Source: a virus | Virus record (IMG/VR): IMGVR_UViG_3300037339_000380 | Span: 2,844-66,843 of that record | DNA length: 64,000 nucleotides | Strand: one strand, 5' to 3' | Shown here: one piece after another, positions 1-64,000 of the stretch | Layout of the letters: each line of letters starts with the position of its first letter | Numbering within the stretch: position 1 is the stretch's first letter | Program-made: the position numbers and the translations under genes | Notes under the pieces: model-generated | What the model saw: only the letters and a program-made list of their open reading frames with translations | What the model was told of the DNA's origin: nothing | Database searches by the model: none

Positions 1-2
1 CC

Positions 3-86
3 ATCAAATCACACGTTAAGTTCCGCGTCAGTAAGGACGCTAAATTCCTTGGTAAGCTCAAAGTAACCGAGGATGGGATCGAGTAA
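3..86 (+). CDS. 3' end of an upstream ORF, truncated by the window edge (...IKSHVKFRVSKDAKFLGKLKVTEDGIE*)
   Basis: Open frame from the window start to TAA at 84-86, overlapping the folE start as other genes in this operon do. Confidence 0.5.
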   Translation: MKSHVKFRVSKDAKFLGKLKVTEDGIE

Positions 87-624
87 GGATTTAATAACTC
101 AGATCCTATATGACTTAGGAGAGGCTCCTACCCGAGAGGGTTTGAAAGGAACTCCCTGCCGTGTCGTTAAATCATGGAGTGAAATATATGCCGGGTACAC
201 AATGGATGTACCTGGCATGTTCACTACATTTGTTGATACAAACGGTTACAGCCAAGTAGTGATATGTAAAAACATTGAACTATTTTCAATGTGTGAGCAT
301 CATATGTTACCCTTCTTTGGTAAAGTACACGTAGCTTATCTGCCGGACAAAAGAGTTATTGGTTTATCCAAACTTGCACGTTTGGTAGAAGCGTTTTCAA
401 GAAGGTTACAAATACAAGAAAGGATTGGTGAACAAGTTACTGATGCTCTTATGGATTATCTACAACCAAAGGGTGCTGCCTGTATCATTAAAGCTACTCA
501 TATGTGCATGCGTATGAGAGGAGTCAATAAACAAAAGTCAACTATGATTACGTCATCCCTAAAAGGTACGTTCTTAGAAGATGAGATAGTGAGAATGGAA
601 CTTCTTCAACTTCTAAAAATATGA
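73..624 (+). CDS. folE: GTP cyclohydrolase I
   Basis: REGL..TP.RV, FSMCEHHMLPFFG, GLSKLARLVE.FSRRLQIQER and H.CM.MRGV motifs. Confidence 0.97.
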   Translation: MGSSKDLITQILYDLGEAPTREGLKGTPCRVVKSWSEIYAGYTMDVPGMFTTFVDTNGYSQVVICKNIELFSMCEHHMLPFFGKVHVAYLPDKRVIGLSKLARLVEAFSRRLQIQERIGEQVTDALMDYLQPKGAACIIKATHMCMRMRGVNKQKSTMITSSLKGTFLEDEIVRMELLQLLKI

Positions 625-1643
625 TAAACTCACTTACTTATTTGACAAGAAGGTGTCCAAGGAACTGCGAATACTGTTCCTTACGTAATGCCGTAGGAGT
701 AGGAGAAGAATTGACTTGGAAGGAATGGAGAGAAGCGTTTAGGATCTTGCATGAACTGGGTGTAGGCTTTAATCTCATCTTAGGTAATGAAACCTGGATA
801 TTGGGGGGAGCCCTTATAGATATAATGAAAGAAAATAAAGTTCCCTATGCTCTCTATACCACCTGTCCAGAACCCTTGTTTAGTATTCACAGAAGATCTT
901 TCTTTGATTCAGGTATAGATAATTTGTCCTGCGGAGTGGATTACCCACCTCTTCCAGAGGCAGTACAGGATGATTCATATGAAAAGTCAATGTCTGCTTT
1001 GAAAGGACTTGCCTGGGTAAAAAGGGAATACCCACACGTTGACACACAAGGTACGATAACTGTTCATAAAAAGAACATTAAATACCTACCTGAACTCGTA
1101 CACAAGTTATCAGTGATGGGTGTCTTTGTTGGGATTAACTTCATACATTGGAACGTGGACGGTGGGTATGATTTCTTCCCAAAACCTGAGGAAATTCATG
1201 ATTTACTATTTACCGGAAGGGATGAACACCAAGTAAGGTATTATCTAAATGAAGTAATGGATGATGAAGAACACTTGGTACAAAATCCAGAGTTTCTCAG
1301 TCAAGATGTAAAAATGTTAATCAATATGGGTTGGCATTGCAAAGGTAATCCCTATGGTGGACCTACTGTTGATTCCGATGGTCATCTGCGTTGTTGTGGT
1401 TACAGAAGAGGCAGGTATTCTCCAAAAATTACAATATTTGATTTAGCCAATAAAGATTGTAATTGTGATTGGAAAGAGGCAGTGTATCAGGATGCAATGG
1501 AATGTCCTGGTTGTGCTTGGTCATATCCCTGGATGTATCATTTTTGGGAAGAGACCAATCCTAGCATGGGTGAAAAAGTATTTGTTAAGCATGCTGGAGA
1601 ACATATTCCGAAAGATAAATGGAGTAAAAGAAAAATTGAATGA
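621..1643 (+). CDS. Radical SAM enzyme with C-terminal SPASM/twitch-like Cys cluster
   Basis: CPRNCEYC (CxxxCxxC), LGNE, and C-terminal C..G...PTVDSDGHLRCC...CPGC. Confidence 0.85.
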   Translation: MINSLTYLTRRCPRNCEYCSLRNAVGVGEELTWKEWREAFRILHELGVGFNLILGNETWILGGALIDIMKENKVPYALYTTCPEPLFSIHRRSFFDSGIDNLSCGVDYPPLPEAVQDDSYEKSMSALKGLAWVKREYPHVDTQGTITVHKKNIKYLPELVHKLSVMGVFVGINFIHWNVDGGYDFFPKPEEIHDLLFTGRDEHQVRYYLNEVMDDEEHLVQNPEFLSQDVKMLINMGWHCKGNPYGGPTVDSDGHLRCCGYRRGRYSPKITIFDLANKDCNCDWKEAVYQDAMECPGCAWSYPWMYHFWEETNPSMGEKVFVKHAGEHIPKDKWSKRKIE

Positions 1644-2314
1644 AAAGTTTTAATGAAGAAACAATCAAATTATTCAACAAAACCATCTTAGAAGATGAGT
1701 TTAATGATAAGTATCAAAACGATGACATCTATGATGGATTCGTTAGTGGTGGAAAGGAAATGATACGTTTGCTAAACACCGATGATCTCATGAGAGAATT
1801 GGATTCAGATGACATACCAAGACATGTATTGAACGTTGGTGCAGGTCAAGCAGATCTACGAGTTATTTTTCCTCCTAACACTAAAATCTTTGACTTAGAA
1901 CCCTGCCCACAACGTAAAACAGTTGATACTATTGAAGGCTGGAGTGAAAACATTGAAGGTAATTCTTTTGATGTTGTTGTTTGTTGGGGAGTGCTTTGCT
2001 TTGTAAGAAGTTTACCAGAAACATTGATTGAATTTAATCATATACTCTATAAAGGAGGTAATTTGATTACTGATGTTGTGGAATATTCCACGATGCCTCT
2101 GCCTCAAACGGTAAACCCAGACAACTTTGTTCGATGGATCAACTTGTTTGGATTTGAGTTAGAGGAAAGAATTAAATTTGGGAATCCTTATCATAAAAGA
2201 GTTGGTTACAGGTTTACCAAATTTGAAGAATTTAATCACAAAAGATTCCTTATGCCACAGTGCGAAGGAAAAATCAATAACTTTTTACCAGAGAGGGACT
2301 GGTTCTTAAAATAA
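1640..2314 (+). CDS. Class I SAM-dependent methyltransferase
   Basis: VLNVGAG motif I and FDVVVCWGVLCFV...L.EFNHILYKGG. Confidence 0.85.
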   Translation: MKSFNEETIKLFNKTILEDEFNDKYQNDDIYDGFVSGGKEMIRLLNTDDLMRELDSDDIPRHVLNVGAGQADLRVIFPPNTKIFDLEPCPQRKTVDTIEGWSENIEGNSFDVVVCWGVLCFVRSLPETLIEFNHILYKGGNLITDVVEYSTMPLPQTVNPDNFVRWINLFGFELEERIKFGNPYHKRVGYRFTKFEEFNHKRFLMPQCEGKINNFLPERDWFLK

Positions 2315-2315
2315 T

Positions 2316-2861
2316 ATGGGAAAACATTACGATTTGATTCTCCTTTTTAGTGGAGGGTTTGACAGTACTCTGTTACTGAAAATAGCATTGAGACATGGAC
2401 TGGTTCCATATTGCGTTATGTTTGACTATGGTCAGAAACACGTAGTAGAATTGGAATATGCAAAAAAGATCTGTAAGGATAATGATGTTGACTGGGTTGT
2501 GGTTTACTTAGCAGTACCATTTCAATCTAACCTAATGGATGTCAAGAAAACTTATGAAGGAGTTAATGTACATCACGTACCTTCTAGAAATCTTATGTTT
2601 GTATCAATTGCGGCAGGCATAGCAGAGAGTATGGAAGTACCTCTTATATGGTATGGTGCTAATTATGAGGACAGAGAGAAACTGTTCCCTGACTGTTACC
2701 AAGAATGGGTGTACAAAGTTAATGAACTATTGTCTATCAATGGTAGTATGATTGTAAAAGTTGAGGCTCCTTTGCTTGGGATGTCCAAAGAACTGATTAA
2801 AATTCAAGCAGAAGTATTAGGTATTAAAAATGAACAAATATTTACTGGTTATGGAGAGTGA
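2316..2861 (+). CDS. queC: 7-cyano-7-deazaguanine synthase QueC-like, lacking the C-terminal Zn site
   Basis: SGGFDS PP-loop, FDYGQKH..EL, VPSRNLMF, FPDC and APLL.MSK motifs. Confidence 0.88.
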   Translation: MGKHYDLILLFSGGFDSTLLLKIALRHGLVPYCVMFDYGQKHVVELEYAKKICKDNDVDWVVVYLAVPFQSNLMDVKKTYEGVNVHHVPSRNLMFVSIAAGIAESMEVPLIWYGANYEDREKLFPDCYQEWVYKVNELLSINGSMIVKVEAPLLGMSKELIKIQAEVLGIKNEQIFTGYGE

Positions 2862-3228
2862 TAAAGTTTTTACGAAATTAGTGGACAAGCATTATAGTCC
2901 ACTTCTGATCAGGAAGTACACTCATTGGGGCTTCCCGATCTACGTTGGTTTGATTACCGATGATAACTTGGAAAACCTTGACACATTTATTCAAGGCTTT
3001 ATGAAAGATTATGCTAAGGATGGTTGGGTAAATAACCTTCAAACCCTTCGTAATTTAGCAGGAAGATTAACTGAAGAACTAAATGATTACTATCCCAAAG
3101 CAGAAGGTGTAGCAGTTGTTTTCTACGTTGACAAATGTTTCATCTCCTCTTTACATGGGGACTTTATGAATCATGCTTCATGTCGTATTGAATTCTATGG
3201 ACTGTTACAAATGTCTACAGGTGTATGA
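2830..3228 (+). CDS. Hypothetical protein, possibly a degenerate QueD-like T-fold
   Basis: Coupled within the cluster; TLRNLAGRLTEELNDYYP..VAVV weakly resembles the QueD C-terminal helix and strand. Confidence 0.5.
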   Translation: MNKYLLVMESDKVFTKLVDKHYSPLLIRKYTHWGFPIYVGLITDDNLENLDTFIQGFMKDYAKDGWVNNLQTLRNLAGRLTEELNDYYPKAEGVAVVFYVDKCFISSLHGDFMNHASCRIEFYGLLQMSTGV

Positions 3229-3695
3229 AATATGTAATCATAGCACCACACGCCGATGATGAGATTATCGGTTGTTATGAATTGTTAGCTACAGGTTTGG
3301 TAAGAACTGTTCTTTTCCCTGACGAATCAACATTAAAAGAAGCAGAGAAATCAAGTGAGCATTTTTCATTCGGTAAAGGTCTTATTGAAGATGAGGACTA
3401 TTACCGATCACTTGATATAACATACCTGTTTCCAGACCCATACTTTGAGGCACACCCAAAACACAGGGAAATAGGTTCACTTGGGGAGAGCCTTCTAAGG
3501 CAGCACAGGCAAGTTGTTTTTTATAGTACTACTATGTCCGCTCCTTATATTCATGAGGTGACACAGCCCGCAATCAAACGTCAATGCCTAAACAAGTTGT
3601 ATCCTACTAAAAAGGACCTGTGGGCATACGAACATAAATTTTTCCTTTTTGAAGGATATAATAAATGGATATTGAAATGGGACGACTTATTTTAG
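3225..3695 (+). CDS. PIG-L/LmbE family deacetylase
   Basis: IIAPHADDEIIGC and HPKH metal-binding motifs. Confidence 0.85.
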   Translation: MKYVIIAPHADDEIIGCYELLATGLVRTVLFPDESTLKEAEKSSEHFSFGKGLIEDEDYYRSLDITYLFPDPYFEAHPKHREIGSLGESLLRQHRQVVFYSTTMSAPYIHEVTQPAIKRQCLNKLYPTKKDLWAYEHKFFLFEGYNKWILKWDDLF

Positions 3696-4615
3696 TGCCA
3701 CAGTACCCCACCAGATTGAGATATCAGGAATGGTGGTTTTCAGAATTCCCTAACAATTTTATCAATTACTTTGACGAAGTGATTAGTTTAGGAACATATT
3801 CTAAAAGTGGGTACCTTACAACAATGGATAGTAGTAAATTTGCACCTATAAACGAAGCCTTAGAATTTGAACTATATCAAATAAGTTCTTTGAGTACTTT
3901 CAATTTTAAAGATGATGATGTTCTTTTACTCAATGATTTAAGTTATCCTGGGTTGTTCACACAAGCACTGTTTCATAACAGACCAAAGAAATGTTTTGCC
4001 ATCTGTCATGCTACAAGTAGAAACGCATATGATTATTTTGCCAAAGACAGGCAATTAAAATATCCTATTGAAAAAACTACTGCTAAATTGTTCAAACATA
4101 TCTTTGTAGGATCAAACTATCATGCTAACAAGTTAGGATGGAAAAATATTATTGTTACAGGACTCCCAAAACCTCCGTTTTCCTCCAGCGTGCATAAACA
4201 AGAAAAGAGATTCCCAATCATAAGTGTAGCAAGAGATACAATGCAGAAAAGAACGAAAGAAATAGAGGAGGAGGTAAAACGAGCATTTCATTGTAAAATA
4301 TTCAATCCTAAACCTACTGACTGGGCTTCCTATTATGATGCCCTGTCATACTCTAAAGTATTATTGATTACTGCAAAGGAGGAAACATACGGTTATCAAA
4401 TTGTTGACGCTATAATGAATGACTGTATCCCTGTTGCCCCAAATCATTTTAGTTATCCCGAGTTGATTCCCAAAAATTATTTGTATAATAGTATAAACGA
4501 ATTAATTGCCATTTTGATTAAGGCTCTTGGTGGGGAATTACCAGTACCACAATTACTGACAGAAAAACGTTCTCTAACATTCTATGAAGATTTAGCAAAG
4601 TATATGCAACAATGA
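3665..4615 (+). CDS. GT-B (GT4-like) glycosyltransferase
   Basis: C-terminal SKVLLITAKEETYGYQIVDAIMNDCIPVAPNHFSYPELI matches the E-x7-E/D donor-binding region. Confidence 0.85.
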   Translation: MDIEMGRLILVPQYPTRLRYQEWWFSEFPNNFINYFDEVISLGTYSKSGYLTTMDSSKFAPINEALEFELYQISSLSTFNFKDDDVLLLNDLSYPGLFTQALFHNRPKKCFAICHATSRNAYDYFAKDRQLKYPIEKTTAKLFKHIFVGSNYHANKLGWKNIIVTGLPKPPFSSSVHKQEKRFPIISVARDTMQKRTKEIEEEVKRAFHCKIFNPKPTDWASYYDALSYSKVLLITAKEETYGYQIVDAIMNDCIPVAPNHFSYPELIPKNYLYNSINELIAILIKALGGELPVPQLLTEKRSLTFYEDLAKYMQQ

Positions 4616-5709
4616 AAAAACCAACTGTAATCTTAGACTCTGGTGCCTACACAGCATTCAGAAAAGGAAAAACTATTGACATAGATGAATATGCCGAATT
4701 CATAAAAAAGCATGGTCATCTATTTGCAGGTTGTTTCAATTTGGATTCTATTGGCTCAGGTATGAAAGAAAGTAGGGATAAGTCCAAAGATAAGGATGTA
4801 GTTACTACTGCAAAACAAAGTTTTCTTAATTGGATGTACCTCCGAAAGCAAGGGATTGACACAATTCCTATCTATCATATGGGAACAAACCAAGTGTGGT
4901 TACGCAAATATCTTGAACGGACTGACTATGTAGGTATAGGGGCAATAGCAAACCTAAACACCTCACAACGTTTGATGGGACTGTCTGCTCTATGGAAAAA
5001 ATACTTTGTTGACAAAAATGGAAACCCGATAGTAAAAGTTCATGGATTAGGATTAACGGCAATACCAATGATGGTACGCTATCCCTGGTACTCCGTTGAC
5101 AGTTTTACTCCTGTAATATCAGCCGTGTGGGGAAGCATCCTTTTACCTAAATTGAACAGTGAAGGAATCCCTTCCTACTTCAATATGTCCATTAATAAGG
5201 TATCAGACCAGGGGGATCATAAGGATAATATGGAAAACAGTTATCTAAATGTTCCTGTACGAAATAAAAAGTTCTATGAAAAAATGTTTACTGAACATGG
5301 GTTTGAACTTGGTCAGATAACAGGTCAGGAAAAGCATGATAGAAGAGGTAAGAAAGGAGAACAAGCAAGGAAACCTCCAAAACTTCCTGGATTTAATTTA
5401 GTAAATCCTTCCGATCCAAACATAAAAACATTGGCAAACAGTTGGGAAATAAGGATGAAATGGAATCTTATCATGTGGAATCATTTGAAAGAAAGGATGC
5501 CTATTTATCCAAGACCGTTTGTTGATGAGGATGATTACTGGAAAGAAGAAATAACTGGCAAAATAAACTGGTGGATGAATATGGGAGTGTCAACAATAAC
5601 GCACTTGGACATATTCAAATCTGTAAAACCTGCTCATGATATATTAATCAGCTATGCATACATGACAGATGGTATTTATAACAAAATATTTAAAGAGTAT
5701 ATGAAATGA
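4612..5709 (+). CDS. dpdA: Phage DpdA / tRNA-guanine transglycosylase-like DNA deazaguanine insertase
   Basis: ILDSGAY, NLD.IG, IPIYH.G, YVGIG, VHGLG and PWYSVDS motifs; co-located with folE and queC. Confidence 0.8.
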   Translation: MKKPTVILDSGAYTAFRKGKTIDIDEYAEFIKKHGHLFAGCFNLDSIGSGMKESRDKSKDKDVVTTAKQSFLNWMYLRKQGIDTIPIYHMGTNQVWLRKYLERTDYVGIGAIANLNTSQRLMGLSALWKKYFVDKNGNPIVKVHGLGLTAIPMMVRYPWYSVDSFTPVISAVWGSILLPKLNSEGIPSYFNMSINKVSDQGDHKDNMENSYLNVPVRNKKFYEKMFTEHGFELGQITGQEKHDRRGKKGEQARKPPKLPGFNLVNPSDPNIKTLANSWEIRMKWNLIMWNHLKERMPIYPRPFVDEDDYWKEEITGKINWWMNMGVSTITHLDIFKSVKPAHDILISYAYMTDGIYNKIFKEYMK

Positions 5710-6119
5710 GATCATACCTGTCTGCAGGATTAATTGTCCTACAGGGATATAAAATATTGTTGGTGCATCCTAGGAACGCTTCCTGGTGGGGAACATATTC
5801 TATACCTAAAGGGATTGTTGAACCTGGGGAATCTCCTTGGGATACTGCAATACGGGAAACAGAAGAGGAAACAGGTGTAAGAATTGATAAACGTGATACG
5901 TTTTGTGCAGGACAAATTTGGTATCCAAACAGTAAGAAATCCGTTCTATACTTTTTGGCATATCCAAAAGAACATATTGAATTAAGATTTAAACCAAATG
6001 ATGAAGTCGATTGGGCAGGGTTTGTGTCAAAAGCAGACGCTCTGCCTAGAATATTTCCTCCCCTTAAGGAGGTACTTTTATATGTTAAAGAAATGAAAAG
6101 AACAAGAAAACCAAAATGA
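5706..6119 (+). CDS. Nudix hydrolase
   Basis: Nudix box PKGIVEPGESPWDTAIRETEEETG. Confidence 0.93.
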   Translation: MRSYLSAGLIVLQGYKILLVHPRNASWWGTYSIPKGIVEPGESPWDTAIRETEEETGVRIDKRDTFCAGQIWYPNSKKSVLYFLAYPKEHIELRFKPNDEVDWAGFVSKADALPRIFPPLKEVLLYVKEMKRTRKPK

Positions 6120-6784
6120 AAAGGACAATTCTTCCAATTACTCCATTATTTGACATTCCCAAGTCAGAGAGAATTACTAATCAGGGAACAACTACATTAA
6201 AGAAAGATGTAGAAAGAATACTCCTTCCAGAATTAAAAAAGTTTGGATATGAGGGTAAGTTAATCAATTATAAGGAAGTAGAAAAAGTAAGAACAAAAAA
6301 CGTTTATTATGAAGAGGGTAAGGGCAAACCAAGTATTCCTCCCAAGGATTTATTCTTACATGAAACTTCAGGGTTCTTTCTAATGGTACAGGAACGGGGT
6401 AGAAAATCCCCCATACTATTGATGAAACCCTTTGTAAGACCTACTATTGATGATGTTACTGATATTCCAAGACTTAACTTGGAAACTGAAACAGTTCGAG
6501 GTATGATGACTTATGCAGTACCTGAAGCAAGAATAAAAGCCATATTGCATAGTGTATCAATCTTAAACCTGCATTTCATAATAATGACTGAAACAAAACA
6601 ATTTTGGATAGGTAGATTTGCTGATATTCCTGAGAACCTTTATTTTCTAACTTGGAGACATCAGAAAGGAGTATTGGATAGGTTGGCTGTAAAATCCAAA
6701 GCACATGAAACAGGACAATTTCATAGTACTAAATCAAGGTTAGCAAATGATTTGAAACTTTATATGTATCCTAAAAAATCATAA
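6116..6784 (+). CDS. Hypothetical protein (222 aa)
   Basis: ATGA-coupled ORF in the operon; no motif recognised. Confidence 0.7.
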   Translation: MKRTILPITPLFDIPKSERITNQGTTTLKKDVERILLPELKKFGYEGKLINYKEVEKVRTKNVYYEEGKGKPSIPPKDLFLHETSGFFLMVQERGRKSPILLMKPFVRPTIDDVTDIPRLNLETETVRGMMTYAVPEARIKAILHSVSILNLHFIIMTETKQFWIGRFADIPENLYFLTWRHQKGVLDRLAVKSKAHETGQFHSTKSRLANDLKLYMYPKKS

Positions 6785-6786
6785 AT

Positions 6787-7815
6787 ATGATAGTAAACAA
6801 AGATCAATTACAAAAGGCTTTGGAAATTGTAAAGCCAGGACTTGCCAACAAAGAACAGATTGAGCAGTCAACTTCCTTTGCCTTCATAAAGGGCAGGGTC
6901 ATTACTTACAATGACGAGATAAGTATTTCCCATCCCGTAAAAGGATTAAATCTTGAAGGGGCTATATTGGCTGAGAACCTGTACAAGTTCTTAACCAAGA
7001 TAAAAAAGGAAGAGATAGAACTTGAACTTGTGGATAACGAAATTGTACTTACCTCAGAAAAAGCTAAGGCAGGTCTTCTGTTACAAACAGAAATTAAACT
7101 TCCATTGAAGGAAGAGATAGCAGAGAAAAGCCAATGGCATCCCCTACCAGAAAACTTTGTACATGATGTTGCTTTTTCTATGACTGTTTGTACTAAAGAC
7201 ATGAGTCGTCCAGTTTTAACCTGTGTTCATGTAACTAAAGCAGGTTATATTGAAGCAAGTGACAGTTACAGAATTGTCCGTTGTGATTTAGGTTCCCCTA
7301 TGCCAGTAAACACTTTTTTATTACCCTCTATATCCGCAGTAGAAGTGGTTAAGATAAAACCTATTGAAGTAGCAAGTGGAAGAGGATGGGTTCATTTTAA
7401 AAATGAAGAGAAAACGATTATGTCATGTCGTATATTTGAAGATAAATATCCTCCTACAACAGGCTTCTATACCGAAGAAGGAGTTAGAGTTATCCTTCCC
7501 AAAACAACAGAAGAAATTTTGGGAAGGGCTCAAGTCTTTTCAAAGAGAGATCATTTATTGGATGAAGAGATATCCATTACAATCGAGAACAAGACATTTT
7601 TAATGGAATCCCGTTCTGATACAGGTTGGTTCAAAGAAAATGTTCCAATAAAGTATGATGGGGATCTAATCAGATTTGAAATAACTCCTTACCTGTTAAA
7701 AGGAATACTATCTGAAACACGTGAATTTAAATACGCAAAAGATAAACTGACTTTCCGAGGGGAAAGATGGTTTTATGCTTCTATGTTGAGACAAACCAAG
7801 TCAAAGAAACAATAA
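6787..7815 (+). CDS. dnaN: DNA polymerase III beta-like sliding clamp
   Basis: ~340 aa; SRPVLTCVHV, ASDSYRIV and SCRIFEDKYP correspond to the beta-clamp RpiLtGv, ATDghRL and srlieg.yP motifs. Confidence 0.8.
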   Translation: MIVNKDQLQKALEIVKPGLANKEQIEQSTSFAFIKGRVITYNDEISISHPVKGLNLEGAILAENLYKFLTKIKKEEIELELVDNEIVLTSEKAKAGLLLQTEIKLPLKEEIAEKSQWHPLPENFVHDVAFSMTVCTKDMSRPVLTCVHVTKAGYIEASDSYRIVRCDLGSPMPVNTFLLPSISAVEVVKIKPIEVASGRGWVHFKNEEKTIMSCRIFEDKYPPTTGFYTEEGVRVILPKTTEEILGRAQVFSKRDHLLDEEISITIENKTFLMESRSDTGWFKENVPIKYDGDLIRFEITPYLLKGILSETREFKYAKDKLTFRGERWFYASMLRQTKSKKQ

Positions 7816-9062
7816 TGGAAGGCTTCTTTACAAAAAAGGAAACAGAATCAAAATCCCGACCACAGGGTAAAAGAATATCCTGCGTATCTTGTGGGTTATA
7901 TGGGAATTGTCAATCCCCACGAATGGCTCCATATGGTAACTTTAAAAGAAAGATATTAAATATTGGAGAGGCTCCTGGAGAAGTGGATGATAAATATGGT
8001 AAGCCCTTCCAAGGTAAGGCTGGAAAGATGTTGCAAAGAATGTACGATGATTTGGACATTGATTTATTTGAGGATTGTGTCAATATTAATGCAGTAAATT
8101 GTCGTCCGACAGATGCCCAAGGTCACAACAGAGCCCCTTCTAACGCAGAGGTCGATTGCTGCCGAAGACGGGTACTTCAAACAATAGAGGAGTACAAGCC
8201 CAAGTTAATAATGGTACTCGGTTCTTCTGCCCTGTACAGTCTGATTGGGCACAGGTGGCGTAAGGATCTAAGTGGGATAAGTAAATGGCGTGGATTTCAG
8301 ATACCTGACCAGGATTTTAAAACTTGGATTTGCCCTACATTTAGTCCAAATTACATAGAAAAAGCAATAAATAACCCAATGTTCCAAAACAAAGGAGGTG
8401 TTATTGAAGAACTGTTTTGGAAACAAGATTTAGATTATGCTTTTAATTTGATAAAAAATAATGTTCCTGTAACCAAATACGTTGAACCTGAGATAGAGAT
8501 TATTGAAGACCTGTCTGTATTGAGTAAAATAAATTATGAAAGTGCGTTTGACTATGAAACAACAGGTTTAAAACCACACGCTGAAGGACACAGAATAGTT
8601 TGTATATCAATTGCTGACACAGAAAATCATGCTTATGCCTTTCTTTTACCTAAAACGAAAAACAAAAGACAACCCTTCATAGATTACCTAACTAACCCTG
8701 GATTACGAAAAGTAGCACAAAACCTTAAGTATGAACACACCTGGTCTAAAGTAAGATTGGGTGTGGATGTACAAGGTTGGGAATGGGATACTATGATAGC
8801 CACTCATGTAATGGACAACAGACCTGGAATAACAGGGTTAAAGTTTCAAGTATATGTACAATTTGGTATTGTTGATTATACCAGTGACGTAGACTCCTAT
8901 TTAGGTTCATCAGATGCAGAAGGGGCCAACACAAAAAACAGGATCCTTGAGTTGTTAGACAAACCTGGGGGTAAAGAAGCTTTATGTAAATACTGTGGGC
9001 TTGACAGTATTTATGAATTACGATTAGCAAACTTACAAAGAATGAATTTATTACCATTTTAA
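7815..9062 (+). CDS. Family 4 uracil-DNA glycosylase-like domain fused to a PolA 3'-5' exonuclease (N-terminal half of a split DNA polymerase)
   Basis: CxxC, IGEAPG, GKPFQGKAG and NAVNCRP (UDG4); AFDYETTGL, AQNLKYE, DTMIA and YCGLD (Exo I-III). Start moved to ATG 7815, which overlaps the clamp stop. Confidence 0.88.
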   Translation: MEGFFTKKETESKSRPQGKRISCVSCGLYGNCQSPRMAPYGNFKRKILNIGEAPGEVDDKYGKPFQGKAGKMLQRMYDDLDIDLFEDCVNINAVNCRPTDAQGHNRAPSNAEVDCCRRRVLQTIEEYKPKLIMVLGSSALYSLIGHRWRKDLSGISKWRGFQIPDQDFKTWICPTFSPNYIEKAINNPMFQNKGGVIEELFWKQDLDYAFNLIKNNVPVTKYVEPEIEIIEDLSVLSKINYESAFDYETTGLKPHAEGHRIVCISIADTENHAYAFLLPKTKNKRQPFIDYLTNPGLRKVAQNLKYEHTWSKVRLGVDVQGWEWDTMIATHVMDNRPGITGLKFQVYVQFGIVDYTSDVDSYLGSSDAEGANTKNRILELLDKPGGKEALCKYCGLDSIYELRLANLQRMNLLPF

Positions 9063-9063
9063 T

Positions 9064-9876
9064 ATGACAGCAAATAACCTAACAATCTGCATTGACGCTC
9101 CTTGTAACAAGAAGTGTCCTTACTGCATTTCTAATATGACTTTTTATCCAAAACCAGATACTTCCCTATTTGGTAGAAATATAGGAAAAGCAGTTAATAT
9201 GGCACAGATGGCATCTGTTAGCAGTGTCCTTATCTCCTCCAAGGGAGAACCATTGCTTAATATAAATGCTATTACTTTCTGTTGTGTTATGTTTGCCGAT
9301 TTCCCGTTAGAAATACAAACCAAAGGACTCCTGCTTACTCCCGAACTAATCATGAAACTACACAATCTGAGAATAAATACAATAGCTATCTCAGTAGAGA
9401 AGTATGGTGATTTGTTTGACTTTAAACATTACAAACTATGCAATGATTTAGGAATAAATATTAGAATTACCGTTGTTCTTTCTGATCTCTGGAGTCCTCC
9501 AAGTGGATATGATTTCTTGGCTGACTGTAATCAGCTTGGAATAAAACAAGTAACCTTCCGAATGTTATCTATTCCGACAAAAGAACTTACTACGGCAAAG
9601 AGTCTGAAGACTATTGAATGGATTGAGGTACATCAGATAAATCAGGAAAAACTGGCTATGTTTCTGGAACCACTCCACTCATATGAAAAGGAAGAAAATC
9701 TTGTAAGAAAACTGTCCTTTGGTCCTTCTGTCTATGAAATGGAAGGTGTAGCAGTTACCACAATGCCATATTGCATACAGGAAAATAATAACACAGAAGA
9801 TATAAGGTCATTGATTTATCATCAGGATGGCCATATGTACACATCATGGGATAAGAAAGCATCAATACTATTTTAA
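9064..9876 (+). CDS. Radical SAM protein
   Basis: CNKKCPYC, ISSKGEPLL and IQTKG. Confidence 0.85.
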   Translation: MTANNLTICIDAPCNKKCPYCISNMTFYPKPDTSLFGRNIGKAVNMAQMASVSSVLISSKGEPLLNINAITFCCVMFADFPLEIQTKGLLLTPELIMKLHNLRINTIAISVEKYGDLFDFKHYKLCNDLGINIRITVVLSDLWSPPSGYDFLADCNQLGIKQVTFRMLSIPTKELTTAKSLKTIEWIEVHQINQEKLAMFLEPLHSYEKEENLVRKLSFGPSVYEMEGVAVTTMPYCIQENNNTEDIRSLIYHQDGHMYTSWDKKASILF

Positions 9877-9877
9877 T

Positions 9878-10096
9878 ATGAAAAACGAAAAATTTAATAT
9901 GCTAAGATCAATCGGAGTTTTTAAAGATTGGCATCGTTCAGGGAAAGCTTCTGATAAAACAGAAAAAAGAAAAATGGAAAGAAGTCATGGTAGAATGGTC
10001 TGGATATCCAGAGACATATCAATACTTCCAATGACAGGACTACAATCTAATCGTGGCAGGGGAACTTATATAAGACAAAAACATGGTGTCTTATGA
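9878..10096 (+). CDS. Small basic hypothetical protein
   Basis: ATG at 9878 just after the upstream stop; ATGA overlap with the polymerase gene. Confidence 0.55.
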   Translation: MKNEKFNMLRSIGVFKDWHRSGKASDKTEKRKMERSHGRMVWISRDISILPMTGLQSNRGRGTYIRQKHGVL

Positions 10097-11505
10097 ACTA
10101 TTTAGACCCAGAAATGTACTCAGGATACCAATTGTTACATGATGGTATCTTAGCACTTGCACGTGCTGAACAACAAGGGCTTCGGGTAGATATGGAATAC
10201 CTGGAAGGTAAAAAGAAACATATCACCAGAGAAATTGAAAAACTGGAAGAACAGTTCAAGAAAACCAAATTCTTTAAACACTGGCAACATACAGTAAAAG
10301 GGAATGTTAATATTCATTCCAATGTACAGTTAGCTAATTTCCTCTACAAGATCAAAGGGATTAAAATAGAAAAAGAAACGATCTCAGGACAAGGAGCGAC
10401 CGACGAAGAGGCGTTAGGTCAGATGGGGATTCCCGAATTAACTAATTTGGTTAGGATAAGAAAACTTAAGAAAGTACGGGATACTTATTTACAAGGATTT
10501 GACAGAGAACAAATTGATGGATACATCCATCCTTTCTTTAACTTACATTTGGTAAAAACATATCGTTCCAGTTCAGATCATCCTAACTTTCAAAATATAC
10601 CCAAGCGAGATGAGGAAGCAATGAATATTGTTAGGAGAGCCTTGTTCCCACGTCCCGGACATCAGTTACTTGAACTCGACTATTCTGGACTTGAAGTACG
10701 TATTGCTGCCTGTTATCATAAGGATAAGACAATGTTACGTTATATAAAAGATCCTACGACAGATATGCATACGGATATGGCACAACAGTTGTTTATGATT
10801 GACAATTTTGATAAAGACATACCCTCTCATTATGTTTTAAGACAGGCAGCAAAAAACTCATTCGTGTTTCCAGAGTTTTACGGGGATTATTATAAAAACT
10901 GTGCAATAGGAATGGCTTGTGGTTGGGGTAAACTTCCTCAGGGGAAGTGGGGACCTGGACAGGGTATTGATATAACAGAAACAGAAACATTGTCTGACCA
11001 TTTTAGAAAGAAAGGAATTAAATCACTTGATGACTTTACCGATCATGTACAAAAGATAGAAAAGGATTTCTGGAGTAATCGTTTTGCTGATTATGCCAAG
11101 TGGAAAGAGCTTTGGTGGAAACAGTATAAGAAAACAGGTGTTGTCAAAATGTTTACAGGATTTCAATGTACAGGAGTTATGTCTAAGAATGACGTAATAA
11201 ACTATCCTGTTCAAGGTGCTGCCTTTCATTGTTTACTTTGGTCTTTTATTGAATTAGATAGAGTTATGACAAAAAACAAAATGGATTCTAAACTTGTTGG
11301 ACAGATACATGACTCCATTCTAATTGACATTAATCCTAATGAATTAGAAGATATAATCAAACTTGCATACAAAGTAACCTGTCAAGATCTACCAAAGGCT
11401 TGGTCTTGGATTATAGTTCCGTTAGATATTGAAATAGAACTTGCTCCTATAGATGGCAGTTGGGCAGAGAAAGAGAAATATGAATATAAATATTTCTTTG
11501 TGTAA
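10093..11505 (+). CDS. polA: Family A DNA polymerase, polymerase domain (C-terminal half of split PolA)
   Basis: TYRSSSDHPNFQNIP, motif A DYSGLEVR, motif B RQAAKNSFVFPEFYG, NYPVQG and motif C QIHDS. Confidence 0.95.
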   Translation: MNYLDPEMYSGYQLLHDGILALARAEQQGLRVDMEYLEGKKKHITREIEKLEEQFKKTKFFKHWQHTVKGNVNIHSNVQLANFLYKIKGIKIEKETISGQGATDEEALGQMGIPELTNLVRIRKLKKVRDTYLQGFDREQIDGYIHPFFNLHLVKTYRSSSDHPNFQNIPKRDEEAMNIVRRALFPRPGHQLLELDYSGLEVRIAACYHKDKTMLRYIKDPTTDMHTDMAQQLFMIDNFDKDIPSHYVLRQAAKNSFVFPEFYGDYYKNCAIGMACGWGKLPQGKWGPGQGIDITETETLSDHFRKKGIKSLDDFTDHVQKIEKDFWSNRFADYAKWKELWWKQYKKTGVVKMFTGFQCTGVMSKNDVINYPVQGAAFHCLLWSFIELDRVMTKNKMDSKLVGQIHDSILIDINPNELEDIIKLAYKVTCQDLPKAWSWIIVPLDIEIELAPIDGSWAEKEKYEYKYFFV

Positions 11506-11558
11506 AATAATTCATTTTATTTTTTGTATAATATACTGTTAAAATAAAAGTTTAAATT
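11506..11558 (+). promoter_or_regulatory. AT-rich intergenic spacer with a TATAAT hexamer (possible promoter)
   Basis: The only spacer of this size in the + operon; TATAAT at 11527-11532, but no convincing -35. Confidence 0.35.
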
Positions 11559-12155
11559 ATGAAAACACTCATTTCCAAATTAAGAACAATGTTCCCAGCC
11601 AAAGACTTTATAATTACAGGCTCTTACGTTTTGGCAGAATACGGATTAATGTCGATGAAGGATGTTCATGATATTGATGTTATTCTTGTCAATCCAGAAC
11701 CTTCTACAATAGAAGCGTTAAATCGTTGGATGAAAGATTCCCCAGCACCTTCTACTGCTAAATTGAAAGTATTACCTGTACCAGAAGTTAAAGAACCAGA
11801 AAGGAAACATAATGATCTATCAGAAGATGAAGAGGACGATATAGTATATGCAAAAGCAATGTCAGGTAGGAAAGTAATGAAGGCAGAAGTAAGACAATCA
11901 CATCTTCAAGCTATCTTCATGTTTGATAAAACTAAGGTAGATATCTATATTGAAAATACTTTTTCTGAACCAACATTACTTGTTGATGGGGTTAAATACA
12001 CTACTATTCCTCATATTATTAAGGCAAAGAGAAGTTATGGCAGGATGAAAGATTGGTTACAATGCAGAGATATGTCCAGAGTTCTTTTTAACCCTAATGA
12101 ATATGTAGAAATGTTAAATTCTAATTGGAAAAGTACATTAAGAGAGGAATATTAA
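11559..12155 (+). CDS. Pol-beta superfamily nucleotidyltransferase-like protein
   Basis: IITGS...HDIDVIL and a later KVDIY. Confidence 0.65.
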   Translation: MKTLISKLRTMFPAKDFIITGSYVLAEYGLMSMKDVHDIDVILVNPEPSTIEALNRWMKDSPAPSTAKLKVLPVPEVKEPERKHNDLSEDEEDDIVYAKAMSGRKVMKAEVRQSHLQAIFMFDKTKVDIYIENTFSEPTLLVDGVKYTTIPHIIKAKRSYGRMKDWLQCRDMSRVLFNPNEYVEMLNSNWKSTLREEY

Positions 12156-12156
12156 T

Positions 12157-13074
12157 ATGAGTTTATATTTGAAATACCGACCACGGAGTCTAGAAAGGCT
12201 GAAAGGGAATTCCAGTTTGATTAAAACTCTTGCTTCCATTTTAGAAAAGGAAAACCCACCTCATGCCTTTCTCCTCCATGGTCCTACTGGCTGTGGTAAA
12301 ACAACCATAGCCCGAATCATAGCCAACAAATTAGGGTGTAAAGGAATTGATTTGAGAGAGATCAATACTGCTGACATGAGAGGTATTGACACAGTAAGGG
12401 AACTAATACAAAAAAGTCAATACTGTCCTGTAGAAAGTGCCTGTACCTTTTGGATTATTGATGAGTGTCATAAGCTGACCAATGATGCTCAGAATGCTCT
12501 CCTTAAAATACTTGAAGACACTCCTGACCAAGTTTACTTTGCATTATGTACCACTGAACCTCAAAAATTATTATCAACAATAAAAGGTAGATGTAGTCAG
12601 TTTCAAGTAAAACCTTTGTCCGAAGATGAAATGATGTCTTTGTTACAGAATGTTGTCAAAAGAGAAAAGGAAGAACTTGAACAAGAAGTATATGAGATCA
12701 TCATCCGTGATAGTATGGGCTTGCCAAGAAACGCTTTACAGATACTTGAACAAGTCCTAAATGCTCCAGCAGAAGACAGAGCCAAAGTTGCTGAACAAGC
12801 ACAGTTTGAATATTCTCAGGCAATAGAACTTTGTCGTGCTTTACTGAATAAAGCTCCCTGGAAAACAGTCAATCATATATTAGCTGGATTAAAAGAACAA
12901 GAAGCTGAAACTATACGAAGGATTGTCCTAGGATATTGTCAAGCCGTACTATTAAAAACAGACAATTACCAAGCTGGAGTAGTATTGGAAGAATTTATTA
13001 GTCCATTTTATGATAGTGGATTTCCACAACTTGTTTATGCGTGTTATTCAATAATTAAAACCAAAGGATTATGA
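12157..13074 (+). CDS. dnaX: Clamp loader, DnaX (gamma/tau)-like AAA+ ATPase
   Basis: LYLKYRP, GPTGCGKTT, IIDECHKLT..AQNALLKILED, TIKGRC and G.PRNAL. Confidence 0.93.
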   Translation: MSLYLKYRPRSLERLKGNSSLIKTLASILEKENPPHAFLLHGPTGCGKTTIARIIANKLGCKGIDLREINTADMRGIDTVRELIQKSQYCPVESACTFWIIDECHKLTNDAQNALLKILEDTPDQVYFALCTTEPQKLLSTIKGRCSQFQVKPLSEDEMMSLLQNVVKREKEELEQEVYEIIIRDSMGLPRNALQILEQVLNAPAEDRAKVAEQAQFEYSQAIELCRALLNKAPWKTVNHILAGLKEQEAETIRRIVLGYCQAVLLKTDNYQAGVVLEEFISPFYDSGFPQLVYACYSIIKTKGL

Positions 13075-13259
13075 CAAAGACAGATTTAAAACTTGAATAT
13101 CAGAAGGAAACAGGAGAAATGGCTCCTGACAGATACCAACAAGATGAGTATGACAGGGATTATATTGCTTGGCTTGAAGATAAAGTAATTCAATTAACTG
13201 AACCTGTAGTAGTGTGGGGGGAACCTTTAAGAAAACTAAAAAATAATCAAAATCCATGA
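13071..13259 (+). CDS. Small hypothetical protein
   Basis: ATGA-coupled; Y.KETG...YIAWLE pattern typical of small phage ORFs. Confidence 0.6.
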   Translation: MTKTDLKLEYQKETGEMAPDRYQQDEYDRDYIAWLEDKVIQLTEPVVVWGEPLRKLKNNQNP

Positions 13260-13462
13260 ACTTTGCAGAACATAAGAAACGACATCAATCATTACACAAT
13301 AGTTTAGATGAACTTGTTGCTGACTATTTAAATCATAACATTTGTAAAATACCAAGTCAAACAGTATTGACTGATCTTATGAAATGGTCTTATAACCAAA
13401 CACTTGATCCTACAGAACTTAAATCTGATAATGATGGACTATCAAACAGACATACGTATTGA
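13256..13462 (+). CDS. Small hypothetical protein
   Basis: ATGA-coupled; H..LH.SLDELVADY...LMKWS.Q pattern. Confidence 0.6.
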   Translation: MNFAEHKKRHQSLHNSLDELVADYLNHNICKIPSQTVLTDLMKWSYNQTLDPTELKSDNDGLSNRHTY

Positions 13463-13919
13463 CGAAACTGCTCTCGATGTAGAGTGGTTAGAACAAAGTT
13501 CACTTGCTATGAAGTATGGCAAACATTGGGCTATATGTCGTAAACGACTAACTGAGGCAGACGAGAAAGTTAAAGTCATACGGGCAGAGCTTGTAGCACA
13601 GGCAAATAAGAACCCTATTAAGTGTTGTAATAAGGACAAACCTAACGCGGCTGATATCGAAGCATTTTACAGAAATTCCCAACGTCATAAAGAGGCTAAA
13701 GAGAAGTGGGTACAAGCCCAATACGAACTGGATATTGCTGAGATTGCTAAGAATGAAATAAGCTACACACGAAAAGTAGCATTAGAAAACTTGGTAAGAT
13801 TACATGGACAGCAATACTTTGCAGGACCAAAAGTACCAAGAGACATAACCTGGGAAAGGAAAGAGAAACAGAAAAAAGTTGATGCAGGCGTGGCAAGTAA
13901 AATGACACGTAAAAAGTAA
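13431..13919 (+). CDS. UvsY-like recombination mediator (helical)
   Basis: DIRIDETALDVEW..Q..L..KY resembles the T4 UvsY N-terminus; lies next to the SSB and RecA genes. Confidence 0.6.
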   Translation: MMDYQTDIRIDETALDVEWLEQSSLAMKYGKHWAICRKRLTEADEKVKVIRAELVAQANKNPIKCCNKDKPNAADIEAFYRNSQRHKEAKEKWVQAQYELDIAEIAKNEISYTRKVALENLVRLHGQQYFAGPKVPRDITWERKEKQKKVDAGVASKMTRKK

Positions 13920-13923
13920 TGGT

Positions 13924-14106
13924 ATGGAAAATGTTGTGGTATCTATATTGATTCTTGTTTCCTTATCAGTAGGGGCTTACCTGTTTGGAAGACTCTTTGC
14001 CAAAGGATTCTTTCGAGAGGTAGATATGCTTTTAGGTAAGAAGTTCACAGAATATATGAATAATAAACAAAAACAGAAAGAAGATGGCAACAAAGAAAAA
14101 AAGTAA
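13924..14106 (+). CDS. Small single-TM protein
   Basis: Hydrophobic N-terminus VVVSILILVSLSVGAYLF. Confidence 0.55.
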   Translation: MENVVVSILILVSLSVGAYLFGRLFAKGFFREVDMLLGKKFTEYMNNKQKQKEDGNKEKK

Positions 14107-15241
14107 TTTCAATTTTAAAGGGAAGACGTCAAGTGATGCTCAACGTCAGCAGAAAGCCGCTTCCTCTTACGGATACTTATCTCTTACAAAGGGATTAAGT
14201 GTTTTCAGTCCTGAACCTGGTGGCAGAGTAAAATTTGACATCATCCCTTACACGGTAACGGATCCAAAACATCCTGACAAAAACGCAGAATTAGGAATAG
14301 CCGTTGTAGGGAAACCCTGGTACAAACGTCCTTTTAAACTTCACAGGAACGTTGGTAGTGCAAATGAAATAGCTATTTGCCCGACCTCAATTGGTAAGAA
14401 ATGCCCTATTTGTGAATATAGGATTAAACGTATTAAAGAACAAGCGGAGAAGGAAGAAACAGATGCTTTAAAAGCTTCACTCCGAAACTTGTATCTGGTA
14501 ATTCCTAAAGGGCATAAAAAGTTTGAAGAAGTTGTTCATCTGTTTGATATAAGTCAATACAACTTCCAAGCATTACTAAATGAGGAATTACAGGAGGATG
14601 AATCCAAAGGAAACTTTCCAAGTCTTGATGAGGGGGAATCATTAAAGGTACGTTTTGAATCCAAAACAATTGGAGGTAGTCAACCTTTTGCTCAGGCAAG
14701 TCGTATTGACTTTGAAGAAAGAGATGAACAATATGACTGGTCGATGTTGGATGAATCCCCAAACTTGGATGAAATGCTCAATATTTTAAGTTATGATGAG
14801 CTACACGCCAAGTTCCACGAATTGGAAGATGAGGAGGTAGGAGGTAAATTGACAAAAGTCAAAGATGAGGAGGATGATGACGAGGAGGAAGAGGAAGAAA
14901 AACCGACACGTAAAAGAAAGTCACTACCCAAATCAAAGAAAAAGGAAGAGGAGGATGATGACGAGGAGGAAGAGGATGACGAGGAGGAAGAGGAAGAAAA
15001 ACCTGTTCAACGTAGGAAGGCCGTTAAAAAAATAGTCAAAGAAGAAGAAGACGAGGATGAAGAGGAGGAAGATGAGGAGGAAGATGATGAACCTGTTACT
15101 ACCAAAAATAAAACTAAGAAGAAAGACAGATGTCCGTCTGGTTACAGATTTGGAATTGACACAGAAAAATATGATGAATGTGCCGATTGCGAAATATGGG
15201 ATGAGTGCTTAGAAGCCAAACGTAAAAACAAAGGAAAATAA
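14084..15241 (+). CDS. T4 gp32-like single-stranded DNA-binding protein with long acidic tail and C-terminal Cys domain
   Basis: H...CPTSIGKKCPICE Zn site, D/E-rich repeats and C-terminal CP.G..FG...C.DC..W..C. Confidence 0.75.
   Translation: MATKKKSNFNFKGKTSSDAQRQQKAASSYGYLSLTKGLSVFSPEPGGRVKFDIIPYTVTDPKHPDKNAELGIAVVGKPWYKRPFKLHRNVGSANEIAICPTSIGKKCPICEYRIKRIKEQAEKEETDALKASLRNLYLVIPKGHKKFEEVVHLFDISQYNFQALLNEELQEDESKGNFPSLDEGESLKVRFESKTIGGSQPFAQASRIDFEERDEQYDWSMLDESPNLDEMLNILSYDELHAKFHELEDEEVGGKLTKVKDEEDDDEEEEEEKPTRKRKSLPKSKKKEEEDDDEEEEDDEEEEEEKPVQRRKAVKKIVKEEEDEDEEEEDEEEDDEPVTTKNKTKKKDRCPSGYRFGIDTEKYDECADCEIWDECLEAKRKNKGK
14867..15090 (+). repeat. Imperfect direct repeats encoding acidic tracts
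   Basis: GAGGAGGATGATGACGAGGAGGAAGAGGA at 14867 and 14948, plus a degenerate third tract. Confidence 0.8.
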
Positions 15242-15582
15242 TGACACTGTTAAAAGCAAGCAATAAGGAGGAGCTTAGACTGGTGGGGGTACATTTACCC
15301 TCATCCGTCTATGATTATCTGACTCTTTATACCTTATCAAAGGGTATTACCAAATCAGCATTGTTAAGACAATTGCTCGATCCATGGATAGAGGCAGAAA
15401 AAACTGATGAATCAGTGCTACTGGAACAGATTGTACAACGTATTCAATCTGGATGGAGAAAGAAAAAGAAGTTACATCCAAAAACAAGTTTCAATCAGTT
15501 CATAACTGAGATTAAAAAAGAACTTCTTGGAAAAGGATTGACACGGGTTCAAGTTAAATCAATATTATCTAATTTTGAATAA
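15241..15582 (+). CDS. Ribbon-helix-helix-like DNA-binding protein
   Basis: RLVGVHLP..VYDYL.......GITKSALLRQLL pattern. Confidence 0.55.
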   Translation: MTLLKASNKEELRLVGVHLPSSVYDYLTLYTLSKGITKSALLRQLLDPWIEAEKTDESVLLEQIVQRIQSGWRKKKKLHPKTSFNQFITEIKKELLGKGLTRVQVKSILSNFE

Positions 15583-16640
15583 TGGAACGAACTAAAAAGT
15601 CAACGTCATTGAGTGATCAACTTAAAAAGAAGGTAAATGGACCTGTCAGAACAAAACACAATGAGTTTAAAGGAAAATTCTTCGGCAACAACATTAGCAC
15701 AGGATCCACCTTACTTGACTTGGCCATATCGGGAGGTCGTGTACGTGGGGGAGGGTTGCCAGCAGGTATTCTCGTTGAAATATTTGGTCCAAGTGGCTCC
15801 GGCAAAACAGTCTTGTTATCAGAAATTGCAGGTAACATCCAAGCCAAAGGTGGTCAGGTAATGTTTCATGATCCTGAGGCAAGACTTAACAAACAGTTTG
15901 CTAAAATGTTTGGATTAAACTTGGAAGAAGAAGATTATGGTAGACCTGACACAGTCCCTGAAGTCTTTAAAGCCGTACGTGCATGGAGTCCTAATGGAAA
16001 AAACGATACTATTCATGGTGTAATGGCTGACTCCCTTGCCGCGTTATCAACAGGACAAGAGATGGATAAGGATGAAGGGGATAAGATGGGAATGCGTAGG
16101 GCTAAAGAATTCAGTGAGGAACTACGAAAGACCTGTCGCATATTAGCTCATAACAACTACCTTATGGTGTGTAGTAACCAAGTTCGTATCAATGTAGGAG
16201 GAGGTGATTGGGGACCTAAATACACTACACCTGGTGGAGAGGCTGTTGGTTTTTATTCAAGTGTACGGTTAAAGACACAAATCGTAAAAAAGATAACAAA
16301 AAAGAAAAAGATTCATGGAAAAGAAGTTAGTAGAGTTATTGGTGTTGATGCTGAAGTGGAAGTGTTTAAAAACTCCGTTTGGAAACCCTTTCATAAGGCT
16401 CCTGTTACCATTATATTTGATTACGGGATTGATGATATACGACAGAACTTACAGTTTCTTAAAGACAATTCAAGTAAGTCGACCTATTATCTTGGTAACG
16501 AAACACTCAAGAATAGTATTGAGGAATCAATAGTCATGGTTGAGAAAAATGACTGGGAAGAAAGATTACGACAAGAAGTTATATTATTATGGACAAGTAT
16601 TGAATCACAATTTGATAGTCATCGTAAACCTAAAAGATAA
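15582..16640 (+). CDS. recA: RecA/UvsX recombinase
   Basis: ISTGS..LDLAI.GG, GLP.G..VEIFGPSGSGKT, DSLAAL, NQVR and TTPGGEA..FYSSVR. Confidence 0.95.
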   Translation: MERTKKSTSLSDQLKKKVNGPVRTKHNEFKGKFFGNNISTGSTLLDLAISGGRVRGGGLPAGILVEIFGPSGSGKTVLLSEIAGNIQAKGGQVMFHDPEARLNKQFAKMFGLNLEEEDYGRPDTVPEVFKAVRAWSPNGKNDTIHGVMADSLAALSTGQEMDKDEGDKMGMRRAKEFSEELRKTCRILAHNNYLMVCSNQVRINVGGGDWGPKYTTPGGEAVGFYSSVRLKTQIVKKITKKKKIHGKEVSRVIGVDAEVEVFKNSVWKPFHKAPVTIIFDYGIDDIRQNLQFLKDNSSKSTYYLGNETLKNSIEESIVMVEKNDWEERLRQEVILLWTSIESQFDSHRKPKR

Positions 16641-16645
16641 ATAAT

Positions 16646-16945
16646 ATGTCAGTATCAACTAATTTCATAGCACTGAAAGATAAAGACAAGATTTTTCAGA
16701 ATCATAAAAAAGTCTTGATTGCTTGTAAGAGAGCAAAAGTTAGTTTACCAAAAGAAACCGCTGAATACTGTGGTAGTGATGACTGGGAATTAGCAGAGGA
16801 AAACATATCAGAAAAATTAGAGGTTGAGTTAATAGAAGGGAAACACTATAACGAAATATTAACCGAGTCAGAAAATGGGTTTGAAGTGTTAATTAAGAAA
16901 CTCCCAAAAGAGGTAACAAAAATTCGTTTTACTAATTCGTGGTAA
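16646..16945 (+). CDS. Hypothetical protein
   Basis: ORF within the operon; no motif recognised. Confidence 0.65.
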   Translation: MSVSTNFIALKDKDKIFQNHKKVLIACKRAKVSLPKETAEYCGSDDWELAEENISEKLEVELIEGKHYNEILTESENGFEVLIKKLPKEVTKIRFTNSW

Positions 16946-16948
16946 ATC

Positions 16949-17497
16949 ATGGAACGTACAATAAGAAAGATGAGTCAGAATGTCATTCTAACGAATGATC
17001 CAAGTATTACTGCCTGGGGTTGGGCTGTCTTGAATGATCAAAATAAAGTACTTGAAATTGGTTGTATAAAGACAGCAACTGAAGGAAAGAAACGCAGAAT
17101 ACGTAAAGGGGATGAAACCGTCAGGAGAGTGAGTGAGGTAGTTCAACAATTACTTACAATCATTGACAAACATAAAGTCAATTTCTTGGTATCAGAACTA
17201 CCACACGGTAGTCAAAATGCTCAGGCAGCAGTCATGATAGGTATTGTAACTGGAATAGTTCAAACTATGTCTGATTGTTTAGGTATTCCTGTAGAATGGT
17301 TTTCCGAAGGAGACGCTAAAAAGGCCGTACTGAATAAAAGGTCAGCAACCAAGACGGAGATGGTTAAAGCCATTGACAAGTTATATAGAGTACCTTGGGT
17401 AAATACAAAGTACATAGACGAGGCGGTAGCCGACTCATTGGCAGTTCATTACGTAGCAAGTAAGGAAAGTTCAATTCTAAAGATGATGAAAAGATGA
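16949..17497 (+). CDS. ruvC: RuvC-like Holliday junction resolvase
   Basis: ILTNDPS..AWGWAVL, VSE, K.A....SATK.EM and ADSLAV. Confidence 0.85.
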   Translation: MERTIRKMSQNVILTNDPSITAWGWAVLNDQNKVLEIGCIKTATEGKKRRIRKGDETVRRVSEVVQQLLTIIDKHKVNFLVSELPHGSQNAQAAVMIGIVTGIVQTMSDCLGIPVEWFSEGDAKKAVLNKRSATKTEMVKAIDKLYRVPWVNTKYIDEAVADSLAVHYVASKESSILKMMKR

Positions 17498-17712
17498 AAC
17501 CCGAACTTAAAGATGAATTTCAAGTAGCTTTCACTAAAGCATTAATGCGTCTTGGTGAGATTAAAGATCCTATTGTTCAAGGTGTTGCTTTGTTCAGAGA
17601 ACTGTCTACTATAATTGACAACATCTATGATGCAGGAAGGATTGACGGATTTAATGAAGCCTACAAAAAGGCAGCACAAGAAACAGAAAAGAAATACAGT
17701 AAACGCAATTAA
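17494..17712 (+). CDS. Hypothetical protein
   Basis: ATGA-coupled ORF. Confidence 0.55.
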   Translation: MKPELKDEFQVAFTKALMRLGEIKDPIVQGVALFRELSTIIDNIYDAGRIDGFNEAYKKAAQETEKKYSKRN

Positions 17713-17713
17713 C

Positions 17714-17932
17714 ATGAGTAAACTATTTATTACTGATATACGATTGGAAACAATGGACATCAGTACAGTTTCGGAAAGAGATATTGTATTTGCCTGTTGG
17801 GTAGTTGACTACGAAATATATCATAATAAGGGTCATTTCTGGAGAGGTCGTATTCGTTGGGTTAAAAGGGATTGTATCATTGATGACGTGCTTGCAGAGA
17901 TAAGAAAAGATTTACCAAAAGATATAAAATAA
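17714..17932 (+). CDS. Hypothetical protein (MSKLFITD...)
   Basis: ATG at 17714 after the upstream stop is more plausible than the track start at 17615. Confidence 0.5.
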   Translation: MSKLFITDIRLETMDISTVSERDIVFACWVVDYEIYHNKGHFWRGRIRWVKRDCIIDDVLAEIRKDLPKDIK

Positions 17933-18159
17933 TGGGAAGTATTAATGAAAATGAATGGATGAAAATTGCTATAATTAATTCAAGTGCTGAAATGAATGTA
18001 GAGGATGTCCTTCCTATGATAAAACATCTTTTGCATATCAGAAAAGAATATGCTAGGATTTATACAAGTAGTGATGATTGGGAAAAAAGACATCACGAAA
18101 GTCTTCATGGATTTGACTTTTGTAATGAGGAAATCAAGAAGCTAATAGGAATATTATGA
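17932..18159 (+). CDS. Hypothetical protein
   Basis: TAATG-coupled ORF. Confidence 0.55.
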   Translation: MGSINENEWMKIAIINSSAEMNVEDVLPMIKHLLHIRKEYARIYTSSDDWEKRHHESLHGFDFCNEEIKKLIGIL

Positions 18160-18332
18160 TTCAGCAACTTCTCAAGTTCTTAAAAAGAAAGAATAAATCA
18201 ATAGTACCTCATAAAGTTGATGGGTATTATAAGGATATTAAAATAGGGGAATCCAAAGAAGGATGGGATGAGTTTATTAAGACAAAAGAAGGATTGATTA
18301 AAGTTCCACCAGACAGAATAGAAATACACTAA
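18156..18332 (+). CDS. Small hypothetical protein (58 aa, not in the ORF track)
   Basis: MIQQLLKFLKRK...IEIH*; ATGA overlap upstream and TAATG overlap downstream fill the gap exactly. Confidence 0.6.
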   Translation: MIQQLLKFLKRKNKSIVPHKVDGYYKDIKIGESKEGWDEFIKTKEGLIKVPPDRIEIH

Positions 18333-19273
18333 TGATTAAATCACTCAAAATAAAGAACTTTCAAAGTCATGCTCAAACAGAACTTAACTTTTCCAAAGGA
18401 GTCAATGTCATCATTGGAGAAACAGATGCAGGAAAAACGGCGATTATACGAGCTTTGCGTTGGCTTATTTGGAACCGACCATCTGGAGATTCCATCCGTT
18501 CTAATTGGGGGGGAGACACATCTGTTGAGCTTACCATCAAAGACAATATCATTCGTAGGGATAAAGATAAAAAGGATTCATACGTGTTGGTTAATACCAA
18601 CGGGAAAGATATTACATTTAAGGCTATTGGTACTTCAGTTCCGGAGGAAATCAAAAGTGTTCTTAATATCAACGAAGTAAATCTACAAACTCAATTAGAA
18701 CCTCATTTTCTGTTGAGTAAAACATCAGGGGAAGTTGCCCAATACTTCAATAAAGTTGCTAAACTTGACATTATTGACAGAACAACTGACAACATCAATA
18801 AAGCTATACGTGATTTAAAATCTGACATCAAGTACAAAGAGAATGATATAAAATCAGAGAAAGAGGAAATAAAGAAATTTGATTACCTTGATAAGATGGA
18901 AGCTGAGATTGAGGTATTAGAGGATATTGACAATCATTTAACCAGTGTCAAAAACAAATATAGAAAACTACAAGAACTGGTTGCCTCAGTCAAAACAACA
19001 GAAAATAAAATAGTAAAAGCCTCCCAGAGTTTAAAGATGGAAAAGAAGGTAAACGTGTTGTTACAATTATACAAGGACAAGAAAAACGTAGAGAGGGATA
19101 AAATGCTGTTAAATCAGGCAATTTCTACTATAAACAGTACAACTGTATCCCTTAAAAACAATGAGGCAAGACACACACGATTGCTTGCCCTGTTTCAAAA
19201 GAACTTTCCTGATATTTGTCCTCTTTGCGATCAACCTGTAAAACATAAACATGGAAAGAACGAAAGTAAATAG
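18332..19273 (+). CDS. sbcC: SbcC/Rad50-like ATPase, N-terminal half
   Basis: IKNFQSH, Walker A GETDAGKT, Q-loop and coiled coil ending in a CPLC zinc hook. Confidence 0.9.
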   Translation: MIKSLKIKNFQSHAQTELNFSKGVNVIIGETDAGKTAIIRALRWLIWNRPSGDSIRSNWGGDTSVELTIKDNIIRRDKDKKDSYVLVNTNGKDITFKAIGTSVPEEIKSVLNINEVNLQTQLEPHFLLSKTSGEVAQYFNKVAKLDIIDRTTDNINKAIRDLKSDIKYKENDIKSEKEEIKKFDYLDKMEAEIEVLEDIDNHLTSVKNKYRKLQELVASVKTTENKIVKASQSLKMEKKVNVLLQLYKDKKNVERDKMLLNQAISTINSTTVSLKNNEARHTRLLALFQKNFPDICPLCDQPVKHKHGKNESK

Positions 19274-20222
19274 TAAGCAAATATTAAAAATACGAGAAAG
19301 GCAACATGAAGTAATTGCCCAAATTCCTGATGAAATTTTATTTGGGCATAAGGCAAAAAAGAAACCTGACTTGATACTTACAAGTGACTGGCACCTTCGG
19401 GAAGATACACCTACCTGTTTTACAGGAGATTGGAATTATGAGCAATGGAAAGCCGTAGAATTTGTCAGACATTTGCAATATAAATATAAAAGCCCTGTAA
19501 TCCATGCCGGTGATTTATTTCATCATTGGAAACCTTCTCCTGCTCTTATATCACAGGCTTTGTTCTTCTTACCAAATGATTTTTATACTATCTACGGACA
19601 ACATGACCTTCCTCAACATAACTGGGAATTAAGAACAAAGAGTGGATTACATACTTTAGAAGTAGCAGGTAAGATAAAAGTATTAAAGGGATATCATTAC
19701 GGGCAACCTATTTATACAGGTGCTGGAAGTGATAACAGATTTGGTATAAAAATGCTTGTTTGGCATCATCTAACATACATTAACCCACCTTTCCCAGGAG
19801 CAACAGGAGGAGAAGCACAATCTATATTAAGAAAATATCATCAGTTTGATTTAATAGTAACTGGAGACAACCATCAATCATTTTCTACCAGAAATGTTAA
19901 TAACACTCTTGTTAATCCTGGCAGTTTAACCCGTCAAACGGCAGATCAGATAGACTTTAAACCAAGGGTTTACTTATGGTACGCTGATACAAATACCGTA
20001 GAACCCGTATTCATACCGATACAAAAAGGAATGATTACTCGTGAACATATTGAAAAAAAAGAGGAAAGAGATAATCGTATCGAAGCATTCATAAGTAAAT
20101 TAGATGAAGAATGGGGTTTATCCTGGTCTTACCCAGAAACGTTAGAACAGTTCTTTGCGAAGAATAAAACGAAGGATTCAATTAAAAACATCATTTATAA
20201 AGCAATGGAAAATGTAACTTAA
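19251..20222 (+). CDS. sbcD: SbcD/Mre11-like metallophosphoesterase nuclease
   Basis: SDWH, AGDLF, GQHD, HH, GDNH and NPGSL.R. Confidence 0.9.
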   Translation: MERTKVNSKQILKIRERQHEVIAQIPDEILFGHKAKKKPDLILTSDWHLREDTPTCFTGDWNYEQWKAVEFVRHLQYKYKSPVIHAGDLFHHWKPSPALISQALFFLPNDFYTIYGQHDLPQHNWELRTKSGLHTLEVAGKIKVLKGYHYGQPIYTGAGSDNRFGIKMLVWHHLTYINPPFPGATGGEAQSILRKYHQFDLIVTGDNHQSFSTRNVNNTLVNPGSLTRQTADQIDFKPRVYLWYADTNTVEPVFIPIQKGMITREHIEKKEERDNRIEAFISKLDEEWGLSWSYPETLEQFFAKNKTKDSIKNIIYKAMENVT

Positions 20223-20234
20223 AAATTTAAAACT

Positions 20235-20519
20235 ATGAATGAAGAAGCAGGAAACTCAGAAAAAGACTTTAGAAGTCTTATCAGTCAAATGGCTATTTTT
20301 AGTGATACAAGGGACAAAATGATCGATGAAATAGATGACATTTTGGATCGTCTAAAAAGAAATAGAAGACCTTCTGTTTCTGATGCAGTAAAACAAGCAC
20401 AAGGCAAAGACTTGGAACAACCCGATGTTGTTACTCAAATCAGGACACTAATCCATAAGATGGATGTGGCGAACGAAAGACTTCAAGCAATCAGTAACAG
20501 GATTAATGAATTAGCATAA
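20235..20519 (+). CDS. Hypothetical coiled-coil protein
   Basis: ORF within the operon. Confidence 0.6.
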   Translation: MNEEAGNSEKDFRSLISQMAIFSDTRDKMIDEIDDILDRLKRNRRPSVSDAVKQAQGKDLEQPDVVTQIRTLIHKMDVANERLQAISNRINELA

Positions 20520-20869
20520 TGAAAGCAAAAATCGTTAATTTAATCATTAGTGCAGGATGGCACGAAGGGGAACTGTCTGTTGCCGATGACATTCAAGCAT
20601 TGTTTTCTGACGAGATAAGTAATCTCAAAAGGAAATTACGGGAAGCAGAAGATATGATTAAAACATTGTCAAAGAATGTACCTGTTAAACCTTTACCTGA
20701 ACCTGTAGTGATTCCATCAGCATTAGAGTTCTTACAAATCTTTAGTCTCACAACGCAAAGAGAAATGTACTTCAACAATATGTTGACAAGAACTTGGGCA
20801 ACTGAAGCCATGGAACATTATGTATCAAGTTATTTTCAATATAATGTACCTCTCAAAAAGGAGGAATAA
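20519..20869 (+). CDS. Hypothetical protein
   Basis: TAATG-coupled ORF. Confidence 0.6.
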   Translation: MKAKIVNLIISAGWHEGELSVADDIQALFSDEISNLKRKLREAEDMIKTLSKNVPVKPLPEPVVIPSALEFLQIFSLTTQREMYFNNMLTRTWATEAMEHYVSSYFQYNVPLKKEE

Positions 20870-21054
20870 TGTCTGAAAAAGAACTAATACGAATAATTGA
20901 TTTATTCTTAAAAGTAGAATATTCATTGGGAGTTTATGAAGGAGTAGAATCAGCTTATTATCTATCTGAGGAGGATGGTAAAGAATTAAATATTTTAATT
21001 AAAAAGTATCAACATGACAGAAAAAGACTTACTGGAATTGAAAGAACAGATTGA
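20869..21054 (+). CDS. Small hypothetical protein
   Basis: TAATG-coupled ORF. Confidence 0.5.
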   Translation: MSEKELIRIIDLFLKVEYSLGVYEGVESAYYLSEEDGKELNILIKKYQHDRKRLTGIERTD

Positions 21055-21247
21055 GGATGCAAAAACAGAAACCTCAGAACTGAAAGGACATCTAAAGGCT
21101 CAAATGAAACAGTTGAAAGATACTTGGAAGTGTAACACAGTCAAAGAAGCCGAGAAAATGTTAGTGCAAATGGAAAAATCCATTAAATCGTATAATGAAA
21201 GTATTGAACAAGGATTAAAAGAACTGGAGGAAGAACATGGATCGTAG
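21014..21247 (+). CDS. Small coiled-coil protein, possibly a partner of the split SbcC
   Basis: Heptad-rich throughout. Confidence 0.6.
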   Translation: MTEKDLLELKEQIEDAKTETSELKGHLKAQMKQLKDTWKCNTVKEAEKMLVQMEKSIKSYNESIEQGLKELEEEHGS

Positions 21248-21857
21248 AAACTTTTTTAAAGGAATGTTTGGTGCAGCGGTAGTAGCCTTTATGCCAAAAA
21301 TTGTGGTTGAGCAAATAGAGAAAGTTCCAATAAATGAAATAACACCAGTACCCGTACTTAAAAAACCTAAGCAAGTAATATTTCATCTAGGTGAGAAATG
21401 TATGTACTTGTATGATGACAATCAATTAATTGCTGGTTCTACTCTATTTGATCTTGAATTCCAACGAAAAGTAATATCCCTCCCAACATGGGAAGGATAT
21501 GATCAATATGTTATGGGGGAATCAGAATGGAAAATAGCCGTAGAACAATTACGTTGGTTTAATTCTGAAACAGGATTACGTTATTTTGAAGAGAGTAAAC
21601 CATTGAAATGTGTCATTCATTACAAAGGCACAGAGTATATGGGGTATGTTCTTATAACAGAGTGCAGACTCTCTTGTGGTATTGATACTCCTATTCAAGA
21701 AGATGTAATGCTAACAGGGACAGGATCATTAATAATGACAACAAAAGATGAACAATTGGATTCAAGCGTACAGAAACAAATTGGAGAGAGCAAAGGGTCA
21801 GTTAATGCAATTGGAAAGCTCTATAACAACTCTCCAAGAGGACTTAAAGGAAAATAA
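21237..21857 (+). CDS. Twin-arginine signal peptide fused to a tail-tube-like domain
   Basis: MDRRNFFK plus a hydrophobic stretch; EGYDQYVMG..EWKI and YMG.VLITE......D.....V.LTGTG resemble siphovirus major tail proteins. Confidence 0.6.
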   Translation: MDRRNFFKGMFGAAVVAFMPKIVVEQIEKVPINEITPVPVLKKPKQVIFHLGEKCMYLYDDNQLIAGSTLFDLEFQRKVISLPTWEGYDQYVMGESEWKIAVEQLRWFNSETGLRYFEESKPLKCVIHYKGTEYMGYVLITECRLSCGIDTPIQEDVMLTGTGSLIMTTKDEQLDSSVQKQIGESKGSVNAIGKLYNNSPRGLKGK

Positions 21858-22377
21858 AAGGAGTTTGATTAGGCATGAAAAGGCTCATGTTATTGTACGA
21901 GAAGTAGGTATAAGAACGCAAGAACAATTACAATATCATATATCAGACATAACCAGTCTGGCTCTTGAAGCAGTATTCAACGATCCTTATAACCTGACTG
22001 TTGAATTTGTGCAAAGGCGCAACAAAACAGAATGTGATTTGTACTTTGTCCGGAAAGACGAGAAAGTAGATCCTGTCTCCGCTTCCGGAGGTGGAGCTGT
22101 TGACGTTGCGTCCTTTGCTTTAAGAATAGCCAGTTGGAATATGTTACATCCAAAAACAAGAAATGTAATGTTACTGGATGAGCCTTTTAAGCATTTGAAA
22201 GGAGTAGATGCAAACCAACGGGTACTGAATATGATTAACGAAATATCCCGTAAGATGAAATTACAAGTGATTATGATTAGTGATGAAAGGATACCACGGG
22301 AGGATATAATAGCTTCAGCTGATCGGGTATTTGAAGTAACAATTAAAAACGGTAAAAGTAAAGTGGAGGTAATATGA
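21748..22377 (+). CDS. sbcC: SbcC/Rad50-like ATPase, C-terminal half
   Basis: Coiled coil, then signature ASGGG, ALRIA and Walker B LLDEPFKHL. Confidence 0.9.
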   Translation: MNNWIQAYRNKLERAKGQLMQLESSITTLQEDLKENKRSLIRHEKAHVIVREVGIRTQEQLQYHISDITSLALEAVFNDPYNLTVEFVQRRNKTECDLYFVRKDEKVDPVSASGGGAVDVASFALRIASWNMLHPKTRNVMLLDEPFKHLKGVDANQRVLNMINEISRKMKLQVIMISDERIPREDIIASADRVFEVTIKNGKSKVEVI

Positions 22378-22634
22378 AAACATTATTTATTCTTATTTGT
22401 TTTATTCTATTTTCCTGTACCAAATCGTCAACAGATACAGGAACTAATTGCTACCTTTGTAGGGCAACCTGTACAGGAAGTGGTTACTGCCCAGCACCAG
22501 AAGAAGCTCAAATTTGTGATAGAACATCAGAAGAAATAAAACAATTAGAACAATCTGGAACACGTACTTACACCTTAGAAGAAAATGGAAAAACGGTGAC
22601 AATCATAAAAACTCTAATATGTAAAAAACAATAA
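22374..22634 (+). CDS. Cys-rich lipoprotein
   Basis: MKTLFILICFILFSC lipobox and six further Cys. Confidence 0.7.
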   Translation: MKTLFILICFILFSCTKSSTDTGTNCYLCRATCTGSGYCPAPEEAQICDRTSEEIKQLEQSGTRTYTLEENGKTVTIIKTLICKKQ

Positions 22635-22636
22635 TT

Positions 22637-22906
22637 ATGACAGAGAAAATAATTGAGATACTGACGAATTATTTTGGATGGCAGAGAAAGGAATCAATTA
22701 ATAAATCTGCCTCTGAAATCGAATCTCTTATCAAAGAGAATTATGTTGAAAAGGGATTTGTGGAATGGTTAAAAGAAAACTGTGATACACTAAATGTAAG
22801 CGAATCTATTAATCCTAAGTGGGTATGGGAAATAAGAGACAGAGTATTAGGTTATGATTCCAAACACCTTTATCAATACTGGTTCACAAACATTAAAGAT
22901 AAATAA
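22637..22906 (+). CDS. Hypothetical protein
   Basis: ORF within the operon. Confidence 0.6.
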   Translation: MTEKIIEILTNYFGWQRKESINKSASEIESLIKENYVEKGFVEWLKENCDTLNVSESINPKWVWEIRDRVLGYDSKHLYQYWFTNIKDK

Positions 22907-22909
22907 GCC

Positions 22910-23050
22910 ATGACAACCACAGAAAGACAATACATCGAGAAGCTGAAAGAGGAACTATATAAATTAAGACAATGGCTTATAGATGAACATAAAATAATTA
23001 TTGGAACTTATTTTATTGATGAATACTTAAAACATATAACCAATGGATAA
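22910..23050 (+). CDS. Small hypothetical protein (46 aa, not in the track)
   Basis: MTTTERQYIEKLKEEL...; fills the gap. Confidence 0.4.
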   Translation: MTTTERQYIEKLKEELYKLRQWLIDEHKIIIGTYFIDEYLKHITNG

Positions 23051-23222
23051 TCTGACACTTAAAACATCTGAGGAGTGGTATTTAGAATATCCTCTTCAGA
23101 TTATTGATCCTGATGGATGGGATAAAATTCACTTTCAGTACTCTTGGTATGAAGAACTAATAACATTCAAAGAGTTTGATGAAAGAGCAATGAGATCAAC
23201 CTGTATACATAAAAAACCGTAA
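23043..23222 (+). CDS. Small phage protein (59 aa, not in the track)
   Basis: KTSEEW...IIDPDGWD..FQYSWYEELIT..EF..R...ST, a pattern I recall from other phage ORFs. Confidence 0.7.
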   Translation: MDNLTLKTSEEWYLEYPLQIIDPDGWDKIHFQYSWYEELITFKEFDERAMRSTCIHKKP

Positions 23223-23223
23223 A

Positions 23224-23433
23224 ATGATAGCAGTATTCTCACAAACAGAGTCTGATTATAGATTTATCTTAGAATTAACTCCATCCAAAATGTTTATTAG
23301 AATAAGAGATGTAAATGATATTAGAGGACGTACATTTACAGGTATTGTTAGAACATATAGATGGTGGCTTAATAAAGAAGCTGAATATGCTTATGATGTT
23401 TTACGAACACGTCAACCTGAATTATTTGATTAA
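23224..23433 (+). CDS. Small hypothetical protein
   Basis: ORF within the operon; ends QPELFD. Confidence 0.6.
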   Translation: MIAVFSQTESDYRFILELTPSKMFIRIRDVNDIRGRTFTGIVRTYRWWLNKEAEYAYDVLRTRQPELFD

Positions 23434-23436
23434 ATA

Positions 23437-23811
23437 ATGATCCAATCAGAGGTAATAAATAAGCTCGCCCGTGAATGCTGTCTAGCGTTAGGAGACTTCG
23501 ATCACTTTACCACTGTCCATACCTATATTCAAATGGCCTTATCTATTGGTATAGAGCATTACACAAAGGACATGGAAGAGATTGTGGCTATGTATAGGGA
23601 CGGAGTAGAAGCAGGAAGGTTTAAAAGTATTCGTGAAGCAGAACGTAAATTAGGCATTGATCGTAGAAATATAAATCAAGTATTACGAGGAGCTGCACAT
23701 TCTGCCGGAGGGTTGATATTTATAAAAACCAAAGACTATGAACTCATTGAACGTAAAAAAGAGAGAGGGCAATCCGTACCCCCTCTCTACCTGACACAAA
23801 CTCAAACCTAA
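23437..23811 (+). CDS. NUMOD1-type HTH DNA-binding protein
   Basis: RFKSIREAERKLGI...NI..VL.G...SAGG..F. Confidence 0.75.
   Translation: MIQSEVINKLARECCLALGDFDHFTTVHTYIQMALSIGIEHYTKDMEEIVAMYRDGVEAGRFKSIREAERKLGIDRRNINQVLRGAAHSAGGLIFIKTKDYELIERKKERGQSVPPLYLTQTQT
23755..23788 (-). terminator. Intrinsic terminator ending the late (-) transcript
   Basis: Stem AGAGAGGG/CCCTCTCT (23762-23769 and 23781-23788) followed on the - strand by a U6 tract; lies where the two strands converge. Confidence 0.7.
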
Positions 23812-23828
23812 CCTAACCCCAAGAAAAA

Positions 23829-24404
23829 CTATTTGAATTTGAACAACGTTCCTCCTACTTTTACAGTCATACCTTCCAATCCAAAATTATATCCTACCCC
23901 ACCATTCCAATTTGGTGAGATATAATTTATTTCAATTCCAGTATAATCCAAGTCTTTCAGTAAAAAGTTCATACCCGCGGTTATGTATCTGCCGTAGGCA
24001 TAGTCAGTATATTCATTATGTATTACTGTTTGAGGTCTGAGAATTTTGTAGGTAAAGACATTACTTATAGGCTGATTTTGTGAGATGACATCTTTTATTA
24101 ATACTGACAAAGAACTGTCTTGCCACGATCTTTCATAGTAGTGCATGGCAAAATAATCCTTCAGTATTGCTGCCGTATCAACATCTCTAAATAACGTATC
24201 ATATACTATTGAATCCTTCCCAGCAAGATAATAAGGTATCGTATCAGGAATGTAGTAAGAAACAGTATCCGTAATGACAACGGTGTCAGAGGCGATGTCA
24301 GGGCATTTGTTAAGCCGTGGGTACATAGTATAACCTACGTACCCACAGCCTAGCAGGGCTATGATTACAAGCCCTACCACAATATAGTTAGCTGTCTTTC
24401 CCAT
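23829..24404 (-). CDS. N-terminally anchored membrane protein (spanin-like or other envelope protein)
   Basis: N-terminal TM, many D-T/S-hydrophobic motifs and a beta-rich aromatic C-terminus. Confidence 0.6.
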   Translation of the reverse strand: MGKTANYIVVGLVIIALLGCGYVGYTMYPRLNKCPDIASDTVVITDTVSYYIPDTIPYYLAGKDSIVYDTLFRDVDTAAILKDYFAMHYYERSWQDSSLSVLIKDVISQNQPISNVFTYKILRPQTVIHNEYTDYAYGRYITAGMNFLLKDLDYTGIEINYISPNWNGGVGYNFGLEGMTVKVGGTLFKFK

Positions 24405-24696
24405 TACGTTCTAAAATTTCCCAACATTGTCCCATTACCAGCGGTGGACTTGTCTTTCCGATACACTTTTTGATTAAAGTGATATCTTCAACTTTCAGTT
24501 CCAGAGTGTCTTTTGCATCCCTTACCTTTTTAAAGACTTCATACTTCTCCCACTTCTTTTTGTCATCATCACCTTGTTCCGGTGTAAGAAGTGCATTGAT
24601 ACAAATGTCTTTAAAAGTAAGGGGTACACCCTTATCACCTTTGAGTACTTCTACTCCATCAACTCCTTTGAGTTTTTCATTAATTTTAATTTTCAT
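24388..24696 (-). CDS. Small protein downstream of the tail fibre (possible fibre chaperone)
   Basis: K.E.YE..KK.......EL..EDI.LIK..IGK...PLV.GQ.W..LE pattern; position. Confidence 0.6.
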   Translation of the reverse strand: MKIKINEKLKGVDGVEVLKGDKGVPLTFKDICINALLTPEQGDDDKKKWEKYEVFKKVRDAKDTLELKVEDITLIKKCIGKTSPPLVMGQCWEILERNGKDS

Positions 24697-24743
24697 CTTG
24701 ATTAATTTTTGTTGTTAATAAATAAAAAATATTTGATTGATTA

Positions 24744-27700
24744 TCAAACTGCTGCGTAACTTAATTTTCCTGTTGAAGGATTATATCTTACAACATATAC
24801 ATCTTCTGAATCGGCTTCTGGTAAGTACCCTGCACTTCCCGAACCAAAATATACATCACCACGTAATCCTGCTCCGTTAGGTGCACCACCATATATATAA
24901 ACGTTACCACCTGCATTATCCCCCGTTCCATAACCAGCACCTGCATAAATAGAAAGATTGTATCCTGTTGGATGAGAAGAATACCCTGCTACACAATAAA
25001 TAGAATAATCCTTATAATAATTATCAAATGCTAAATTATATCCTAAACTAATTCTGGTAGAATTTATATTAAGATGATCACTTCCTAAATATATACTTCC
25101 CGTGCCTTTAGCTGAAATAGATAAATTAATATTAGAAGGACTTCCAGCACATTGAATACTTCTTGCTGTTGACACTGTACTATTATCCCCTAAATAAATT
25201 GTATGTGTTTGAGAGGCTTCATAACCTTCACCAGAAATTAAATAAATAAATCCCCCCACAGAACCTGAATCCCCCCATATAGCATTACCTGCTCTTAAAT
25301 ATACATTACCACCATCAGTACCAGCACTACCACTCGCATCCCCTGCTTGTACCGTTAAATGCTTTAATGATCCATCAGGTCTGTAAATTGTATTATCCTT
25401 GATATAAATATCATCAACAATGATTCCTGTTCCCGTACTTGATATTGGAGTGATAAAGTCATCAGTAGTTTCTTCCCATAAACTACCACCACCCTCCGGC
25501 AAGGCAAACCAACCCTTTGTACCTGTTCCATCAGTTCCGTAGTATTGACTGTTGCCTGGTGTATCAGAATCATTATCAAGAGTAACTGTACCACCGGATT
25601 CAGCCAGTGACATACTGAAGGTATAGGTAGTTCCAGGTATTCCACTTGTTGGTCCGTATGATAATAAACCTGTAGTTGTGTTATAATAAACTACATTGGT
25701 ATCTGATGTAACTACTGGTAAAGTTGCTATACTTGATCCATTACCAAAATAAATATATCCACGATGTCCTGTACCTACTCCTGCTCCACCATATAAATAA
25801 AGATTACCTCCAGAATAACTTGTTGTTATAGTATCCCCCCCTCTAAAAGTTAAATCTCCACCATTACTACCAACTACACCCATACCAACAATCTGACCAA
25901 TTGTAGAATTAAAAGTTACACTCTGATAAAGTGAAATATTCCCTGTAAAAGTTGATAAATTAGAACTGGTTATACCAAACGTTGTCCCCCCTGCTCCTTT
26001 AGGTCTAAAATATAAACTTACATTTGTTGAACTACCTGTTGCTTGTAAATAAATACCTGCTCCTGCAAAAGAAGCATTTCCAAAATAAATAATACTGTTA
26101 CTTATTGCTTGATAAGGGGAACCAGGAACCAAATAAAGATACCCTGATGTTGAATTTACATCACCCCATACAGCATCACCAGCCTTTAGTGTTAAATCCC
26201 CACCATCATTAGTAGCACCTACTGCATCCCCTGCCTGTACAGTTAAATGGTTTAGATGTCCATCAGGTCTATAAATGCTATTGTCCTTGATGTAAACATC
26301 ATCAACAATAATACCCGTTCCCGTACTTGATACTGGTGTAATGAAATCATCCGTGGTTTCTTCCCATAAACTACCACCACCCTCCGGCAAGGCAAACCAA
26401 CCCTTTGTACCTGTTCCATCAGTTCCGTAGTATTGACTGTTGCCTGGACTGTCTTCATCATTGACTAAGGTTACAGAATCATCACTTGCCTGGTCTATGG
26501 ACATACTGAACGTGTAACCTCCTGGACTACCTGGTTCACCAACATATCCGTAACTTAATAATCCAGTGCTTGTATTGTAATATACAACATAGGTTTCAGT
26601 AGTTGCTGCTGGTAAATACCCTGCACTACCTGAACCTATGTAAACGTCCCCCCTAATACCTGTACCATTTGGAGTACCTCCATAAATATAAACATTACCT
26701 CCGGCATTATCACCTATACTATATGCTGCACCCCCCCTAACTGTTATATGATAACCTACAGGATGTCCTGCTGAACCACCACCTCCAGTAATCATACTAT
26801 CTTGTGCTGAAAAATAAATATCCTTGTAACAGGTCAACCTACTATATACAAAGACATTTGAAGAACTGTTTAGATAAATAAATGTAGGATTACCATCACC
26901 AATATAAATATTACCACTTCCTTTTCCATAGAATTGCAATCCTACATTAGTCTCTGATCCCATGGCTCTAAAGGCAATATTAACTCCTTTATAATTTGAA
27001 TCTCCAAAATAAACAGTACCATAATTGGCTGAACTATATCCACTACCAGGAACCAAATAAAGATTTCCTGAAAGGGAACCTGAATCACCCCATACAGCAT
27101 TACCCGCTTTTAGTGTCAAATCACCACCATCATTGGTAGCACCTACTGCATCCCCTGCCTGTACAGTTAAATGGTTTAGATGTCCATCAGGTCTATAAAT
27201 GCTATTGTCCTTGATGTAAACATCATCAACAATAATACCCGTTCCCGTACTTGATACTGGTGTAATGAAATCATCCGTGGTTTCTTCCCAAAGTGTATCC
27301 CCACCTGGAGTAAATGCTACTTCTTCTATTGCTGTAACTCTGCCTTTCACGTCAACCGTAACCATTGGAATATGAGTAGCATCACCGTACTGCCCTACTA
27401 CCAGACCAGGGATTGTTACCAATTCAGTAATCACTGGACTACCTGTCAATCCTGATCCGTTTACATCCCCCATCAATTCTATGGACTGTTGAATAACAGG
27501 TTGTTCAATATTAATTTCAAGTTTGATATAATCCAAATAAATACCATCGTAACTACCACCCCCTGTACGCAACCAAGTAAGACGTACTTGATTAAAAGCA
27601 TCATCGTACCATGTCAAAGCTGATATAGATACTCCTATGTTTTGCCAAGCTGTACTTGTACGATCAAAACTCAAAGTATATTGATTAGTAACCGGAACAC

Positions 27701-28835
27701 CATCTGATAAGAACTCCAATACAAACCTGTTAGCAGTATTTGGTATGGTAGCCTTTAACTTGAGGTTAAGAATAAAAGTTTCATAATTTGCTCTATCTAA
27801 TTGAGAAGAACCATATTCAAACAAAAAGTAATCACCATTAGTCAATAACCCAGCATTTGCACAGTATGTTCCATTATAAGGACTTATATCATAATCCCAT
27901 ATAACAGCTACTCCAGAAGCTGAAGCCGTCCATTCTTCTGAATCATATTCACTGTATATAAATTCATCTATTGGTAAAGGATCAGGTTCTGTTGCTAAAG
28001 CTGGTATATAAATTGAAGTTAATTCAATCTGAGTTAATACATCAGGTGTTGGTTTTAAAGGATCTGAGGATGCAGTACCTTTGACAAAAGTAAAATCTTG
28101 ATTTATGTCTACTACCAATATATCAAATCTGTCATACGTTGCATCGGCAGCATCAAGTGTTACTGTATCCGAAGCAATGGTATAAAGTGTACCATTAATA
28201 TAATAGGCAGTAGGTGAAAGTTGAAATTGTAACCCCGTCAACCATGAAACTATTCCACCCGAAACAACTCCATCAGCTTTTGGAATATCAGTTATAAAGA
28301 ATTCAGAACTACCAATTGAATAGTATAAGTAATCAATAGGAAATTGATTATCCGGTACAACATAAATATCTTCAATACCCTCAGGTAAAGTAAACCAACC
28401 TTTTATTCCTTCACTACCACTGTCATCAGCAGTTCCATAATACTTGCCTGGACCAGGATCATATTCATCATTTACTAAATGAATTATACCATCTGATTCC
28501 TCAATTAAACTATCAGAGAACTGCCAAGTAACTACTCTTGAATAAGTATCAAAATCAAGATGATAAAATTCATCATCCCTTGAAACTCCACTGCTATCTT
28601 CAGGATCATCAGAATCTCCTACAATCAAACCACCTTGTAAACCTAACATATAGTTATGATAGGCTTCAGTTATATTAGCAAAATGGATATGAGATAGACC
28701 TGGAGTTTGCAACTGTTGAATGGTATAGTAATTGGATAAGTCTGTTGTTCCTCCCATACCACCATGCCCAGATACTGCAACTCCTGTAGTGTCCCAACCT
28801 ACATGATATGCATATTTATAAATTACTATTGCCAT
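24744..28835 (-). CDS. Tail fibre / receptor-binding protein with three ~300 aa repeat modules
   Basis: Gly-rich GG.l.l.aG beta repeats, G.YG....IP.VTVD.KGRVT fibre motif and a CBM-like segment ending YLDYIKL. Confidence 0.8.
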   Translation of the reverse strand: MAIVIYKYAYHVGWDTTGVAVSGHGGMGGTTDLSNYYTIQQLQTPGLSHIHFANITEAYHNYMLGLQGGLIVGDSDDPEDSSGVSRDDEFYHLDFDTYSRVVTWQFSDSLIEESDGIIHLVNDEYDPGPGKYYGTADDSGSEGIKGWFTLPEGIEDIYVVPDNQFPIDYLYYSIGSSEFFITDIPKADGVVSGGIVSWLTGLQFQLSPTAYYINGTLYTIASDTVTLDAADATYDRFDILVVDINQDFTFVKGTASSDPLKPTPDVLTQIELTSIYIPALATEPDPLPIDEFIYSEYDSEEWTASASGVAVIWDYDISPYNGTYCANAGLLTNGDYFLFEYGSSQLDRANYETFILNLKLKATIPNTANRFVLEFLSDGVPVTNQYTLSFDRTSTAWQNIGVSISALTWYDDAFNQVRLTWLRTGGGSYDGIYLDYIKLEINIEQPVIQQSIELMGDVNGSGLTGSPVITELVTIPGLVVGQYGDATHIPMVTVDVKGRVTAIEEVAFTPGGDTLWEETTDDFITPVSSTGTGIIVDDVYIKDNSIYRPDGHLNHLTVQAGDAVGATNDGGDLTLKAGNAVWGDSGSLSGNLYLVPGSGYSSANYGTVYFGDSNYKGVNIAFRAMGSETNVGLQFYGKGSGNIYIGDGNPTFIYLNSSSNVFVYSRLTCYKDIYFSAQDSMITGGGGSAGHPVGYHITVRGGAAYSIGDNAGGNVYIYGGTPNGTGIRGDVYIGSGSAGYLPAATTETYVVYYNTSTGLLSYGYVGEPGSPGGYTFSMSIDQASDDSVTLVNDEDSPGNSQYYGTDGTGTKGWFALPEGGGSLWEETTDDFITPVSSTGTGIIVDDVYIKDNSIYRPDGHLNHLTVQAGDAVGATNDGGDLTLKAGDAVWGDVNSTSGYLYLVPGSPYQAISNSIIYFGNASFAGAGIYLQATGSSTNVSLYFRPKGAGGTTFGITSSNLSTFTGNISLYQSVTFNSTIGQIVGMGVVGSNGGDLTFRGGDTITTSYSGGNLYLYGGAGVGTGHRGYIYFGNGSSIATLPVVTSDTNVVYYNTTTGLLSYGPTSGIPGTTYTFSMSLAESGGTVTLDNDSDTPGNSQYYGTDGTGTKGWFALPEGGGSLWEETTDDFITPISSTGTGIIVDDIYIKDNTIYRPDGSLKHLTVQAGDASGSAGTDGGNVYLRAGNAIWGDSGSVGGFIYLISGEGYEASQTHTIYLGDNSTVSTARSIQCAGSPSNINLSISAKGTGSIYLGSDHLNINSTRISLGYNLAFDNYYKDYSIYCVAGYSSHPTGYNLSIYAGAGYGTGDNAGGNVYIYGGAPNGAGLRGDVYFGSGSAGYLPEADSEDVYVVRYNPSTGKLSYAAV
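25336..27290 (-). repeat. Three direct repeats within the tail-fibre gene (periods 888 and 924 bp)
   Basis: Near-identical blocks at about 25470-25559 vs 26358-26447 and about 26201-26366 vs 27125-27290. Confidence 0.9.
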
Positions 28836-28850
28836 AATACTATAATATTA

Positions 28851-31310
28851 TCAAACCCAATCATAATAAAGATCAGAACTCCAAGCACTATCACCAGCAC
28901 TATTATATGCACAAACTCTGTAAATAAAAGTAACACCCGTTGGATCACCTTCTTCACCTACAAAATCTACACACCAATTATTTGTTCCTCTGAATATCTC
29001 CGTATTAAAATCAGCCCAAATACCATTCCAAAATGTTGGTCGTCTTTGTAACTTATACCCTTGAGCTCCTGCTACAGGATTCCATTCAACCATAACAGCC
29101 ACTCCATTTGTATTTTGATACGCAGTAAGTCCACTGGGAGTAGAAGGTGCAGTTTGTTCCTGTATTGGATCACCGTCTTCATCATATGTAGGTTCCCCTC
29201 CAACACCTCCTACCAATATTTCTTCTTCTGTATATTCTTCAGCTTCAATATCATATGTAGCATTTATCAAATCCCAAGTAAATCCATTCAAAAGAAATAA
29301 CATATTAGTACCACCTGAAGTCTCCGACGGAATAGTATCATCTGTTAAAACAGAAAATATTTTCAATACATTATCTGTCAATATCTTACCCTTCAGTCTA
29401 TGAATAGTTCTTCCATATTTACGAAATTTACATTTAGCAAATACTTCATATAAAGGAGCGGGTGTAGTTGAATTCTCTGAAGTCCACAATCTTGTATAAA
29501 GTCCTATTTCATCTGTTTCAGAATCTTCTGTTGGAAGCATCAAACCATTACTATAATTTATGTTTGGTAAATCAAACAGATATAATTCAACAGTATCAGT
29601 CCTGACAAAGTTTTCATTAAGATGATATTCAATTTTATTATTTATATCTTCCACGGTTAAAGCAACTGTAACATCTCCTAAATAATTAGTAACAAAATCA
29701 TGCCAATAAGGATTATTAACAGAAGAATTAAGTGAATACCAAGCAGGAAGAAATATGATTGTAAATCTTTGAAACTCAGGAAACCCTAAAGCCTCCCATA
29801 AGCTATTATAAGCATCATTCAATCCACCCCAAACATAACACATCATGCTTGTTGTGTTTATTGATTTCATTATACTCCAGTCTAACTGATGATTATCCTT
29901 TACATCAATTATATTATTGTATGTTAACCACATGGCAGGGTCAGTTGAATTCTGATCTACATCACCTGGCCAACCTACGGGTGGGTATAAATAAATCATT
30001 TGCCCATGCTGATTACTCTGTCCTAAATCAACCCACCAATCAGAAAATGGTCCACCATCAAGTCTTAATAGAAATCTTAATTGTACTCTTTCTATATCAG
30101 TCATTGCATCCTGAGTAGACATTTTATAATCAATATTCAATATGGAAGGTCTTCCAAGAACCCCTCCACTTGAATCACCAAACATTTCTTTATTGAATTG
30201 TATTGCAAAGTTATAATACAATCCTTTTTCATAAATAGAACCTGATGGAGCAGAAGTATATTTAATCCAAGTATTCATATCTTGATACCCTACTCCAACT
30301 TCTAATTCTGATAAATCTTCATTGGCATACCATTTACGATAATTCAATTGTCCTGCTGTTGGAAAGTGTTCATAACCAACTGGAAATAATCCAACTGTTG
30401 TTTCCATGTCAGCAGTATAATCATTGAATATAAGAGAATCATATTTTTTATCCCTCAATTCTAATATTAATGTATGCAATCCAGAATTATATTCAATTAC
30501 TTGACTACAATCAACATATTCCCAATCACCATTTTGTTTGTTGTATTCCTGTTTTAAACTTGCTACAGATGATGGAGTGAGTCCTGTGTATTTCACCCAA
30601 TTCCCTGTACGTGTAATATCTTCCTGTCTTTCAATAATCCACTGTTCATTGTAATAATACAAGAAGGCACTGAACGGTTGTAGACACTTGTTTATAGCAT
30701 CATAAATATTATCATAAGTAAATGCATCAGTAAAGAATTGAGCATTTTGAACAAGTATTTGATTTAAGAAAGAATCAGTACTGCCATTTGACATGGTAGT
30801 TTCAAACAAAGTTGAATTTACAAATAGGGGAAGGTCAAGATTTGTTAAAGTAAGAATCTCATTCACCAAACTAAAAACATTTGCTTTCTCCGTAACCTTT
30901 TTCAAGCTAACAGGAAAATGCTCTTCCAGACGATGCAAGTAATCAGTAAACTGCATTGTAATTTCAGCGTAGGGTAATAGCTGACGTTCATTTAAATCAC
31001 AAATAGAATATCCTCTAAAAACAATCTGTCCTCCATATTCAATGGTACACATGAATTGTCTTTCATAAGATAATAACAAATCCTCCAAAAATGTCATGTC
31101 ATCTGAATTAGCCTTAATTACAACCTTTGCACCAGATCCTATTATTGGAGTATTGTCATCCTGATAATTACTTTGAATTTCTACCTGGGAAGTACGAACA
31201 TCATCTACCACTGAATCAGTGTAATCCTTTTTATATATCTTTACAGATACAAATGTCTCAAAAGGAGGGGTGTTATAAAAGTCTGATTGGTAACGTAATC
31301 CGTATGCCAT
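28851..31310 (-). CDS. Distal tail/baseplate protein with C-terminal fibronectin type III domain
   Basis: Follows the tape measure; APSTPSGLTA..V.VEWNPV.GA.GY...YRVCAYNSAGDSAWS is FN3-like. Confidence 0.75.
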   Translation of the reverse strand: MAYGLRYQSDFYNTPPFETFVSVKIYKKDYTDSVVDDVRTSQVEIQSNYQDDNTPIIGSGAKVVIKANSDDMTFLEDLLLSYERQFMCTIEYGGQIVFRGYSICDLNERQLLPYAEITMQFTDYLHRLEEHFPVSLKKVTEKANVFSLVNEILTLTNLDLPLFVNSTLFETTMSNGSTDSFLNQILVQNAQFFTDAFTYDNIYDAINKCLQPFSAFLYYYNEQWIIERQEDITRTGNWVKYTGLTPSSVASLKQEYNKQNGDWEYVDCSQVIEYNSGLHTLILELRDKKYDSLIFNDYTADMETTVGLFPVGYEHFPTAGQLNYRKWYANEDLSELEVGVGYQDMNTWIKYTSAPSGSIYEKGLYYNFAIQFNKEMFGDSSGGVLGRPSILNIDYKMSTQDAMTDIERVQLRFLLRLDGGPFSDWWVDLGQSNQHGQMIYLYPPVGWPGDVDQNSTDPAMWLTYNNIIDVKDNHQLDWSIMKSINTTSMMCYVWGGLNDAYNSLWEALGFPEFQRFTIIFLPAWYSLNSSVNNPYWHDFVTNYLGDVTVALTVEDINNKIEYHLNENFVRTDTVELYLFDLPNINYSNGLMLPTEDSETDEIGLYTRLWTSENSTTPAPLYEVFAKCKFRKYGRTIHRLKGKILTDNVLKIFSVLTDDTIPSETSGGTNMLFLLNGFTWDLINATYDIEAEEYTEEEILVGGVGGEPTYDEDGDPIQEQTAPSTPSGLTAYQNTNGVAVMVEWNPVAGAQGYKLQRRPTFWNGIWADFNTEIFRGTNNWCVDFVGEEGDPTGVTFIYRVCAYNSAGDSAWSSDLYYDWV

Positions 31311-31312
31311 GA

Positions 31313-34300
31313 TTAGTAAATTTTATTTTTCTTATTACCTTTCCTTAAAATACCAATAAGTTTATCCTGCCCTATTTCAAATATAACCTCTCCTTCAAGT
31401 ACTGTATTTTCCTTTTCCATTCTATTGAGAGGTATCACCTTTTCTCCTGATGAGAGTAAAGCGGGAAAACTATCACTTGGATATCCAGGGGGAACAACAC
31501 CCCCCATAGCCATCTTAGCAATAGAAGAAGTTTGATTCTTTATCAAATCTGTATAAGATGTGCCAAACATTTTCTTCATTTTCTCCTCTGGTATAACAAC
31601 CTCTCCAGAGGTCAGCAAAGCAGGGAATGAGTCGTTTGGAAATCCCTCTGGTACTATTCCCCCTTCTGCCATCTTCGTTGCCTGCTTTGCCTTGATTATT
31701 GCGGCAATACCTGCCATTACTGCTCCTACTCCTATTCCTATTGCCATTAGTCCAAGTGGCCAAGGAAGTTTGGCTGCATTCTTTACAGTGCTTGCAACAG
31801 CACTACCTGCGTCAGCTGATGTTTTAGCCTCCGTAATAGGAATTGAAGTAGCCTCAACTGCGGATAATGCTTTCTCAACTGGAATGGCTGCTGCACTTGA
31901 TACTGTTTGTATTCTCTTTGCTTCACCTTGAACTACCTCTGCCATGGCTAAACTTTGAGTAACTGCTGTAGCTCCTTGTTTGGCGGCATTACTTGTTTCT
32001 AATGCTTTCGATCCAATCTTTTCAATTGCTGAAACAGTTTCAACAGTTTTACCATACTCGTTGGTAACGTCTGTCAAAACTTTCATTTTCTTTGAAGCCG
32101 CTTCTATTATAATACCACTTGGAATAAGCTCATCAGGATTGGAAAGATTCTTTCCTGAGAAATTACCAAACATACCTGCCAACCCACCTGCAGTACCTGC
32201 CCGATCAGCCTCAGGTGTTTTAATCTTCCAATTCATTTTCTTCATCCCAGCCATCAGCACAGAAAGTCCTTCGGAAACACTATCCTTCATACTCTTTGCT
32301 ATGTCCTCAGGTCCTTCAATATGACTTAATATCCCCTTCCATATCAATGTTTTGATAATAAGTTGTACTATATCTTTGAGTGTCTGTTGGAAAATGGCAT
32401 GCAAAGTATTGTTCAATCTCTCTGCAACGGTTTCTGTTTCAGTAGGACCCTCTATAAGTATGTCAAACATTTGTCCTAATGCATCTGTCGTACGATTAGC
32501 AATCTCTTCTGTATCCTTTAAAAGAGAAAGTTCCTTATATAATGTTTTAAAACCTATTGACTTACCTTTCCCCAGATTAGAAAGTTCTTGTAACTTATTT
32601 TCTAAAGCAGTTATATGCCCAGCAAATAAATCTGTACTTTCTGACAATCTATAAAAAGTACGATTCATATTTTCCAAATACTGAATACTTTGTGAATTCT
32701 GTAAATCAACCAAAGTCATTTTAACATCCTGTATCCTTTGAATTGTTCTTTTTATTTCTTCATTGTCAATAAGCTCCCCACTATAACGTCTTTTCAACAA
32801 GTCTCTCAAATACTTTTCTGAGGCTTGCAATTCAAAATTTAAAACCTCTACCTTACCAGCGACATTACCAAAAGCGTTTGCCTCAGCATTTAACATGGCT
32901 GCTGATTCTCTGTCAATTGCATCTTGAATAGCTTTATCATATAATTCTACATTCCCTTGCATCTCCTTCAACCGATTCATCTGATCTTGACTTGGATACA
33001 TTATAGTCCCTGTTTTAGGATCAGGTGTTGAAAGAAGTTTTATATATTCTTCAATTGACTTCTTATAAAACTCTAACCTTGCTGAGTTTACATCAAATTT
33101 GGGACCAAGTATAAACTTCTGCATATCAATTGAAGCAAGTCCAGAATTAAAGTCATCAAAGAATTTTTTCATATCTTTTAGACTGTCAGTCAATTCTTTG
33201 GTTTCATCTTTTGCAGACTTCTCAGCTTTTTCTGCCTGGGACAATAATCTCGCAAAATACAAAAATACTGGATTAGTTGCTCCTAATCCTGTCCTAAGAT
33301 CATCTACAGTTTTGGTATAAAGATCAACTAACTTTGCATTCTTATCAAAAGTATATCCCTGTTCTTTAGCTGACTTACCCTCAGCTTCAATTTCTTTAGC
33401 CAATACTTTTGTTGAAAGAATAAGTTGATCCATCTCATTATTGAATCCAAACGAATATCCTTTACCAGTAAAGAAATCTTTTATCTTCTGTTCTTCATCT
33501 TTTAATATCTTATTAAAATCAATAAACTTCGTTTTGAGATCATCAACTGGTATAAGAGTTTTCAATTTATCCTTCCCAATACCTAATGAACTCCAAACAT
33601 CATTACTTAACTTTGTAGAAACACCTTTTGGCATTTCTATTTCTGGTATTGTAAACCCCCCTAAAGTAGCATTTGTATTTTTGGCAGAAGTATTCAGTTT
33701 ATCTAATGAAATTGTAAGTGCATCAACTTGTTTAATCCAATCAAATTCTTTGACTTTCTTATTTGCTAACTTATCTATCCCACTATTTATTTCCCCCGTT
33801 ATATTTAAAATCTGAACTTTAGATAATGATAAATTTTTTAAATACTTCTCAACTAATTTTTCTTTTCCTAATTGTAAGAAAGCCTGATCAATTTTACCCC
33901 CACCTTCCTTTATTGCTTGATCTGCTAAAGAATAAACATCATTATAAAACTCACCAAGCATATCTGGAGCCTGCTTACCTATTACTCCAAGCACTTTATT
34001 AAATCCATTCTTAAATGCCTTTGCAGTATCTTGTTGCTTTGATGTAAGCTCTTCCTGATTAACTTTTAAAGCCATACTCAATCGTTGTGCTTTCTCAGCA
34101 TGCAAATAAGCATTGGCTATTTCCTCTACGGAATCTTTTTCTGACAACAGATTTTTTAAATATGGACCATACCTATTATTTATTTCTTCAATCGTTTTCT
34201 TTCTCTGTTCTAAACTTCTGCTCATGTCAGAGGCACGAGCAAATAATTGGGACATTATTCCAGCTTCAACAGATTGTTGTCCTGCAATATCTTTCTGAAC

Positions 34301-35938
34301 ACGATTAAACTCATTATGTTTCCTGATCAACTTGATAATGATTAGTCCTAAGGCTATTGCTCCTGCCGCGATTAAAACATATGGATTCTTTATAAGAGTA
34401 CCAAGTGCACCCCAAGCACTCTTGACACTCTTACCATACATTGTCATTGATACAACATTGGCGTCTGTTACAACTTTTAAAACACCAAAATAAACCAATA
34501 CCTTTTGAAGTAATTTACCAATAGTCATAAAGGCTCCAGCATATACATATTTTAAAGCAGAACCAATTAATGCAATTGGACCTATGGCAGCAAGTAAACC
34601 TAAGAATTTGATTATTAATTTTTGAACTCCATCACTCAGACTGTTAAACCATCTAACTAAACCATTCAAAATATTAACCAACGTTTCAAGAGCAGGAATA
34701 ATAACTTTACCAAGAGCTTCACCAAAACTAATTTTAATCAAATCCATTGTAGCCTTTAGAGAATCTAATCTCTTTTTCATCTGATCTGACTGAGCGTCAA
34801 ATGCTCTGGTTAAGTCACCACTTGCATTAGTTACGGCTTCAATAACTTGTTTATTATATTCAAAGTTATCACCCATAAGTGAAAGATCCCCAGTCATAGC
34901 ACGTATGTCTCGGAAAACAGTTTTTAAGAATGGAACACCTCCTACATCTTTTGCCAAGTCCTTTAGTTCAATAAGGACTTTCATCAATCCTCCAGGTTGT
35001 TTTAATTTTTGAATCAATCCATCAACACTAACTCCCATATCTTCTAATTCTTTACCCCCTCCTGAACCAGGTTTTAATTTGAGTAAAGAGTTGAGTACAC
35101 CTTTTAAATAAACGGCTGCATTCTGAGCACTCGCTCCTTGTAGTGACATGGCTGCCATTGTACCCGCTACCTCTTCAATTTTAACACCCAACGCTGAAGC
35201 TATTGGAAGTACCGATTGCATAGCACCAGCAAACCCTTCAGCCTCAATTGCCCCTTCACGTACTGCTGCCGTAAACACATCAGCGGCACGTTCAGCAGTA
35301 AGACCAGACTGTCGGTATGCGTTCATTGAGAAAACTAATAGTTTTGCTACGTCGGACGTCTCACCCAGTCCTGCAGTTGCCCCCTTTGCGGCAAGCTCCA
35401 CAATATTCAAGGCTTGAGCGGCATCTTTAAAGCCGGCGGATGTTACATAGTAAGAGGCTTCGGCTAATGCCTGAGGTGTCTGAGCAAGGGCTGGAGCCAT
35501 TCTCATCAATTCTTTTCTAAGACCTGCTACTGCTTGTTCTGATAACCCAACCAAGCCTACAATCTTAGCCATAGCAAAATCAAAATTCTTTGCAGTTTCA
35601 ATTGCCTGCTTTCCTGCCATCACCATTGGTGCCGTTACAACAATAGAAAACAAGTATCCAAACGTTCTCCACCTTTGAGCCGATTGGAAAATGGAAGCAC
35701 CCATCTGATCAATTGACTTTGTTGCCGTTTGTACAGCAGGAGCAACTCCCTTCATACCATTGGCTATTCCTTTACCTGTACGAGAGGCTTGTTGCTCCAA
35801 AACTGTCAAACGTTGTTGAACATCAGCGACATGCTTGGACATGCTTTTCATAGCATTTGAAAAAGCTTGCTGTGCCTGAGCAATCCCCGTTAAACGAAGA
35901 CCCAAACTGGCATACATTTGCCCTGCATCAATTGCCAT
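31313..35938 (-). CDS. Tail tape measure protein
   Basis: 1541 aa, Ala-rich and helical; phage minor-tail domain (FD.AMAKI..., AERAADVF..AVREG); follows the chaperone genes. Confidence 0.93.
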   Translation of the reverse strand: MAIDAGQMYASLGLRLTGIAQAQQAFSNAMKSMSKHVADVQQRLTVLEQQASRTGKGIANGMKGVAPAVQTATKSIDQMGASIFQSAQRWRTFGYLFSIVVTAPMVMAGKQAIETAKNFDFAMAKIVGLVGLSEQAVAGLRKELMRMAPALAQTPQALAEASYYVTSAGFKDAAQALNIVELAAKGATAGLGETSDVAKLLVFSMNAYRQSGLTAERAADVFTAAVREGAIEAEGFAGAMQSVLPIASALGVKIEEVAGTMAAMSLQGASAQNAAVYLKGVLNSLLKLKPGSGGGKELEDMGVSVDGLIQKLKQPGGLMKVLIELKDLAKDVGGVPFLKTVFRDIRAMTGDLSLMGDNFEYNKQVIEAVTNASGDLTRAFDAQSDQMKKRLDSLKATMDLIKISFGEALGKVIIPALETLVNILNGLVRWFNSLSDGVQKLIIKFLGLLAAIGPIALIGSALKYVYAGAFMTIGKLLQKVLVYFGVLKVVTDANVVSMTMYGKSVKSAWGALGTLIKNPYVLIAAGAIALGLIIIKLIRKHNEFNRVQKDIAGQQSVEAGIMSQLFARASDMSRSLEQRKKTIEEINNRYGPYLKNLLSEKDSVEEIANAYLHAEKAQRLSMALKVNQEELTSKQQDTAKAFKNGFNKVLGVIGKQAPDMLGEFYNDVYSLADQAIKEGGGKIDQAFLQLGKEKLVEKYLKNLSLSKVQILNITGEINSGIDKLANKKVKEFDWIKQVDALTISLDKLNTSAKNTNATLGGFTIPEIEMPKGVSTKLSNDVWSSLGIGKDKLKTLIPVDDLKTKFIDFNKILKDEEQKIKDFFTGKGYSFGFNNEMDQLILSTKVLAKEIEAEGKSAKEQGYTFDKNAKLVDLYTKTVDDLRTGLGATNPVFLYFARLLSQAEKAEKSAKDETKELTDSLKDMKKFFDDFNSGLASIDMQKFILGPKFDVNSARLEFYKKSIEEYIKLLSTPDPKTGTIMYPSQDQMNRLKEMQGNVELYDKAIQDAIDRESAAMLNAEANAFGNVAGKVEVLNFELQASEKYLRDLLKRRYSGELIDNEEIKRTIQRIQDVKMTLVDLQNSQSIQYLENMNRTFYRLSESTDLFAGHITALENKLQELSNLGKGKSIGFKTLYKELSLLKDTEEIANRTTDALGQMFDILIEGPTETETVAERLNNTLHAIFQQTLKDIVQLIIKTLIWKGILSHIEGPEDIAKSMKDSVSEGLSVLMAGMKKMNWKIKTPEADRAGTAGGLAGMFGNFSGKNLSNPDELIPSGIIIEAASKKMKVLTDVTNEYGKTVETVSAIEKIGSKALETSNAAKQGATAVTQSLAMAEVVQGEAKRIQTVSSAAAIPVEKALSAVEATSIPITEAKTSADAGSAVASTVKNAAKLPWPLGLMAIGIGVGAVMAGIAAIIKAKQATKMAEGGIVPEGFPNDSFPALLTSGEVVIPEEKMKKMFGTSYTDLIKNQTSSIAKMAMGGVVPPGYPSDSFPALLSSGEKVIPLNRMEKENTVLEGEVIFEIGQDKLIGILRKGNKKNKIY

Positions 35939-36327
35939 TACTTTTTAGTTTTTGGTGATGGTTGTTTGGATTGAATACCAACTTTTTTATTGTGTGCCTT
36001 TGCAAATCCTAATAAAAATTCTTTCATCTCTTGCCAACTTTGTGTTTTAACAGGTTTCTCTTCCCCTGTCCAATTAGGCATGAAATCTTCTGCTGTATAT
36101 TTAGTACCTCTCTTCGCGTGAGCCCACGTCAACATATTCGTGATGTGAGCCATCAATGTTGCCCACTTGTAATCATCCACCCAAAGTCCTATTGGTTCTA
36201 ACTTATTGAACGCTTCCCATTCTCCAATCTGAAACGCTGTAAGTTGCTCCAATAGAACATCTGGATGAACTATTCCTAATTCTCTACAGAGTCGGAACTG
36301 GAAGAGCCGTCCGGGACGGCATCGGAG
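35938..36327 (-). CDS. Tail assembly chaperone, frameshifted (GT-like) C-terminal part
   Basis: The -1 frame is open from the slippery site (KLRCRPGRLFQFRLCRELGIVHPDVLLEQLT...EWEAF..LEP.G) into track ORF 35938-36252. Confidence 0.8.
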   Translation of the reverse strand, partial: LRCRPGRLFQFRLCRELGIVHPDVLLEQLTAFQIGEWEAFNKLEPIGLWVDDYKWATLMAHITNMLTWAHAKRGTKYTAEDFMPNWTGEEKPVKTQSWQEMKEFLLGFAKAHNKKVGIQSKQPSPKTKK

Positions 36328-36704
36328 TTTTTTGCTAACAACTCCTTCTCCTCTTCCGCTATTGCGTTAATTCGTTGAGCTACCTTTACGATTGCTTCCA
36401 ATTTCTTAGCACTCATCATTTTACTGAGAAGTGCATAGTCATTTGGTTTGAAAAGTAAAATACCCTCTTCATTACATACAGTAACCACGGCTATCTTTGC
36501 ACGGTAATCTTCTGTTGCTTGATCAAATCCTACAACATTACCCTTGGTGTCCCTGTTCTTCCTGACTAAGGACTGTTCAAACACGTCACGTTCGTGACCT
36601 GTCATTTGACGTACGAATACATGCTGAGTTTCATTTAACTCAACCTTTACGATCTCCAGCGTGTCTTTCGCCAGGAGAGCTTCTCTGTTCAATAATTCAC
36701 TCAT
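36276..36704 (-). CDS. Tail assembly chaperone (G-like)
   Basis: Lies between the tail tube and tape measure; VFVRQMTG.ERD.FE; ends near a slippery site. Confidence 0.85.
   Translation of the reverse strand: MSELLNREALLAKDTLEIVKVELNETQHVFVRQMTGHERDVFEQSLVRKNRDTKGNVVGFDQATEDYRAKIAVVTVCNEEGILLFKPNDYALLSKMMSAKKLEAIVKVAQRINAIAEEEKELLAKNSDAVPDGSSSSDSVEN
36306..36333 (-). other. Programmed -1 frameshift signal
   Basis: A AAA AAC heptamer (36333-36327), then a 6-nt spacer and the hairpin GCCGTC-CCG-GACGGC. Confidence 0.85.
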
Positions 36705-36726
36705 TTGATTAAATATTTAATTGATT

Positions 36727-36752
36727 AAAAAAATAAATCCTTGATTAGGATT
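36727..36752 (-). terminator. Weak terminator/attenuator after the tail-tube gene
   Basis: AATCCT-AATCA-AGGATT hairpin followed by TA and T7. Confidence 0.55.
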
Positions 36753-36762
36753 CCAATAAATT

Positions 36763-37188
36763 TTAGGTTCCAGTCCCAGAGTTAACTGTGACTTGGCCAT
36801 TAACCTTTATGGTAACATCTGCCGTAACCTTATCATCTGTTGGAATTGTGAGTGGCAACTCTGTTACAAGTCCCATAAATTCCAAAGATGTTGCATCCGG
36901 ATCTGGCAATATGATTTCATAAAGTACGTCATTGTCATCCTCGAAATCTGCCTTCATCAGGTCGTATGTATCCCTGGTAAAGTTCATAGCGAGAGTGACA
37001 GTACCACCATCACGGAATCCAGCAATGAATTCCCTGTACCCCCCGATCGAGTCAAGAGACGTAACATCAATAAAGTCTCTTGTCATACCGGGCCCGGTAA
37101 TTGAGTTCACTTCAGCGACATCAGCCCAGCCAGTAGAAGGATCATACCTTCTAAATTTTGTGCCGACACCCGCAATTGCATTGCTCAT
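36763..37188 (-). CDS. Major tail (tube) protein
   Basis: VAEVNSITGP...RD.IDVTSLDS.GGYREFIAG.RDGG (lambda gpV/TTP-like); strong AGGAGG RBS. Confidence 0.9.
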   Translation of the reverse strand: MSNAIAGVGTKFRRYDPSTGWADVAEVNSITGPGMTRDFIDVTSLDSIGGYREFIAGFRDGGTVTLAMNFTRDTYDLMKADFEDDNDVLYEIILPDPDATSLEFMGLVTELPLTIPTDDKVTADVTIKVNGQVTVNSGTGT

Positions 37189-37204
37189 AATTTTACCTCC
37201 TTTT

Positions 37205-37618
37205 TTAAGACCCTCCAGAGTCTTTTCTCTGAAGGTTTAAGTTAATAATAAAACGTGCTCTTTTGTTGTCATCCCAGTCAAAGTGCATTGGCGCTGAACT
37301 GGTAATGACTTCATATATCGCTCCGTTCCATGTCTCGTGTGCCCGGCCATGTAATAGGAGAAATATTTCGTTAATCAAATTATACCCCAATTGATAATCC
37401 CTGTTCCTTACTCTTATCTGTAAAGAATGTCTTTCATATGGAAGAAGTAAGTTCCCTTCCATTGTAAGTTGAGGAGTACTTGCATACGCATCAAAAATAG
37501 TTACTACATTATCAGGTGATGCAGGTTCTTTACCAATAAACAAATTGGTGGCATACGTCAAATCAATACCACTTTCTGACAATAGCATGTCCTTTATATC
37601 AACACTTGGTGGATTCAT
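37205..37618 (-). CDS. Tail terminator-like protein
   Basis: LFIGKEP.SPD..VTIFD...QIRVR...D.NKR..F..N pattern; position before the tail tube. Confidence 0.75.
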   Translation of the reverse strand: MNPPSVDIKDMLLSESGIDLTYATNLFIGKEPASPDNVVTIFDAYASTPQLTMEGNLLLPYERHSLQIRVRNRDYQLGYNLINEIFLLLHGRAHETWNGAIYEVITSSAPMHFDWDDNKRARFIINLNLQRKDSGGS

Positions 37619-38196
37619 TTTATACGTGCGTTTTTTCTGATTATTTCAATAATGTTTGCTTGTTGTTTCATAAGTGCCATTTCAAACCATTTAGGACCTG
37701 ACTTCTTTCTTTTAAATCCCTTTCTGGTTTCAGGATCATAAGCTCCAGAACCAACCATTTCATGAACATAAACTGCATAAGGACAAGAATACCCCATAAA
37801 TAAGAAGGGTCCTTTGTTGATTGTTGAAAGTGCCCAAGATCTCATTCTCATTTCCTTAAGCATTGCTGAATGTTTGGCAGAAAGTTCACCTGCTCTAGGT
37901 CCCGTAAAGGATGCCGTACCTCCATCTGCAGTATGTTGCTTTCCACCACCACTTGACATTTTACCTGATGACAATACTACAAACCAACTATGTCTTAAGT
38001 TACCAGTATTGACAGGAACTCTTACTGTACCATGTTCCGTTTCATTATGTACAAGAGCCGCGGCTTTGATCATCCCTGTCATAGTTCTACCCTTAACTTT
38101 CTCAATTTCAGTATTGATTTTAATCATAACATTCCTAATCCCACTTATAGGAGAACTACCACGTGTTCCAATAAATTGTGTTCCAAACTGTTCCAT
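37615..38196 (-). CDS. HK97 gp10-like neck/tail completion protein
   Basis: VPVNTGNLRHS and YAVYVHE. Confidence 0.8.
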   Translation of the reverse strand: MEQFGTQFIGTRGSSPISGIRNVMIKINTEIEKVKGRTMTGMIKAAALVHNETEHGTVRVPVNTGNLRHSWFVVLSSGKMSSGGGKQHTADGGTASFTGPRAGELSAKHSAMLKEMRMRSWALSTINKGPFLFMGYSCPYAVYVHEMVGSGAYDPETRKGFKRKKSGPKWFEMALMKQQANIIEIIRKNARIK

Positions 38197-38197
38197 C

Positions 38198-38587
38198 TTA
38201 TCGGTATTGCCACAATGTCAAATAAGCCTTTCTTAAAAATACTGTCTCTGATCTCAACGCAGGAAGTTTTTCAAACTGTTTTATTGCATAAGCATCATCC
38301 ATAACTTCTGGTTCGTAATAAGCATCACTGCTTATATCATCCAACGTTCCCAAAAATAAACAACCATCCTTATCAAGATCTTGAGTAACATAAATCACAC
38401 CAATATACTCAATAATGTTTCCCTTGGCATCCCACGTTTTTAATATCTGACCCTTACCTTCCCAACGACATTTGATTTCCACAGGAGCATCATAGGAGTT
38501 TTTACCCATCCCATTATCTACTGGATTACCCCAATAGACGGCAGTTTGGGTACAACTGTTTATTAAAAATTGATCAAGGCTACTCAT
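38198..38587 (-). CDS. Head closure (stopper) protein
   Basis: QTAVYW.....G.G...Y..PVEI.CRWE; likely start is ATG 38587. Confidence 0.75.
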   Translation of the reverse strand: MSSLDQFLINSCTQTAVYWGNPVDNGMGKNSYDAPVEIKCRWEGKGQILKTWDAKGNIIEYIGVIYVTQDLDKDGCLFLGTLDDISSDAYYEPEVMDDAYAIKQFEKLPALRSETVFLRKAYLTLWQYR

Positions 38588-38966
38588 CGGTATTGTCAAA
38601 TTGAGGTATTGCATAAATAGTTGCTGACTTCTTACCAGACAGTGCTAACTTACCTGTCGTGTCTAATTGCAATAACATCTGCCCGTAAGGAGTTGAATTA
38701 AATCCAGTTCCTAACTTATCACTGTATGATACCTCAGCTTCACCAATTCTTTCTTTCGTAGTTGTACGATAGTGAATACTGGCAATCATATGAGCAGTTA
38801 ACCACTTTGTAAGTTCTGTTTTCAAAGTGACTGTTACCGTAGTATCTAGACTGAAAACACTATTTATAAAGTTTTCAGACGCTATGATGTATGGAGTAAT
38901 CTGATCACTGGTCAGAGTACAACCACTCATTATTTCTAATACTTCATCACTTGTCAAGCATGCCAT
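38580..38966 (-). CDS. Head-tail adaptor protein
   Basis: WLTAHMIA, E.IGEA.VSY and STPYGQ..L.LD..G.L; AGGAGG RBS. Confidence 0.8.
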   Translation of the reverse strand: MACLTSDEVLEIMSGCTLTSDQITPYIIASENFINSVFSLDTTVTVTLKTELTKWLTAHMIASIHYRTTTKERIGEAEVSYSDKLGTGFNSTPYGQMLLQLDTTGKLALSGKKSATIYAIPQFDNTDE

Positions 38967-39621
38967 ATAACCTCCTTTTGCTTTTAATTAATAAAGGATC
39001 AATTTTTTCAATTATATTTGAATCCCATTCAAGACCTAACCATTTTACTGTTTCTTCTATTTGCTGATAGTCATCATAGACCATACGTTCAGGCCAAACA
39101 ACTTTACAATTAACACCTGATTCAATCATGTCTACAAAAGTCTTTTCATATTGATGTATCCACCACTTCCAACCATCAGCCTCAGAAGCCACACCAATGA
39201 GTCTTTGATTACTTACACTCTTGAACATCCTCATATACCCTGTTTTCATACAGGACTGAACTATATCACCTGTACGCCTACGTACAATAATCCATTTAGC
39301 ATTTGGATACAACTCATTCCAAATAGGCCATGTCTGAGCCAGTTTAGAATTCTTACACATCCATAAACCATTTACGTGTCCCTCCATATTGAGGATAGTT
39401 TCAATCTTATCTTTCCAATTATCTGGAACTTTTACTTTCCTAGGATTGGTAAATAAACCATTTCTATAATCTCTCAATAAAGAATTCATTGCTACATTGA
39501 TGTAACAATTTTCATACATAGATGACACAGTTCCCGTAAATACACCAGACATAGAAAGTACTCTGGCTACCAAAGCACTGCCTGATCTTTCTACGCCTGT
39601 TATGAATACGGGTTCTCTCAT
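38947..39621 (-). CDS. Sulfotransferase family protein
   Basis: PVFITGVERSGSAL (5'-PSB loop) and AKWIIVRR...DIVQS (3'-PB). Confidence 0.8.
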   Translation of the reverse strand: MREPVFITGVERSGSALVARVLSMSGVFTGTVSSMYENCYINVAMNSLLRDYRNGLFTNPRKVKVPDNWKDKIETILNMEGHVNGLWMCKNSKLAQTWPIWNELYPNAKWIIVRRRTGDIVQSCMKTGYMRMFKSVSNQRLIGVASEADGWKWWIHQYEKTFVDMIESGVNCKVVWPERMVYDDYQQIEETVKWLGLEWDSNIIEKIDPLLIKSKRRLYGMLDK

Positions 39622-40343
39622 GATTTATAATTCATATAATAAATAAAATCATCACCAATCCATTCCTTTAACTTACTCATATCAGGATCTGGTACTAATT
39701 GAAGTCCTGGTCTATGTCCCATTCCTATCCCACCACGACCAGGAAGCCCTTTTATACCTATCGCTAAATTTTCACCACTAAACAATCCCATCTTTTCAAA
39801 AGGTATATTACTTCTCTTGAATAATGTCATATCAATAAACCTGGCTTTCTTAGTACAAATCCCTTCCATCTTTTCCAAAAGCAATGGTGAAAATGCAGTC
39901 TGAAACAAACTGGAGTGAATTGTATTCCCATTAAGGAAATACCCTCTAAGAACTGGATTATAATAAATAGAGTATTGTTCCCCTATGACAAGGTATGAAT
40001 TTAACTTGCTTAACATCACCCTTAAATACCTTGGTGTGTAATAATCATCATCCTCTATTATAAAAACTAAATCAATGTTATCATACTGCTTTACAACTTT
40101 AAGTCCCTCCAATATATTAGAACATTGTGTAATAGCCCCACTCCTCCATTTAGCTTTTGGATACACCTTTATTATCTTCCAACCTTTACGAAAATCCTCA
40201 GGTATAAATTCAGTAGAAGCAGGATTCCCATCATCTACAATCACCCAAAGAACATCCCCTTCATAATCCTGATGTTTCATAAAGTCAACGCAAAGTTGAA
40301 TTTGCTTTGGACGTGCTCCGGTTGGTGTTATAAGTGCTATCAT
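39618..40343 (-). CDS. GT-A (GT2-like) glycosyltransferase
   Basis: LITPT..RP, WVIVDDG and IIEDDDYY. Confidence 0.85.
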   Translation of the reverse strand: MIALITPTGARPKQIQLCVDFMKHQDYEGDVLWVIVDDGNPASTEFIPEDFRKGWKIIKVYPKAKWRSGAITQCSNILEGLKVVKQYDNIDLVFIIEDDDYYTPRYLRVMLSKLNSYLVIGEQYSIYYNPVLRGYFLNGNTIHSSLFQTAFSPLLLEKMEGICTKKARFIDMTLFKRSNIPFEKMGLFSGENLAIGIKGLPGRGGIGMGHRPGLQLVPDPDMSKLKEWIGDDFIYYMNYKS

Positions 40344-41167
40344 TATTTCTTAAAATTTTTTTGTTCCTTCAACTGCTGTACGATATTAGGAGGTGTGTCA
40401 AATGTAGTATATATTGAATTTAAAGTTCTATCTACCTTATCTGGTACTGTTATATCTTCAACTATGACGTTATTAGGATTACCATACACATTAAGAATAG
40501 CCCTAACTAATTGAGCCTTCGTTACTACCTCCCCAAAATAATGACGTACTCCCCCCCAAAATGTATTATTTACAATCACATGCTCCATTTCCTTGGCTAA
40601 CTGTAGACAAGTAACTCCATTCCAATAATGATTGTTGTATCCATTAATATTCTCCTTTTGATCAAGAACCCATTCTATCAAAGATTTTTTGAAAGAACCC
40701 CCACCAATTACTGAAGTCCTAATTACAGAACATGAAGAAGGTTCCCCAGCAACTTTTGATATTCCATAAATATCCTCTGGATCAGGAATATCCTCTTCTG
40801 TGTAATTTCCTTTCTTACCTGAAAAACAACAATCTGTACTTACATGAATGAAATTCAAATAATGATATCTACAATAATCATTTAAAACATGAGGAAATAC
40901 AGAATTGATTTTTATTGCTTTAATAGAATCATTATCCGTAATTTTCTGTTTGATAAGACCTATACAATTAATTACAGTATCTCCTATATAAGCTCCCCCT
41001 TTAAGACTAAAGCAAGTTTCCAACTTGGTAAGATCAACATCCTCAGCCTCTATCCCTTTCATTTTATTGCTATGATTAATTTCATGAACTTTATACCCCT
41101 TCGTTTTAAAGTAAGAAGCCACATAACCACCCAACATTCCTGTACTGCCTAATATAAATATTTTCAT
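40343..41167 (-). CDS. rmlD: dTDP-4-dehydrorhamnose reductase-like SDR
   Basis: ILGSTGMLG, INCIG and HVSTDCCFSG.KG.Y.E.D.P.P...YG.SK. Confidence 0.88.
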   Translation of the reverse strand: MKIFILGSTGMLGGYVASYFKTKGYKVHEINHSNKMKGIEAEDVDLTKLETCFSLKGGAYIGDTVINCIGLIKQKITDNDSIKAIKINSVFPHVLNDYCRYHYLNFIHVSTDCCFSGKKGNYTEEDIPDPEDIYGISKVAGEPSSCSVIRTSVIGGGSFKKSLIEWVLDQKENINGYNNHYWNGVTCLQLAKEMEHVIVNNTFWGGVRHYFGEVVTKAQLVRAILNVYGNPNNVIVEDITVPDKVDRTLNSIYTTFDTPPNIVQQLKEQKNFKK

Positions 41168-41925
41168 TTTAAGTATTTTTCACCTTCATCAAAATGGTAC
41201 ACTATTGAATCATTAGAAGTAATATGCTTTATTCCTAACTGAGATAACCTTCTATAAAAATAAGTATCTCCAGTATATTTTATTTTTTCATATCTTCCAT
41301 TATGTAAATTACCTTCAGGAAAATAACCAACCTTTTCCACATTCTCTTTATACACCATTGCTGGGAAAAAAGCATTTCCTTCTGTAATAGTATTTGCTTT
41401 GATATGTCCCACTCTACTTTGAAAAGCTACTTCATTAAAAGTATCTGGACCTGTACCAAAGTTTTCCACCAAACAACGTGTATAATTTATGGGATTTCTA
41501 AACCTTGCCAAAGGCTGAATTATCCTGGGGGATACAATAGTATTTAGAGCTAACCTCTTTTTAAGATTAGGAAGCCAATCAGGAGAGAAACAGTTATCAC
41601 TGTTAACCCACACTACCACTGGATTTTTAGCCTGTTGAATACCATAATTATACCCCATATAAACTCTACCACAATACTCTGGTCCAGCAAAACCTTTTTC
41701 AAATCTTTCAGCATCAGAATAATGAGTATTATTTTTTATATAGTGAGGGTATTCCTTTTCTTTCAAAAAATTGAGTACCTCTTTTGTAGCGTCATTTGCT
41801 ACAAAGAAAAACTCAGCCATACTATCCTGAATCTCAGGAGTATATTTCATGACACTATTATACACAAATTCAGCGTATTTAGTGGATTGAAAAATTAATG
41901 ATAATATGGAAACCTTATCATTCAT
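41164..41925 (-). CDS. GT2-like glycosyltransferase
   Basis: VANDAT, YN.G, VWVNSDNCFSPDWL and GD..F...IVYH. Confidence 0.8.
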   Translation of the reverse strand: MNDKVSILSLIFQSTKYAEFVYNSVMKYTPEIQDSMAEFFFVANDATKEVLNFLKEKEYPHYIKNNTHYSDAERFEKGFAGPEYCGRVYMGYNYGIQQAKNPVVVWVNSDNCFSPDWLPNLKKRLALNTIVSPRIIQPLARFRNPINYTRCLVENFGTGPDTFNEVAFQSRVGHIKANTITEGNAFFPAMVYKENVEKVGYFPEGNLHNGRYEKIKYTGDTYFYRRLSQLGIKHITSNDSIVYHFDEGEKYLK

Positions 41926-42754
41926 TTATTACTTGATTAATATAATTTCTATACAAGTCTACACAAGTCTTACGATCCCATTTCTTTTCAAATATCTTCT
42001 CTCTTGGATTATCTCCTGCTTCAAAATCTTTTTCAATATCAACTATTTTCCTTTGTTTCAAATTACAAGACATCCCTTCGTATTCAATAATATAATACGG
42101 ATGAAGAATACTGGCAGAGAGTTGAAAATCTGCACAATTCATAAGTTCAGGCATTTGCTTTTGAGGGATATTATAAAATTGTTGCCCGTTAATTTCTAAC
42201 TTTGCAATATCTGTATACCAAACTATAATCCAATAAATATTTGGATTATCCTTAGCATATTGAATCATATTCTGGGATCCCTTCATAGGATGAGTGGTAC
42301 CACACCAAAATCCAATTTCCCTATCAAGAGGTATATTGTATTTCTTTTTCATTGCTAATCTTTCATCCTCTGAATATGGACGAAATAAATCAGTATCTAC
42401 ACCAACCGGAAGAATATCCACCTTACCAAATTTAGAATAATCCTTTCTCATAAACTCACTGGTAATCAAACGATGTGTGCATGAAGCCGCTGCTTGCTCT
42501 GCTCTGCGTATCAACTTATCCCAAACATGATCATTAAACACTCTTTTCAATTCCGGTAAAAGTTCCCAACATAAAGCAATAGATTTCGCTGGATGAGTAT
42601 TGATCCCTCCCATTGTGGAATACCTTAACACAACATCCCCCTTCTTATATAGGGCAGGAAGTCTATGAGAGGTAGGGGAAAAGTTTCTTTCAAACCATTC
42701 CCACCAAGTATCCACACCTGGGTATAAATAAACTTTTGGAGAGAGATAAATCAT
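41918..42754 (-). CDS. GT-B (GT4-like) glycosyltransferase
   Basis: ILPVGVDTDLFRP, HPMKG, MPELMNCADF and YEGMSCN. Confidence 0.82.
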   Translation of the reverse strand: MIYLSPKVYLYPGVDTWWEWFERNFSPTSHRLPALYKKGDVVLRYSTMGGINTHPAKSIALCWELLPELKRVFNDHVWDKLIRRAEQAAASCTHRLITSEFMRKDYSKFGKVDILPVGVDTDLFRPYSEDERLAMKKKYNIPLDREIGFWCGTTHPMKGSQNMIQYAKDNPNIYWIIVWYTDIAKLEINGQQFYNIPQKQMPELMNCADFQLSASILHPYYIIEYEGMSCNLKQRKIVDIEKDFEAGDNPREKIFEKKWDRKTCVDLYRNYINQVINE

Positions 42755-44064
42755 AACATCAATCGTTTAGCATAAGCAAACCCATCCTTAATATTTTCCA
42801 TCATAGAGGAATATTCCCAATTACCATATCTACCTAAAGAAGTAATTCCATATAAGTTAAGAAAATCATGACAACTACCCACTGTATTTTTAGTTTCCTT
42901 CGTAAAGATAACATAGGCAGGATCAATTTCCCAAATATATTTTGCTACAATTTGTTTTATGTCTTTGATTGCCCCAACCTCTACCAGTGATTTTTCAATT
43001 GATTTAAGTATCTCAGATTCATTATAAGGTGTGTCATTAGGATGCTTATATTCAACTAATAATCCATACCCATCATCCGGGGAACCATAAGGATCAAATT
43101 CTGTAGTAAAAACTAATTTATTGAAAGGAATTTTAGGATCAGCATAATAATGGTAATGTCCTGTATTTTTTAACCTCTCTCCTTTTATTGCAAATGCTAA
43201 TGATAACATAGTGGTCCACCGAAGTTTTTTCACTTTACGCATAAGTAAATGAGGAACATCCATACATACCTCCATTAACCTTGGAAGAGGAATTGTAGAA
43301 AGACAATTTTTATATTTATATGCATTAATAAAACCAAGGTGATTTACAAAAACAAGTCTGTTCATTGGATCTATTTTAATCACCTCAGATACAAGATTTA
43401 GATTTGAAACATTCTCTGCCAATATTTTAGTGATAAGACCAATACCTCTAACAGGATATCCTTTTTCAGGCCTAGGATAAAATCCATTGGTATTGAACCT
43501 ACCTCTTGTAATATTAGGAGAAGTGTACCCCTCTATTACTTCACTCATAGTAGGTTGTTGAATATTCCAAATCTGACCTGGCGCAACTATTTTATCCAAA
43601 GGGAACTTCCAACACTTTTCATTATATGGTATAAAAAACAATTCACACATTTTCTTACCAAACGTATTTTCAAGAAATGTTTTATAATTACTTTTGTCCT
43701 TATTTTCAAGATAATATACTTCTTTAAAATCATCAAGGCATTGAGCCTTAGCCAATTTGTTCAACCCTCCTATGTTCAATTGGAAAGGATAACGTACTAT
43801 TCCCTCTGATGTATTGACCCATACCACAAGAGGGAAATGTTTTAAATATTTTCCAAAGAGAGGCATTAATTTTGAATGAATATTTTCATCATTTAACATT
43901 AAAAAATGAACAGATTTGTCAAACCAATACCCTCCAAAATTCTTAGATCTAGCAAGTCCACCTGGAACAGATTCCTTTTCAAAAATCATAGCTTTCTCTT
44001 GCAATTCAAGTCCTGCACTTAATCCAGTTATACCTGCTCCTATTATGATAGTTTCTACATTCAT
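42751..44064 (-). CDS. FAD-dependent oxidoreductase (UDP-galactopyranose mutase / HemY-like)
   Basis: IIIGAGITGLSA...EKE..PGGLARS, STIPL and GRYGNWEY; likely start is ATG 44064. Confidence 0.82.
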   Translation of the reverse strand: MNVETIIIGAGITGLSAGLELQEKAMIFEKESVPGGLARSKNFGGYWFDKSVHFLMLNDENIHSKLMPLFGKYLKHFPLVVWVNTSEGIVRYPFQLNIGGLNKLAKAQCLDDFKEVYYLENKDKSNYKTFLENTFGKKMCELFFIPYNEKCWKFPLDKIVAPGQIWNIQQPTMSEVIEGYTSPNITRGRFNTNGFYPRPEKGYPVRGIGLITKILAENVSNLNLVSEVIKIDPMNRLVFVNHLGFINAYKYKNCLSTIPLPRLMEVCMDVPHLLMRKVKKLRWTTMLSLAFAIKGERLKNTGHYHYYADPKIPFNKLVFTTEFDPYGSPDDGYGLLVEYKHPNDTPYNESEILKSIEKSLVEVGAIKDIKQIVAKYIWEIDPAYVIFTKETKNTVGSCHDFLNLYGITSLGRYGNWEYSSMMENIKDGFAYAKRLML

Positions 44065-44065
44065 A

Positions 44066-44848
44066 CTACAAATCTTTCGTATATAAATGCAAAGCCTTAT
44101 ACTCTTTGTTTTGACGTAAACTCCTCCAAAGGGCTTCATTAACAGCTACAAGTCTAATATCCTCTGGTTTTTCTAAACCATCATAATGCCATTGATGTAT
44201 TACAAAAGGAGCCGGAGGTGCTGTAATCCTTATCTTCAATCCTAAATTCTTTATTTGATGTAAAAGATAAACATCATCAAAAGCAAATCCATTACTAAAT
44301 CTTTCATCAAAACCATTCAACCTTTTCAAATTCTCAGTAAATATGGCTGCACAAAAATGAAATCCTTGAGGACGAAAAGTAGGATGAGTATACCAACCTC
44401 TTTGCCCTGAAACTCTCGTTCTTCTATTATGTTGTCTGATAATTTCAAAAATATCATAATCCTCTTTAAAGGTTGTTTCCTTATCCAAACTGTAACATCC
44501 AAATGCTAGGTACTCATTAAATCTGATATTCATTACAGCATAACTGATAACATCCCCTACATGAATACATTCTGCATTTTGAATAAGAATCAATTCAGGA
44601 TTTAATTCTAAAGCCTTACCAAATCCTTTATTATAAGCAGGAACCATATTAATCCACTTCTTATCCTCCATCTTATAAATATTGATTGGAAAAGGATAAG
44701 AATCAAAATCAAGTTGAAGTTCCTCCACACTGCCATCATCTATTATCACTACCTCATAATCAGTATGCTTTGTATTCCTAAAAGAATTCAAAGTCCTTTT
44801 AAGTTGATACTGACGATTAAGATGTGTTATGACAATTACTACTTTCAT
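44066..44848 (-). CDS. GT2-like glycosyltransferase with GT7-type C-terminus
   Basis: EVVIIDDGS, YNKG, LNGFDERF..G.AFDD and HQWH. Confidence 0.85.
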   Translation of the reverse strand: MKVVIVITHLNRQYQLKRTLNSFRNTKHTDYEVVIIDDGSVEELQLDFDSYPFPINIYKMEDKKWINMVPAYNKGFGKALELNPELILIQNAECIHVGDVISYAVMNIRFNEYLAFGCYSLDKETTFKEDYDIFEIIRQHNRRTRVSGQRGWYTHPTFRPQGFHFCAAIFTENLKRLNGFDERFSNGFAFDDVYLLHQIKNLGLKIRITAPPAPFVIHQWHYDGLEKPEDIRLVAVNEALWRSLRQNKEYKALHLYTKDL

Positions 44849-45492
44849 AAAACCAACCTTTCTTTACCACTTGAACTTCCATTCGCTGTCTTCCAATAAT
44901 ACTGTTCATCTTTTGGTAATAGACTTAAATCCGTATAATACCAAGGTAAATGACGTGCTGTATAAGGACGATTAGTTCTTATAGATTTTCCAACAAAATG
45001 CTGGGAATATTCAGTTCGATACAAAACAAAAGTCGTATCCACAGGAGCATTAAAATACATATTGTCCAAAGGCTTTCTCCAATATGTAGGTTCAGCATGA
45101 CTTCTTATAAAATTACCTTCTACAGAATTAGGTAAATCATTTATTTCTAATGATAACCCACACTTGCGAGCAAATGGATACTTCTCTAATCCCTCTCGCA
45201 TTACAGTAAGAAAATCATCAGGTACTCCAGTAAAATCTAAATCTGGATCCGTTACAATATACATACCTGTAACTCCAAACAAAGTGTTCAAATTCAATGT
45301 ACTTATAACCCTATGTCCTCGATTCTCTGCTAAACGATAAACCTCATATGGACAATTCATATAATATTTCAATAATGGAAGATAATCCGAATGATTGTCA
45401 ATGAAGATAGGTTCTAAACCATGTTTAGCACACCAATCTGCAGTATTCTTAGAAAGGGTCAATCGGTTATAATTTATAATGAAAACCTTCAT
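44845..45492 (-). CDS. GT2-like glycosyltransferase
   Basis: FIINYNR, IDNHS.Y.PL, VTDPD, APVDTTF and ARHLPWY. Confidence 0.75.
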   Translation of the reverse strand: MKVFIINYNRLTLSKNTADWCAKHGLEPIFIDNHSDYLPLLKYYMNCPYEVYRLAENRGHRVISTLNLNTLFGVTGMYIVTDPDLDFTGVPDDFLTVMREGLEKYPFARKCGLSLEINDLPNSVEGNFIRSHAEPTYWRKPLDNMYFNAPVDTTFVLYRTEYSQHFVGKSIRTNRPYTARHLPWYYTDLSLLPKDEQYYWKTANGSSSGKERLVL

Positions 45493-46073
45493 TTTTTAAA
45501 AAGTAATAATACACTATCCCCACAATTTGTTTTGGCACGAAAATCAAATATTTTATAAGGAATGCCTATGTTGTCAAATGCTTGTTTATCCAAATCTATG
45601 TTTTGTACATCTTCTATAATTAGTATCCCTCCCTTGTGAAGTACAGGATAAACTAATTTAATAAAACGTATCTGATCAGACAATGAATGAGAACCATCAT
45701 CAATAGCAATGTCTGGAGAAAAATCCCAAAAGTATGAAGGGGGTAAATCATTTATACTAATAAAATCCAAACGAACCCTATTTGAAGGTTCTATGAAATT
45801 AGATAAAAGATGTTTCCCATTAACACGTCTTATCTTAGGCTTAGGCTTTACTATATCTATTGCTCTAATATAAGCCTTAGGAAAATAACGTTTCCACAAC
45901 TCACAACTTCCTCCATACCAATAACCAACTTCAAAAATGTTAATCACTTTATCACGAAAAGGTAAAAACCATTCCTCGTACTTTTGCAGATACCCATGGG
46001 AAATAGCCTTATCTGTTAAATAACGTACCCCGCAATTATCTAACTCCACTAAAGTCTGCATATGGTTGACCAT
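45489..46073 (-). CDS. SAM-dependent (sugar O-)methyltransferase
   Basis: TDK...H.Y...YE, FEVG...GGS..LW..YFP.A.I..IDI, DIAIDDGSH and GG..IIEDV. Confidence 0.85.
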   Translation of the reverse strand: MVNHMQTLVELDNCGVRYLTDKAISHGYLQKYEEWFLPFRDKVINIFEVGYWYGGSCELWKRYFPKAYIRAIDIVKPKPKIRRVNGKHLLSNFIEPSNRVRLDFISINDLPPSYFWDFSPDIAIDDGSHSLSDQIRFIKLVYPVLHKGGILIIEDVQNIDLDKQAFDNIGIPYKIFDFRAKTNCGDSVLLLFKK

Positions 46074-46794
46074 TACTTGATAAAAACTCCTTTAAAGTGT
46101 ATTTAGGAAAATCCTTGATAGCACTCAAAGGACTCAAATTTATTATTTCAATACCTCTTGCTTTTGCATCCCTTGCTATATAAGGGAATCCGTGCAAATG
46201 TCTTTCAAATGAAAACAAATGAGTAAACCTAACATTGGCTCCCCTTCTGTTTGGATTTGGTGGAGTTGCTGATTTATATAAGTTATGCCAATGTCTACTG
46301 TTACCTTCATTATAATTCATGTCAAATCCCAACAGAATAATTCTTTTTGCTCCCATGTTGGCAGCAACACTTATTGCAGATGAACCACTATTTGAATTCC
46401 AAGATACCATATCACTATTAGTAGTTATTCCAGCTGAATGTTTGGTATCCTTAGCCAAATATTTAACCCAAGGTACCCTTTCTGCACTTGCATGACACGT
46501 TACTTTCAATCCCGGCCAATTTACCAATCTTTCCTTATGTGCGTTAAAAAACTTCAAGTCCCCCCAAAATACCATGTCTATCCAAGTGCCAATCAAGTAC
46601 GAAACATTTATACCAATCACGTGCTTGTCATGTAAGACAGACATATACGGGGAGTATGCACTTGGTGGAGAAATTCCTTTCACCACATTTTCTATAATAG
46701 AATCTGGGATTCCAAACTGTTTAGGAACAGAGGAACCCCCACCAAGTATCCATACATCTCCTTCCTCCCAAAGTAAGGGGACACTCCATTTCAT
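46036..46794 (-). CDS. Maf/DUF115-like (sialyltransferase-fold) putative glycosyltransferase
   Basis: VWILGGGSS, VIGIN and NSG..AI..A..MGAKRIILLGFDM. Confidence 0.7.
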   Translation of the reverse strand: MKWSVPLLWEEGDVWILGGGSSVPKQFGIPDSIIENVVKGISPPSAYSPYMSVLHDKHVIGINVSYLIGTWIDMVFWGDLKFFNAHKERLVNWPGLKVTCHASAERVPWVKYLAKDTKHSAGITTNSDMVSWNSNSGSSAISVAANMGAKRIILLGFDMNYNEGNSRHWHNLYKSATPPNPNRRGANVRFTHLFSFERHLHGFPYIARDAKARGIEIINLSPLSAIKDFPKYTLKEFLSSNGQPYADFSGVR

Positions 46795-47180
46795 CCCTGT
46801 AAGGACTTAAGATAATCATCGACTTGATCTTCACGCAACGCTTTTTCATTAACACGTTTATTCTGTGCGTCAAAAATATCATACCAATTTGTATCAGGAC
46901 GTTGCACTTTGGTATAGAGAGAAACAACCTCTGGTATAATTTCTTCAGCTGGTTTGTCCTCTCCTTTCTTCAAATCATTAATATCAAGAGGAATAATTTG
47001 ATCACGAAAAGCCGAAGGTATTTCATTAATAGATGCCCAAAAGATATCCCCCGGTTTTATGATCCTGTTAGGTAACCTTAAAAACCCACCACCCATCTTT
47101 TTCCATTGAATTTTACCAACGTATGTTGTTGATGGGGATGCTACTTTTACAACAGGTGTTGGTCTTCTTTTACGTTCCAT
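46791..47180 (-). CDS. Hypothetical protein downstream of the major capsid gene
   Basis: Position; C-terminal WYDI.D...K..NEKALR. Confidence 0.7.
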   Translation of the reverse strand: MERKRRPTPVVKVASPSTTYVGKIQWKKMGGGFLRLPNRIIKPGDIFWASINEIPSAFRDQIIPLDINDLKKGEDKPAEEIIPEVVSLYTKVQRPDTNWYDIFDAQNKRVNEKALREDQVDDYLKSLQG

Positions 47181-47192
47181 TTCGTTTAATTT

Positions 47193-47214
47193 AAAAAAAT
47201 GACTTGATTAGTCA
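47193..47214 (-). terminator. Weak terminator/attenuator after the capsid gene
   Basis: TGACT-AATCA-AGTCA hairpin followed by T7. Confidence 0.55.
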
Positions 47215-47223
47215 ATTTATTGT

Positions 47224-48342
47224 TTATACTATATGAAGTATTCCACTCCTACGTTCAGGATCAGAACGGATCTGAGGAACCTGTATCGTAAGAACTTTGA
47301 ACTTGGTAACAAAGTTACCTTCTTCACCCCACTGAACGTTTTGCAGTGGTAAGCCACGTATGATACGAACCACATCCGAAGTCATCTGAACCATCAAGAT
47401 GGTATCAGCAGCAAGGGTGTCAATAACCTTAACACCAAGGATTCCTGAAATCTGCATAACTCTTGAACGGATCGTATTGTTCGGATTGCTGTCAGGAGTT
47501 GATCCCGTATAATCCTGATCCAGCTTGGTTTCATAACCAGAAGGAATAAAGATCATCCATGGACCAAAATGACGAACATCCATACTTGCCTGTTTCCAGG
47601 ATATGATTTCATCTACAATGTCTTTACCAGTTGTAGCTGAATCAGTCCAAGGATTAAGCAAAGAAATCTGGTTCCTGTCAGGATGATTCACAAAGCTGTA
47701 AATCGTATTGTTGTTCCTGCTGTCCTTCTCACCATAACTGTAAGTGAGATTGGTAAATAACAGGTTCTCCAATTTTTCCTGTACAGCACGAGCGGCACGT
47801 TCAGCCATCGTTGTGTCCAGCGGGTTCCCCATATTCCGGCTTGCTGCCAATTCCCTCGAGTTGATTTCATAATCAACGTGAATGATTGGTATCGGAATGT
47901 AATTGAAATTCCAGTCTGGCCTGTTGTTCTGTGTTCTGGTGATAGCATCCATTGTCATGTCTGCCGTTAATTCACCAGATACATCATGCCATTCTAGAAC
48001 AGTGGTTCCCATCGCATTTCCAAGGTTGTATGTTAAACCTTTTGAAATAATTTCATCGAAACCACCCAACCTGTATTCCTTTGCACGTACGACTGCGTCG
48101 TCAAGTGCTTTCCACTCATCCCTCTGAAGGGTAGCATTAAGGTTCAGACTCGGCTTGACAATCCAGTTAGATTTCAGAGTAGGATCACCTCCTACATAAA
48201 CTGAAACATATGAACCACCATCCTGTCCTAAGAACGGACGCATACGGTTTGCATCCATCTTCTTTTTAGACGCCATATAACCAGCAAGATCACCAGTTAC
48301 TCTTCCATCGGCGCCAATCAAATCAACATTCACTCTAGGCAT
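47224..48342 (-). CDS. Major capsid protein (HK97 fold, linocin/encapsulin-like family)
   Basis: NATL.RDEW..LD.AV and PIPIIH.DY.IN.REL.ASR..G.PLDT..A..A.R.V.E.LE; strong RBS; head-module position. Confidence 0.9.
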   Translation of the reverse strand: MPRVNVDLIGADGRVTGDLAGYMASKKKMDANRMRPFLGQDGGSYVSVYVGGDPTLKSNWIVKPSLNLNATLQRDEWKALDDAVVRAKEYRLGGFDEIISKGLTYNLGNAMGTTVLEWHDVSGELTADMTMDAITRTQNNRPDWNFNYIPIPIIHVDYEINSRELAASRNMGNPLDTTMAERAARAVQEKLENLLFTNLTYSYGEKDSRNNNTIYSFVNHPDRNQISLLNPWTDSATTGKDIVDEIISWKQASMDVRHFGPWMIFIPSGYETKLDQDYTGSTPDSNPNNTIRSRVMQISGILGVKVIDTLAADTILMVQMTSDVVRIIRGLPLQNVQWGEEGNFVTKFKVLTIQVPQIRSDPERRSGILHIV

Positions 48343-48359
48343 TGTTTTGTCCTCCTTTC

Positions 48360-48821
48360 TTATAATATTTTAATTTTGATTCTCTTGGCAAAGCCAAATG
48401 GAGTTGAGGAGTCTTCCACACCACTTGACTCCGAAAGGTCCTTAGTCTCCAAAGCTATTGCAACTGCACCATTACCAGACGAAAACGCCTGAAGCATACC
48501 AGCACCATTACTCTCAAGATAAGTACCAACTGAAACGTTGCCTCCATCCTCAAGAATAGCATAGACTTCATCCCCACGACCAGGTATCCATACTTTAACA
48601 GGATCTCCAGTAACATAAGGATCATCAATGTCCCTGCCCTGAAGAGCATCTTCAACAGCAAACATTGGTAAACATCCACCCGCAGGAGCATCATCACTGT
48701 GTGCAACAACGGTGTCCGCGGCGGACATCAATAGAAGCATACCCGGGTAAATATTTCCACCAGCGGTGTACTCTTCAAATACATCTGAATAATTTTTCAG
48801 AATAATTGATTTCTGAGCCAT
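48360..48821 (-). CDS. Head decoration/cement protein
   Basis: A.G.I.PG.L, A.ED.LQG..IDD.Y..GD and LESNG.G.L; lies between the protease and capsid genes. Confidence 0.8.
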   Translation of the reverse strand: MAQKSIILKNYSDVFEEYTAGGNIYPGMLLLMSAADTVVAHSDDAPAGGCLPMFAVEDALQGRDIDDPYVTGDPVKVWIPGRGDEVYAILEDGGNVSVGTYLESNGAGMLQAFSSGNGAVAIALETKDLSESSGVEDSSTPFGFAKRIKIKIL

Positions 48822-48838
48822 TTTTCTTTCCTCCTTTT

Positions 48839-49300
48839 TTATTTAAAAACTACACCTGTGGGAGGAAGCGGTTCTTCTGCAGACTCATTAGTACGAATGA
48901 AGTGTCCTCCACCTACCGAATAATCTACAATCTCTTCCTTTTTCACCATACCAGCAATCTTTTTCAATTGACTGTCATTCATAGAGTTAAGTTCTTCCAG
49001 AGTCCAATCTTTCGCATTGGTCTGGATTTCCTTAATATTAGCTTCACGTCTTTCCTTCTTGAGTACTTTAGCCTCATCAAGGACAGCCTTGTCCTCAGCT
49101 GAAAGAACGTTTACCTCAATCGTTTTCTCCACAACAGTCTCCACCACTTTTTCGATCGGTGTGGAGATCTTGTCCAGAAGATCCTCGCTTAAGGTTTCCA
49201 ACATCTCCCTGTGCGATTCAGTGTATTTGCCCTGACTGTTTGCAATCAGTTCATCAACTTTTTTCTTTACACAAGGAGCACAAGCAGTAATGTCTGCCAT
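48839..49300 (-). CDS. Putative in-frame internal scaffold product (153 aa, MADITACAPC...)
   Basis: AAAAAGGAGG 8 nt before the in-frame ATG 49300, the same RBS as the neighbouring head genes. Confidence 0.65.
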   Translation of the reverse strand: MADITACAPCVKKKVDELIANSQGKYTESHREMLETLSEDLLDKISTPIEKVVETVVEKTIEVNVLSAEDKAVLDEAKVLKKERREANIKEIQTNAKDWTLEELNSMNDSQLKKIAGMVKKEEIVDYSVGGGHFIRTNESAEEPLPPTGVVFK

Positions 49301-49933
49301 TTTTGATACCTCCTTTTTAATTAAATTAATACTCAAATCATCACTTTTATTAACACCAAGTCCACAACCGTCAGCCAAAGAACAAGCCCCCACTGCGCCG
49401 GGCAAGAGAGCAAGGTGGTCTGGTCTAAGATTTCTGGCTATGGCCTCATAATGTTCTCCATTCCAATCCCCCGCTGTCAGTTCCTCTTCAAGAAACATTC
49501 CAAGACTTACTTCCAACGGCATGCCAGCTTGTATCAAAATTAAAATTTCCTCCGACAATAGACGTAGCTTTTCCTCGTCTATCCAAGCTTCTGCGGCAAG
49601 TTTTTTATTATCTTTTACGTAGGTATTATAAATGTAACCTACGGTCTGTGAATCAATAATATCCGGATCATTGGCAGAAACATTTATTCCACCAACCTCA
49701 GGATGATTGATTACAACAGGTCTCCCATTCCAAGACTCAGGTATTTTCCCTAATTCTTCAATTGAATGAAAGAGAGGTCCAAAACTTCCAATATGAACAC
49801 CCTCCACCATCATAATGACAGGTACAATTAAATGATCCCTACCCTGATGTTTTCTCCTGCCTACAGGATATGAATTGTCCTGGACGATCTTTTTATAAAT
49901 ACTGTATCCTTTCTTAACTTCTATTTCAGGCAT
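48839..49933 (-). CDS. DUF2213-like prohead protease/scaffold
   Basis: WNGRPVVINHP, EVSLG and PDHLALLP...GACS..DGCG; charged C-terminal scaffold-like part. Confidence 0.8.
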   Translation of the reverse strand: MPEIEVKKGYSIYKKIVQDNSYPVGRRKHQGRDHLIVPVIMMVEGVHIGSFGPLFHSIEELGKIPESWNGRPVVINHPEVGGINVSANDPDIIDSQTVGYIYNTYVKDNKKLAAEAWIDEEKLRLLSEEILILIQAGMPLEVSLGMFLEEELTAGDWNGEHYEAIARNLRPDHLALLPGAVGACSLADGCGLGVNKSDDLSINLIKKEVSKMADITACAPCVKKKVDELIANSQGKYTESHREMLETLSEDLLDKISTPIEKVVETVVEKTIEVNVLSAEDKAVLDEAKVLKKERREANIKEIQTNAKDWTLEELNSMNDSQLKKIAGMVKKEEIVDYSVGGGHFIRTNESAEEPLPPTGVVFK

Positions 49934-49949
49934 TTAGTTCCTCCTTTCT

Positions 49950-50909
49950 TTATTTATAATACTTGACTATATCTTCAATATAAGGTAATGCAATACAACG
50001 ACAATACGGATGATAAGGTATTAAAGGTTCTATTTCATCCAATGTAAATATTTTACCTTCCAAAGATGCACACTTCTCACACACCCTATCATCCCCAGCC
50101 GTTACCCATTCTGCCTTAACGTACACATCTTCCAATCCCCAATTACGATATTCTTGTATTGAAGCTAAATGGAAAGCTCTTATGATTTCTGTACGAGCTA
50201 ACATCATAGCTCTACGTTCAGCAGGAATAAAACGACCTAATGTATCAGTAAGACTTAATTTCCCCAGGTCTGTTCCATCAATTGAAGCTATCAATTTACG
50301 AGCCAATAACGTTGGATTGTCTCCATCAATCATACCCTGTGCAAGTATCCTGCTAATCATAGAATCCATTGCATTAGTGATTCCATTTAAGTCTGAAAAC
50401 ACTCTGGTATAGAGTAAACCAACACGATCAATATGAAATGGAGTACCATTAAGTATTGCATCAATACCCCCGGCTTCTTCTAATGATGAAATAGGAAACC
50501 CTGCTTTCTTCAATTCAGCACGGGCACGTATGATTCCCCGCTTGTACGAATCCAATATATAAAGATTTGTCCAAGCCTGTTCCATTGACATACCTAACTG
50601 CTGAAACGTTCCCACCGATAACACACCCTTATCAACTTGTTGACGTAACCAACGCATAAAAGCATCTACCTTATCAGGATCCCGTAAATAATTGAACGCT
50701 CCTGAACCCGGTGGGGTCATTTGATTAATAATTATTTTATACTTATCCAACCCAAAACAATCCTGTTCAAGTAAAGCTTCACGAATCACACGTTTCAATT
50801 CTACAACACGTACTTTCATAGCTTTAGCAAATGAATTACGTAATGCCGTAGTATGAGTAGGGTCGTAATTATGACGTTGAATTTCAGTATATGTAACTAC
50901 CTCTTCCAT
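49950..50909 (-). CDS. Head morphogenesis protein (Mu gpF / SPP1 gp7 family)
   Basis: RA..LARTEI.RA, W.TAGDDRVC..C..LEG and P.HP.CRC. Confidence 0.9.
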   Translation of the reverse strand: MEEVVTYTEIQRHNYDPTHTTALRNSFAKAMKVRVVELKRVIREALLEQDCFGLDKYKIIINQMTPPGSGAFNYLRDPDKVDAFMRWLRQQVDKGVLSVGTFQQLGMSMEQAWTNLYILDSYKRGIIRARAELKKAGFPISSLEEAGGIDAILNGTPFHIDRVGLLYTRVFSDLNGITNAMDSMISRILAQGMIDGDNPTLLARKLIASIDGTDLGKLSLTDTLGRFIPAERRAMMLARTEIIRAFHLASIQEYRNWGLEDVYVKAEWVTAGDDRVCEKCASLEGKIFTLDEIEPLIPYHPYCRCIALPYIEDIVKYYK

Positions 50910-52399
50910 TATTTTGTTGGTGCAGGTTTTTTAGTTGCTGGTTTTTTAGTTGCTGGTGTCATTGGTCTTCCCATTGGCATTGCTATCTTAGGCTCAGGAG
51001 GATCAGCTTTCTTTTTAATTACCGCTTCCAGTTCCTCTTCTGATATCATCTTATCCCTCATCTTCTTGACATAAGTACGTTGTTCCGTTGTAAAGCCTAA
51101 GAACAGATCATTAAAAGCATCCGGTGGTATAAGTTCTTGTTCAATTGGATTGTATGAATACTCACGCAAAGCCGCCGCACGGTTCTTCCCAATCTCAACT
51201 CTTGACTTCTCACTAATTGAAAACAGATCCTGCCAAAGTACTGTATAATCCTCTCCTGGCTTAGGTAATATTCCAAGTTCAATAAAACGATCAACTGTAG
51301 GACGTACAATTCTTGGTTCTGCATGATCTTCTCTACGTGCCTGTACATACGTCAACCATTCCGTTGTGTCTTGAGTACTTGCCAATTCCCCACGTTCACT
51401 ACCTGACAACACACGAACTGGTATTCCCGTTTGGGAAGATATCAGTTTTAATTGAGTGTCAAGGTGTGGAGTAGGATCAGTAATGTCTTGTGTTAATGGT
51501 TCAATATCAACTCCTTCATTTATAAGAAACCTACGTAAATCATTTTCATACTCATCAAGTTGATCTAACAAGTCTATTTTAGTTTGGTTAGTCATTGTAT
51601 ATTCTTTGTCCACTTTTCCATGAAACCCTGGACGAGCACCCCTCCAAAACATTTCTGCGGCTCCCCCTGCTATCTTCTCAATATTCATAAGACAATTATA
51701 TACAGGTTCCAAACGCGGAGTACCATAGACCTCAGACTCTAAATTATCATCTGTTATATGTATGACCCTAGAATAATGAACCTTCACGGATTTGCTAAGG
51801 TTTGAGGCAATATCAGTAGTCTCAATGGCATACAGTACAGGAAGCCCATAACGTTTATTGCTTGGGTTGATTTCAAAGGTATCTACCTTTGCCGAATCCT
51901 CAGCAAAAGGTTTTAAGTAAATCAATTTATGAGATGTCTTTTCATTAACAGGATTAGCAAAAGAATCTCCATTTTTAGCATCTTCCAATCCCATTAATAT
52001 TATACCATACCTACCAATACCAGTCAAACGGTCAACCCTTGAAAACAAAGATTTCATTCCCATCTTCCTGTTCAAGTTTTTCCATGCCTCTTCAAATCCT
52101 GTATCCTCTGCTTTATTCGCCTCAATTAATTCAAGAGGACCTGACCAAGTTGACTTTACAGGACGATCAATAATAGCCTTTGCTACCTCTTGACGAGTGT
52201 ACCTTGCAAAGTAATCAGAAAAATTAAGAACCTTTGAATATCCAAGTGCTTTGTATATATCACGAATATCACCATATTGAAGTCCTAACTTCGCAGCCAA
52301 TAAGACCCTGTTAGTCAATTCGCTAAGCACTTGGATTCTTCTCCCATCCATGGGCTTTACTTTTGCAACATAAGGTTTTGTGCGTTCCATTCTTATCAT
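50909..52399 (-). CDS. Portal protein (DUF1073-like)
   Basis: AKAIIDRP...TW, YGLP..Y, VHYSRVIH and GIP.RVL.G.E.GELAST.D; position before gpF. Start is 52399 or 52390. Confidence 0.85.
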   Translation of the reverse strand: MIRMERTKPYVAKVKPMDGRRIQVLSELTNRVLLAAKLGLQYGDIRDIYKALGYSKVLNFSDYFARYTRQEVAKAIIDRPVKSTWSGPLELIEANKAEDTGFEEAWKNLNRKMGMKSLFSRVDRLTGIGRYGIILMGLEDAKNGDSFANPVNEKTSHKLIYLKPFAEDSAKVDTFEINPSNKRYGLPVLYAIETTDIASNLSKSVKVHYSRVIHITDDNLESEVYGTPRLEPVYNCLMNIEKIAGGAAEMFWRGARPGFHGKVDKEYTMTNQTKIDLLDQLDEYENDLRRFLINEGVDIEPLTQDITDPTPHLDTQLKLISSQTGIPVRVLSGSERGELASTQDTTEWLTYVQARREDHAEPRIVRPTVDRFIELGILPKPGEDYTVLWQDLFSISEKSRVEIGKNRAAALREYSYNPIEQELIPPDAFNDLFLGFTTEQRTYVKKMRDKMISEEELEAVIKKKADPPEPKIAMPMGRPMTPATKKPATKKPAPTK

Positions 52400-52641
52400 T
52401 TTAAATTTTTAGCTTCTGCTATCTTACCTATTGTTCTTGCTTTATCTGCACTACCAGCACTTGAACCAAAATTATATGTTACTATTGTTCCAAAACAACC
52501 TATCAATGCTCCTACAACTAAATTTAAGAGATCACTATTTACCTCTGGGATTGGTAAAAACAAAAGAAAGATTAACAATGTAAAAAATCCTATGATAACC
52601 AATGCTCCAATAATGTATTTAAATACTTCCCTCTTTTCCAT
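52396..52641 (-). CDS. Holin-like two-TM protein
   Basis: Two TM segments and YNFGSSAGS..K. Confidence 0.65.
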   Translation of the reverse strand: MEKREVFKYIIGALVIIGFFTLLIFLLFLPIPEVNSDLLNLVVGALIGCFGTIVTYNFGSSAGSADKARTIGKIAEAKNLK

Positions 52642-52822
52642 CTTTCTTTGTCATGTTATAGATTATAAAGCCTACAAAATAAAGGAATGCTACAATAAAA
52701 CCCAATCCAATTCCCCTACCATCTTTACTACCTAATCCTATAAGATCAAGTATTGCAATACCAAACATCAATACAAGATTTAAAGCAACTCTTTCAAAGA
52801 TTTTTTCAAATAGTTTTTTCAT
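52619..52822 (-). CDS. Small two-TM membrane protein
   Basis: Two hydrophobic segments; likely start MKKLFEK. Confidence 0.55.
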   Translation of the reverse strand: MKKLFEKIFERVALNLVLMFGIAILDLIGLGSKDGRGIGLGFIVAFLYFVGFIIYNMTKKDGKEGSI

Positions 52823-52833
52823 AATTTTATGTT

Positions 52834-53268
52834 TTAAACAATATTTATCCAAAGTTCATGCCCATATATAAGAAAACGCTTTAATCTCTCTACCAAAATT
52901 GTTTCCCAATAACGTGAATTTACCAAATGTCCTTTGATCTTATTCTCTCCCACCAATATACATCCCGCAGTATCATCGGTATCATTCCCTGCATGTATTC
53001 TTATACTGGTAAAGTTATGTACATCAAGTATCTCTGGTAATTCCCTTTTAAATTTAGGACTTCTGGAGATTAACACCCGATACCTACCAAATGGTATAGC
53101 CGTATACATTGGAATTTTTATCTCTCCATCATCATCTAAATCCCCATCATGGTTTAAGTCCCTGACAATATCTTCCAACGTATCACACAGGTACAGACCA
53201 TCCACAGCCAACCTGCCCACCGTATATTTGGTGCCTATATAAAACCGTTCAAGCAGTAGATTTATCAT
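52834..53268 (-). CDS. DUF5675-like (L,D-transpeptidase fold) putative endolysin
   Basis: T.G.L..DG...CDTLE, TAIP.G.Y, DV.NF..IRIHAGN...DT.GCILVG. Confidence 0.8.
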   Translation of the reverse strand: MINLLLERFYIGTKYTVGRLAVDGLYLCDTLEDIVRDLNHDGDLDDDGEIKIPMYTAIPFGRYRVLISRSPKFKRELPEILDVHNFTSIRIHAGNDTDDTAGCILVGENKIKGHLVNSRYWETILVERLKRFLIYGHELWINIV

Positions 53269-53843
53269 TTTATAAAAACTTTATGTAATGGTTCTGCCCA
53301 CCAATAATGAAATAACAGAGTTAATAGTGTTGCTATTATAATTGTCACTCCAATTCTTACAATTACCCATTTAGGTTGAACGTATTCCTCAAGAGCCAAT
53401 AATCGTTTATGATGTTTTGTATATACATTCTCTTCCAACTCCCCCACTCGTTTATCCATTTTAAGATGTAATTCATCTACACTCTTCTGCCAATCAGCTA
53501 CCCCCTCCAAAATCTTTTCAATATTTCCTAACCGAGTATTCCATGGAGTAAGTACCTCTGCAAGTTGTGCTCCTACAGATTCTGCCACGTTCTTACAAAT
53601 ACACGCATTATCAGCTTCGTACACTTCGTGCATCTTTTTCATTACAATCCCAATGATACGTTCTTCCATTTCCATATCACGTACCCCCTCCCAACGAAAA
53701 AAGAACTTCTGTTGAAGTAATGAAAAGTTCTTTTTAAGTTCTTCCCTTTCTTTTGGATCTGAGATAACTTTATCAATTTCTAAATGAAGTCTTTCTACTT
53801 CATTCAGTATGAGATTCTCTTTCTTATTTTTTCCTTTTACCAT
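53265..53843 (-). CDS. Coiled-coil protein with C-terminal TM
   Basis: Heptads followed by IGVTIIIATLLTLLF. Confidence 0.6.
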   Translation of the reverse strand: MVKGKNKKENLILNEVERLHLEIDKVISDPKEREELKKNFSLLQQKFFFRWEGVRDMEMEERIIGIVMKKMHEVYEADNACICKNVAESVGAQLAEVLTPWNTRLGNIEKILEGVADWQKSVDELHLKMDKRVGELEENVYTKHHKRLLALEEYVQPKWVIVRIGVTIIIATLLTLLFHYWWAEPLHKVFIK

Positions 53844-53844
53844 C

Positions 53845-54249
53845 TCACTTTTTAATTTTGTTAATCAAAATTTTGAATTGTACACTATCAGACACTGCTT
53901 TTTGTAGATCAAATTGATATCCTTGTAAAAACGTGACTAACTCTGTATATCTCTTATCCATTTCCAAATGCTTTACAAAACTTGATTTTAATATATTTTG
54001 ATTAACAACAACTCCTTCGATTAGGTATTCTTGGGCATTTTGCGCCCTTTGTATTTTAGTGTAATATATTACAGCCGTATCTGCTTTTTCGTTAAGACTG
54101 GCTACGTCTGCCTTTAATTCCAGTACATCCTTTTGTATGTCTATAACGTTGTACTTTTTATCGGTATTCTTCGTAGCCAAAGTCCAAATGGTCATTACCA
54201 CTCCCCAGACGGCCATTACATAACCAATATATGACGCTATCGTTTTCAT
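53845..54249 (-). CDS. N-terminal TM coiled-coil protein
   Basis: Hydrophobic N-terminus; lies in the lysis neighbourhood. Confidence 0.6.
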   Translation of the reverse strand: MKTIASYIGYVMAVWGVVMTIWTLATKNTDKKYNVIDIQKDVLELKADVASLNEKADTAVIYYTKIQRAQNAQEYLIEGVVVNQNILKSSFVKHLEMDKRYTELVTFLQGYQFDLQKAVSDSVQFKILINKIKK

Positions 54250-54635
54250 TTATCATATTTTTCGCTGAACCAACCGTACACAATATTAAATATTTCAAAC
54301 AATATTCCCCAACATACATTAAGAAATACAAGTACCAAAATATATTTCCACCATTCAATACCTGGATCACTCATTAAAGCTATTATTAGAAATATTGAAT
54401 TTAGAAACAGAAATTTCAATAGATGCCAAAAATCCGTGGTAAATACTAATAACGTGGAAAATACTTTAGTCCAAAAATATGACTTCTTATATTTGTTCTT
54501 CCATGATATTGCCGGGTTCCACCACTGATCTTTTCCAGCAGGAAACCAATGAGCGAATAACATATCCCAATGATATTGGATATGATCCATCGTTACGTTG
54601 CAGAGTACTGCAAATATTGCCAATGCTATCTTCAT
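54246..54635 (-). CDS. Multi-TM membrane protein
   Basis: WWNP..SWKNKY and ST.LVF.TD.WHL.K pattern. Confidence 0.65.
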   Translation of the reverse strand: MKIALAIFAVLCNVTMDHIQYHWDMLFAHWFPAGKDQWWNPAISWKNKYKKSYFWTKVFSTLLVFTTDFWHLLKFLFLNSIFLIIALMSDPGIEWWKYILVLVFLNVCWGILFEIFNIVYGWFSEKYDK

Positions 54636-54943
54636 ATACACGTCCCTCCCACCTCAAATACTTTAATACGAACTGGTTCCCCTGGAGCCGATAAAGAATC
54701 TGATTCCTGACCAAATGTAATGAAAGCCCAAAACGTCCAAGTCCCTGCTACATCCAAATCTCCTATTGCAAAATCATAATAAATAGCACCAGGTGTTCCC
54801 TCTAATTCTAATGCTGGGAAAGATTCTACTGTTGTTGAACCAGGTTTTGTATATTGAATTTCCAACATATCATCAGAAGCTATGTCTACTCCAGTATTCA
54901 ACTGAAGCCTTAATTTGCTTTGGTTTACATATATCTTTCCCAT
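54632..54943 (-). CDS. BppU N-terminal-like Ig-fold virion protein
   Basis: I.Y.KP.....G.I.Y....GDLD.AG.W......F pattern. Confidence 0.65.
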   Translation of the reverse strand: MGKIYVNQSKLRLQLNTGVDIASDDMLEIQYTKPGSTTVESFPALELEGTPGAIYYDFAIGDLDVAGTWTFWAFITFGQESDSLSAPGEPVRIKVFEVGGTCI

Positions 54944-54945
54944 GA

Positions 54946-55104
54946 CTATACAATTAAACTATTATAAGTAACCTGTTCCGTAATATCCGAATCTGTTACC
55001 ACTGAAGTAGTAACTGCTGAATCTTCTTCCAAATTAGTAACTGTTGCAGAGTCAAACACCTCTGAAATAGTAATTATAGAATCCATGATAAGTATCCCTG
55101 TCAT
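54946..55104 (-). CDS. 52-aa ORF with 10-residue periodic DS-x-I/V-T repeats (not in the track)
   Basis: MTGILIMDSIITISEVFDSATVTNLEEDSAVTTSVVTDSDITEQVTYNSLIV; TAATG-coupled. Confidence 0.6.
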   Translation of the reverse strand: MTGILIMDSIITISEVFDSATVTNLEEDSAVTTSVVTDSDITEQVTYNSLIV

Positions 55105-55232
55105 TATGAATTGAATATTAAATGTATTGTAATTCTTGATTCATGTATTAACCATTCAACAACTCTTTCAATATGAACTATAATCCCTCCAAGAAACAAA
55201 ATACCCTTATTATCGTTTACAAATAGTATCAT
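55104..55232 (-). CDS. 42-aa ORF (not in the track)
   Basis: MILFVNDNKGILFLGG...HESRITIHLIFNS; ATGA and TAATG coupling on both sides. Confidence 0.55.
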   Translation of the reverse strand: MILFVNDNKGILFLGGIIVHIERVVEWLIHESRITIHLIFNS

Positions 55233-55870
55233 ACTTGAACCCTCCCTCCAAGTGCTAAATTGTATTGCCTCCAAGTTGTAACACCATTGTCCTCAAATAT
55301 TGTAATAATGTCCCCAGACTTGGTTACTTTGTTTCCTGTCAATTTCCTTATAATTGCAATTGCTAAATCAACATCCTGTATGGAAGCTATGATAGTATCA
55401 ACATCCCCCTGTAAAGCTAAAAGACGAGCATCATACTCACCAGCATTACCTAAACCCATCAATTTGTCATGCTCTTCAGTAGACATCCCACTTCCTGATG
55501 TAACCTGTATCAAACCTGCAGAGTTTGTTGGGATAACCTGTACTTGATTTTGTATTAATCTACCATTTCCTATATCAAAAATATTATTGTTAGAACCAGT
55601 TAACATTACTGAATATGCCCCATCCTCAAATTCAATACTATATGGTACCAGTATATTAATTGCTCTTGCATAAGTAACTCCAACAATCGTTACTGTCGTA
55701 TTATGATTATGTGTCTTCAAATTTGGCATACCATATACACTTGCTTCCAACGCTTTTAAATCCAACCTAAATTGATTAGTATCCAATTCATATAGTGTTC
55801 CACTTACCCACGTTAAATCTGATTGTGGGATATGTATTGTATGAGTTAACCAATCAATCGAAATAGCCAT
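55229..55870 (-). CDS. Putative virion structural protein
   Basis: Beta-rich N-terminus (NNNI.D......NQV.V...NSAGL) and a coiled coil; AGGAGG RBS. Confidence 0.6.
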   Translation of the reverse strand: MAISIDWLTHTIHIPQSDLTWVSGTLYELDTNQFRLDLKALEASVYGMPNLKTHNHNTTVTIVGVTYARAINILVPYSIEFEDGAYSVMLTGSNNNIFDIGNGRLIQNQVQVIPTNSAGLIQVTSGSGMSTEEHDKLMGLGNAGEYDARLLALQGDVDTIIASIQDVDLAIAIIRKLTGNKVTKSGDIITIFEDNGVTTWRQYNLALGGRVQV

Positions 55871-56112
55871 TACTCAGTTCCTCCTGAAAATAATTTTGTC
55901 TGAATTCCTGCTAATTGTAATTTCAACGCTTCAATCACTACAAGTTGATTCCTGTTATATTCCTCCAATTGATTCACTTTCTTTTCAAGTTCCCGAACAA
56001 TTTCACGTGTATCCTTGGAATAAGCTATCATAGTTTTAACATTTCTTGTCGTGACTTCCTCAAGAGCCTGTTTCTGTTCTTTCTCACCCGATTCAAATAC
56101 TTCTTTACTCAT
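55870..56112 (-). CDS. Small coiled-coil protein
   Basis: Heptad pattern; coupled to its neighbours. Confidence 0.55.
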   Translation of the reverse strand: MSKEVFESGEKEQKQALEEVTTRNVKTMIAYSKDTREIVRELEKKVNQLEEYNRNQLVVIEALKLQLAGIQTKLFSGGTE

Positions 56113-58168
56113 CCCTAATCATTTGAATAGATATATCAAGTCCTGCTACTGAATCAATTTCTCCTGTTATCCCTGCCTGTATATAGAATGGTGAAGCTGT
56201 CCCTTTTCTTACCCAACCTGCAATTGGTTGATTGTTTGACCATGAACGGTTATCTGCTACTATACCATCACTTCCCGTTTCATCACTTATTACAGCAAAT
56301 GTTGCTTCTATTGTTCCCGTAGCAGGAGAATCAGGATCAGAAAGCATGGTGTAACTATATGAACCTGAATCTATATAAGTAATTGCAAACACTCCATTAT
56401 AAGCATCTTCATTAGCTCCCTCAATAATAACAAAATCACCTGTCTCCATTCCATGTGTTGCATGAGTTACCGTAGCAGTGGTACCTGTACTTACTATTGA
56501 AACAGAAGCCTTATAAAAATAATTTACATCATCTGTCACCCAAACTAAAACTCTGGCTTCATCTACTGGATCACCTGTACTTGAATCTAACACAGTTACC
56601 TGAGTAGTTACAGGATCAATTACTTCTTTAATAGTACAACCAGCAGTCTTATATGAAATATCACCTGAACAACCTACAAGATTGACTGTTATCTCTCCAG
56701 TAGAATCTGCAAAATATAAAGTAGAATCATTCTGACTGTCTGAAGCATTAAAACCTGTAAAGGTAACACCCCTTATGGTTATCTCTGAAGGAATAGATGC
56801 CCCAAAATATATTGCATGATGTGCATTAGTACCTTTACTAAATGTCATATCATCAATATTACCATCTGGATCAGTAGATTCATTCCATATCAAAGCATAA
56901 CCATCAGCTGCAACAGTAGGAGTCAATATCTTTGAAGTATTCAAAATAGCACCACCGGCAGTTATTTCATTACATCCAAGGAAAGTAGTACCAGAAATTA
57001 CGGCAGATGACATGAACGTAAATGTATCCATACCTTTGAAAAGACAGTTGACAATATCTACATCAGCTGCAGCCGTCATTGTCAAGATACCTCTTGACCT
57101 TGTTCCTAATGCTGCAAAGGTACAGTTAGTCCACGATACTGTTGAACCTGCCCGTTCAATACTTATAGTATTAAATGCCCGTCTTACAGCAACAGTATCA
57201 TCTACAAATATAACCTTGTTTGAGTCAACAAAATAAACATCGGTTGAACCATATCCTAAAGTCATCAATCCTTTCCACAAAAATGATCCGCTTTGATAAG
57301 AGAATAACCCCCACCGATAATAATAACTTGCTTCATTCTGATCATTCTTGGCAGCCATGTCAGTAAAGTTGGCAGGGGTACCACTATCCCCAACATTTAC
57401 CCTCATCTCACATCTCCCGTGACGAATGGCATCAAGTCCAAATGGAGCACCTTTTGATGGATAAGTTGTGGGCATCCTACATGCAATTCCCATAACCTGA
57501 TTTGTGGCAGTAGGTGTTCCTTCAATAGCATCACAAAATCTTACTTGTTCATCACCACTTCCACTTTCCGTAACCAATCCAGTAGCACTGGTTACAGTAA
57601 TAACAGTGGTAGTGACAGATTCAATTACTTTCCTTCCATTATTACCTGCATTGGTACAACCAGTAATATAAATATTCATCCCTGGTTCAAATCCATCCGT
57701 AGTAAAATCCCCAGATGAACGAGTATATGTCCTGTTAGTTGAGTTGACTGCCAACGTTACTGCCCCAGATCGGACAGTCGGATTGATAGCAAAATTTCTC
57801 CACCCTCCATAAGGGTTTGGTGATTGGTTACTTCCCCCTACATACCACATACTAAAGTTTGCTGAAGATGCTCCAATAGCACACCTTATCCCTCCGTTAG
57901 CATAAGTATCAAGTGAGTTAGGAGCAAATACAACACCCCATATAAGAACAGCTCCCGCAGCATTAACAGTTGTGGCTCCAACATCAATGGCAATACTATT
58001 CTGTGTTGTCTTGACAGTAGATGACTTACAAGCAGTTCCCTGGATAAAATAATCACTTTCATACCCTGTTGAAAGAGTACCGTCTGCCCAGTTAGTTAAC
58101 TCAACATAAGTACCACTCTCACCAAGTGCAAGATCAGCTAAATCCGTTGCATAAACTGCTACTGCCAT
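56105..58168 (-). CDS. Putative virion fibre/appendage protein with a beta-helix-like region
   Basis: G/S/T-rich; NCTF/NCLF/GTTF repeats and a TATVT...HG..TGD.V.I.GA....YNG.F.IT module. Confidence 0.65.
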   Translation of the reverse strand: MAVAVYATDLADLALGESGTYVELTNWADGTLSTGYESDYFIQGTACKSSTVKTTQNSIAIDVGATTVNAAGAVLIWGVVFAPNSLDTYANGGIRCAIGASSANFSMWYVGGSNQSPNPYGGWRNFAINPTVRSGAVTLAVNSTNRTYTRSSGDFTTDGFEPGMNIYITGCTNAGNNGRKVIESVTTTVITVTSATGLVTESGSGDEQVRFCDAIEGTPTATNQVMGIACRMPTTYPSKGAPFGLDAIRHGRCEMRVNVGDSGTPANFTDMAAKNDQNEASYYYRWGLFSYQSGSFLWKGLMTLGYGSTDVYFVDSNKVIFVDDTVAVRRAFNTISIERAGSTVSWTNCTFAALGTRSRGILTMTAAADVDIVNCLFKGMDTFTFMSSAVISGTTFLGCNEITAGGAILNTSKILTPTVAADGYALIWNESTDPDGNIDDMTFSKGTNAHHAIYFGASIPSEITIRGVTFTGFNASDSQNDSTLYFADSTGEITVNLVGCSGDISYKTAGCTIKEVIDPVTTQVTVLDSSTGDPVDEARVLVWVTDDVNYFYKASVSIVSTGTTATVTHATHGMETGDFVIIEGANEDAYNGVFAITYIDSGSYSYTMLSDPDSPATGTIEATFAVISDETGSDGIVADNRSWSNNQPIAGWVRKGTASPFYIQAGITGEIDSVAGLDISIQMIRDE

Positions 58169-58169
58169 A

Positions 58170-58598
58170 TCAAGTTATCTTTCTTAAATGATTATTAACA
58201 TCTATAAATACCTGAGAACTTGCTATTCCTTTTGCAGGAATAATAGCAGGAACAGGATTACCAAATGACGACATATAGACAGAAAATCCTTCTTTTATAA
58301 AACTGCCTATTTGATTTTTGACATCATCATTCATTGTACATCCTTTTTCTATTAAACCAGTTATTATACCATTCCCAAGTCTTTCAAAGATTACATGACA
58401 TTTATCAGGACGAAGATTTTCAGAACACTTATTCATTTGATTGTACATACATTGATATTCCTTACACCTATCATTAACCTTGGCAAATATAAGACATCCT
58501 TTTCCAGGAGAACATTTTTTGCAATATTTCCCTGCTGGACTATTCATCCAAGGAACATCTACCAATTTACAACATAATGTACAACCCCCGCATTCCAT
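58170..58598 (-). CDS. YkgJ-like CxxCxxCC Fe-S/Zn cluster protein
   Basis: MECGGCTLCCK...C..C....C.I......C..Y.C.Y...RPDKC; likely start is ATG 58598. Confidence 0.75.
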   Translation of the reverse strand: MECGGCTLCCKLVDVPWMNSPAGKYCKKCSPGKGCLIFAKVNDRCKEYQCMYNQMNKCSENLRPDKCHVIFERLGNGIITGLIEKGCTMNDDVKNQIGSFIKEGFSVYMSSFGNPVPAIIPAKGIASSQVFIDVNNHLRKIT

Positions 58599-58599
58599 A

Positions 58600-60348
58600 T
58601 TACACGTCTGTTGTTCTGATTGCTGAAATACTCTGATTGGATCCAATAAATGTCCAAGCTGAAATAAACTGTTTAATAGGTGTTCCTCCACCATCCCTTA
58701 CAATTACAACAAGATTTCTTGGACTTGAATAAGTTCCCTGATATGACATTGATGTCCCAGTAGCCTCAGCATCAAGGTAAGCAATATAAACATCATTTCC
58801 TATCTGGGCTTCAACAGTATTAAAGTCCTCATTTCCATCAGTGGTATCAATGGTAAATGTTGATGTTGCCCAAGATGAATAATGTAGCCTTCTTTCAAAT
58901 CCGTTATCGTCCACAACCCTTATATATCCAGATGAAGGAGTGTCTGCCGGAATTGCTTCTATTACAACTACCGAAGTAATATCATCAGCATCAAGGGCAG
59001 TTGCCAAAGATAATTGATCTTTTTGTATTGCTTGATCTCCATTACCATCATAGGTTACACCATCCCAAGGTGCTACAAGAACCCTATCATGCCCACTAAC
59101 TAAACCAGTTACAGAGTTAGTAACCAAGTTAGGAGGTGACCACTGATCATTTGCAAGGTCAAACAGTTTATCATTAGAATCCAAATCAGCTGGTTGTATT
59201 CCTACACCATAAGCACCAATTATAGATGAACCTGTTGAAGCTCCAATAAACGGTTTACTTATTGTAGCTGACCTGTCTGTTACTGTACCAGCAGTAGCCG
59301 AAGCAGCATCAGGAACAGTTTGTGTTAATGCAACCCCTGACTCAGGAGCTTCACCTGTCAATATCTGAATCCAAAGTTTATTAGTACCATTATTAGCCAG
59401 TATCTGACCAGTACCTGCCTTTGTTCCTGTCCAGCTAACAGGATTACTATCATCAAATGTACCTGTTAAACCTGAATAAGCAATCTCATGAGTGATACCT
59501 CTGAAAAGTTCTCCTGCAAGACCAAAAAGAGTGGTAGCCATACCATCCCTGGTAAGCCATTTCATTCTTTCATAAAAGTCATTGGTTGTTCTTGTTGGAT
59601 AATCAGCATTCCATTCTGAATAGAAATATTCATCGTCACCATCATCATCTATATCCAAGCCAATGTATCCTTCGGTAACCAACGTTATACCTGTCCATCC
59701 TGCTACCGTAGCAAGTAATGTCTGGTTATTTAAATCCGCTGCATCAGCCAAAGCCAATACGTTATTACCACGTGAAGTACCGTTAATAGAAAACTCCTGA
59801 TAAGTATAATTAAAACGTCTTGCTATACCAATAAGCCTTCTACCATCAATATCTCCACCATCAACTACAAAATCATGTACCTTTAACATGAATCTATGTG
59901 ATATCCCTGCTGCTGCAGAAGCATTCAATCCAGCACCATCATAATTCCACCAGTCATCTGCTATTACGGCACCATCTTGAATTATTTGGATTTGAACATC
60001 AGCATTACCAAAGTTTACAATACCGTCCCAAATGATCTGATCAACACCAACAGTTCCCTGAATTATAGAACCATCGTACAAATGCTCTGGTGCTGCAGCA
60101 TTCAACGTATAACCATTTATCAAGGTTATAATGTTATCTGTTGATCTACGGGATGGGTCAACATTGGTAATGTCCAGTTCATCACTGGATGCAGGAATTG
60201 CTACTGCATCATCCGCAAGTGATTGTAACCATCTATGAAACTGTATTACAGTTGCATAAGAAGGTGCACTTTCACCATGATCATCTCCTGTATACGAAAT
60301 TACTTTCGTACTCCTATCAATTGTCCAGTCTGTTGCTACTATTGCCAT
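58600..60348 (-). CDS. Putative virion structural protein
   Basis: 582 aa, acidic, G/T/D-rich beta composition; late-gene strand. Confidence 0.6.
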   Translation of the reverse strand: MAIVATDWTIDRSTKVISYTGDDHGESAPSYATVIQFHRWLQSLADDAVAIPASSDELDITNVDPSRRSTDNIITLINGYTLNAAAPEHLYDGSIIQGTVGVDQIIWDGIVNFGNADVQIQIIQDGAVIADDWWNYDGAGLNASAAAGISHRFMLKVHDFVVDGGDIDGRRLIGIARRFNYTYQEFSINGTSRGNNVLALADAADLNNQTLLATVAGWTGITLVTEGYIGLDIDDDGDDEYFYSEWNADYPTRTTNDFYERMKWLTRDGMATTLFGLAGELFRGITHEIAYSGLTGTFDDSNPVSWTGTKAGTGQILANNGTNKLWIQILTGEAPESGVALTQTVPDAASATAGTVTDRSATISKPFIGASTGSSIIGAYGVGIQPADLDSNDKLFDLANDQWSPPNLVTNSVTGLVSGHDRVLVAPWDGVTYDGNGDQAIQKDQLSLATALDADDITSVVVIEAIPADTPSSGYIRVVDDNGFERRLHYSSWATSTFTIDTTDGNEDFNTVEAQIGNDVYIAYLDAEATGTSMSYQGTYSSPRNLVVIVRDGGGTPIKQFISAWTFIGSNQSISAIRTTDV

Positions 60349-60380
60349 ACTATCAGTTTTTAGTTATTATACCTTATATA

Positions 60381-60656
60381 TTATACATTAAACACTTCAT
60401 CCGGTACACTGGCTAAAGCTATTGCAGTAGCTTCAGCAATGACTTGTTTAAAGAACCCACAAATCACTGCTTTCTGTGGGTCAGTAGCAGTTGCAAGTAT
60501 AGTCATTACATTTACTGCAACTCCTTTCATATCCATGCCACTGGAGTCATATACCTCCATATTGACATACGCCATTTTGTCTTTCAAGCTAAACGTAATA
60601 TTTTCAACTCTGTGTAATACTCCAGTCTGTGCCGGAATGTCTTTCGTGATATCCAT
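60381..60656 (-). CDS. Hypothetical protein
   Basis: ORF within the late operon. Confidence 0.55.
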   Translation of the reverse strand: MDITKDIPAQTGVLHRVENITFSLKDKMAYVNMEVYDSSGMDMKGVAVNVMTILATATDPQKAVICGFFKQVIAEATAIALASVPDEVFNV

Positions 60657-60667
60657 TTTTTTAAGTT

Positions 60668-60916
60668 TTAACGGTTATAAAATACAGTATTCTTTTCATG
60701 CGTTTTGTACAAAACTGGTAAAGTGGCTATTCCATTTACTATGGTAAACGAAATTAAGTCATGCTTATGAATATTCCAAACAGTTAGCTTAATACCTAAA
60801 GCAACGGGTTCCCTGTAAAACGGATACTCAATGTCAGTCTCCAGATCACGTACCACTCCTTCATTGGGAGTTGTAGCCCATCCATTGTTCATCTTTACCA
60901 CTACACCGTATGACAT
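60668..60916 (-). CDS. Small protein, possibly a cold-shock-like OB fold
   Basis: GVVVK.N......EG.V.D......Y.F...D.ISF.I..G.A. Confidence 0.45.
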   Translation of the reverse strand: MSYGVVVKMNNGWATTPNEGVVRDLETDIEYPFYREPVALGIKLTVWNIHKHDLISFTIVNGIATLPVLYKTHEKNTVFYNR

Positions 60917-62448
60917 TACGTGATCCTCCTCGCAATTTTCTTACCTGCTAATTTACTAAATGCACCAGCTGCAGAGTCAACCTGGTCTTTATAAGTGCTA
61001 AATGGAAAAAACCGATGTTCTTCAATAAACTCTCGGTTCCATAATCCATTCATAAGTATAAAATTATCATTGTTTACCTGTACAGAATACGGGTCAGCCC
61101 TGAATATCTTATCTCCCGTGGGACGCTCTGCGTAAACGGAGAAGCCAGCCAGGTTCAGAATTGAAGCCTGGGCTGACTCTTTCCCTCCTGAGCCGGGTTC
61201 CTGCTCTAACCAAATCCTTACTCTTGGACCATCCGCCTCAGCAGTTGATCTGATTATATTTTCTCGTTCATCTGTACTCCACCTGCCTCGCTTGACATCT
61301 TCAACAAGAAACTTCCCACTGGTTAATATACTCATGCGAGTACCTACCGTAAAAGGAGCTCCCCCCGCCTGAGTACCTGCCTTGTCCCAATATCTTACAG
61401 TCATTACTATTTCCGAACCCTTGGGCATCACATTGATCATTTGGAAGTGATCTACTCTGAACATACCTCCTCCAGGAGGAGTTGGATTCTGTCCCACCTG
61501 CCCTGCATATCCATACTGACCTAAGTCAGCCTCCATATCCTTCAATACCTTCCAAGGTATACGAACTGGGTCAAGTAAATCATCTATATACTTTGTAACC
61601 AATTCTGGAGGTTTGAGGTACTGTTTAAAATTACGTATTTCACCTGGGAAAGCAATGTGCCTGATGTTCTCTTTCTGTTTAGAAAGGATATGACCTGAAG
61701 GGTCATCCTGGTGGAGCCGTTGCATGATCACAATGGTTGGTGTGACAGCTTTGTCAGTTTTACGGGTGCTAAGGGTCTGTTCCATCCAGCGGTTTGCGTT
61801 GGCAATTTCTACCTCCGATACGGCTTGGGTTGGATTAAGAGGATCATCTACGATCAGTATATCACCGTGAAATCCGATCAGCGTGCCACCTACGGATGTC
61901 GTGTAACGACTTCCACCAGTCTCTGACCTTTGTTGCTTGTAGGGAATACCCCCTAACTTTTTTATAATGCTAAAATTTGATTTGGTATCTTTGTCCTCTC
62001 GGATACCCAGGTCTGGGTAAATCTCTTGAAACTGATCACTGCGGAGTATGTTCCTACAGTGATCGGCTATTTCTAATGACAACTGTGATGAGTAAGAAGC
62101 ACAGATAAACTTCATCTTGTACCACTTGGTCCAGCACCATGCTGGGAACATGACTGAGCACGTCATCGTCTTCGTAGTCCCAGGGGGTACATTTATAATA
62201 AGGTCATATTCACGTGGTTCTTTTCTGGCTACCCTCTCCGCTACACGCTCCAACTCCTTGCATAAATACTCAATGTGCCAATTCCCTTTGAACGGCTGAG
62301 TATTGACTACATCCCAGAAATACTGAATGAAGTGATACAGCGACATATTATTCAAAGCCCTGATTGTAGCAACAGGATTCTCCAACGCCTTTTGATATAA
62401 CTGCATTTTATCCTGAACCTCCTTCTTGGCAGGTTTCGTGCGTCGCAT
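60916..62448 (-). CDS. terL: Terminase large subunit
   Basis: LIINVPPGTTKT, G.HGD.LIVDDP, IMQRLH.DD, YWDKAG, EQEPGSGGK and DQVDS; likely start is ATG 62448, 1 nt after the terS stop. Confidence 0.95.
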   Translation of the reverse strand: MRRTKPAKKEVQDKMQLYQKALENPVATIRALNNMSLYHFIQYFWDVVNTQPFKGNWHIEYLCKELERVAERVARKEPREYDLIINVPPGTTKTMTCSVMFPAWCWTKWYKMKFICASYSSQLSLEIADHCRNILRSDQFQEIYPDLGIREDKDTKSNFSIIKKLGGIPYKQQRSETGGSRYTTSVGGTLIGFHGDILIVDDPLNPTQAVSEVEIANANRWMEQTLSTRKTDKAVTPTIVIMQRLHQDDPSGHILSKQKENIRHIAFPGEIRNFKQYLKPPELVTKYIDDLLDPVRIPWKVLKDMEADLGQYGYAGQVGQNPTPPGGGMFRVDHFQMINVMPKGSEIVMTVRYWDKAGTQAGGAPFTVGTRMSILTSGKFLVEDVKRGRWSTDERENIIRSTAEADGPRVRIWLEQEPGSGGKESAQASILNLAGFSVYAERPTGDKIFRADPYSVQVNNDNFILMNGLWNREFIEEHRFFPFSTYKDQVDSAAGAFSKLAGKKIARRIT

Positions 62449-62449
62449 T

Positions 62450-62962
62450 TCACTCACTTCCAGTCCCATCATCTATCTTATTGTTCTGGTTTAGTTGCTG
62501 TATCTTCCTGATCATCTCCAATTCCGATTGATTAAGTCCATTCAATGCTTCCAAGTTGACATTGAGTATATTCATCGTGTTCTGGGTGACTCCCTTAGGA
62601 TTTGGAATATCTGACCATCTTCCCTTCTGCCGTGAGCTGAGCCAAAACTTCTGAGCCGCGACGTCACCCGGTATATGCTTACGTACTGGAATTACTATCG
62701 TTTCCCCCTTTGACGTAATCACCTGATCTTCAATGTACGTGTATCCAGTTGCACGTTTATGTAATGAATGAACTACTTCAGCGTCAGCAGGTGTTTTCCC
62801 TCTCTTGATCGCTTTGCGGAATCTGGCTTTAGTCCTCTTCCATTTTTCAAACGTTGGAACACTAACTCCCATGATGTCTGCCATCTCCGCGTCCATGAGT
62901 CCCAGCAACGCCAATTTGTATGCTTGCCTTGGACGATCTTCATTCCACAATACTACTGCCAT
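62450..62962 (-). CDS. terS: Terminase small subunit
   Basis: HTH (LG..D.EMA...GVS..T...WK), V..SL.KRA.GY and DV.AQ.FWL..R...W; likely start is ATG 62962. Confidence 0.9.
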   Translation of the reverse strand: MAVVLWNEDRPRQAYKLALLGLMDAEMADIMGVSVPTFEKWKRTKARFRKAIKRGKTPADAEVVHSLHKRATGYTYIEDQVITSKGETIVIPVRKHIPGDVAAQKFWLSSRQKGRWSDIPNPKGVTQNTMNILNVNLEALNGLNQSELEMIRKIQQLNQNNKIDDGTGSE

Positions 62963-63673
62963 CTGATTTTGACTTTTGTTCCCTTTACAGTTCCTTTCTA
63001 CGTTGTAAAACTGTAAAGTTATGATAATCCATTGATCTGGCAATGTGGAGTATCCATATTTTTTTTGAGAAGATCCTAATCCCAGGGTATGATTACATTA
63101 TCCTTCCAAAAATATTTTTAAAATTTTTCTAGGCCTGAATTTCGGATACCTATTTATATATAGGGCTGGCACCCGGGGGCCGAATTCGCTTCAATGTAAG
63201 TGTGCGCGGGTGTGCCCATCAACTGGAATAGTAATATGCCCATCAATGCCTAAAAAGTTCCAAAATTTTCTAGCACTGATGGACGGGACAGTCAGCCACT
63301 ACGCCCCTTTCATCGCGCCAACCGACCGCGCCCCCCACTAAATTTTAGTAACAATTTAACTAAATATAATTAACTTACTATTTAGTTATACATATATATT
63401 TAGTAAGTAATATGCGCCCGTTTAAACGTTGTTATTTTATAGTAGTGTTATTGTGTTATTGTAATACAGTTAATTATTTGTATTGCCCTATGCTGCCTAA
63501 TACATATATATTTTAAACGTTGTTATGTTATAAAGTAATAACACTAATTATATTTTTAACTACCCACAACTGCCCACAATTGCCCCTATATTAATTTAAC
63601 AGTATAACATATATATTAACTCATATTGTTACACTATTATTAACTAATCATTTAGTTATACATAACCACAAAT

Positions 63674-63704
63674 AAAAAACACGTGTTAAACTTAACACGT
63701 GTTT
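63674..63704 (-). terminator. Long perfect hairpin with a U-tract on the - strand
   Basis: AAACACGTGTTAA/TTAACACGTGTTT (63677-63689 and 63692-63704), downstream of a small - strand ORF. Confidence 0.6.
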
Positions 63705-63725
63705 ATAAACGTTGTAACAGTTTTG

Positions 63726-63827
63726 TTAAAGTACTATGATTATACAAACAATAATTAACACTAATAAAATATATCCGATTATTGCAAGTATTTTTAAAAC
63801 TCTCTCACTATCTATATTTGTTTTCAT
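63726..63827 (-). CDS. 33-aa single-TM peptide (not in the track)
   Basis: MKTNIDSERVLKILAIIGYILLVLIIVCIIIVL*. Confidence 0.45.
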   Translation of the reverse strand: MKTNIDSERVLKILAIIGYILLVLIIVCIIIVL

Positions 63828-63842
63828 GTTTCTGTTTTTTTA

Positions 63843-63882
63843 AACAGTAACAGTAAACGTGTTTATGTTTACTGTTACTGTT
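63843..63882. repeat. 16-bp inverted repeat built from CAGTAA/TTACTG units
   Basis: AACAGTAACAGTAAAC (63843-63858) pairs with GTTTACTGTTACTGTT (63867-63882). Confidence 0.75.
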
Positions 63883-64000
63883 ACTGTTTAGTTACTTTGT
63901 TACTGTTTCTGTTACTTTGTCTTGTTTCTGTTTCTTTACTACTATCATCATGCTTTTTTCATTTAGCGTTAAATTGTGTGCTGTTAGATACAGTTTTTGT

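Follow-up and report, generated by a model that had tools for sequence, protein, structure and literature searches.

The 64,000-nucleotide window analysed here is most of a 66.8-kb phage genome and encodes a set of recombination and packaging proteins that are unrelated to each other. In this phage and in a large group of uncultured relatives, several of these proteins have near-identical first five residues (Met-Glu-Arg-Thr-Lys). The genes and features concerned are as follows.

5706–6119, plus strand: Nudix hydrolase (NUDIX E 4e-17, residues 6–122)
6116–6784, plus strand: ORF222, with the variant motif MKRTI at 6116–6130
6787–7815: phage clamp
14084–15241, plus strand: predicted gp32-type SSB, the candidate partner of the motif (AlphaFold model and Foldseek)
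15582–16640, plus strand: RecA/UvsX-like recombinase (Pfam RecA E 1.2e-38; phrog_97 UvsX-like)
16949–17497, plus strand: RuvC-like Holliday junction resolvase (Pfam RuvC, residues 13–166, from profile position 1)
19251–20222, plus strand: SbcD/gp47-like nuclease (Metallophos_2 from residue 42), adjoining the gene for an SbcC-like ATPase
46791–47180, minus strand: ORF129, a small head-module protein with the variant motif MERKRRP at 47160–47180
50909–52390, minus strand: portal protein (Phage_portal_3 E 6e-32; phrog_146)
60916–62472, minus strand: TerL, terminase large subunit (phrog_38 E 7e-77)

The motif takes the form M-[ER]-R-T-[KI] at or beside the start of RecA/UvsX, RuvC, SbcD, portal and TerL, with weaker variants in the two small ORFs and at the C-terminus of the Nudix hydrolase. 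All eight sites of the original prediction are present in the sequence at their coordinates, and the protein identities it gave (RecA/UvsX, RuvC, an SbcD-type metallophosphatase, Phage_portal_3, TerL and NUDIX) are supported by Pfam and PHROG matches. Its list of members holds for the five main carriers, but MERKRRP and MKRTI are only weaker variants that are almost without orthologues. The consensus is a hydrophobic residue (Met1, or Ile, Leu or Val in internal copies), Glu/Gln/Lys, Arg, Thr and Lys/Arg, often followed by Lys and Pro, and it forms a conserved tip on a flexible and otherwise variable N-terminal extension. This extension precedes the conserved domain in RuvC, SbcD, portal and TerL as had been proposed, but not in RecA, where the tip lies ahead of the usual N-terminal helix only. 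We found no description of the motif in print.

In RecA the motif (MERTKK, 15582–15599) is followed by a second copy, P-V-R-T-K, at residues 21–25; residues 1–9 are modelled by AlphaFold as coil and residues 10–19 as helix, and R3 is fully conserved across 120 aligned sequences. The SbcD copy (MERTKV, 19251–19268) has the typical form found among its orthologues (MERTRQIKKPDLILTSDWHL), and the SbcC gene (18332–19273) overlaps the first 23 nt of the SbcD gene. In RuvC, MERTIRK (16949–16969) is part of a 12-residue extension ahead of strand 1 (ILTNDPS); close relatives start with MERTKNK, MKRTTSTK, MERTKSNK or MKRERTIK, and M.RT starts are found in 6 of 34 anchored representatives within the top 45, compared to none of 43 more distant ones. 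The extension is missing in the distant representatives, and judged from this comparison the motif is a clade-specific addition. Four non-homologous resolvase types carry it sporadically, with examples in the slot after RecA being MERTRTKTERKKPR, MVRTRQ, MMERTINTK and MERTKKNKENT.

The start sites of the two packaging proteins require comment. The first ATG of the portal ORF is at 52399 (MIRMERTKP), and the motif MERTKP occupies 52373–52390. The most likely start is 52390, correcting the upstream ATG, because portal orthologues have MERT or M[EKQ]R starts (MERT in 52 of the 120 listed, M[EKQ]R in 89 of the 119 whose first residue is Met) and M1 of a 39%-identical portal aligns with M4 of the window protein; the portal of the relative L001 (90% identical) starts MERTKF, and those at 39–44% identity start MKRT. 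For TerL, the ORF read from 62472 is MMGLEVSEMRRTKP, with MRRTKP at 62431–62448, and the choice between a start at 62448, 1 nt past the TerS stop, and one at 62472 is ambiguous. Among 18 TerL genes taken from their first ATG, the window's copy included, eight have R-T-[KRI] in the first 22 residues; it usually follows closely on the TerS stop, 5–10 residues past that ATG. The motif is sporadic among relatives of TerL, TerS and RuvC.

Among the variants, ORF129 has no Pfam or PHROG match; its orthologue in L001 (73% identical) starts MERKKRA, and no further relatives were found. ORF222 has neither a Pfam or PHROG match nor any relatives that we could find, and is the weakest member. The Nudix tail ends MKRTRKPK (6093–6116) immediately before the stop codon, placing the motif at a C-terminus. 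The 13 nt from 6093 and the 13 nt from 6116 match at 12 positions and are read in different frames.

A comparison of motif starts with shuffled N-termini, which the original prediction had named as its test, comes out in its favour. In a crude set of 92 window genes, each taken from the first ATG of its ORF, five have M[EKR]R[TK] starts, where position-specific composition predicts 0.39 and bulk composition 0.10; MERT starts number three, against expectations of 0.05 or 0.016. Portal and TerL are not among the five because their ORFs contain an earlier ATG. Five such starts were reached in none of 20,000 column shuffles, and some tripeptide appeared three times in 3.2% of shuffles. The density of R-T-[KRI] in the first 20 residues is also about sixfold that in the rest of the protein, both in the window genome (7 per 1,820 residues, compared to 11 per 19,325 elsewhere) and in 429 genes of related loci (33 per 8,580 compared to 44 per 69,282), and 500 shuffles of the related loci averaged 8.8 and reached 20 at most, against the 33 observed. 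A chance origin of the shared peptide is excluded.

The motif is kept in metagenomic orthologues at 55–78% identity, as the original prediction required of it: M[EKQ]R starts are present in 100 of 119 RecA, 90 of 118 SbcD and 89 of 119 portal sequences, counts that are of sequences related by descent and not of independent events. R3 is present in 109/119, 104/118 and 90/119 of these, respectively, and Glu occupies position 2 in 60–82%. Position 2 holds Glu, Gln or Lys (codons VAR), and Asp or Asn in only 0/119, 1/118 and 3/119 sequences. The five-residue motif lies within the first 30 residues of 55 RecA, 75 SbcD and 58 portal proteins, and past residue 30 it occurs only 5 times in 38,415 RecA residues, once in 31,456 SbcD residues and 8 times in 55,256 portal residues. 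R3 alone stands out, with the remaining positions conserved no better than an average folded-domain position; Thr4, for example, has a top-residue frequency of 0.55–0.67 and ranks below the median column. Past position 5 the families differ, continuing K-P-E-P in RecA, x-N-K-K in SbcD and H-N-K-K in portal. The motif thus belongs to a whole uncultured phage clade and not to the window phage alone, and there are no M.RT starts in the 62 and 78 genes of two cultured Cellulophaga phages.

One explanation for this pattern is that there is no common function, each family having inherited a basic tail that holds DNA non-specifically, with the likeness arising from composition and short length. The divergence past position 5 and the lone prominence of R3 are consistent with this, and every carrier handles DNA, with basic tails frequent on such proteins. 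However, at least five unrelated families have the same five residues in order, an acidic Glu among them, shuffling at constant composition does not reproduce this, and the motif is absent both from other DNA-binding proteins of these phages and from outgroup phages. We regard this explanation as very improbable.

It is the peptide, rather than the RNA, that is under constraint, as was proposed originally from the different codons of the copies, which we also see. Among 31 DNA instances all six Arg codons and all four Thr codons are used (chi-square against background, p 0.44 and 0.054, respectively), there is no common upstream sequence, and diverged internal tandem copies (e.g. MERTKKPT-IQRTKES-APTRTKK and MERTKNNE-IERTKKPE-IERTKKE) retain R-T-K; it is from these features that we draw the conclusion, along with the internal position of the motif in TerL and its C-terminal position in Nudix. 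RegA-type control depends on a conserved RNA sequence around the AUG that is common to the regulated genes, and a translational operator of this type is rejected by the same 31 instances, with their lack of a common upstream sequence and their background-like Arg and Thr codons.

In a different kind of translation-level signal, initiation or early elongation would be tuned by the nascent pentapeptide or by the five opening codons, in genes that have no Shine-Dalgarno sequence and are coupled in translation to the gene upstream. Arg is at exactly position 3 in 18 of the 45 sites within the first 20 residues of called genes, and the near exclusion of Asp and Asn from position 2 would fit such a signal. 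A clear Shine-Dalgarno sequence is absent from 30 of 31 carrier starts (the single one with an upstream AGGAGG is L005 7663), the leaders are A-rich, 27 of 31 having a purine at -3, and several carrier starts abut or overlap the stop of the upstream gene. But synonymous positions are free, the motif is retained in internal, diverged and C-terminal copies, and many genes of these phages that lack a Shine-Dalgarno sequence also lack the motif, including those for SSB, SbcC and the clamp loader. In addition, the accessible part of a ribosome profiling study of F. johnsoniae places the initiation determinants at positions 0, -3, -6, -12 and -13, that is, at or upstream of the first base of the start codon (PMC6847099), although the phage host may differ. 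A translational role therefore seems unlikely to us.

The motif is on none of the SSB proteins in two sets of related loci (0/14 and 0/12), nor on SbcC (0/10 and 0/6), ORF162 (0/14) or the clamp loader (0/9) in related loci, and it is missing from the clamp, polymerase, capsid and tail proteins. The description of a phage-wide tag is thus too broad, since the motif is limited to proteins of DNA ends, junctions and packaging. The recombination module is T4-like, with a gp32-fold SSB, UvsX-like RecA, an SbcCD pair and ORF162 as a UvsY lead. The SSB model has pLDDT >87 for residues 31–240, and its best Foldseek matches are the T4 gp32 core (1gpc, E 2.4e-7, TM 0.62 by target length) and RB69 gp32 (E 3.7e-7). 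The product of ORF 14084–15241 fits the gp32 type: it starts with a basic segment (MATKKKS), its predicted OB core contains a zinc finger, and its C-terminal region is acidic. Features beyond this type are a 4-Cys C-terminal mini-domain and charged blocks of great length, the three acidic ones (12, 18 and 17 D/E residues) being separated by basic linkers. Residues H87, C99, C107 and C110 are invariant in 13 sequences, and 12 of the 13 distinct orthologues listed have acidic blocks, the exception being L014, which has no run of five or more.

We tentatively favour a reading, which we hold at a little under an even chance, in which the motif is a short linear recruitment handle to phage DNA coated by the phage's gp32-type SSB. 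The peptide has been kept by selection on the protein in a large uncultured siphovirus clade, and its carriers are enzymes acting on branched, replicating and concatemeric DNA: the UvsX-like recombinase, SbcD, Holliday junction resolvases of several folds, TerL, sometimes TerS, and portal. A common handle could tether these to one substrate complex, and its binding partner may be the SSB or nucleic acid beside it. The enrichment, the conservation in three unrelated families, the peptide-level constraint, the family specificity, the clade-specific extension, the T4-like context and the gp32 precedent of T4 all count in favour of such a handle. Several observations count against it. The conserved Glu2 is odd for a peptide binding DNA or an acidic surface; motif-less relatives keep an SSB with acidic blocks (L007 and L008, in which RecA lacks the motif), so the motif does not co-vary with its proposed partner; beyond R3 conservation is average, and presence in TerL, TerS and RuvC is sporadic; and the strong position-3 preference would also suit a start-of-translation mechanism. 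In G001, one of the relatives in which RecA lacks the motif, RuvC, SbcD and TerL also lack it.

The closest analogue of the motif is the T4 gp32 'LAST' motif, Lys-Arg-Lys-Ser-Thr at residues 3–7, with the formula (Lys/Arg)3(Ser/Thr)2; the accessible text of its description reports that it docks on the core domain of the adjacent gp32 on ssDNA, and that a near-identical LAST-like sequence lines the gp32 ssDNA trough and contacts ssDNA (PMC12893549). Both are short basic and hydroxyl peptides from residue 3 on a flexible N-terminal segment, in phages whose SSB has the gp32 fold and whose recombination module is T4-like. However, LAST is on the SSB and serves SSB–SSB cooperativity, whereas the carriers here are recombinase, nucleases, resolvases, terminase and portal; M-E-R-T-[KR]-K departs from the LAST formula in order and composition, having two or three basic residues, one Thr and the conserved Glu2; and the SSB of this clade has a separate basic start (MATKKKS, MAKKK...).

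An alternative to a binding handle is a recognition tag for a phage or host enzyme, which might be a protease, a kinase, a degradation adaptor or a transferase acting on the N-terminus or on Thr/Arg. Such recognition would govern when the potentially dangerous nucleases, the recombinase and the packaging motor act, how active they are or how long they last. The nearly invariant Arg3 and preferred Thr4 are like an enzyme substrate motif, the majority of copies are at the exact N-terminus, and the genome codes for GT2s, a sulfotransferase, an RmlD-like protein and methyltransferases (38.9–46.8 kb) as well as a head protease. There is also a precedent in T4, where a capsid targeting sequence at the N-terminus is the sole common feature of the internal proteins as described in the accessible part of PMC3012670; both systems have a conserved N-terminal peptide as the only element common to unrelated phage proteins, but the T4 signal leads into the prohead scaffolding core and is unrelated in sequence. 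T4-type capsid targeting is itself rejected for the window phage, as by family assignment RecA/UvsX, RuvC and SbcD are cytoplasmic enzymes and TerL is not part of the virion, and the only head components are portal and perhaps ORF129. Against the broader idea of an enzyme tag, the annotated genes include no recognisable kinase, ADP-ribosyltransferase or dedicated protease, the transferase block is located in the structural module, a capsid-targeting role does not suit TerL and RecA, which are not packaged, and the tandem repeats suit multivalent binding over a single processing site. We consider the tag unlikely.

Other systems bear on the favoured recruitment handle. According to the accessible text of PMC12893549, other proteins of T4 replication, recombination and repair are bound by the C-terminal domain of gp32. 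The hub-docking arrangement is similar in that many DNA-metabolism enzymes use one short terminal peptide or patch for one common hub. SSB tails fit into pockets on folded domains of their partners and are not known to bind a peptide that the partners have in common. Clamp-binding and PIP-type motifs are terminal, with a consensus of hydrophobic or aromatic residues, and the polar and basic peptide here does not match this class in sequence. Basic N-terminal arms that bind nucleic acid include those of the phi29 connector (which binds pRNA), lambda repressor and the histone H3 tail; these are also short Arg/Lys and Ser/Thr peptides at the very N-terminus, that of phi29 is on a portal, and the A-R-T-K start of H3 resembles M-x-R-T-K. 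Each is specific to one family, and we know of none that is common to unrelated enzymes of one virus.

The shared Met-Glu-Arg-Thr-Lys start looks like a common address label. In a stronger form of the handle, which we think improbable, the pentapeptide would be a clade-specific label with a dedicated reader, gathering its carriers into one factory on SSB-coated DNA. The reader could be the conserved acidic 4-Cys mini-domain of the SSB, or its alternating blocks of 12–18 acidic residues and basic linkers; the factory would include the recombinase, the end-processing nuclease, the junction resolvases, the terminase and the portal-bearing prohead, possibly as a charge-driven condensate, and tandem copies in some RecA tails would tune valency. 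If this is correct, then recombination-dependent replication, branch removal and packaging would be physically coupled in these phages by one five-residue code.

The sites at which the original prediction had placed a shared N-terminal M-[EKR]-R-T-K peptide are all present in the sequence, on the following genes.

15582..16640 (+), RecA
16949..17497 (+), RuvC
19251..20222 (+), SbcD
50909..52390 (-), portal
60916..62472 (-), TerL
46791..47180 (-), ORF129, with a weaker variant
6116..6784 (+), ORF222, with a weaker variant
5706..6119 (+), Nudix protein, with the motif at its C-terminus

The frequency of these starts is well above that expected from N-terminal composition. In a set of 92 genes (the first ATG per ORF with overlaps removed greedily, a crude procedure), five start with M[EKR]R[TK] (RecA, RuvC, SbcD, ORF129 and ORF222), a count not attained in any of 20,000 column shuffles; the position-specific composition of the same N-termini predicts 0.39 such starts, and bulk composition 0.10. 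MERT begins three genes of this set, against 0.05 or 0.016 expected, and any tripeptide is present three times in identical form in only 3.2% of the column shuffles. Portal and TerL each add one further copy, located a few codons into the ORF. The portal start should be placed at the motif, at 52390, because orthologues have MERT or M[EKQ]R starts (MERT in 52 of the 120 listed) and the first residue of a 39%-identical portal aligns with residue four of the window portal. The motif ATG of TerL is 1 nt past the TerS stop, and another ATG exists upstream. We note that ATGAAAAGRACAA is present twice at 6093-6130 (+), 23 nt apart and in different frames, with the two copies coding for the MKRT at the Nudix C-terminus and the MKRT at the start of ORF222. 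No relatives of ORF129 or ORF222 were found in IMG/VR.

Metagenomic proteins above the thresholds numbered 4,238 for RecA, 2,299 for SbcD and 1,547 for the portal, and the best 120 of each were examined, counting only sequences that begin with M; nearly all are 55-78% identical to the window proteins. The motif is conserved among these orthologues, with an M[EKQ]R start predominating in each family, and it is a property of the clade.

N-terminal residues in the best 120 metagenomic orthologues of each protein (sequences beginning with M)
Protein; n; M[EKQ]R start; R at 3; T at 4; K/R at 5
RecA; 119; 100; 109; 58; 80
SbcD; 118; 90; 104; 68; 95
Portal; 119; 89; 90; 61; 75

The pattern [EKQRI]RT[KRI] occurs in the first 30 residues of 55 RecA, 75 SbcD and 58 portal proteins among the best 120 of each, and past residue 30 it occurs 5, 1 and 8 times respectively, in 38,415, 31,456 and 55,256 residues. 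In MAFFT alignments the R3 column is the best conserved of all in RecA (rank 1 of 352), is well conserved in SbcD (0.93, rank 92 of 323) and is above the median in the portal (0.85, rank 183 of 493). The E2 and T4 columns are at or under the median, and conservation at positions 6-9 is among the lowest. The motif is thus a conserved island at the tip of a variable tail and not a block that is invariant throughout. Past residue 5 the RecA, SbcD and portal sequences are no longer alike. That the carriers simply have unrelated basic tails with no common function is very unlikely. A model of RecA shows coil at residues 1-9 and then a helix at 10-19, with low confidence for residues 21-34. In RuvC and SbcD about 8-12 residues separate the motif from the first strand that bears the catalytic Asp.

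Of 150 RuvC cluster representatives, only the closest have the tagged extension: an M.RT start is seen in 6 of the 34 anchored sequences ranked within the top 45 and in none of the 43 beyond them, whose N-termini are 1-3 residues ahead of strand 1. No M.RT start was found in the cultured Cellulophaga phages phi12:1 (62 called genes) and phiST (50 kb, 78 called genes), and the phiST set includes RecA, a metallophosphatase and TerL. RecA, RuvC, SbcD and TerL of a complete relative (G001) all lack the motif. A scan of five large relatives for the start pattern over the whole record gave 1-5 matches per record, as did a reversed-pattern control, and of 11 matches inspected outside the loci already analysed, only two are at real gene starts (RecA and SbcD). 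This indicates that the exact N-terminal form is far denser in the window phage than in those relatives. No near relative was found among 50,697 cultured phage records, including by megablast, and the best cultured identities are 38% for TerL (Cellulophaga phages) and 35% for RecA (Hafnia phage yong2), with Cellulophaga phage RecA at 28%. The nearest cultured relatives of the portal (50909-52399, -) are haloarchaeal tailed viruses (31-39% identity, E to 4e-77), which rank above any bacterial phage, and the replication genes are of bacterial type. Thirteen GTDB MAG contigs have a RecA relative, twelve of them of the clade and one 32% identical, and they fall in about ten different lineages; the bins of these loci (L052-L064) include Paceibacterota, Nitrospiraceae, Omnitrophota, Halanaerobiales, Bacteroidota and Deferribacterales. 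Because clade contigs are spread over about ten unrelated lineages, the taxon labels are unreliable for the host, and no host can be called.

The constraint lies on the peptide and not the RNA, as originally proposed, since codon use is free, upstream sequences are not shared, and diverged, internal and C-terminal copies keep the motif. Over 31 DNA instances the Arg codons are AGA (11), AGG (6), CGG (5), CGA (4), CGC (3) and CGT (2), which does not depart from background (p 0.44), and the Thr codons are ACA (15), ACG (8), ACT (5) and ACC (3; p 0.054). CGN accounts for five of six motif Arg codons in the window, and CGC, a rare codon (2% of Arg codons), is used twice; this excess hinted at a DNA or RNA motif, GAACG, which we rejected because relatives use AGA and AGG freely and at background levels. 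The only features common to the regions upstream of the 31 starts are A-richness and a purine at -3. In some RecA tails the unit is present two or three times, in copies that differ by now but keep R-T-K, and the Met of internal RecA copies is replaced by Ile, Leu or Val; TerL copies are also internal and the Nudix copy is C-terminal. A signal acting at the level of translation is thus an unlikely function of the motif, with synonymous sites free and copies inside genes, and the sequence determinants named in PMC6847099 are the first base of the start codon and positions upstream of it. Position 2 is E, Q or K, with D or N in only 0, 1 and 3 cases in RecA, SbcD and the portal, a bias that fits either a requirement for a long side chain or a VAR codon. 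A strong AAAGGAGG Shine-Dalgarno is found upstream of 47224, 48360, 48839, 36763, 38580 and 20869, where the genes behind it are major structural ones (capsid, decoration, protease or scaffold, tail tube); A-rich leaders alone precede most of the remaining genes, every motif carrier among them.

Further carriers were counted in IMG/VR and GTDB loci around RecA and TerL, a choice that biases which families are represented. TerL has R-T-[KRI] in its first 22 residues in 8 of 18 first-ATG genes (the window's included), mostly 5-10 residues downstream of the first ATG and directly past the TerS stop, and 2 of 17 TerS proteins have the motif, each in two copies (MRRTISKRRTISK; MIRTK...RRTKP). RuvC carries it in 3 of 6 IMG/VR loci; in the GTDB loci all five RuvC proteins start M-x-R or have R-T in the first 8 residues, three with R-T-[KRI]. 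Other types of resolvase after RecA are also tagged (MERTRTKTERKKPR, MVRTRQ, MIERKRTIN, MMERTINTK and MERTKKNKENT). In five related loci (L009, L010, L014, L004 and L052) the genes in this position are non-homologous and resolvase-like, and each has the motif at its N-terminus, as though the start had been kept and the rest of the gene exchanged; the types seen in the slot are RuvC, A-K-G-R...Q-Q-W, I-G-I-D-N-G and a 205-aa protein with no assigned type. In these loci the motif was never found on SSB (0/14 and 0/12), SbcC (0/10 and 0/6), ORF162 (0/14) or the clamp loader (0/9). Across called genes of related loci the density of R-T-[KRI] is six-fold higher in the first 20 residues than elsewhere, and 18 of the 45 sites in those first 20 residues have the Arg at position 3.

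The record, of which the window covers bases 2,844-66,843, is a single contig of 66,843 bp from a siphovirus-type phage, with 7-deazaguanine, replication and recombination genes on the + strand in the left arm and tail, head and packaging genes on the - strand in the right arm. Its modules include the following.

73-5709 (+) and the 2.8 kb before the window, 7-deazaguanine set: GTP cyclohydrolase I, radical-SAM protein, QueC and a tRNA-guanine-transglycosylase/DpdA-like gene
7767-9062 (+), family A DNA polymerase, first ORF: UDG-like domain and 3'-5' exonuclease
10093-11505 (+), family A DNA polymerase, second ORF: polymerase domain
13431-13919, ORF162, a lead for UvsY (ESM Atlas, similar cluster 0.94, 17% of members with Pfam UvsY)
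14084-15241 (+), ORF385, SSB of gp32 fold (Foldseek, T4 gp32 core 1gpc E 2.4e-7, RB69 gp32 E 3.7e-7)
23437-23811 (+), small protein bearing a NUMOD or I-HmuI-like DNA-binding domain, located where the two transcription arms meet
38947-46794 (-), about ten sugar-modification genes between the head and connector genes

The recombination module resembles that of T4: ORF162 and ORF385 are followed by the UvsX-like RecA, RuvC and an SbcC/SbcD pair. The C-terminal region of the SSB is unusually long, with acidic blocks of 12, 18 and 17 D/E alternating with basic K-P-x-R-R-K linkers, and ends in a conserved acidic four-Cys mini-domain (C-P-x-G-x-x-F-G ... C-x2-C-x2-W-x2-C) that T4 gp32 lacks; matches of its sequence to PDB chains were insignificant and of low complexity (best a chromodomain protein, E 0.15) and were disregarded. 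A radical-SAM gene (9064-9876) and an 89-aa ORF separate the two polymerase ORFs, and the arrangement (7767-11505) may reflect either a polymerase that has been split or the insertion of an element. The 7-deazaguanine set suggests modified DNA. The sugar block includes a sulfotransferase, three GT2 glycosyltransferases, an RmlD-like reductase, an NAD-binding enzyme, a methyltransferase and a sialyltransferase-like protein, and hints at glycosylated virion proteins. The NUMOD or I-HmuI-like protein is probably left over from a homing endonuclease, or else works together with one.

We tentatively favour a function for the motif in which it would be a shared recruitment handle for its carriers, as these are just the proteins that have to come together on SSB-coated DNA that is branched and concatemeric, as the motif is ordered, family-restricted and at times multivalent, and as there are precedents in T4. 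The N-terminal Lys-Arg-Lys-Ser-Thr of T4 gp32 is described as docking on the next gp32, with a twin sequence lining the ssDNA trough (PMC12893549), and the T4 resolvase gp49 is described as associating with the portal, with a gp17-gp32 link from genetics (PMC3012670). Possible docking surfaces on the SSB are its three acidic blocks (12-18 residues) and the acidic four-Cys end domain. Counting against a handle are the conservation of Glu at position 2, the preference of the motif for the extreme start, and the absence of co-variation with SSB: in the few genomes compared, the acidic blocks and C-terminal Cys module are in relatives both with and without the motif on RecA. A co-fold of the full gp32-like SSB with RecA residues 1-40 scored 0.00 (mark 0.32) and speaks neither for nor against it. 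It is unlikely that the motif is instead a tag recognised by an enzyme for processing, modification or degradation. The DpdA-like deazaguanine gene is present in three of five large relatives, and no clear link to the motif was found in these few genomes.

The motif, its set of carriers and the clade are new, and a full-text search of the literature found no description of the motif. Docking peptides common to several proteins are already known as a type of device. Phages have long given indirect evidence of a physical coupling between recombination, the resolution of branches and the packaging of DNA, such as the gp49-portal and gp17-gp32 links of T4, and we know of no simple shared element that explains this coupling. 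A conserved five-residue peptide on a set of recombination, resolution and packaging proteins makes this question open to experiment. The motif is also a marker for the correct choice of start codon in the clade, as for the portal of this genome, and a sequence signature by which members of an abundant uncultured phage group can be recognised. If a reader of the peptide exists, it would be a small portable tag with which to recruit cargo to sites of phage replication and packaging.

Follow-up and report, generated by a model that had tools for sequence, protein, structure and literature searches.

This locus raises the question of why a phage would encode, among its replication and recombination genes, a protein that resembles a tail tube subunit and begins like an exported protein. 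The window, by which we mean the whole stretch of DNA analyzed, comprises 64,000 bases of a virus record of 66,843 bases with an estimated completeness of 93%, and its GC content is approximately 36%. Bases 1-23,811 carry plus-strand genes of nucleotide and DNA metabolism, which include queuosine-type genes, a split PolIII-like polymerase, a clamp, a clamp loader, a UvsX-like recombinase, RuvC, and SbcC/SbcD-like genes. The remainder of the window carries the tail, head, and packaging genes on the minus strand. An earlier note, made from the sequence alone, described the open reading frame (ORF) at 21237-21857 (+) as a paralog of the phage's own tail tube with a twin-arginine (Tat) export signal, located on the opposite strand from the tail module. 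The position was exact, the N-terminus quoted there is present, and the tail module does lie on the minus strand. The ORF has an ATG start and encodes 206 aa that comprise a Tat-like N-terminus, a linker, a tail-tube-fold domain, and an unconserved tail. The best explanation of the protein is that it is a non-virion homolog of siphophage tail tube proteins, transcribed with the replication and recombination genes.

The ORF has the features of a translated gene and of a widespread family. A Shine-Dalgarno-like hexamer, GGAGGA (21226-21231, +), lies 5 nt before the ATG within the end of the upstream gene, and the start of the ORF overlaps the stop of that gene by 11 nt. At the other end, the last 110 nt overlap the next gene, which starts at 21748. 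This end of the protein, residues 171-206 with the stop codon (21747-21857, +), is unconserved and was modelled with low confidence, and four of six close homologs terminate near residue 172. A word-index search returned five relatives with 46-63% identity, and a profile search of 1.84 billion representatives returned 93 family representatives at E ≤ 1e-3, of which 63 also passed E ≤ 1e-10; almost all of the 93 are 150-215 aa long and were matched from residue 1. Full or near-full copies of the gene were found in 17 viral contigs, and related loci also came from 25 metagenome loci, five of the latter being the same contigs, and the sources of the family (at least 93 sequence clusters) were sediments, digesters, and sludge. 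Neither the product of the ORF nor SbcD had a tblastn match in 50,697 deposited phage genomes. A chance ORF was ruled out because the frame is kept, with full-length homologs in 93 clusters and more than 40 loci. The ORF is therefore a real gene of a conserved family.

The central domain, residues 53-170 (21393-21746, +), was assigned a tail-tube-protein fold of the TP901-1 / Phage_tail_2 type by profile comparison, AF2 modelling, and structure search; it has a net charge of -7 and a long beta-hairpin at residues 70-103. The comparator within the window is the phage's own virion tail tube protein (TTP), a protein of 141 aa (36763-37188, −; phrog_158, 3.9e-21) whose gene is followed, all on the minus strand, by those for chaperones, a 1541-aa tape measure (31313-35938), and distal tail proteins. 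Plain BLASTP between the two proteins was uninformative (E 0.53, in another register). Although non-significant by BLASTP, the pairings that had been drawn by eye between residues 77-94 and 138-163 and the phage's own TTP were recovered exactly by profile methods. The alignment of 62 family sequences matched the TTP by hhalign with a probability of 91.8% (E 7.5e-7, Q74-169 / T34-137), and the 62-sequence profile scored 24.1 bits against it by hmmsearch. Against 177,635 PDB sequences, the family profile matched the monocin tail tube 8qhs_A at E 2.6e-9 with 40.3 bits, aligning profile positions 50-166 to chain residues 22-149, and the GTA tube was matched at E 0.27. The two best solved-tube matches of the phage's own TTP were the same monocin and GTA tubes. 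Because the profile methods reproduce the pairings and match 8qhs_A, these results indicated, at the level of sequence, that the resemblance to tail tube proteins is well beyond chance.

A six-sequence profile also reached three true TTPs that lack the signal, P0088, P0090, and P0098, which match phrog_1407 at 4.3e-35, 3.6e-11, and 4.3e-28, respectively; the family member P0086 matches it at 4.5e-5. PF06199 was matched by three of 62 family members (best E 0.11). The window protein itself had no Pfam family at E ≤ 0.1 and no PHROG family, the sole approach being to phrog_1407, 'major tail protein', at E 0.047 over residues 115-175. At library thresholds it thus falls outside PF06199 and phrog_1407, while it shares profile-level homology and the fold with the TP901-1-type major tail protein. 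In all related loci, the gene lies in the replication/recombination block and not in a tail module as a virion tube gene would. The claim that the protein is a paralog of the phage's own tube held as far as tube homology is concerned; the specific tie to that TTP did not, as the monocin tube outscores it on the family profile (40.3 versus 24.1 bits). The GC content of the gene (0.351) equals that of its early-gene neighbors and differs from that of the TTP gene (0.448). A recent duplicate of the TTP was ruled out on both counts, and the scores indicate that the protein is an old, diverged tube homolog.

Structure prediction agreed with the sequence profiles. An AF2 model from six sequences was mediocre (pLDDT 65), whereas the model from 62 sequences had a mean pLDDT of 82, with blocks over residues 51-170 averaging 90-97. 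Foldseek against the PDB gave 48 matches at E ≤ 1e-3, the best being 9j1j_B at 5.5e-8, and all of the matches listed were tail tubes, tube-like baseplate or neck chains, eCIS or diffocin tubes, or DSR2-bound tube proteins. VIA-align superposed the model on 9j1j_B, a monocin tube, with Z 11.1 and an rmsd of 3.8 over 117 aligned residues, and 107 chains reached Z ≥ 8. A search of BFVD returned 254 matches at E ≤ 1e-3, led by TP901-1-type major tail proteins, and the structural neighbors in the ESM Atlas were PF06199 clusters. The proposal of a TTP fold was thus supported by both sequence profiles and structure prediction. Tube proteins are generally acidic, and 61 of 62 family members likewise have an acidic tube domain, the median net charge being -8.

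The domain was also predicted to associate with itself. When four copies of residues 50-172 were modelled, the score was 0.72, compared to 0.22 for the best of three controls; of proteins with known structures, 20 of 30 solved as one-chain pairs attained this mark, as did one of 23 solved as single chains. Contacts agreed to at least 86% among the four-copy runs, with a partner pLDDT of at least 75, and the predicted interface pairs strand 139-149 with strand 69-79 of the next copy. Since tail tubes are solved structures, this predicted association may reflect likeness to them and is no proof of assembly.

Taken against TP901-1-type tubes (PF06199, phrog_1407; monocin MttP 8qhs, GTA 6tba), the window protein shares the fold over residues ~50-172 (Z 10.6-11.1), profile similarity, an acidic domain, a long beta-hairpin, and predicted strand pairing between copies. 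It differs in being encoded outside the tail module of a phage that has its own TTP, and in an N-terminal extension of 50 residues, the Tat-like signal and linker, that is found on none of the listed tube proteins. Hcp, the tube protein of the T6SS, has the same fold and forms hexameric rings (6bdc, Flavobacterium Hcp1, Z 8.7; 9vne_E, Z 8.7), but the Hcp matches rank below those to siphophage tubes and the window gene has no T6SS context. Hcp is not known to carry a signal peptide.

A Tat signal carries the consensus (S/T)-R-R-x-F-L-K near the N-terminus, followed by an h-region of weak hydrophobicity that ends in a Pro, a basic 'Sec-avoidance' residue, and a c-region with a signal-peptidase (AxA) site. 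Residues 1-8 of the window protein (21237-21260, +) form an n-region with the twin-arginine-type motif D-R-R-N-F-F-K at residues 2-8, recognized by sequence and family conservation. Residues 9-20 (21261-21296, +) are a hydrophobic stretch of 12 uncharged, Gly/Ala/Val-rich residues that ends in Pro20, and AF2 places a helix at residues 3-18. Residues 21-29 (21297-21323, +) begin with Lys21 and continue as a short conserved helix (V23, Q26, I27) without an AxA-type cleavage site. The variable, Pro-containing linker that follows, residues 30-52 (21324-21392, +), was modelled with low pLDDT; across the family its length is 13-39 residues (median 26) and its mean Pro fraction is 0.14. The N-terminal pattern of the family (Met, a polar residue, Arg-Arg, any residue, Phe, Leu or Phe, Lys) fits RRxFLK, with conservation of 100% for R3, 81% for R4, 97% for F6, 87% for K8, 97% for Pro20, and 58% for Lys21.

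The window protein has the RR pair, and of the 83 members with a visible N-terminus, 66 keep it. In the other 17, another residue stands in place of the second Arg (RK in 10, RA in two, RS in two, RG in one, RE in two), a count drawn from 94 sequences, 11 of which lacked the region or were unrelated, with three rows classed by eye. Conservation of the pair, which the earlier note had made a condition of its Tat proposal, is thus incomplete. Tat models were matched by relatives of the window protein: TIGR01409 by 17 of 62 members at E ≤ 1, PF10518 (Pfam TAT_signal) by 12 of 62 at E ≤ 1, and a formate-dehydrogenase Tat region by four of 62. When 16 members were checked singly, five (P0031, P0044, P0050, P0037, and P0019) exceeded the TIGR01409 cut-off of 16.7 bits. 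A copper chaperone model was matched over its first ~25-50 residues by 22 of 62 members, and beside this N-terminal part the Tat-signal models were the sole recurrent non-tube matches of the family. The window protein itself matched neither TIGR01409 nor PF10518 at E ≤ 1. The sole non-tube PDB match of the family profile below E 1 was the CueO signal peptide 9e04_H (28 residues), aligned to positions 1-20 at E 0.29.

The same N-terminal 23 residues also head unrelated small phage proteins in four loci (L002, L013, L023, and L050), a distribution in line with a general targeting signal. When residues 1-40 were used in a word-index search, nothing was found at E ≤ 10 among longer proteins, which is weak evidence either way. 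The uncharged stretch of the window protein is 12 residues long, a length shared by 33 of 62 members, and 22 members have a stretch of 15-28 residues; 12 residues lie at the low end for a Tat h-region and are short for a membrane span. No AxA or other small-x-small site follows the hydrophobic stretch, as read from the sequences, and the signal would therefore be uncleaved. A lipoprotein was ruled out because there is no Cys within the N-terminal 50 residues. In most proteins a signal peptide is not the region under strongest conservation, but here the N-terminus is, with a mean column entropy of 1.50 bits over residues 1-28 versus 2.76 bits in the tube domain. Conservation above that of the mature domain would be uncommon in a plain signal peptide and suggests that the N-terminus has a specific partner.

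What stands of the Tat proposal, then, is the sequence pattern, that is, the fit to RRxFLK and the Tat-model matches among relatives; full conservation of the pair and a model match by the window protein itself do not. We conclude that the N-terminal 20-28 residues are probably a Tat-type signal that is uncleaved and kept as a membrane anchor. Rieske iron-sulfur proteins are anchored in this way by uncleaved Tat signals, according to an excerpt of PMC13673990. With such Tat substrates the window protein has in common an RRxF(L/F)K-type motif, a hydrophobic stretch, and the lack of a signal-peptidase site, and it differs in having no cofactor domain, in a stretch of 12 residues in about half of the family, and in loss of the second Arg in 20%. 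A layout like that of Rieske proteins, as excerpted from the same source, would place the anchor with its N-terminus inside and the folded domain outside.

The host setting was assessed from the genome. The closest terminases among deposited phages belong to Cellulophaga and Croceibacter phages (35-38% identity), whose hosts are Flavobacteriia, and on this basis a Bacteroidota host is likely. TatC was absent from the virus record when searched for and was present in a Bacteroides control genome. No integrase was found among window ORFs of 90 aa or more. When two N-terminal peptide patterns were run against 185,579 species genomes, none of the 286 matches was confirmed, and with these patterns neither a prophage copy nor a host came to light. 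By these signs the phage looks virulent, and any exclusion of other phages would act during infection only.

These observations can be joined in a mechanism. The gene would be expressed early, alongside the replication and recombination genes, and its uncleaved Tat-type signal would carry the protein to the cytoplasmic membrane, leaving the N-terminus inside. On its Pro-containing linker (~13-39 residues), the acidic tube-fold domain would be kept in the periplasm and could there assemble laterally with further copies into a ring, in the manner of tube subunits. The mimic would then engage the tape-measure/tube conduit pushed through the periplasm by a later-arriving phage of the same kind, and the DNA of that phage would be kept out, which would amount to superinfection exclusion by structural mimicry. 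We put forward tentatively the reading that an acidic, ring-forming tube mimic, held in the periplasm by an uncleaved Tat signal-anchor, blocks DNA entry by later phages in this way. Its last step, in which the exported domain engages the incoming conduit and stops DNA entry, is drawn by analogy from the binding partners of tube subunits and from exclusion precedents, and taken by itself it is doubtful. In its most specific form, in which a virulent siphophage lineage uses the host Tat system to export a tethered, ring-forming tube mimic that captures the conduit of later phages, we think the proposal rather unlikely to be right in every part.

The precedents are small membrane or surface proteins by which phages block the entry of DNA, namely Ltp and gp15 of the long-tailed phages TP-J34 and HK97, and P22 SieA (excerpts of PMC10883804 and PMC3952083). 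Exclusion by Ltp is overcome by changes in the tape measure, and exclusion by gp15 is escaped by hybrids that carry the tube and tape-measure genes of another phage, as stated in the excerpt of PMC10883804. All three have the site and target that we propose here. They are prophage-expressed, whereas the phage studied here looks virulent, and none is described in the consulted portions of these sources as a mimic of a virion protein. The families of Ltp, HK97 gp15, P22 SieA, and T4 Imm did not appear among the Pfam, PHROG, NCBIfam, PDB-sequence, or fold matches of the window protein, a lack that does not exclude a like function.

The same architecture would also suit an exported or membrane-anchored protein with another task in the envelope. 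It could sense superinfection and tune lysis in the manner of an antiholin, mask or modify the envelope, or occupy the Tat receptor. A periplasmic antiholin that is thought to sense superinfection is known from T4 (RI; excerpt of PMC8385771), and an N-terminus as highly conserved as this one would be in keeping with a specific membrane partner. Neither a holin nor an endolysin adjoins the gene, however, and nothing ties the tube fold to such roles, and we regard this alternative as unlikely.

One observation that tells against the envelope-tethered mimic is the position of the gene: in every close relative it directly adjoins, and in many cases overlaps, the C-terminal piece of a split SbcC, which could indicate a cytoplasmic partnership. 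In the window, the SbcC/Rad50-like N-piece (18332-19273, +), with a Walker A head, a coiled coil, and a C-terminal CxxC hook, is followed by an SbcD-like phosphoesterase (19251-20222, +) and then by small ORFs. Next is the upstream neighbor of the tube-fold gene, a 77-aa coiled-coil protein (21014-21247, +) that weakly matches the coiled-coil region of SbcC and is kept upstream of the tube-fold gene in related loci. The downstream neighbor (21748-22377, +) is the C-terminal ATPase piece of the split SbcC/Rad50-like protein (phrog_15167, 4.8e-20). The order coiled-coil piece, tube-fold gene, C-piece was found in 11 viral contigs and the order coiled-coil piece, C-piece, tube-fold gene in five, while one further contig ends inside the tube-fold gene. 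The gene thus adjoins the C-piece in 16 of the 16 viral contigs with both sides visible. Among the metagenome loci, it precedes the C-piece in 18, follows it in one (L046), and lies in six that end before the order can be read; all 19 informative loci adjoin the C-piece, five of these being viral contigs and one (L026) having one small ORF between. Frameshift fusion with the SbcC C-piece as a general feature was rejected because the gene order is opposite in the five viral contigs and L046.

These data bear on a cytoplasmic role, in which the N-terminus would be a docking or membrane-surface peptide and a tube-fold ring would act together with the split SbcC/SbcD nuclease, either at DNA ends or in recombination. 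The adjacency survives the flipped order, and the overlapping starts and stops suggest coupled translation. In one locus (L003), a 92-aa protein that shares profile positions 1-63, and thus the same N-terminus, is encoded directly upstream of the SbcC N-piece. In addition, the second Arg is not invariant, and the conservation of the N-terminus is more like that of a binding motif than that of a signal. The synteny may, however, be simply inherited, since the close loci are all from one phage lineage, in which SbcD is 50-63% identical. The distant member L012 (176 aa), the only such member whose surroundings could be seen, is encoded between the halves of a split DNA polymerase with no SbcC nearby. 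A domain that is acidic in 61 of 62 members is ill suited to DNA binding, and the N-terminus matches Tat models and occurs on unrelated proteins. On balance a cytoplasmic role also appears improbable. What holds across all loci is that the gene is always within a replication/recombination block, often in the gaps between the pieces of split enzymes.

A role as a decoy, which would soak up or blunt host sensors of tail tube proteins such as DSR2 early in infection, was considered in light of the structural matches. The model aligns with the DSR2-complexed tubes 8k98_A (Z 9.4) and 8zc9_C (Z 9.2), Foldseek listed 8ygo_C at rank 41, and the gene position suggests early expression. These matches show the shared tube fold and nothing further, and by our reasoning a cytoplasmic tube look-alike would be expected to trigger such sensors and not to silence them. 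A decoy also gives no role to the conserved Tat-like N-terminus and linker, and a cytoplasmic version fits an export signal poorly, which together make this alternative very unlikely. Just as improbable is a minor virion or tail-tip part encoded outside the tail module, with a hydrophobic N-terminus that enters the host membrane at infection: tube-fold domains do recur in tail-tip, terminator, and baseplate proteins, with some such chains among the matches, and the predicted side-by-side association would suit it (though it may reflect likeness to solved tubes), but in every locus seen the gene lies in the replication block on the strand opposite the tail genes, its GC content is that of early genes (0.351) and not that of the phage's own TTP (0.448), and a tube protein, chaperones, a tape measure, and distal tail proteins are already supplied by the tail module.

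Tube-fold proteins are known from injection machines, that is, phage tails, tailocins, eCIS, and the T6SS. The fold of the window protein is therefore familiar, but a Tat-like signal joined through a linker to a tube domain, in a non-structural genomic setting, appears undescribed, and neither Pfam nor PHROGs offers a family for it. Literature searches on twin-arginine signals, tail tubes, superinfection exclusion, and membrane anchoring, which covered mostly listings and main texts, found no report of a tube protein with a Tat signal. The family would represent a tube-fold protein that is no part of the virion and is apparently directed to the envelope. If SbcC/SbcD were its partner instead, it would be a new accessory of a Rad50/Mre11-type machine. 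Returning to the envelope-tethered tube mimic, the combination of signal, linker, and tube domain may serve to shut out rival phages. Should the mimicry hold, which on present evidence is not probable, it would be without precedent both as exclusion through a structural mimic of a virion part and as a Tat-dependent phage effector of this kind. DNA entry of long-tailed phages into Gram-negative cells is a poorly understood step. If export is real, the family would offer a testable case of a phage that uses the Tat pathway for a folded effector, and a candidate for a new exclusion mechanism directed against the DNA-entry conduit of long-tailed phages in Gram-negative cells.

The SbcC/Rad50-like ATPase of the window is encoded in three pieces on the plus strand: an N-piece that ends in a CxxC hook (18332-19273), a 77-aa coiled-coil piece (21014-21247), and a C-piece (21748-22377). 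An SbcD-like nuclease gene (19251-20222, plus strand) and several small ORFs are interspersed among these pieces, and the split is conserved in more than 40 related loci. The C-piece begins within the unconserved tail of the tube-like gene, which it overlaps out of frame by 110 nt (21748-21857). Comparable overlaps of approximately 40-100 nt were found in the related loci L006, L008, L010, L029, L030, L032, L035 and L036.

The PolIII-like DNA polymerase (phrog_17) is likewise divided into two plus-strand genes (7767-9062 and 10093-11505), between which lies a radical-SAM ORF (9064-9876, plus strand; PF04055, 1.2e-8). The corresponding halves in L012, the locus of a distant tube-like family member, are located at 3405-4580 and 5912-7315, and there the tube-like gene occupies the gap between them together with a 140-aa ORF.

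Directly 3' of the SbcC C-piece is an 86-aa Cys-rich ORF (22374-22634, plus strand) with a lipoprotein-type N-terminus and a lipobox-like L-F-S-C. No counterpart was identified by tblastn in any related locus, and the ORF may therefore encode a lineage-specific envelope protein. Two minus-strand small ORFs have hydrophobic N-termini, one of 191 aa with a lipobox-like L-L-G-C site (23829-24404) and one of 81 aa (start at 52641). No lysis cassette was identified within the window. A 124-aa ORF (23437-23811, plus strand), with homologues in loci L010, L015, L032 and L044, encodes a DNA-binding domain of the NUMOD1/I-HmuI-like type, but no nuclease domain was detected in the ORF; it is possibly a homing endonuclease remnant or partner.

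Genes for GTP cyclohydrolase, a QueC-like protein and a tRNA-guanine-transglycosylase-like protein are clustered, together with a Nudix hydrolase gene, at 73-5709 (plus strand), and this gene content suggests that the phage DNA carries a 7-deazaguanine modification. Sugar-epimerase-like, methyltransferase and sialyltransferase-like genes (phrog_540, phrog_21658, phrog_4603; 40343-46794, minus strand) are flanked by head genes and neck genes, an unusual location for glycan-modifying genes.

On other viral contigs, including ones of 165 kb and 287 kb, a near-identical Tat-like stretch of 23 residues begins small phage proteins that are otherwise unrelated (L002, 6001-6294; L013, 5001-5414; L023, 859-1233; L050, about 4072; L003, 6001-6279). 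Phage-encoded proteins with Tat-like signals may be more common than has been recognised.

What the first reader, a model, noticed from the sequence alone, without database searches (positions are those of the whole stretch)
63326..63737. A ~295-bp stretch with no GA/TC dinucleotide: possible modification-free zone revealing the DpdA target
Seen: from 63326 to 63620 I find no GA and no TC, so no GA on either strand, and only two TC up to 63737. My hand count is about 29 G and 48 C in the 295 bp, so roughly 25-30 would be expected from base composition. GA/TC is abundant elsewhere in the window. The zone also holds repeats (TTTAAACGTTGTTAT at 63421 and about 63512; TGCCC several times). Established: nanopore mapping in the dPreQ0 phage CAjan placed the modification in GA and GGC contexts. 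Inference: this phage modifies G in GA, and selection keeps this control region (promoters, origin, or packaging/first-injected end) free of modified bases so that proteins can read it. GCC is present, so only GA is avoided.
Basis: partly seen in the sequence, partly recalled or inferred. Interest (0 to 1): 0.85.

Follow-up and report, generated by a model that had tools for sequence, protein, structure and literature searches.

The report
GA-free DNA zone upstream of terminase
A 300-base non-coding stretch beside this phage's DNA-packaging genes lacks the two-letter word GA on both strands; related guanine-modifying phages show similar gaps in the same place, so it may be DNA the phage keeps free of its own chemical modification.

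Summary
Window 63325-63620 holds no GA and no TC, against about 29 expected. It is the only such gap in the 66.8-kb genome.

It lies upstream of terS, between a terminator and a GC-rich element. None of the nine other non-coding stretches is depleted.

Relatives carry voids at the same place, but the missing word differs:
- GA/TC in L001, L021 and G005 (about 2.5 kb in G005).
- AC/GT plus GC in G001 and G003.
- Everything except GA in L029 and L035.

In some relatives real genes inside the zone are recoded to obey the rule. In one relative pair, 52 substitutions created no GA/TC (P about 1e-8).

Strong zones occur in 6 of 10 complete DpdA-bearing relatives and 0 of 6 lacking DpdA.

Phage iggy, whose DpdA is published as strictly GA-specific, has a GA/TC-depleted non-coding zone (19 observed, 94 expected) with GGC not depleted.

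A zone kept free of the phage's own DpdA target is the best explanation (about 0.45). However, this phage's motif is unmeasured, CAjan lacks a void, and several DpdA-bearing relatives lack a zone. The opposite reading, that every G in the zone is modifiable, is not excluded. I found no description in print.

The parts
63325..63620 (.). Core zone: 296 bp with no GA and no TC on either strand. It is AT-rich (26% G+C) and every G is followed by T, C or G. It has a loosely modular repeat structure: ACATATATATT at 63390, 63502 and 63607; TTTAAACGTTGTTAT... at 63421 and 63512; AACTGCCCAC tandem at 63558-63585.
63621..63737 (.). Extension of the zone: only two TC (63621, 63648) in 117 bp. It contains the terminator hairpin.
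63677..63704 (-). Terminator-like hairpin (AAACACGTGTTAA / TTAACACGTGTTT) followed by a T-run on the minus strand. It ends the upstream minus-strand genes. A weak Pistol-ribozyme hit here (21.1 bits against a gathering score of 34.5) is taken as chance.
   Evidence: (I13)
63296..63336 (.). GC-rich boundary element with a C6 run (G6 on the terS strand). The zone begins inside it. G-run elements sit at the same boundary in G001, G003 and L029, and G8 runs lie inside the iggy zone.
   Evidence: read from sequence
63044..63324 (.). Proximal terS-upstream region with normal GA/TC (28 observed, 34.5 expected). Direct repeats: TGCCCATCAA x2 (63213, 63237) and AAATTTTTCTAGGCCTGA-like x2 (63121, 63262). 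TTTTGGAA-type words are shared with L001 and G003.
62983..63018 (-). Inverted repeat CTTTACAGTT...AACTGTAAAG in the terS leader. It is conserved in L001.
   Evidence: read from sequence
62450..62962 (-). terS, the terminase small subunit (170 aa from the ATG at 62962). Hits phrog_309 at E 5e-35 and is 61% identical to the L001 homologue.
60916..62472 (-). terL, the terminase large subunit (518 aa). Used to fetch the relatives.
63726..63827 (-). 33-aa hydrophobic small ORF between the two GA/TC-free stretches. It holds 9 of the 11 GA/TC found in 63325-63908.
63843..63882 (.). Perfect 16-nt inverted repeat (AACAGTAACAGTAAAC / GTTTACTGTTACTGTT) inside a further 77-bp GA/TC-free stretch (63831-63908).
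   Evidence: (I5)
63892..64000 (-). 3' end of a minus-strand ORF that runs off the contig end. It is homologous by eye to L001:102-497 (131 aa, no Pfam family).
4612..5709 (+). DpdA-like guanine transglycosylase (365 aa). Hits phrog_887 at E 2e-38 and is 29-35% identical to DpdA/tgt of Queuovirinae and other phages. It is the enzyme whose target is proposed to be avoided in the zone.
73..624 (+). FolE (GTP cyclohydrolase I), part of the 7-deazaguanine operon. QueD and QueE lie just upstream of the window in the same contig.

Best explanation
The stretch is a cis-acting, mostly non-coding DNA zone at the head of the packaging module. It lies upstream of terS and is bounded by a GC-rich G-run element and a terminator. 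It is under strong selection to exclude the dinucleotide 5'-GA-3' on both strands.

The most likely reason is that GA is the context in which this phage's own DpdA exchanges guanine for a 7-deazaguanine derivative. The zone would then stay unmodified while the rest of the genome, where about one third of all G are in GA, is modified.

What is shown:
- the void, its uniqueness in the genome and its position;
- its recurrence at the same position in relatives;
- its maintenance against substitutions in one relative pair;
- its restriction to DpdA-bearing genomes in this family;
- a GA-depleted zone in iggy, whose DpdA target is published as GA.

What is inferred:
- that this phage's DpdA targets GA;
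- that the zone is unmodified;
- why the zone must stay unmodified. My best guess is that the zone holds the packaging/terminal-repeat or leading-end signals. Terminase, or host proteins that meet the DNA first, may have to read these signals the same way whether or not post-replicative modification has caught up.
For: 1. The void is extreme and specific. There are 0 GA/TC against 29 expected, and the minimum in 20,000 shuffles was 13. The 3' neighbours of the remaining G (T 41, C 18, G 18 over both strands) are in about the proportions base composition gives once A is forbidden. The rule therefore reads 'not GA' rather than 'one favoured word'.

2. It is local. It is the only such gap in the genome, and 9 of 9 other non-coding stretches are normal.

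3. The same place in diverged relatives shows the same gap. L001 (TerL 70% identical) has 2 observed against 30 expected. L021 has 2 against 52, in a zone with 40% G+C. All other dinucleotide classes are near expectation there. G005 has about 2.5 kb without GA/TC or CC/GG.

4. The void is actively maintained in a relative pair. L233 and L234 differ by 52 substitutions in 168 aligned zone columns. About 30% of random substitutions would create GA/TC, yet none did (P = 1.2e-8).

5. In relatives, real genes inside zones obey the rule at the cost of amino-acid composition. The G003 zone ORF has no A or T and only one V. It has positional orthologues inside the G001 and G002 zones and paralogues of normal composition elsewhere. 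The ORFs in the G005 zone lack D, E, G and P.

6. There is a link to DpdA. Among genomes at least 90% complete, a strong void (expected count at least 20, in a class containing G or C, upstream of terS) occurs in 6 of 10 with DpdA and 0 of 6 without. The Fisher one-sided p is 0.026. On the TerL tree, G005 (with a zone) is sister to G010 and G012, which have neither DpdA nor a zone (support 100/98). Among this genome's genes, only FolE, QueD, QueE and DpdA follow the pattern.

7. There is a positive control. Iggy's DpdA is published as strictly GA-specific (PMC10484667, passages). Its record has a 768-bp non-coding zone with 19 GA/TC against 93.8 expected, while GG is 137, GC 118, GT 85 and GGC+GCC 44. 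In 400-bp windows GA/TC reaches log10P -13.8, and the next class reaches only -4.4. In six DpdA-lacking controls GA/TC never falls below -4.8.
Against: 1. No modification data exist for this phage. Its DpdA is only about 30% identical to any other DpdA compared.

2. CAjan is published as modified at GA and GGC, yet has no void. Its longest gap is 81 and its best window is 15 observed against 45 expected, inside a gene.

3. Many DpdA-bearing records lack a strong zone. Four of 10 complete relatives do: G008, G030, G033 and G034. So do three DpdA-bearing fragments: G015, G031 and G040.

4. Relatives with DpdA avoid other words. G001 and G003 avoid AC/GT and GC. G002 avoids GC. G035 avoids CC/GG. 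In L029 and L035 GA is the only context allowed. Under my reading their enzymes would need specificities never reported, namely GY or 'anything but GA'. G008's DpdA is 62-65% identical to those of G001 and G003, yet its weak gap is GA/TC. L097's void is CA/TG, which is not a class defined by the base 3' of G.

5. The palindrome-avoidance test does not favour GA protection here. In this genome GATC+TCGA stand at 0.75 of expectation, like DpdA-lacking relatives (0.64-0.79). GTAC+ACGT stand at 0.92. The CAjan control shows 1.00 against 0.87. Six-letter palindromes give no consistent picture.

6. DpdA-lacking G013 has a 151-nt GA/TC gap (expected count 18) with a similar GTTA-type vocabulary.

7. 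The association test is not corrected for shared descent. GC and CC/GG voids in AT-rich DNA are weaker evidence than GA/TC or AC/GT voids.
Confidence: 0.45

Rival explanations
1. Binding-site array or low-complexity region unrelated to DpdA. The zone would be a fast-evolving array of short protein-binding words set in A/T filler. The words are GTTA/TAAC, GTAA and AGTA here, and GAT/ATC or GGAT in other lineages. The binding protein could be TerS, a replication initiator or a small winged-helix protein. The missing dinucleotide would be a by-product of a small vocabulary spread by slippage and duplication.
For: - The zones are rich in short local repeats and modules.
- The vocabularies differ by lineage.
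- The G001, G002 and G003 zones each hold a small protein with a conserved RLW-SKLG motif and a weak DUF3489 (winged-helix-like) hit. It could be the binder.
- DpdA-lacking G013 has a 151-nt GTTA-type GA/TC-free stretch.
- Several DpdA-bearing relatives have no zone.
Against: - In this zone 8 of the 9 dinucleotide classes other than GA/TC are present at 0.69-1.91 of expectation. Only GA/TC is missing.
- L021 shows the same with a quite different, GC-rich vocabulary. A small-vocabulary by-product should lose several classes at random.
- 52 substitutions without one GA/TC needs selection or a biased mutation process.
- The rule extends over coding genes.
- No helical periodicity was found.
- Strong zones were found only in DpdA-bearing genomes.
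Confidence: 0.22
2. The opposite sign: a fully modifiable zone. The forbidden contexts would be those that DpdA cannot modify, so every G in the zone is replaced. This could protect the first-entering DNA, or make packaging depend on completed modification, as Dam methylation does at the P1 pac site (recalled). Here DpdA would act on G followed by T, C or G.
For: - In L029 and L035 GA is the only context allowed. In G001 and G003 only GA and GG are allowed. These match the published target sets GA (iggy) and GA+GGC (CAjan) as allowed contexts, not forbidden ones.
- Four-letter palindromes: this genome avoids GATC/TCGA (0.75) but not GTAC/ACGT (0.92). G001 and G002 show the reverse (0.84 against 0.59; 0.81 against 0.71).
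Against: - Iggy, the one phage with both a measured strict GA motif and a zone, has the zone depleted of GA, not enriched.
- 'Anything but GA' is an odd positive specificity.
- In this zone the non-GA contexts occur in neutral proportions, which fits a negative rule.
- Six-letter palindromes contradict the four-letter result in G001 and G003.
Confidence: 0.12
3. Avoidance, or a mutational footprint, of a host DNA-acting defence with a two-letter context. Candidates are a TC-specific cytosine deaminase or an ADP-ribosyltransferase acting on exposed single-stranded DNA. The zone would be vulnerable because it is often single-stranded, as at an origin, a leading end or a packaging site.
For: - TC/GA loss on both strands is the classic footprint of TC-specific deaminases (recalled).
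- The lineage-specific contexts (TC; AC and GC; all but TC) resemble the varied -1 base preferences of deaminase families (recalled).
- AT is enriched in the G003-type zones (234 against 142 expected), as a sink product would be.
Against: - In this zone AA/TT, the expected sink, is not enriched (74 against 81).
- It does not explain why strong zones occur only in DpdA-bearing genomes.
- It does not explain why iggy's depleted word equals its own enzyme's target.
- No deaminase or DNA methyltransferase gene was found in this genome with the three Pfam families tried.
Confidence: 0.07

Closest known systems
Sequence-specific 7-deazaguanine modification by phage DpdA (iggy: GA; CAjan: GA and GGC)
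   Same: This phage encodes a DpdA-like enzyme with FolE, QueD, QueE and a QueC-like gene. The missing word is exactly the published iggy target. In iggy the same word is depleted in a non-coding zone, while the non-target GGC is not.
   Different: Neither paper, in the passages I read, reports a motif-poor zone. This phage's DpdA is only about 30% identical to those enzymes and its operon holds extra enzymes. CAjan has no void. Relatives' zones point to other contexts.
Restriction-site and short-motif avoidance in phage genomes
   Same: Selection removes a short word because a DNA-acting enzyme recognises it. It is detected as an observed/expected deficit.
   Different: Classical avoidance is genome-wide, concerns 4-6-bp palindromes and is directed against host enzymes. 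Here the word has two letters, its loss is total, it is confined to 0.3-2.5 kb at one locus, and the suspected enzyme is the phage's own.
Modification-sensitive cis sites: the P1 pac site and oriC GATC clusters (recalled, not tested here)
   Same: A packaging or replication site whose function depends on the modification state of a short word clustered within it. The G003- and L029-type zones are dense in GATC/TGATCA-like words next to terS.
   Different: Those sites concentrate the modified word. This zone excludes a word. No Dam-type or C5 methyltransferase was found in this genome or in G003.
cos/pac sites and terminal-repeat junctions next to terminase genes (lambda cosQ-cosN-cosB; T7-type direct terminal repeats) (recalled)
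   Same: The position is directly upstream of terS. There is a GC-rich element in an AT-rich genome, flanked by repeat-rich non-coding DNA. Iggy has a 1091-bp direct terminal repeat (PMC10484667, passage), and its GA-poor stretch is about 1.1 kb at the end of the record.
   Different: No termini are known for this phage. The only run holding it is kept as contigs and gave no ends. Where iggy's repeat lies in its record is not stated in the text I read.
APOBEC-type TC/GA depletion footprints in animal viruses (recalled)
   Same: The same dinucleotide pair is depleted on both strands.
   Different: Those footprints are genome-wide or gene-class-wide and partial. This one is total, local and tied to a phage-encoded guanine-modifying system.

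Membership tests
DpdA (phage DNA guanine transglycosylase, TGT superfamily): window 4612-5709 | Sequence similarity to TGT/DpdA proteins | tested here: met
   phrog_887 'queuine tRNA-ribosyltransferase' at E 1.8e-38. tblastn gives 190 phage records at 29-35% identity over about 60% of the length, annotated tgt/DpdA. Pfam TGT was not reached at E 0.001.
DpdA (phage DNA guanine transglycosylase, TGT superfamily): window 4612-5709 | Neighbouring preQ0-pathway genes (FolE, QueD, QueE, QueC) | tested here: met
   FolE hits phrog_2197 at E 1e-66 and a QueC-like gene hits phrog_1550. QueD and QueE were read in the contig start and have homologues in DpdA-bearing relatives.
DpdA (phage DNA guanine transglycosylase, TGT superfamily): window 4612-5709 | Inserts a 7-deazaguanine into DNA at a defined context (GA) | not testable with these tools
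   No modification data exist. The only sequencing run found is kept as assembled contigs.
Zone free of the phage's own modification target (proposed kind; iggy as reference case) | Local, strand-symmetric depletion of one dinucleotide with the other classes normal | tested here: met
   Window: 0 observed against 29 expected. Iggy: 19 against 93.8.
Zone free of the phage's own modification target (proposed kind; iggy as reference case) | The depleted word equals the enzyme's measured target | tested here: inconclusive
   Met for iggy, using the published motif. Unknown for this phage. Not met in CAjan, where no void was found.
Zone free of the phage's own modification target (proposed kind; iggy as reference case) | Absent from relatives without the enzyme | tested here: met
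   0 of 6 complete DpdA-lacking relatives have a strong void upstream of terS, against 6 of 10 with DpdA. Caveats: G013 has a weaker gap, and there is no correction for descent.
cos/pac or terminal-repeat packaging site | Lies next to the terminase genes | tested here: met
   The zone begins 363 bp upstream of the terS start codon.
cos/pac or terminal-repeat packaging site | Mapped genome ends or terminase cleavage at the site | not testable with these tools
   Read laying had contigs only. The contig stops at 63901 and no ends were reported.
Replication origin with iterons | Several regularly spaced copies of one iteron beside an AT-rich unwinding element and an initiator gene | tested here: inconclusive
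   Repeats of 10-30 nt occur at spacings of 91-112, but there is no single iteron family and no periodicity. The primase/helicase-like gene lies at the other contig end.
Rfam RNA families | Match at the gathering score | tested here: not met
   Only a Pistol-ribozyme hit at 21.1 bits, against a gathering score of 34.5, on the terminator hairpin. No tRNA was found.

The most novel reading that the evidence does not exclude
Phages with a sequence-specific DpdA keep a defined stretch beside their terminase genes free of the enzyme's own target. That stretch is probably the terminal repeat, packaging site or leading end.

If so, the missing dinucleotide reads out DpdA specificity from sequence alone. 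It predicts:
- GA for this phage;
- GA plus GG for the G005 lineage;
- a so far unknown G-pyrimidine specificity for the G001/G003 DpdA clade.

It would also mean that 7-deazaguanine in DNA is incompatible with some step of packaging, end processing or first-contact gene expression. The constraint would be strong enough to recode genes into proteins lacking whole classes of amino acids.
Probability: 0.3. Interest if true: 0.85.

Novelty: new variant of a known kind. Interest (0 to 1): 0.72.

Why it matters
If the reading holds, three things follow.

1. The target context of an uncharacterised DNA-hypermodifying enzyme could be predicted from a genome sequence. That could be tested immediately on published iggy nanopore data and on isolates.
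2. It would reveal a cost of guanine hypermodification. Some DNA transaction next to the terminase genes would not tolerate the modified base, which bears on how such phages package, inject or start expression.
3. It would predict new DpdA specificities (G-pyrimidine) in uncultured phages.

Even if the DpdA link fails, one finding still needs an explanation. These are kilobase-scale zones with strictly forbidden dinucleotide steps, conserved in place but not in sequence. They are strong enough to strip D, E, G and P, or A, T and V, from the proteins encoded inside them. I found no description in print. The evidence for that is the listings of searches and the passages read in the iggy, CAjan and Hutinet 2023 papers; supplements were closed.

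Tried and rejected
Chance. Rejected.

An RNA gene. There is no tRNA. The only Rfam hit is a sub-threshold Pistol match on the terminator hairpin.

DNA similarity of 62900-64000 to named phages. None was found.

Helical periodicity of G/C, AA/TT or TA in seven zones. No consistent peak near 10.5.

Long tandem arrays. Only short local repeats were found.

Dam-type, N6/N4 or C5 methyltransferase as the actor. None was found in this genome or in G003. N6/N4 hits occur only in G001 and G002.

Another gene tracking the zones. Among this genome's ORFs only FolE, QueD, QueE and DpdA follow the pattern. Genes absent from this genome were not screened.

Palindrome avoidance as a read-out of which G context is protected. 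The four-letter and six-letter results disagree, and this genome looks like its DpdA-lacking relatives. I treat the test as inconclusive.

Genome ends from reads. One run (X1) holds the stretch, but only as contigs. One contig covers 62000-63901 and stops there. No ends, joints or variants were reported. This says nothing either way.

Sigma-70 promoter scan. 8 sites were found against 6.2 +/- 2.4 in shuffles, which is not informative. Bacteroidota-type promoters are not covered.

Pfam on zone ORFs and on the ORF upstream of the zone. There was only a weak DUF3489 hit on a G003 paralogue.

Earlier notes of this scan. None concerned this feature.

Rows left out of counts:
- Fragments under 90% complete were not used for 'DpdA absent'.
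- G042, a provirus with TerL about 31% identical, was left out of the 0-of-6. Including it gives 0 of 7.
- G011 has QueD/QueE-like hits without FolE/DpdA and may carry another deazaguanine system. Without it the test is 6 of 10 against 0 of 5, p = 0.042.
- L038 was not held and so was not searched.
- For G030-G036 and G040 only the 10-kb flanks of TerL were scanned, not whole genomes.
- Several locus ids are the same contig fetched twice: L002 = L020 = L192 = L230; L015 = L027 = L196; L003 = L025; and others.
Full report
**The observation**

The window is the last 64,000 bases of a single 66,843-bp virus contig. CheckV estimates it at 93% complete. The contig has no terminal overlap and both ends cut genes.

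Between 63324 and 63621 there is no GA and no TC. The expected GA+TC is 29.0. In 20,000 mononucleotide shuffles the mean was 28.97 and the minimum 13.

Genome-wide, GA/TC occurs 7,948 times, with a mean gap of 8.4. The three longest gaps (297, 90, 77) are adjacent at 63324-63908. The longest gap anywhere else is 65.

Only GA/TC is lost. The other classes stand at 0.69-1.91 of expectation. G is followed by T 41, C 18 and G 18 times over both strands. That is about what base composition gives once A is forbidden.

The neighbouring 281 bp towards terS are normal, at 28 observed against 34.5 expected. All nine other non-coding stretches of the window are normal too, at 0.90-1.29.

**Anatomy**

On the minus strand, reading towards terS, the order is as follows:
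- The end of an ORF that runs off the contig (63892-64000).
- A perfect 16-nt inverted repeat (63843-63882).
- A 33-aa hydrophobic ORF (63726-63827).
- A terminator-like hairpin with a T-run (63704-63677).
- The GA/TC-free core (63620-63325), which ends inside a GC-rich element with a G6 run (63336-63296).
- A 280-bp region with direct repeats and normal GA/TC.
- A conserved inverted repeat in the leader (63018-62983).
- terS (62962-62450) and terL (62472-60916).

The core has a loose modular structure. ACATATATATT occurs three times at spacings of 112 and 105. A 21-nt repeat occurs at 63421 and 63512. There is a tandem AACTGCCCAC. No ORF of note, tRNA or Rfam family lies in it.

The phage carries a 7-deazaguanine operon. 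It holds QueD and QueE just before the window, then FolE, a radical-SAM protein, a QueC-like protein and a DpdA-like protein at 4612-5709. I confirmed only FolE, the radical-SAM hit, the QueC-like hit and DpdA.

**Relatives**

TerL searches of IMG/VR and metagenome contigs gave 17, 50, 80, 39 and 80 loci, with overlaps between the sets. TerL identity ranges from 57-72% for the family members down to about 30% in the most distant loci.

At the same place, upstream of terS, the closest relatives repeat the void although the sequence is not alignable. L001 has 2 GA/TC against 30 expected, plus a 471-nt CC/GG gap. L021 has 2 against 52, in a zone with 40% G+C built from quite different words.

Among the 93 rows of the first screen, 10 distinct contigs had a void with an expected count of 20 or more upstream of terS. 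The missing word varies between them:
- GA/TC, with or without CC/GG, in L001, L021, L113 (962 nt) and L119 = G005.
- AC/GT plus GC in G001 and G003.
- GC in G002.
- CA/TG in L097.
- AC/GT, GC and CC/GG together in L029 and L035, so that every G there is followed by A.

G005's void is 2,418 nt to the contig end plus about 200 nt at the contig start, on a contig whose ends overlap.

A further subclade (L229, L231, L233-L235, L246, L247, L256) has 180-220-nt GA/TC gaps at a constant distance from TerL.

In four of the types the contexts split with GA on one side and GT and GC on the other, while GG goes either way. The zones are not long tandem arrays and show no helical periodicity.

**Evidence for constraint rather than drift**

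L233 and L234 differ at 52 of 168 aligned zone columns. About 30% of random substitutions would create GA or TC, yet none did (P = 1.2e-8). For L040 and L041 there were 9 substitutions (P = 0.02).

In G003 a 136-aa ORF inside the zone has no A or T and a single V. Positional orthologues lie inside the zones of G001 and G002, and paralogues of ordinary composition lie elsewhere. In G005 the zone holds several ORFs beginning MQNT or MQT that lack D, E, G and P. One of them has a paralogue outside the zone. In L029 a 206-aa ORF lies in DNA where G occurs only as GA.

The rule therefore acts on DNA and overrides protein composition.

**Link to DpdA**

I searched records for DpdA with the window's protein or with a five-sequence profile.
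- 3 of 4 records matched.
- 2 of 5 matched.
- 1 of 20 matched, and 0 of 5 among records at least 90% complete.
- 7 of 14 matched, and 4 of 6 among records at least 90% complete.

Taking genomes at least 90% complete:
- With DpdA (ten): G000, G001, G002, G003, G005, G008, G030, G033, G034, G035. Six have a void with an expected count of at least 20 upstream of terS: G000 (35), G001 (31), G002 (20), G003 (40), G005 (272) and G035 (24, CC/GG).
- Without DpdA (six): G010-G014 and G032. None has one; the maximum is 18.

The Fisher one-sided p is 0.026.

Whole-genome scans of G010-G014 found no G-context void above an expected count of 18 anywhere. On a TerL tree, genomes with and without DpdA interleave. 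G005 is sister to G010 and G012 with support 100/98.

Of this genome's ORFs, only FolE, QueD, QueE and DpdA are shared with the zone-bearing genomes and missing from most DpdA-lacking ones. G011 has QueD/QueE-like hits.

Caveats:
- Descent is not corrected for.
- Four complete DpdA-bearing genomes and three DpdA-bearing fragments lack a strong zone.
- G013 (no DpdA) has a 151-nt GA/TC gap elsewhere with a similar vocabulary.

**Controls with measured motifs**

CAjan is reported as modified at GA and GGC, with GT, GC and GGT sites cut (PMC7544227, abstract and passages). It has no void. Its longest GA/TC gap is 81, and its best 400-bp window has 15 observed against 45 expected.

Iggy is reported as strictly GA-specific, with about 97% of sites modified and direct terminal repeats of 1091 bp (PMC10484667, passages). 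It does have a zone. The non-coding 59,981-60,628 plus 1-120 holds 19 GA/TC against 93.8 expected. There GG is 137, GC 118, GT 85 and GGC+GCC 44. It contains two G8 runs.

In 400-bp windows GA/TC reaches log10P -13.8 in iggy, against -4.4 for the next class. This genome reaches -13.7 and G005 reaches -20.0. AC/GT reaches -16.7, -12.8 and -12.0 in G003, G001 and G002.

In six DpdA-lacking controls (five relatives and lambda) GA/TC never goes below -4.8 and AC/GT never below -7.3. Other DpdA phages are weaker: pVco-14 at -6.9 near the record end, M39 at -6.3, PaMx25 at -4.6, and Baskent_P4_1 and VPv64 near -2.5.

The low-GA stretch in iggy is about 1.1 kb long, close to the repeat length. The record holds no terminal duplicate, and the text I read does not say where the repeat lies.

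**Which way round?**

For this phage the neutral proportions of the allowed contexts also fit a negative rule.

Against it stand zones in which GA, or GA and GG, are the only contexts allowed (L029, L035, G001, G003). Under the same logic these need DpdAs aimed at G-pyrimidine or at 'all but GA'. The DpdAs of G001, G002, G003 and G008 are 57-69% identical to each other and only about 30% identical to this one. A different specificity is therefore possible but unknown.

A palindrome-avoidance test gave mixed answers:
- This genome has GATC+TCGA at 0.75 and GTAC+ACGT at 0.92, like DpdA-lacking relatives (0.64-0.79 and 0.82-0.94).
- G001 has 0.84 against 0.59.
- CAjan has 1.00 against 0.87.
- Six-letter palindromes disagree with the four-letter ones.

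I treat this test as unresolved.

**What the zone does**

Its place points to a packaging site, terminal repeat or leading end, or to an origin or early control region. It lies directly upstream of terS. In G003 and most relatives that is the divergent gap between the early and late arms. It is bounded by a G-run element and rich in repeats, and in iggy the equivalent zone lies at the end of a record with mapped terminal repeats.

No ends could be mapped. The one run holding the sequence is kept as contigs.

My best account, at about 0.45, is a zone kept free of DpdA's target so that a DNA transaction there is independent of modification state.

Rivals:
- A protein-binding word array unrelated to DpdA (0.22).
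- A fully modifiable zone (0.12).
- Avoidance of a host enzyme with a two-letter context (0.07).

**Novelty**

Searches of the paper library did not turn up a description of motif-free or motif-poor zones in deazaguanine phages. This rests on the listings, and on term look-ups inside the iggy, CAjan and Hutinet 2023 papers. Supplements were closed and may hold per-site data. Earlier notes of this scan hold nothing on it.

I rate it a new variant of a known kind: motif avoidance, but local, total, two-letter and apparently aimed at the phage's own enzyme. I score interest at 0.72.

Noticed in passing
L119 1-2450 (= G005 71592-74009 and 1-203): About 2.5 kb without GA/TC or CC/GG. It holds several minus-strand ORFs of 53-160 aa that begin MQNT or MQT and lack D, E, G and P entirely. 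One has a paralogue outside the zone.
   Followed up: partly
L016 7790-8200 (-), with paralogues at L016 4739-5035 (-) and G003 40399-40551: A small protein family with a conserved R-x-x-RLW-x-SKLG motif and a weak DUF3489 hit. One copy sits inside the dinucleotide-restricted zone in each of G001, G002 and G003, recoded to lack A and T with a single V. It could be the zone's binding protein.
   Followed up: partly
L072 (G002 about 3536-5400): The G002 DpdA homologue is a 629-aa ORF. The two halves of DpdA are separated by an insert of about 300 aa, which looks intein- or homing-endonuclease-like by eye.
   Followed up: no
G011 (contig of L126): This complete relative has QueD- and QueE-like hits (56% and 50% identity) but no FolE or DpdA hit. 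It may carry a different deazaguanine system.
   Followed up: no
L097 / L237, about 1.1-1.5 kb upstream of terS: A 349-nt void of CA/TG (expected count 38) at the same locus. This class is not defined by the base 3' of G and fits none of the models.
   Followed up: no
window 621-4615: Between FolE and DpdA lie six ORFs. They include a radical-SAM protein and a QueC-like protein. None has a counterpart in the 11 relatives compared, except a 26% hit of 3665-4615 in G005.
   Followed up: partly
window 62983-63018: An inverted repeat CTTTACAGTT / AACTGTAAAG just before the terS start. It is conserved in L001 despite the divergence around it. It may be a leader RNA structure or an operator.
   Followed up: no
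contig bases 2200-2840, just before the window; window 1-86: A gene for a highly acidic, Glu/Lys-rich repeat protein. It produces the genome's longest AT, CA/TG and TA gaps. This is a reminder that low-complexity coding also makes dinucleotide voids.
   Followed up: no
all family genomes: CTAG is almost absent in most family members: 0-4 copies against 90-102 expected in G001-G003, and 22 against 100 in this genome. GGCC is also strongly avoided.
   Followed up: no
CAjan (KP064094) 50026-50330: A non-coding stretch near the primase gene, built from TAGGGTA/TACCCTA words. GA/TC is at about 0.3 of expectation (10 observed, 32 expected). It may be a weak counterpart of the zone or an origin.
   Followed up: partly
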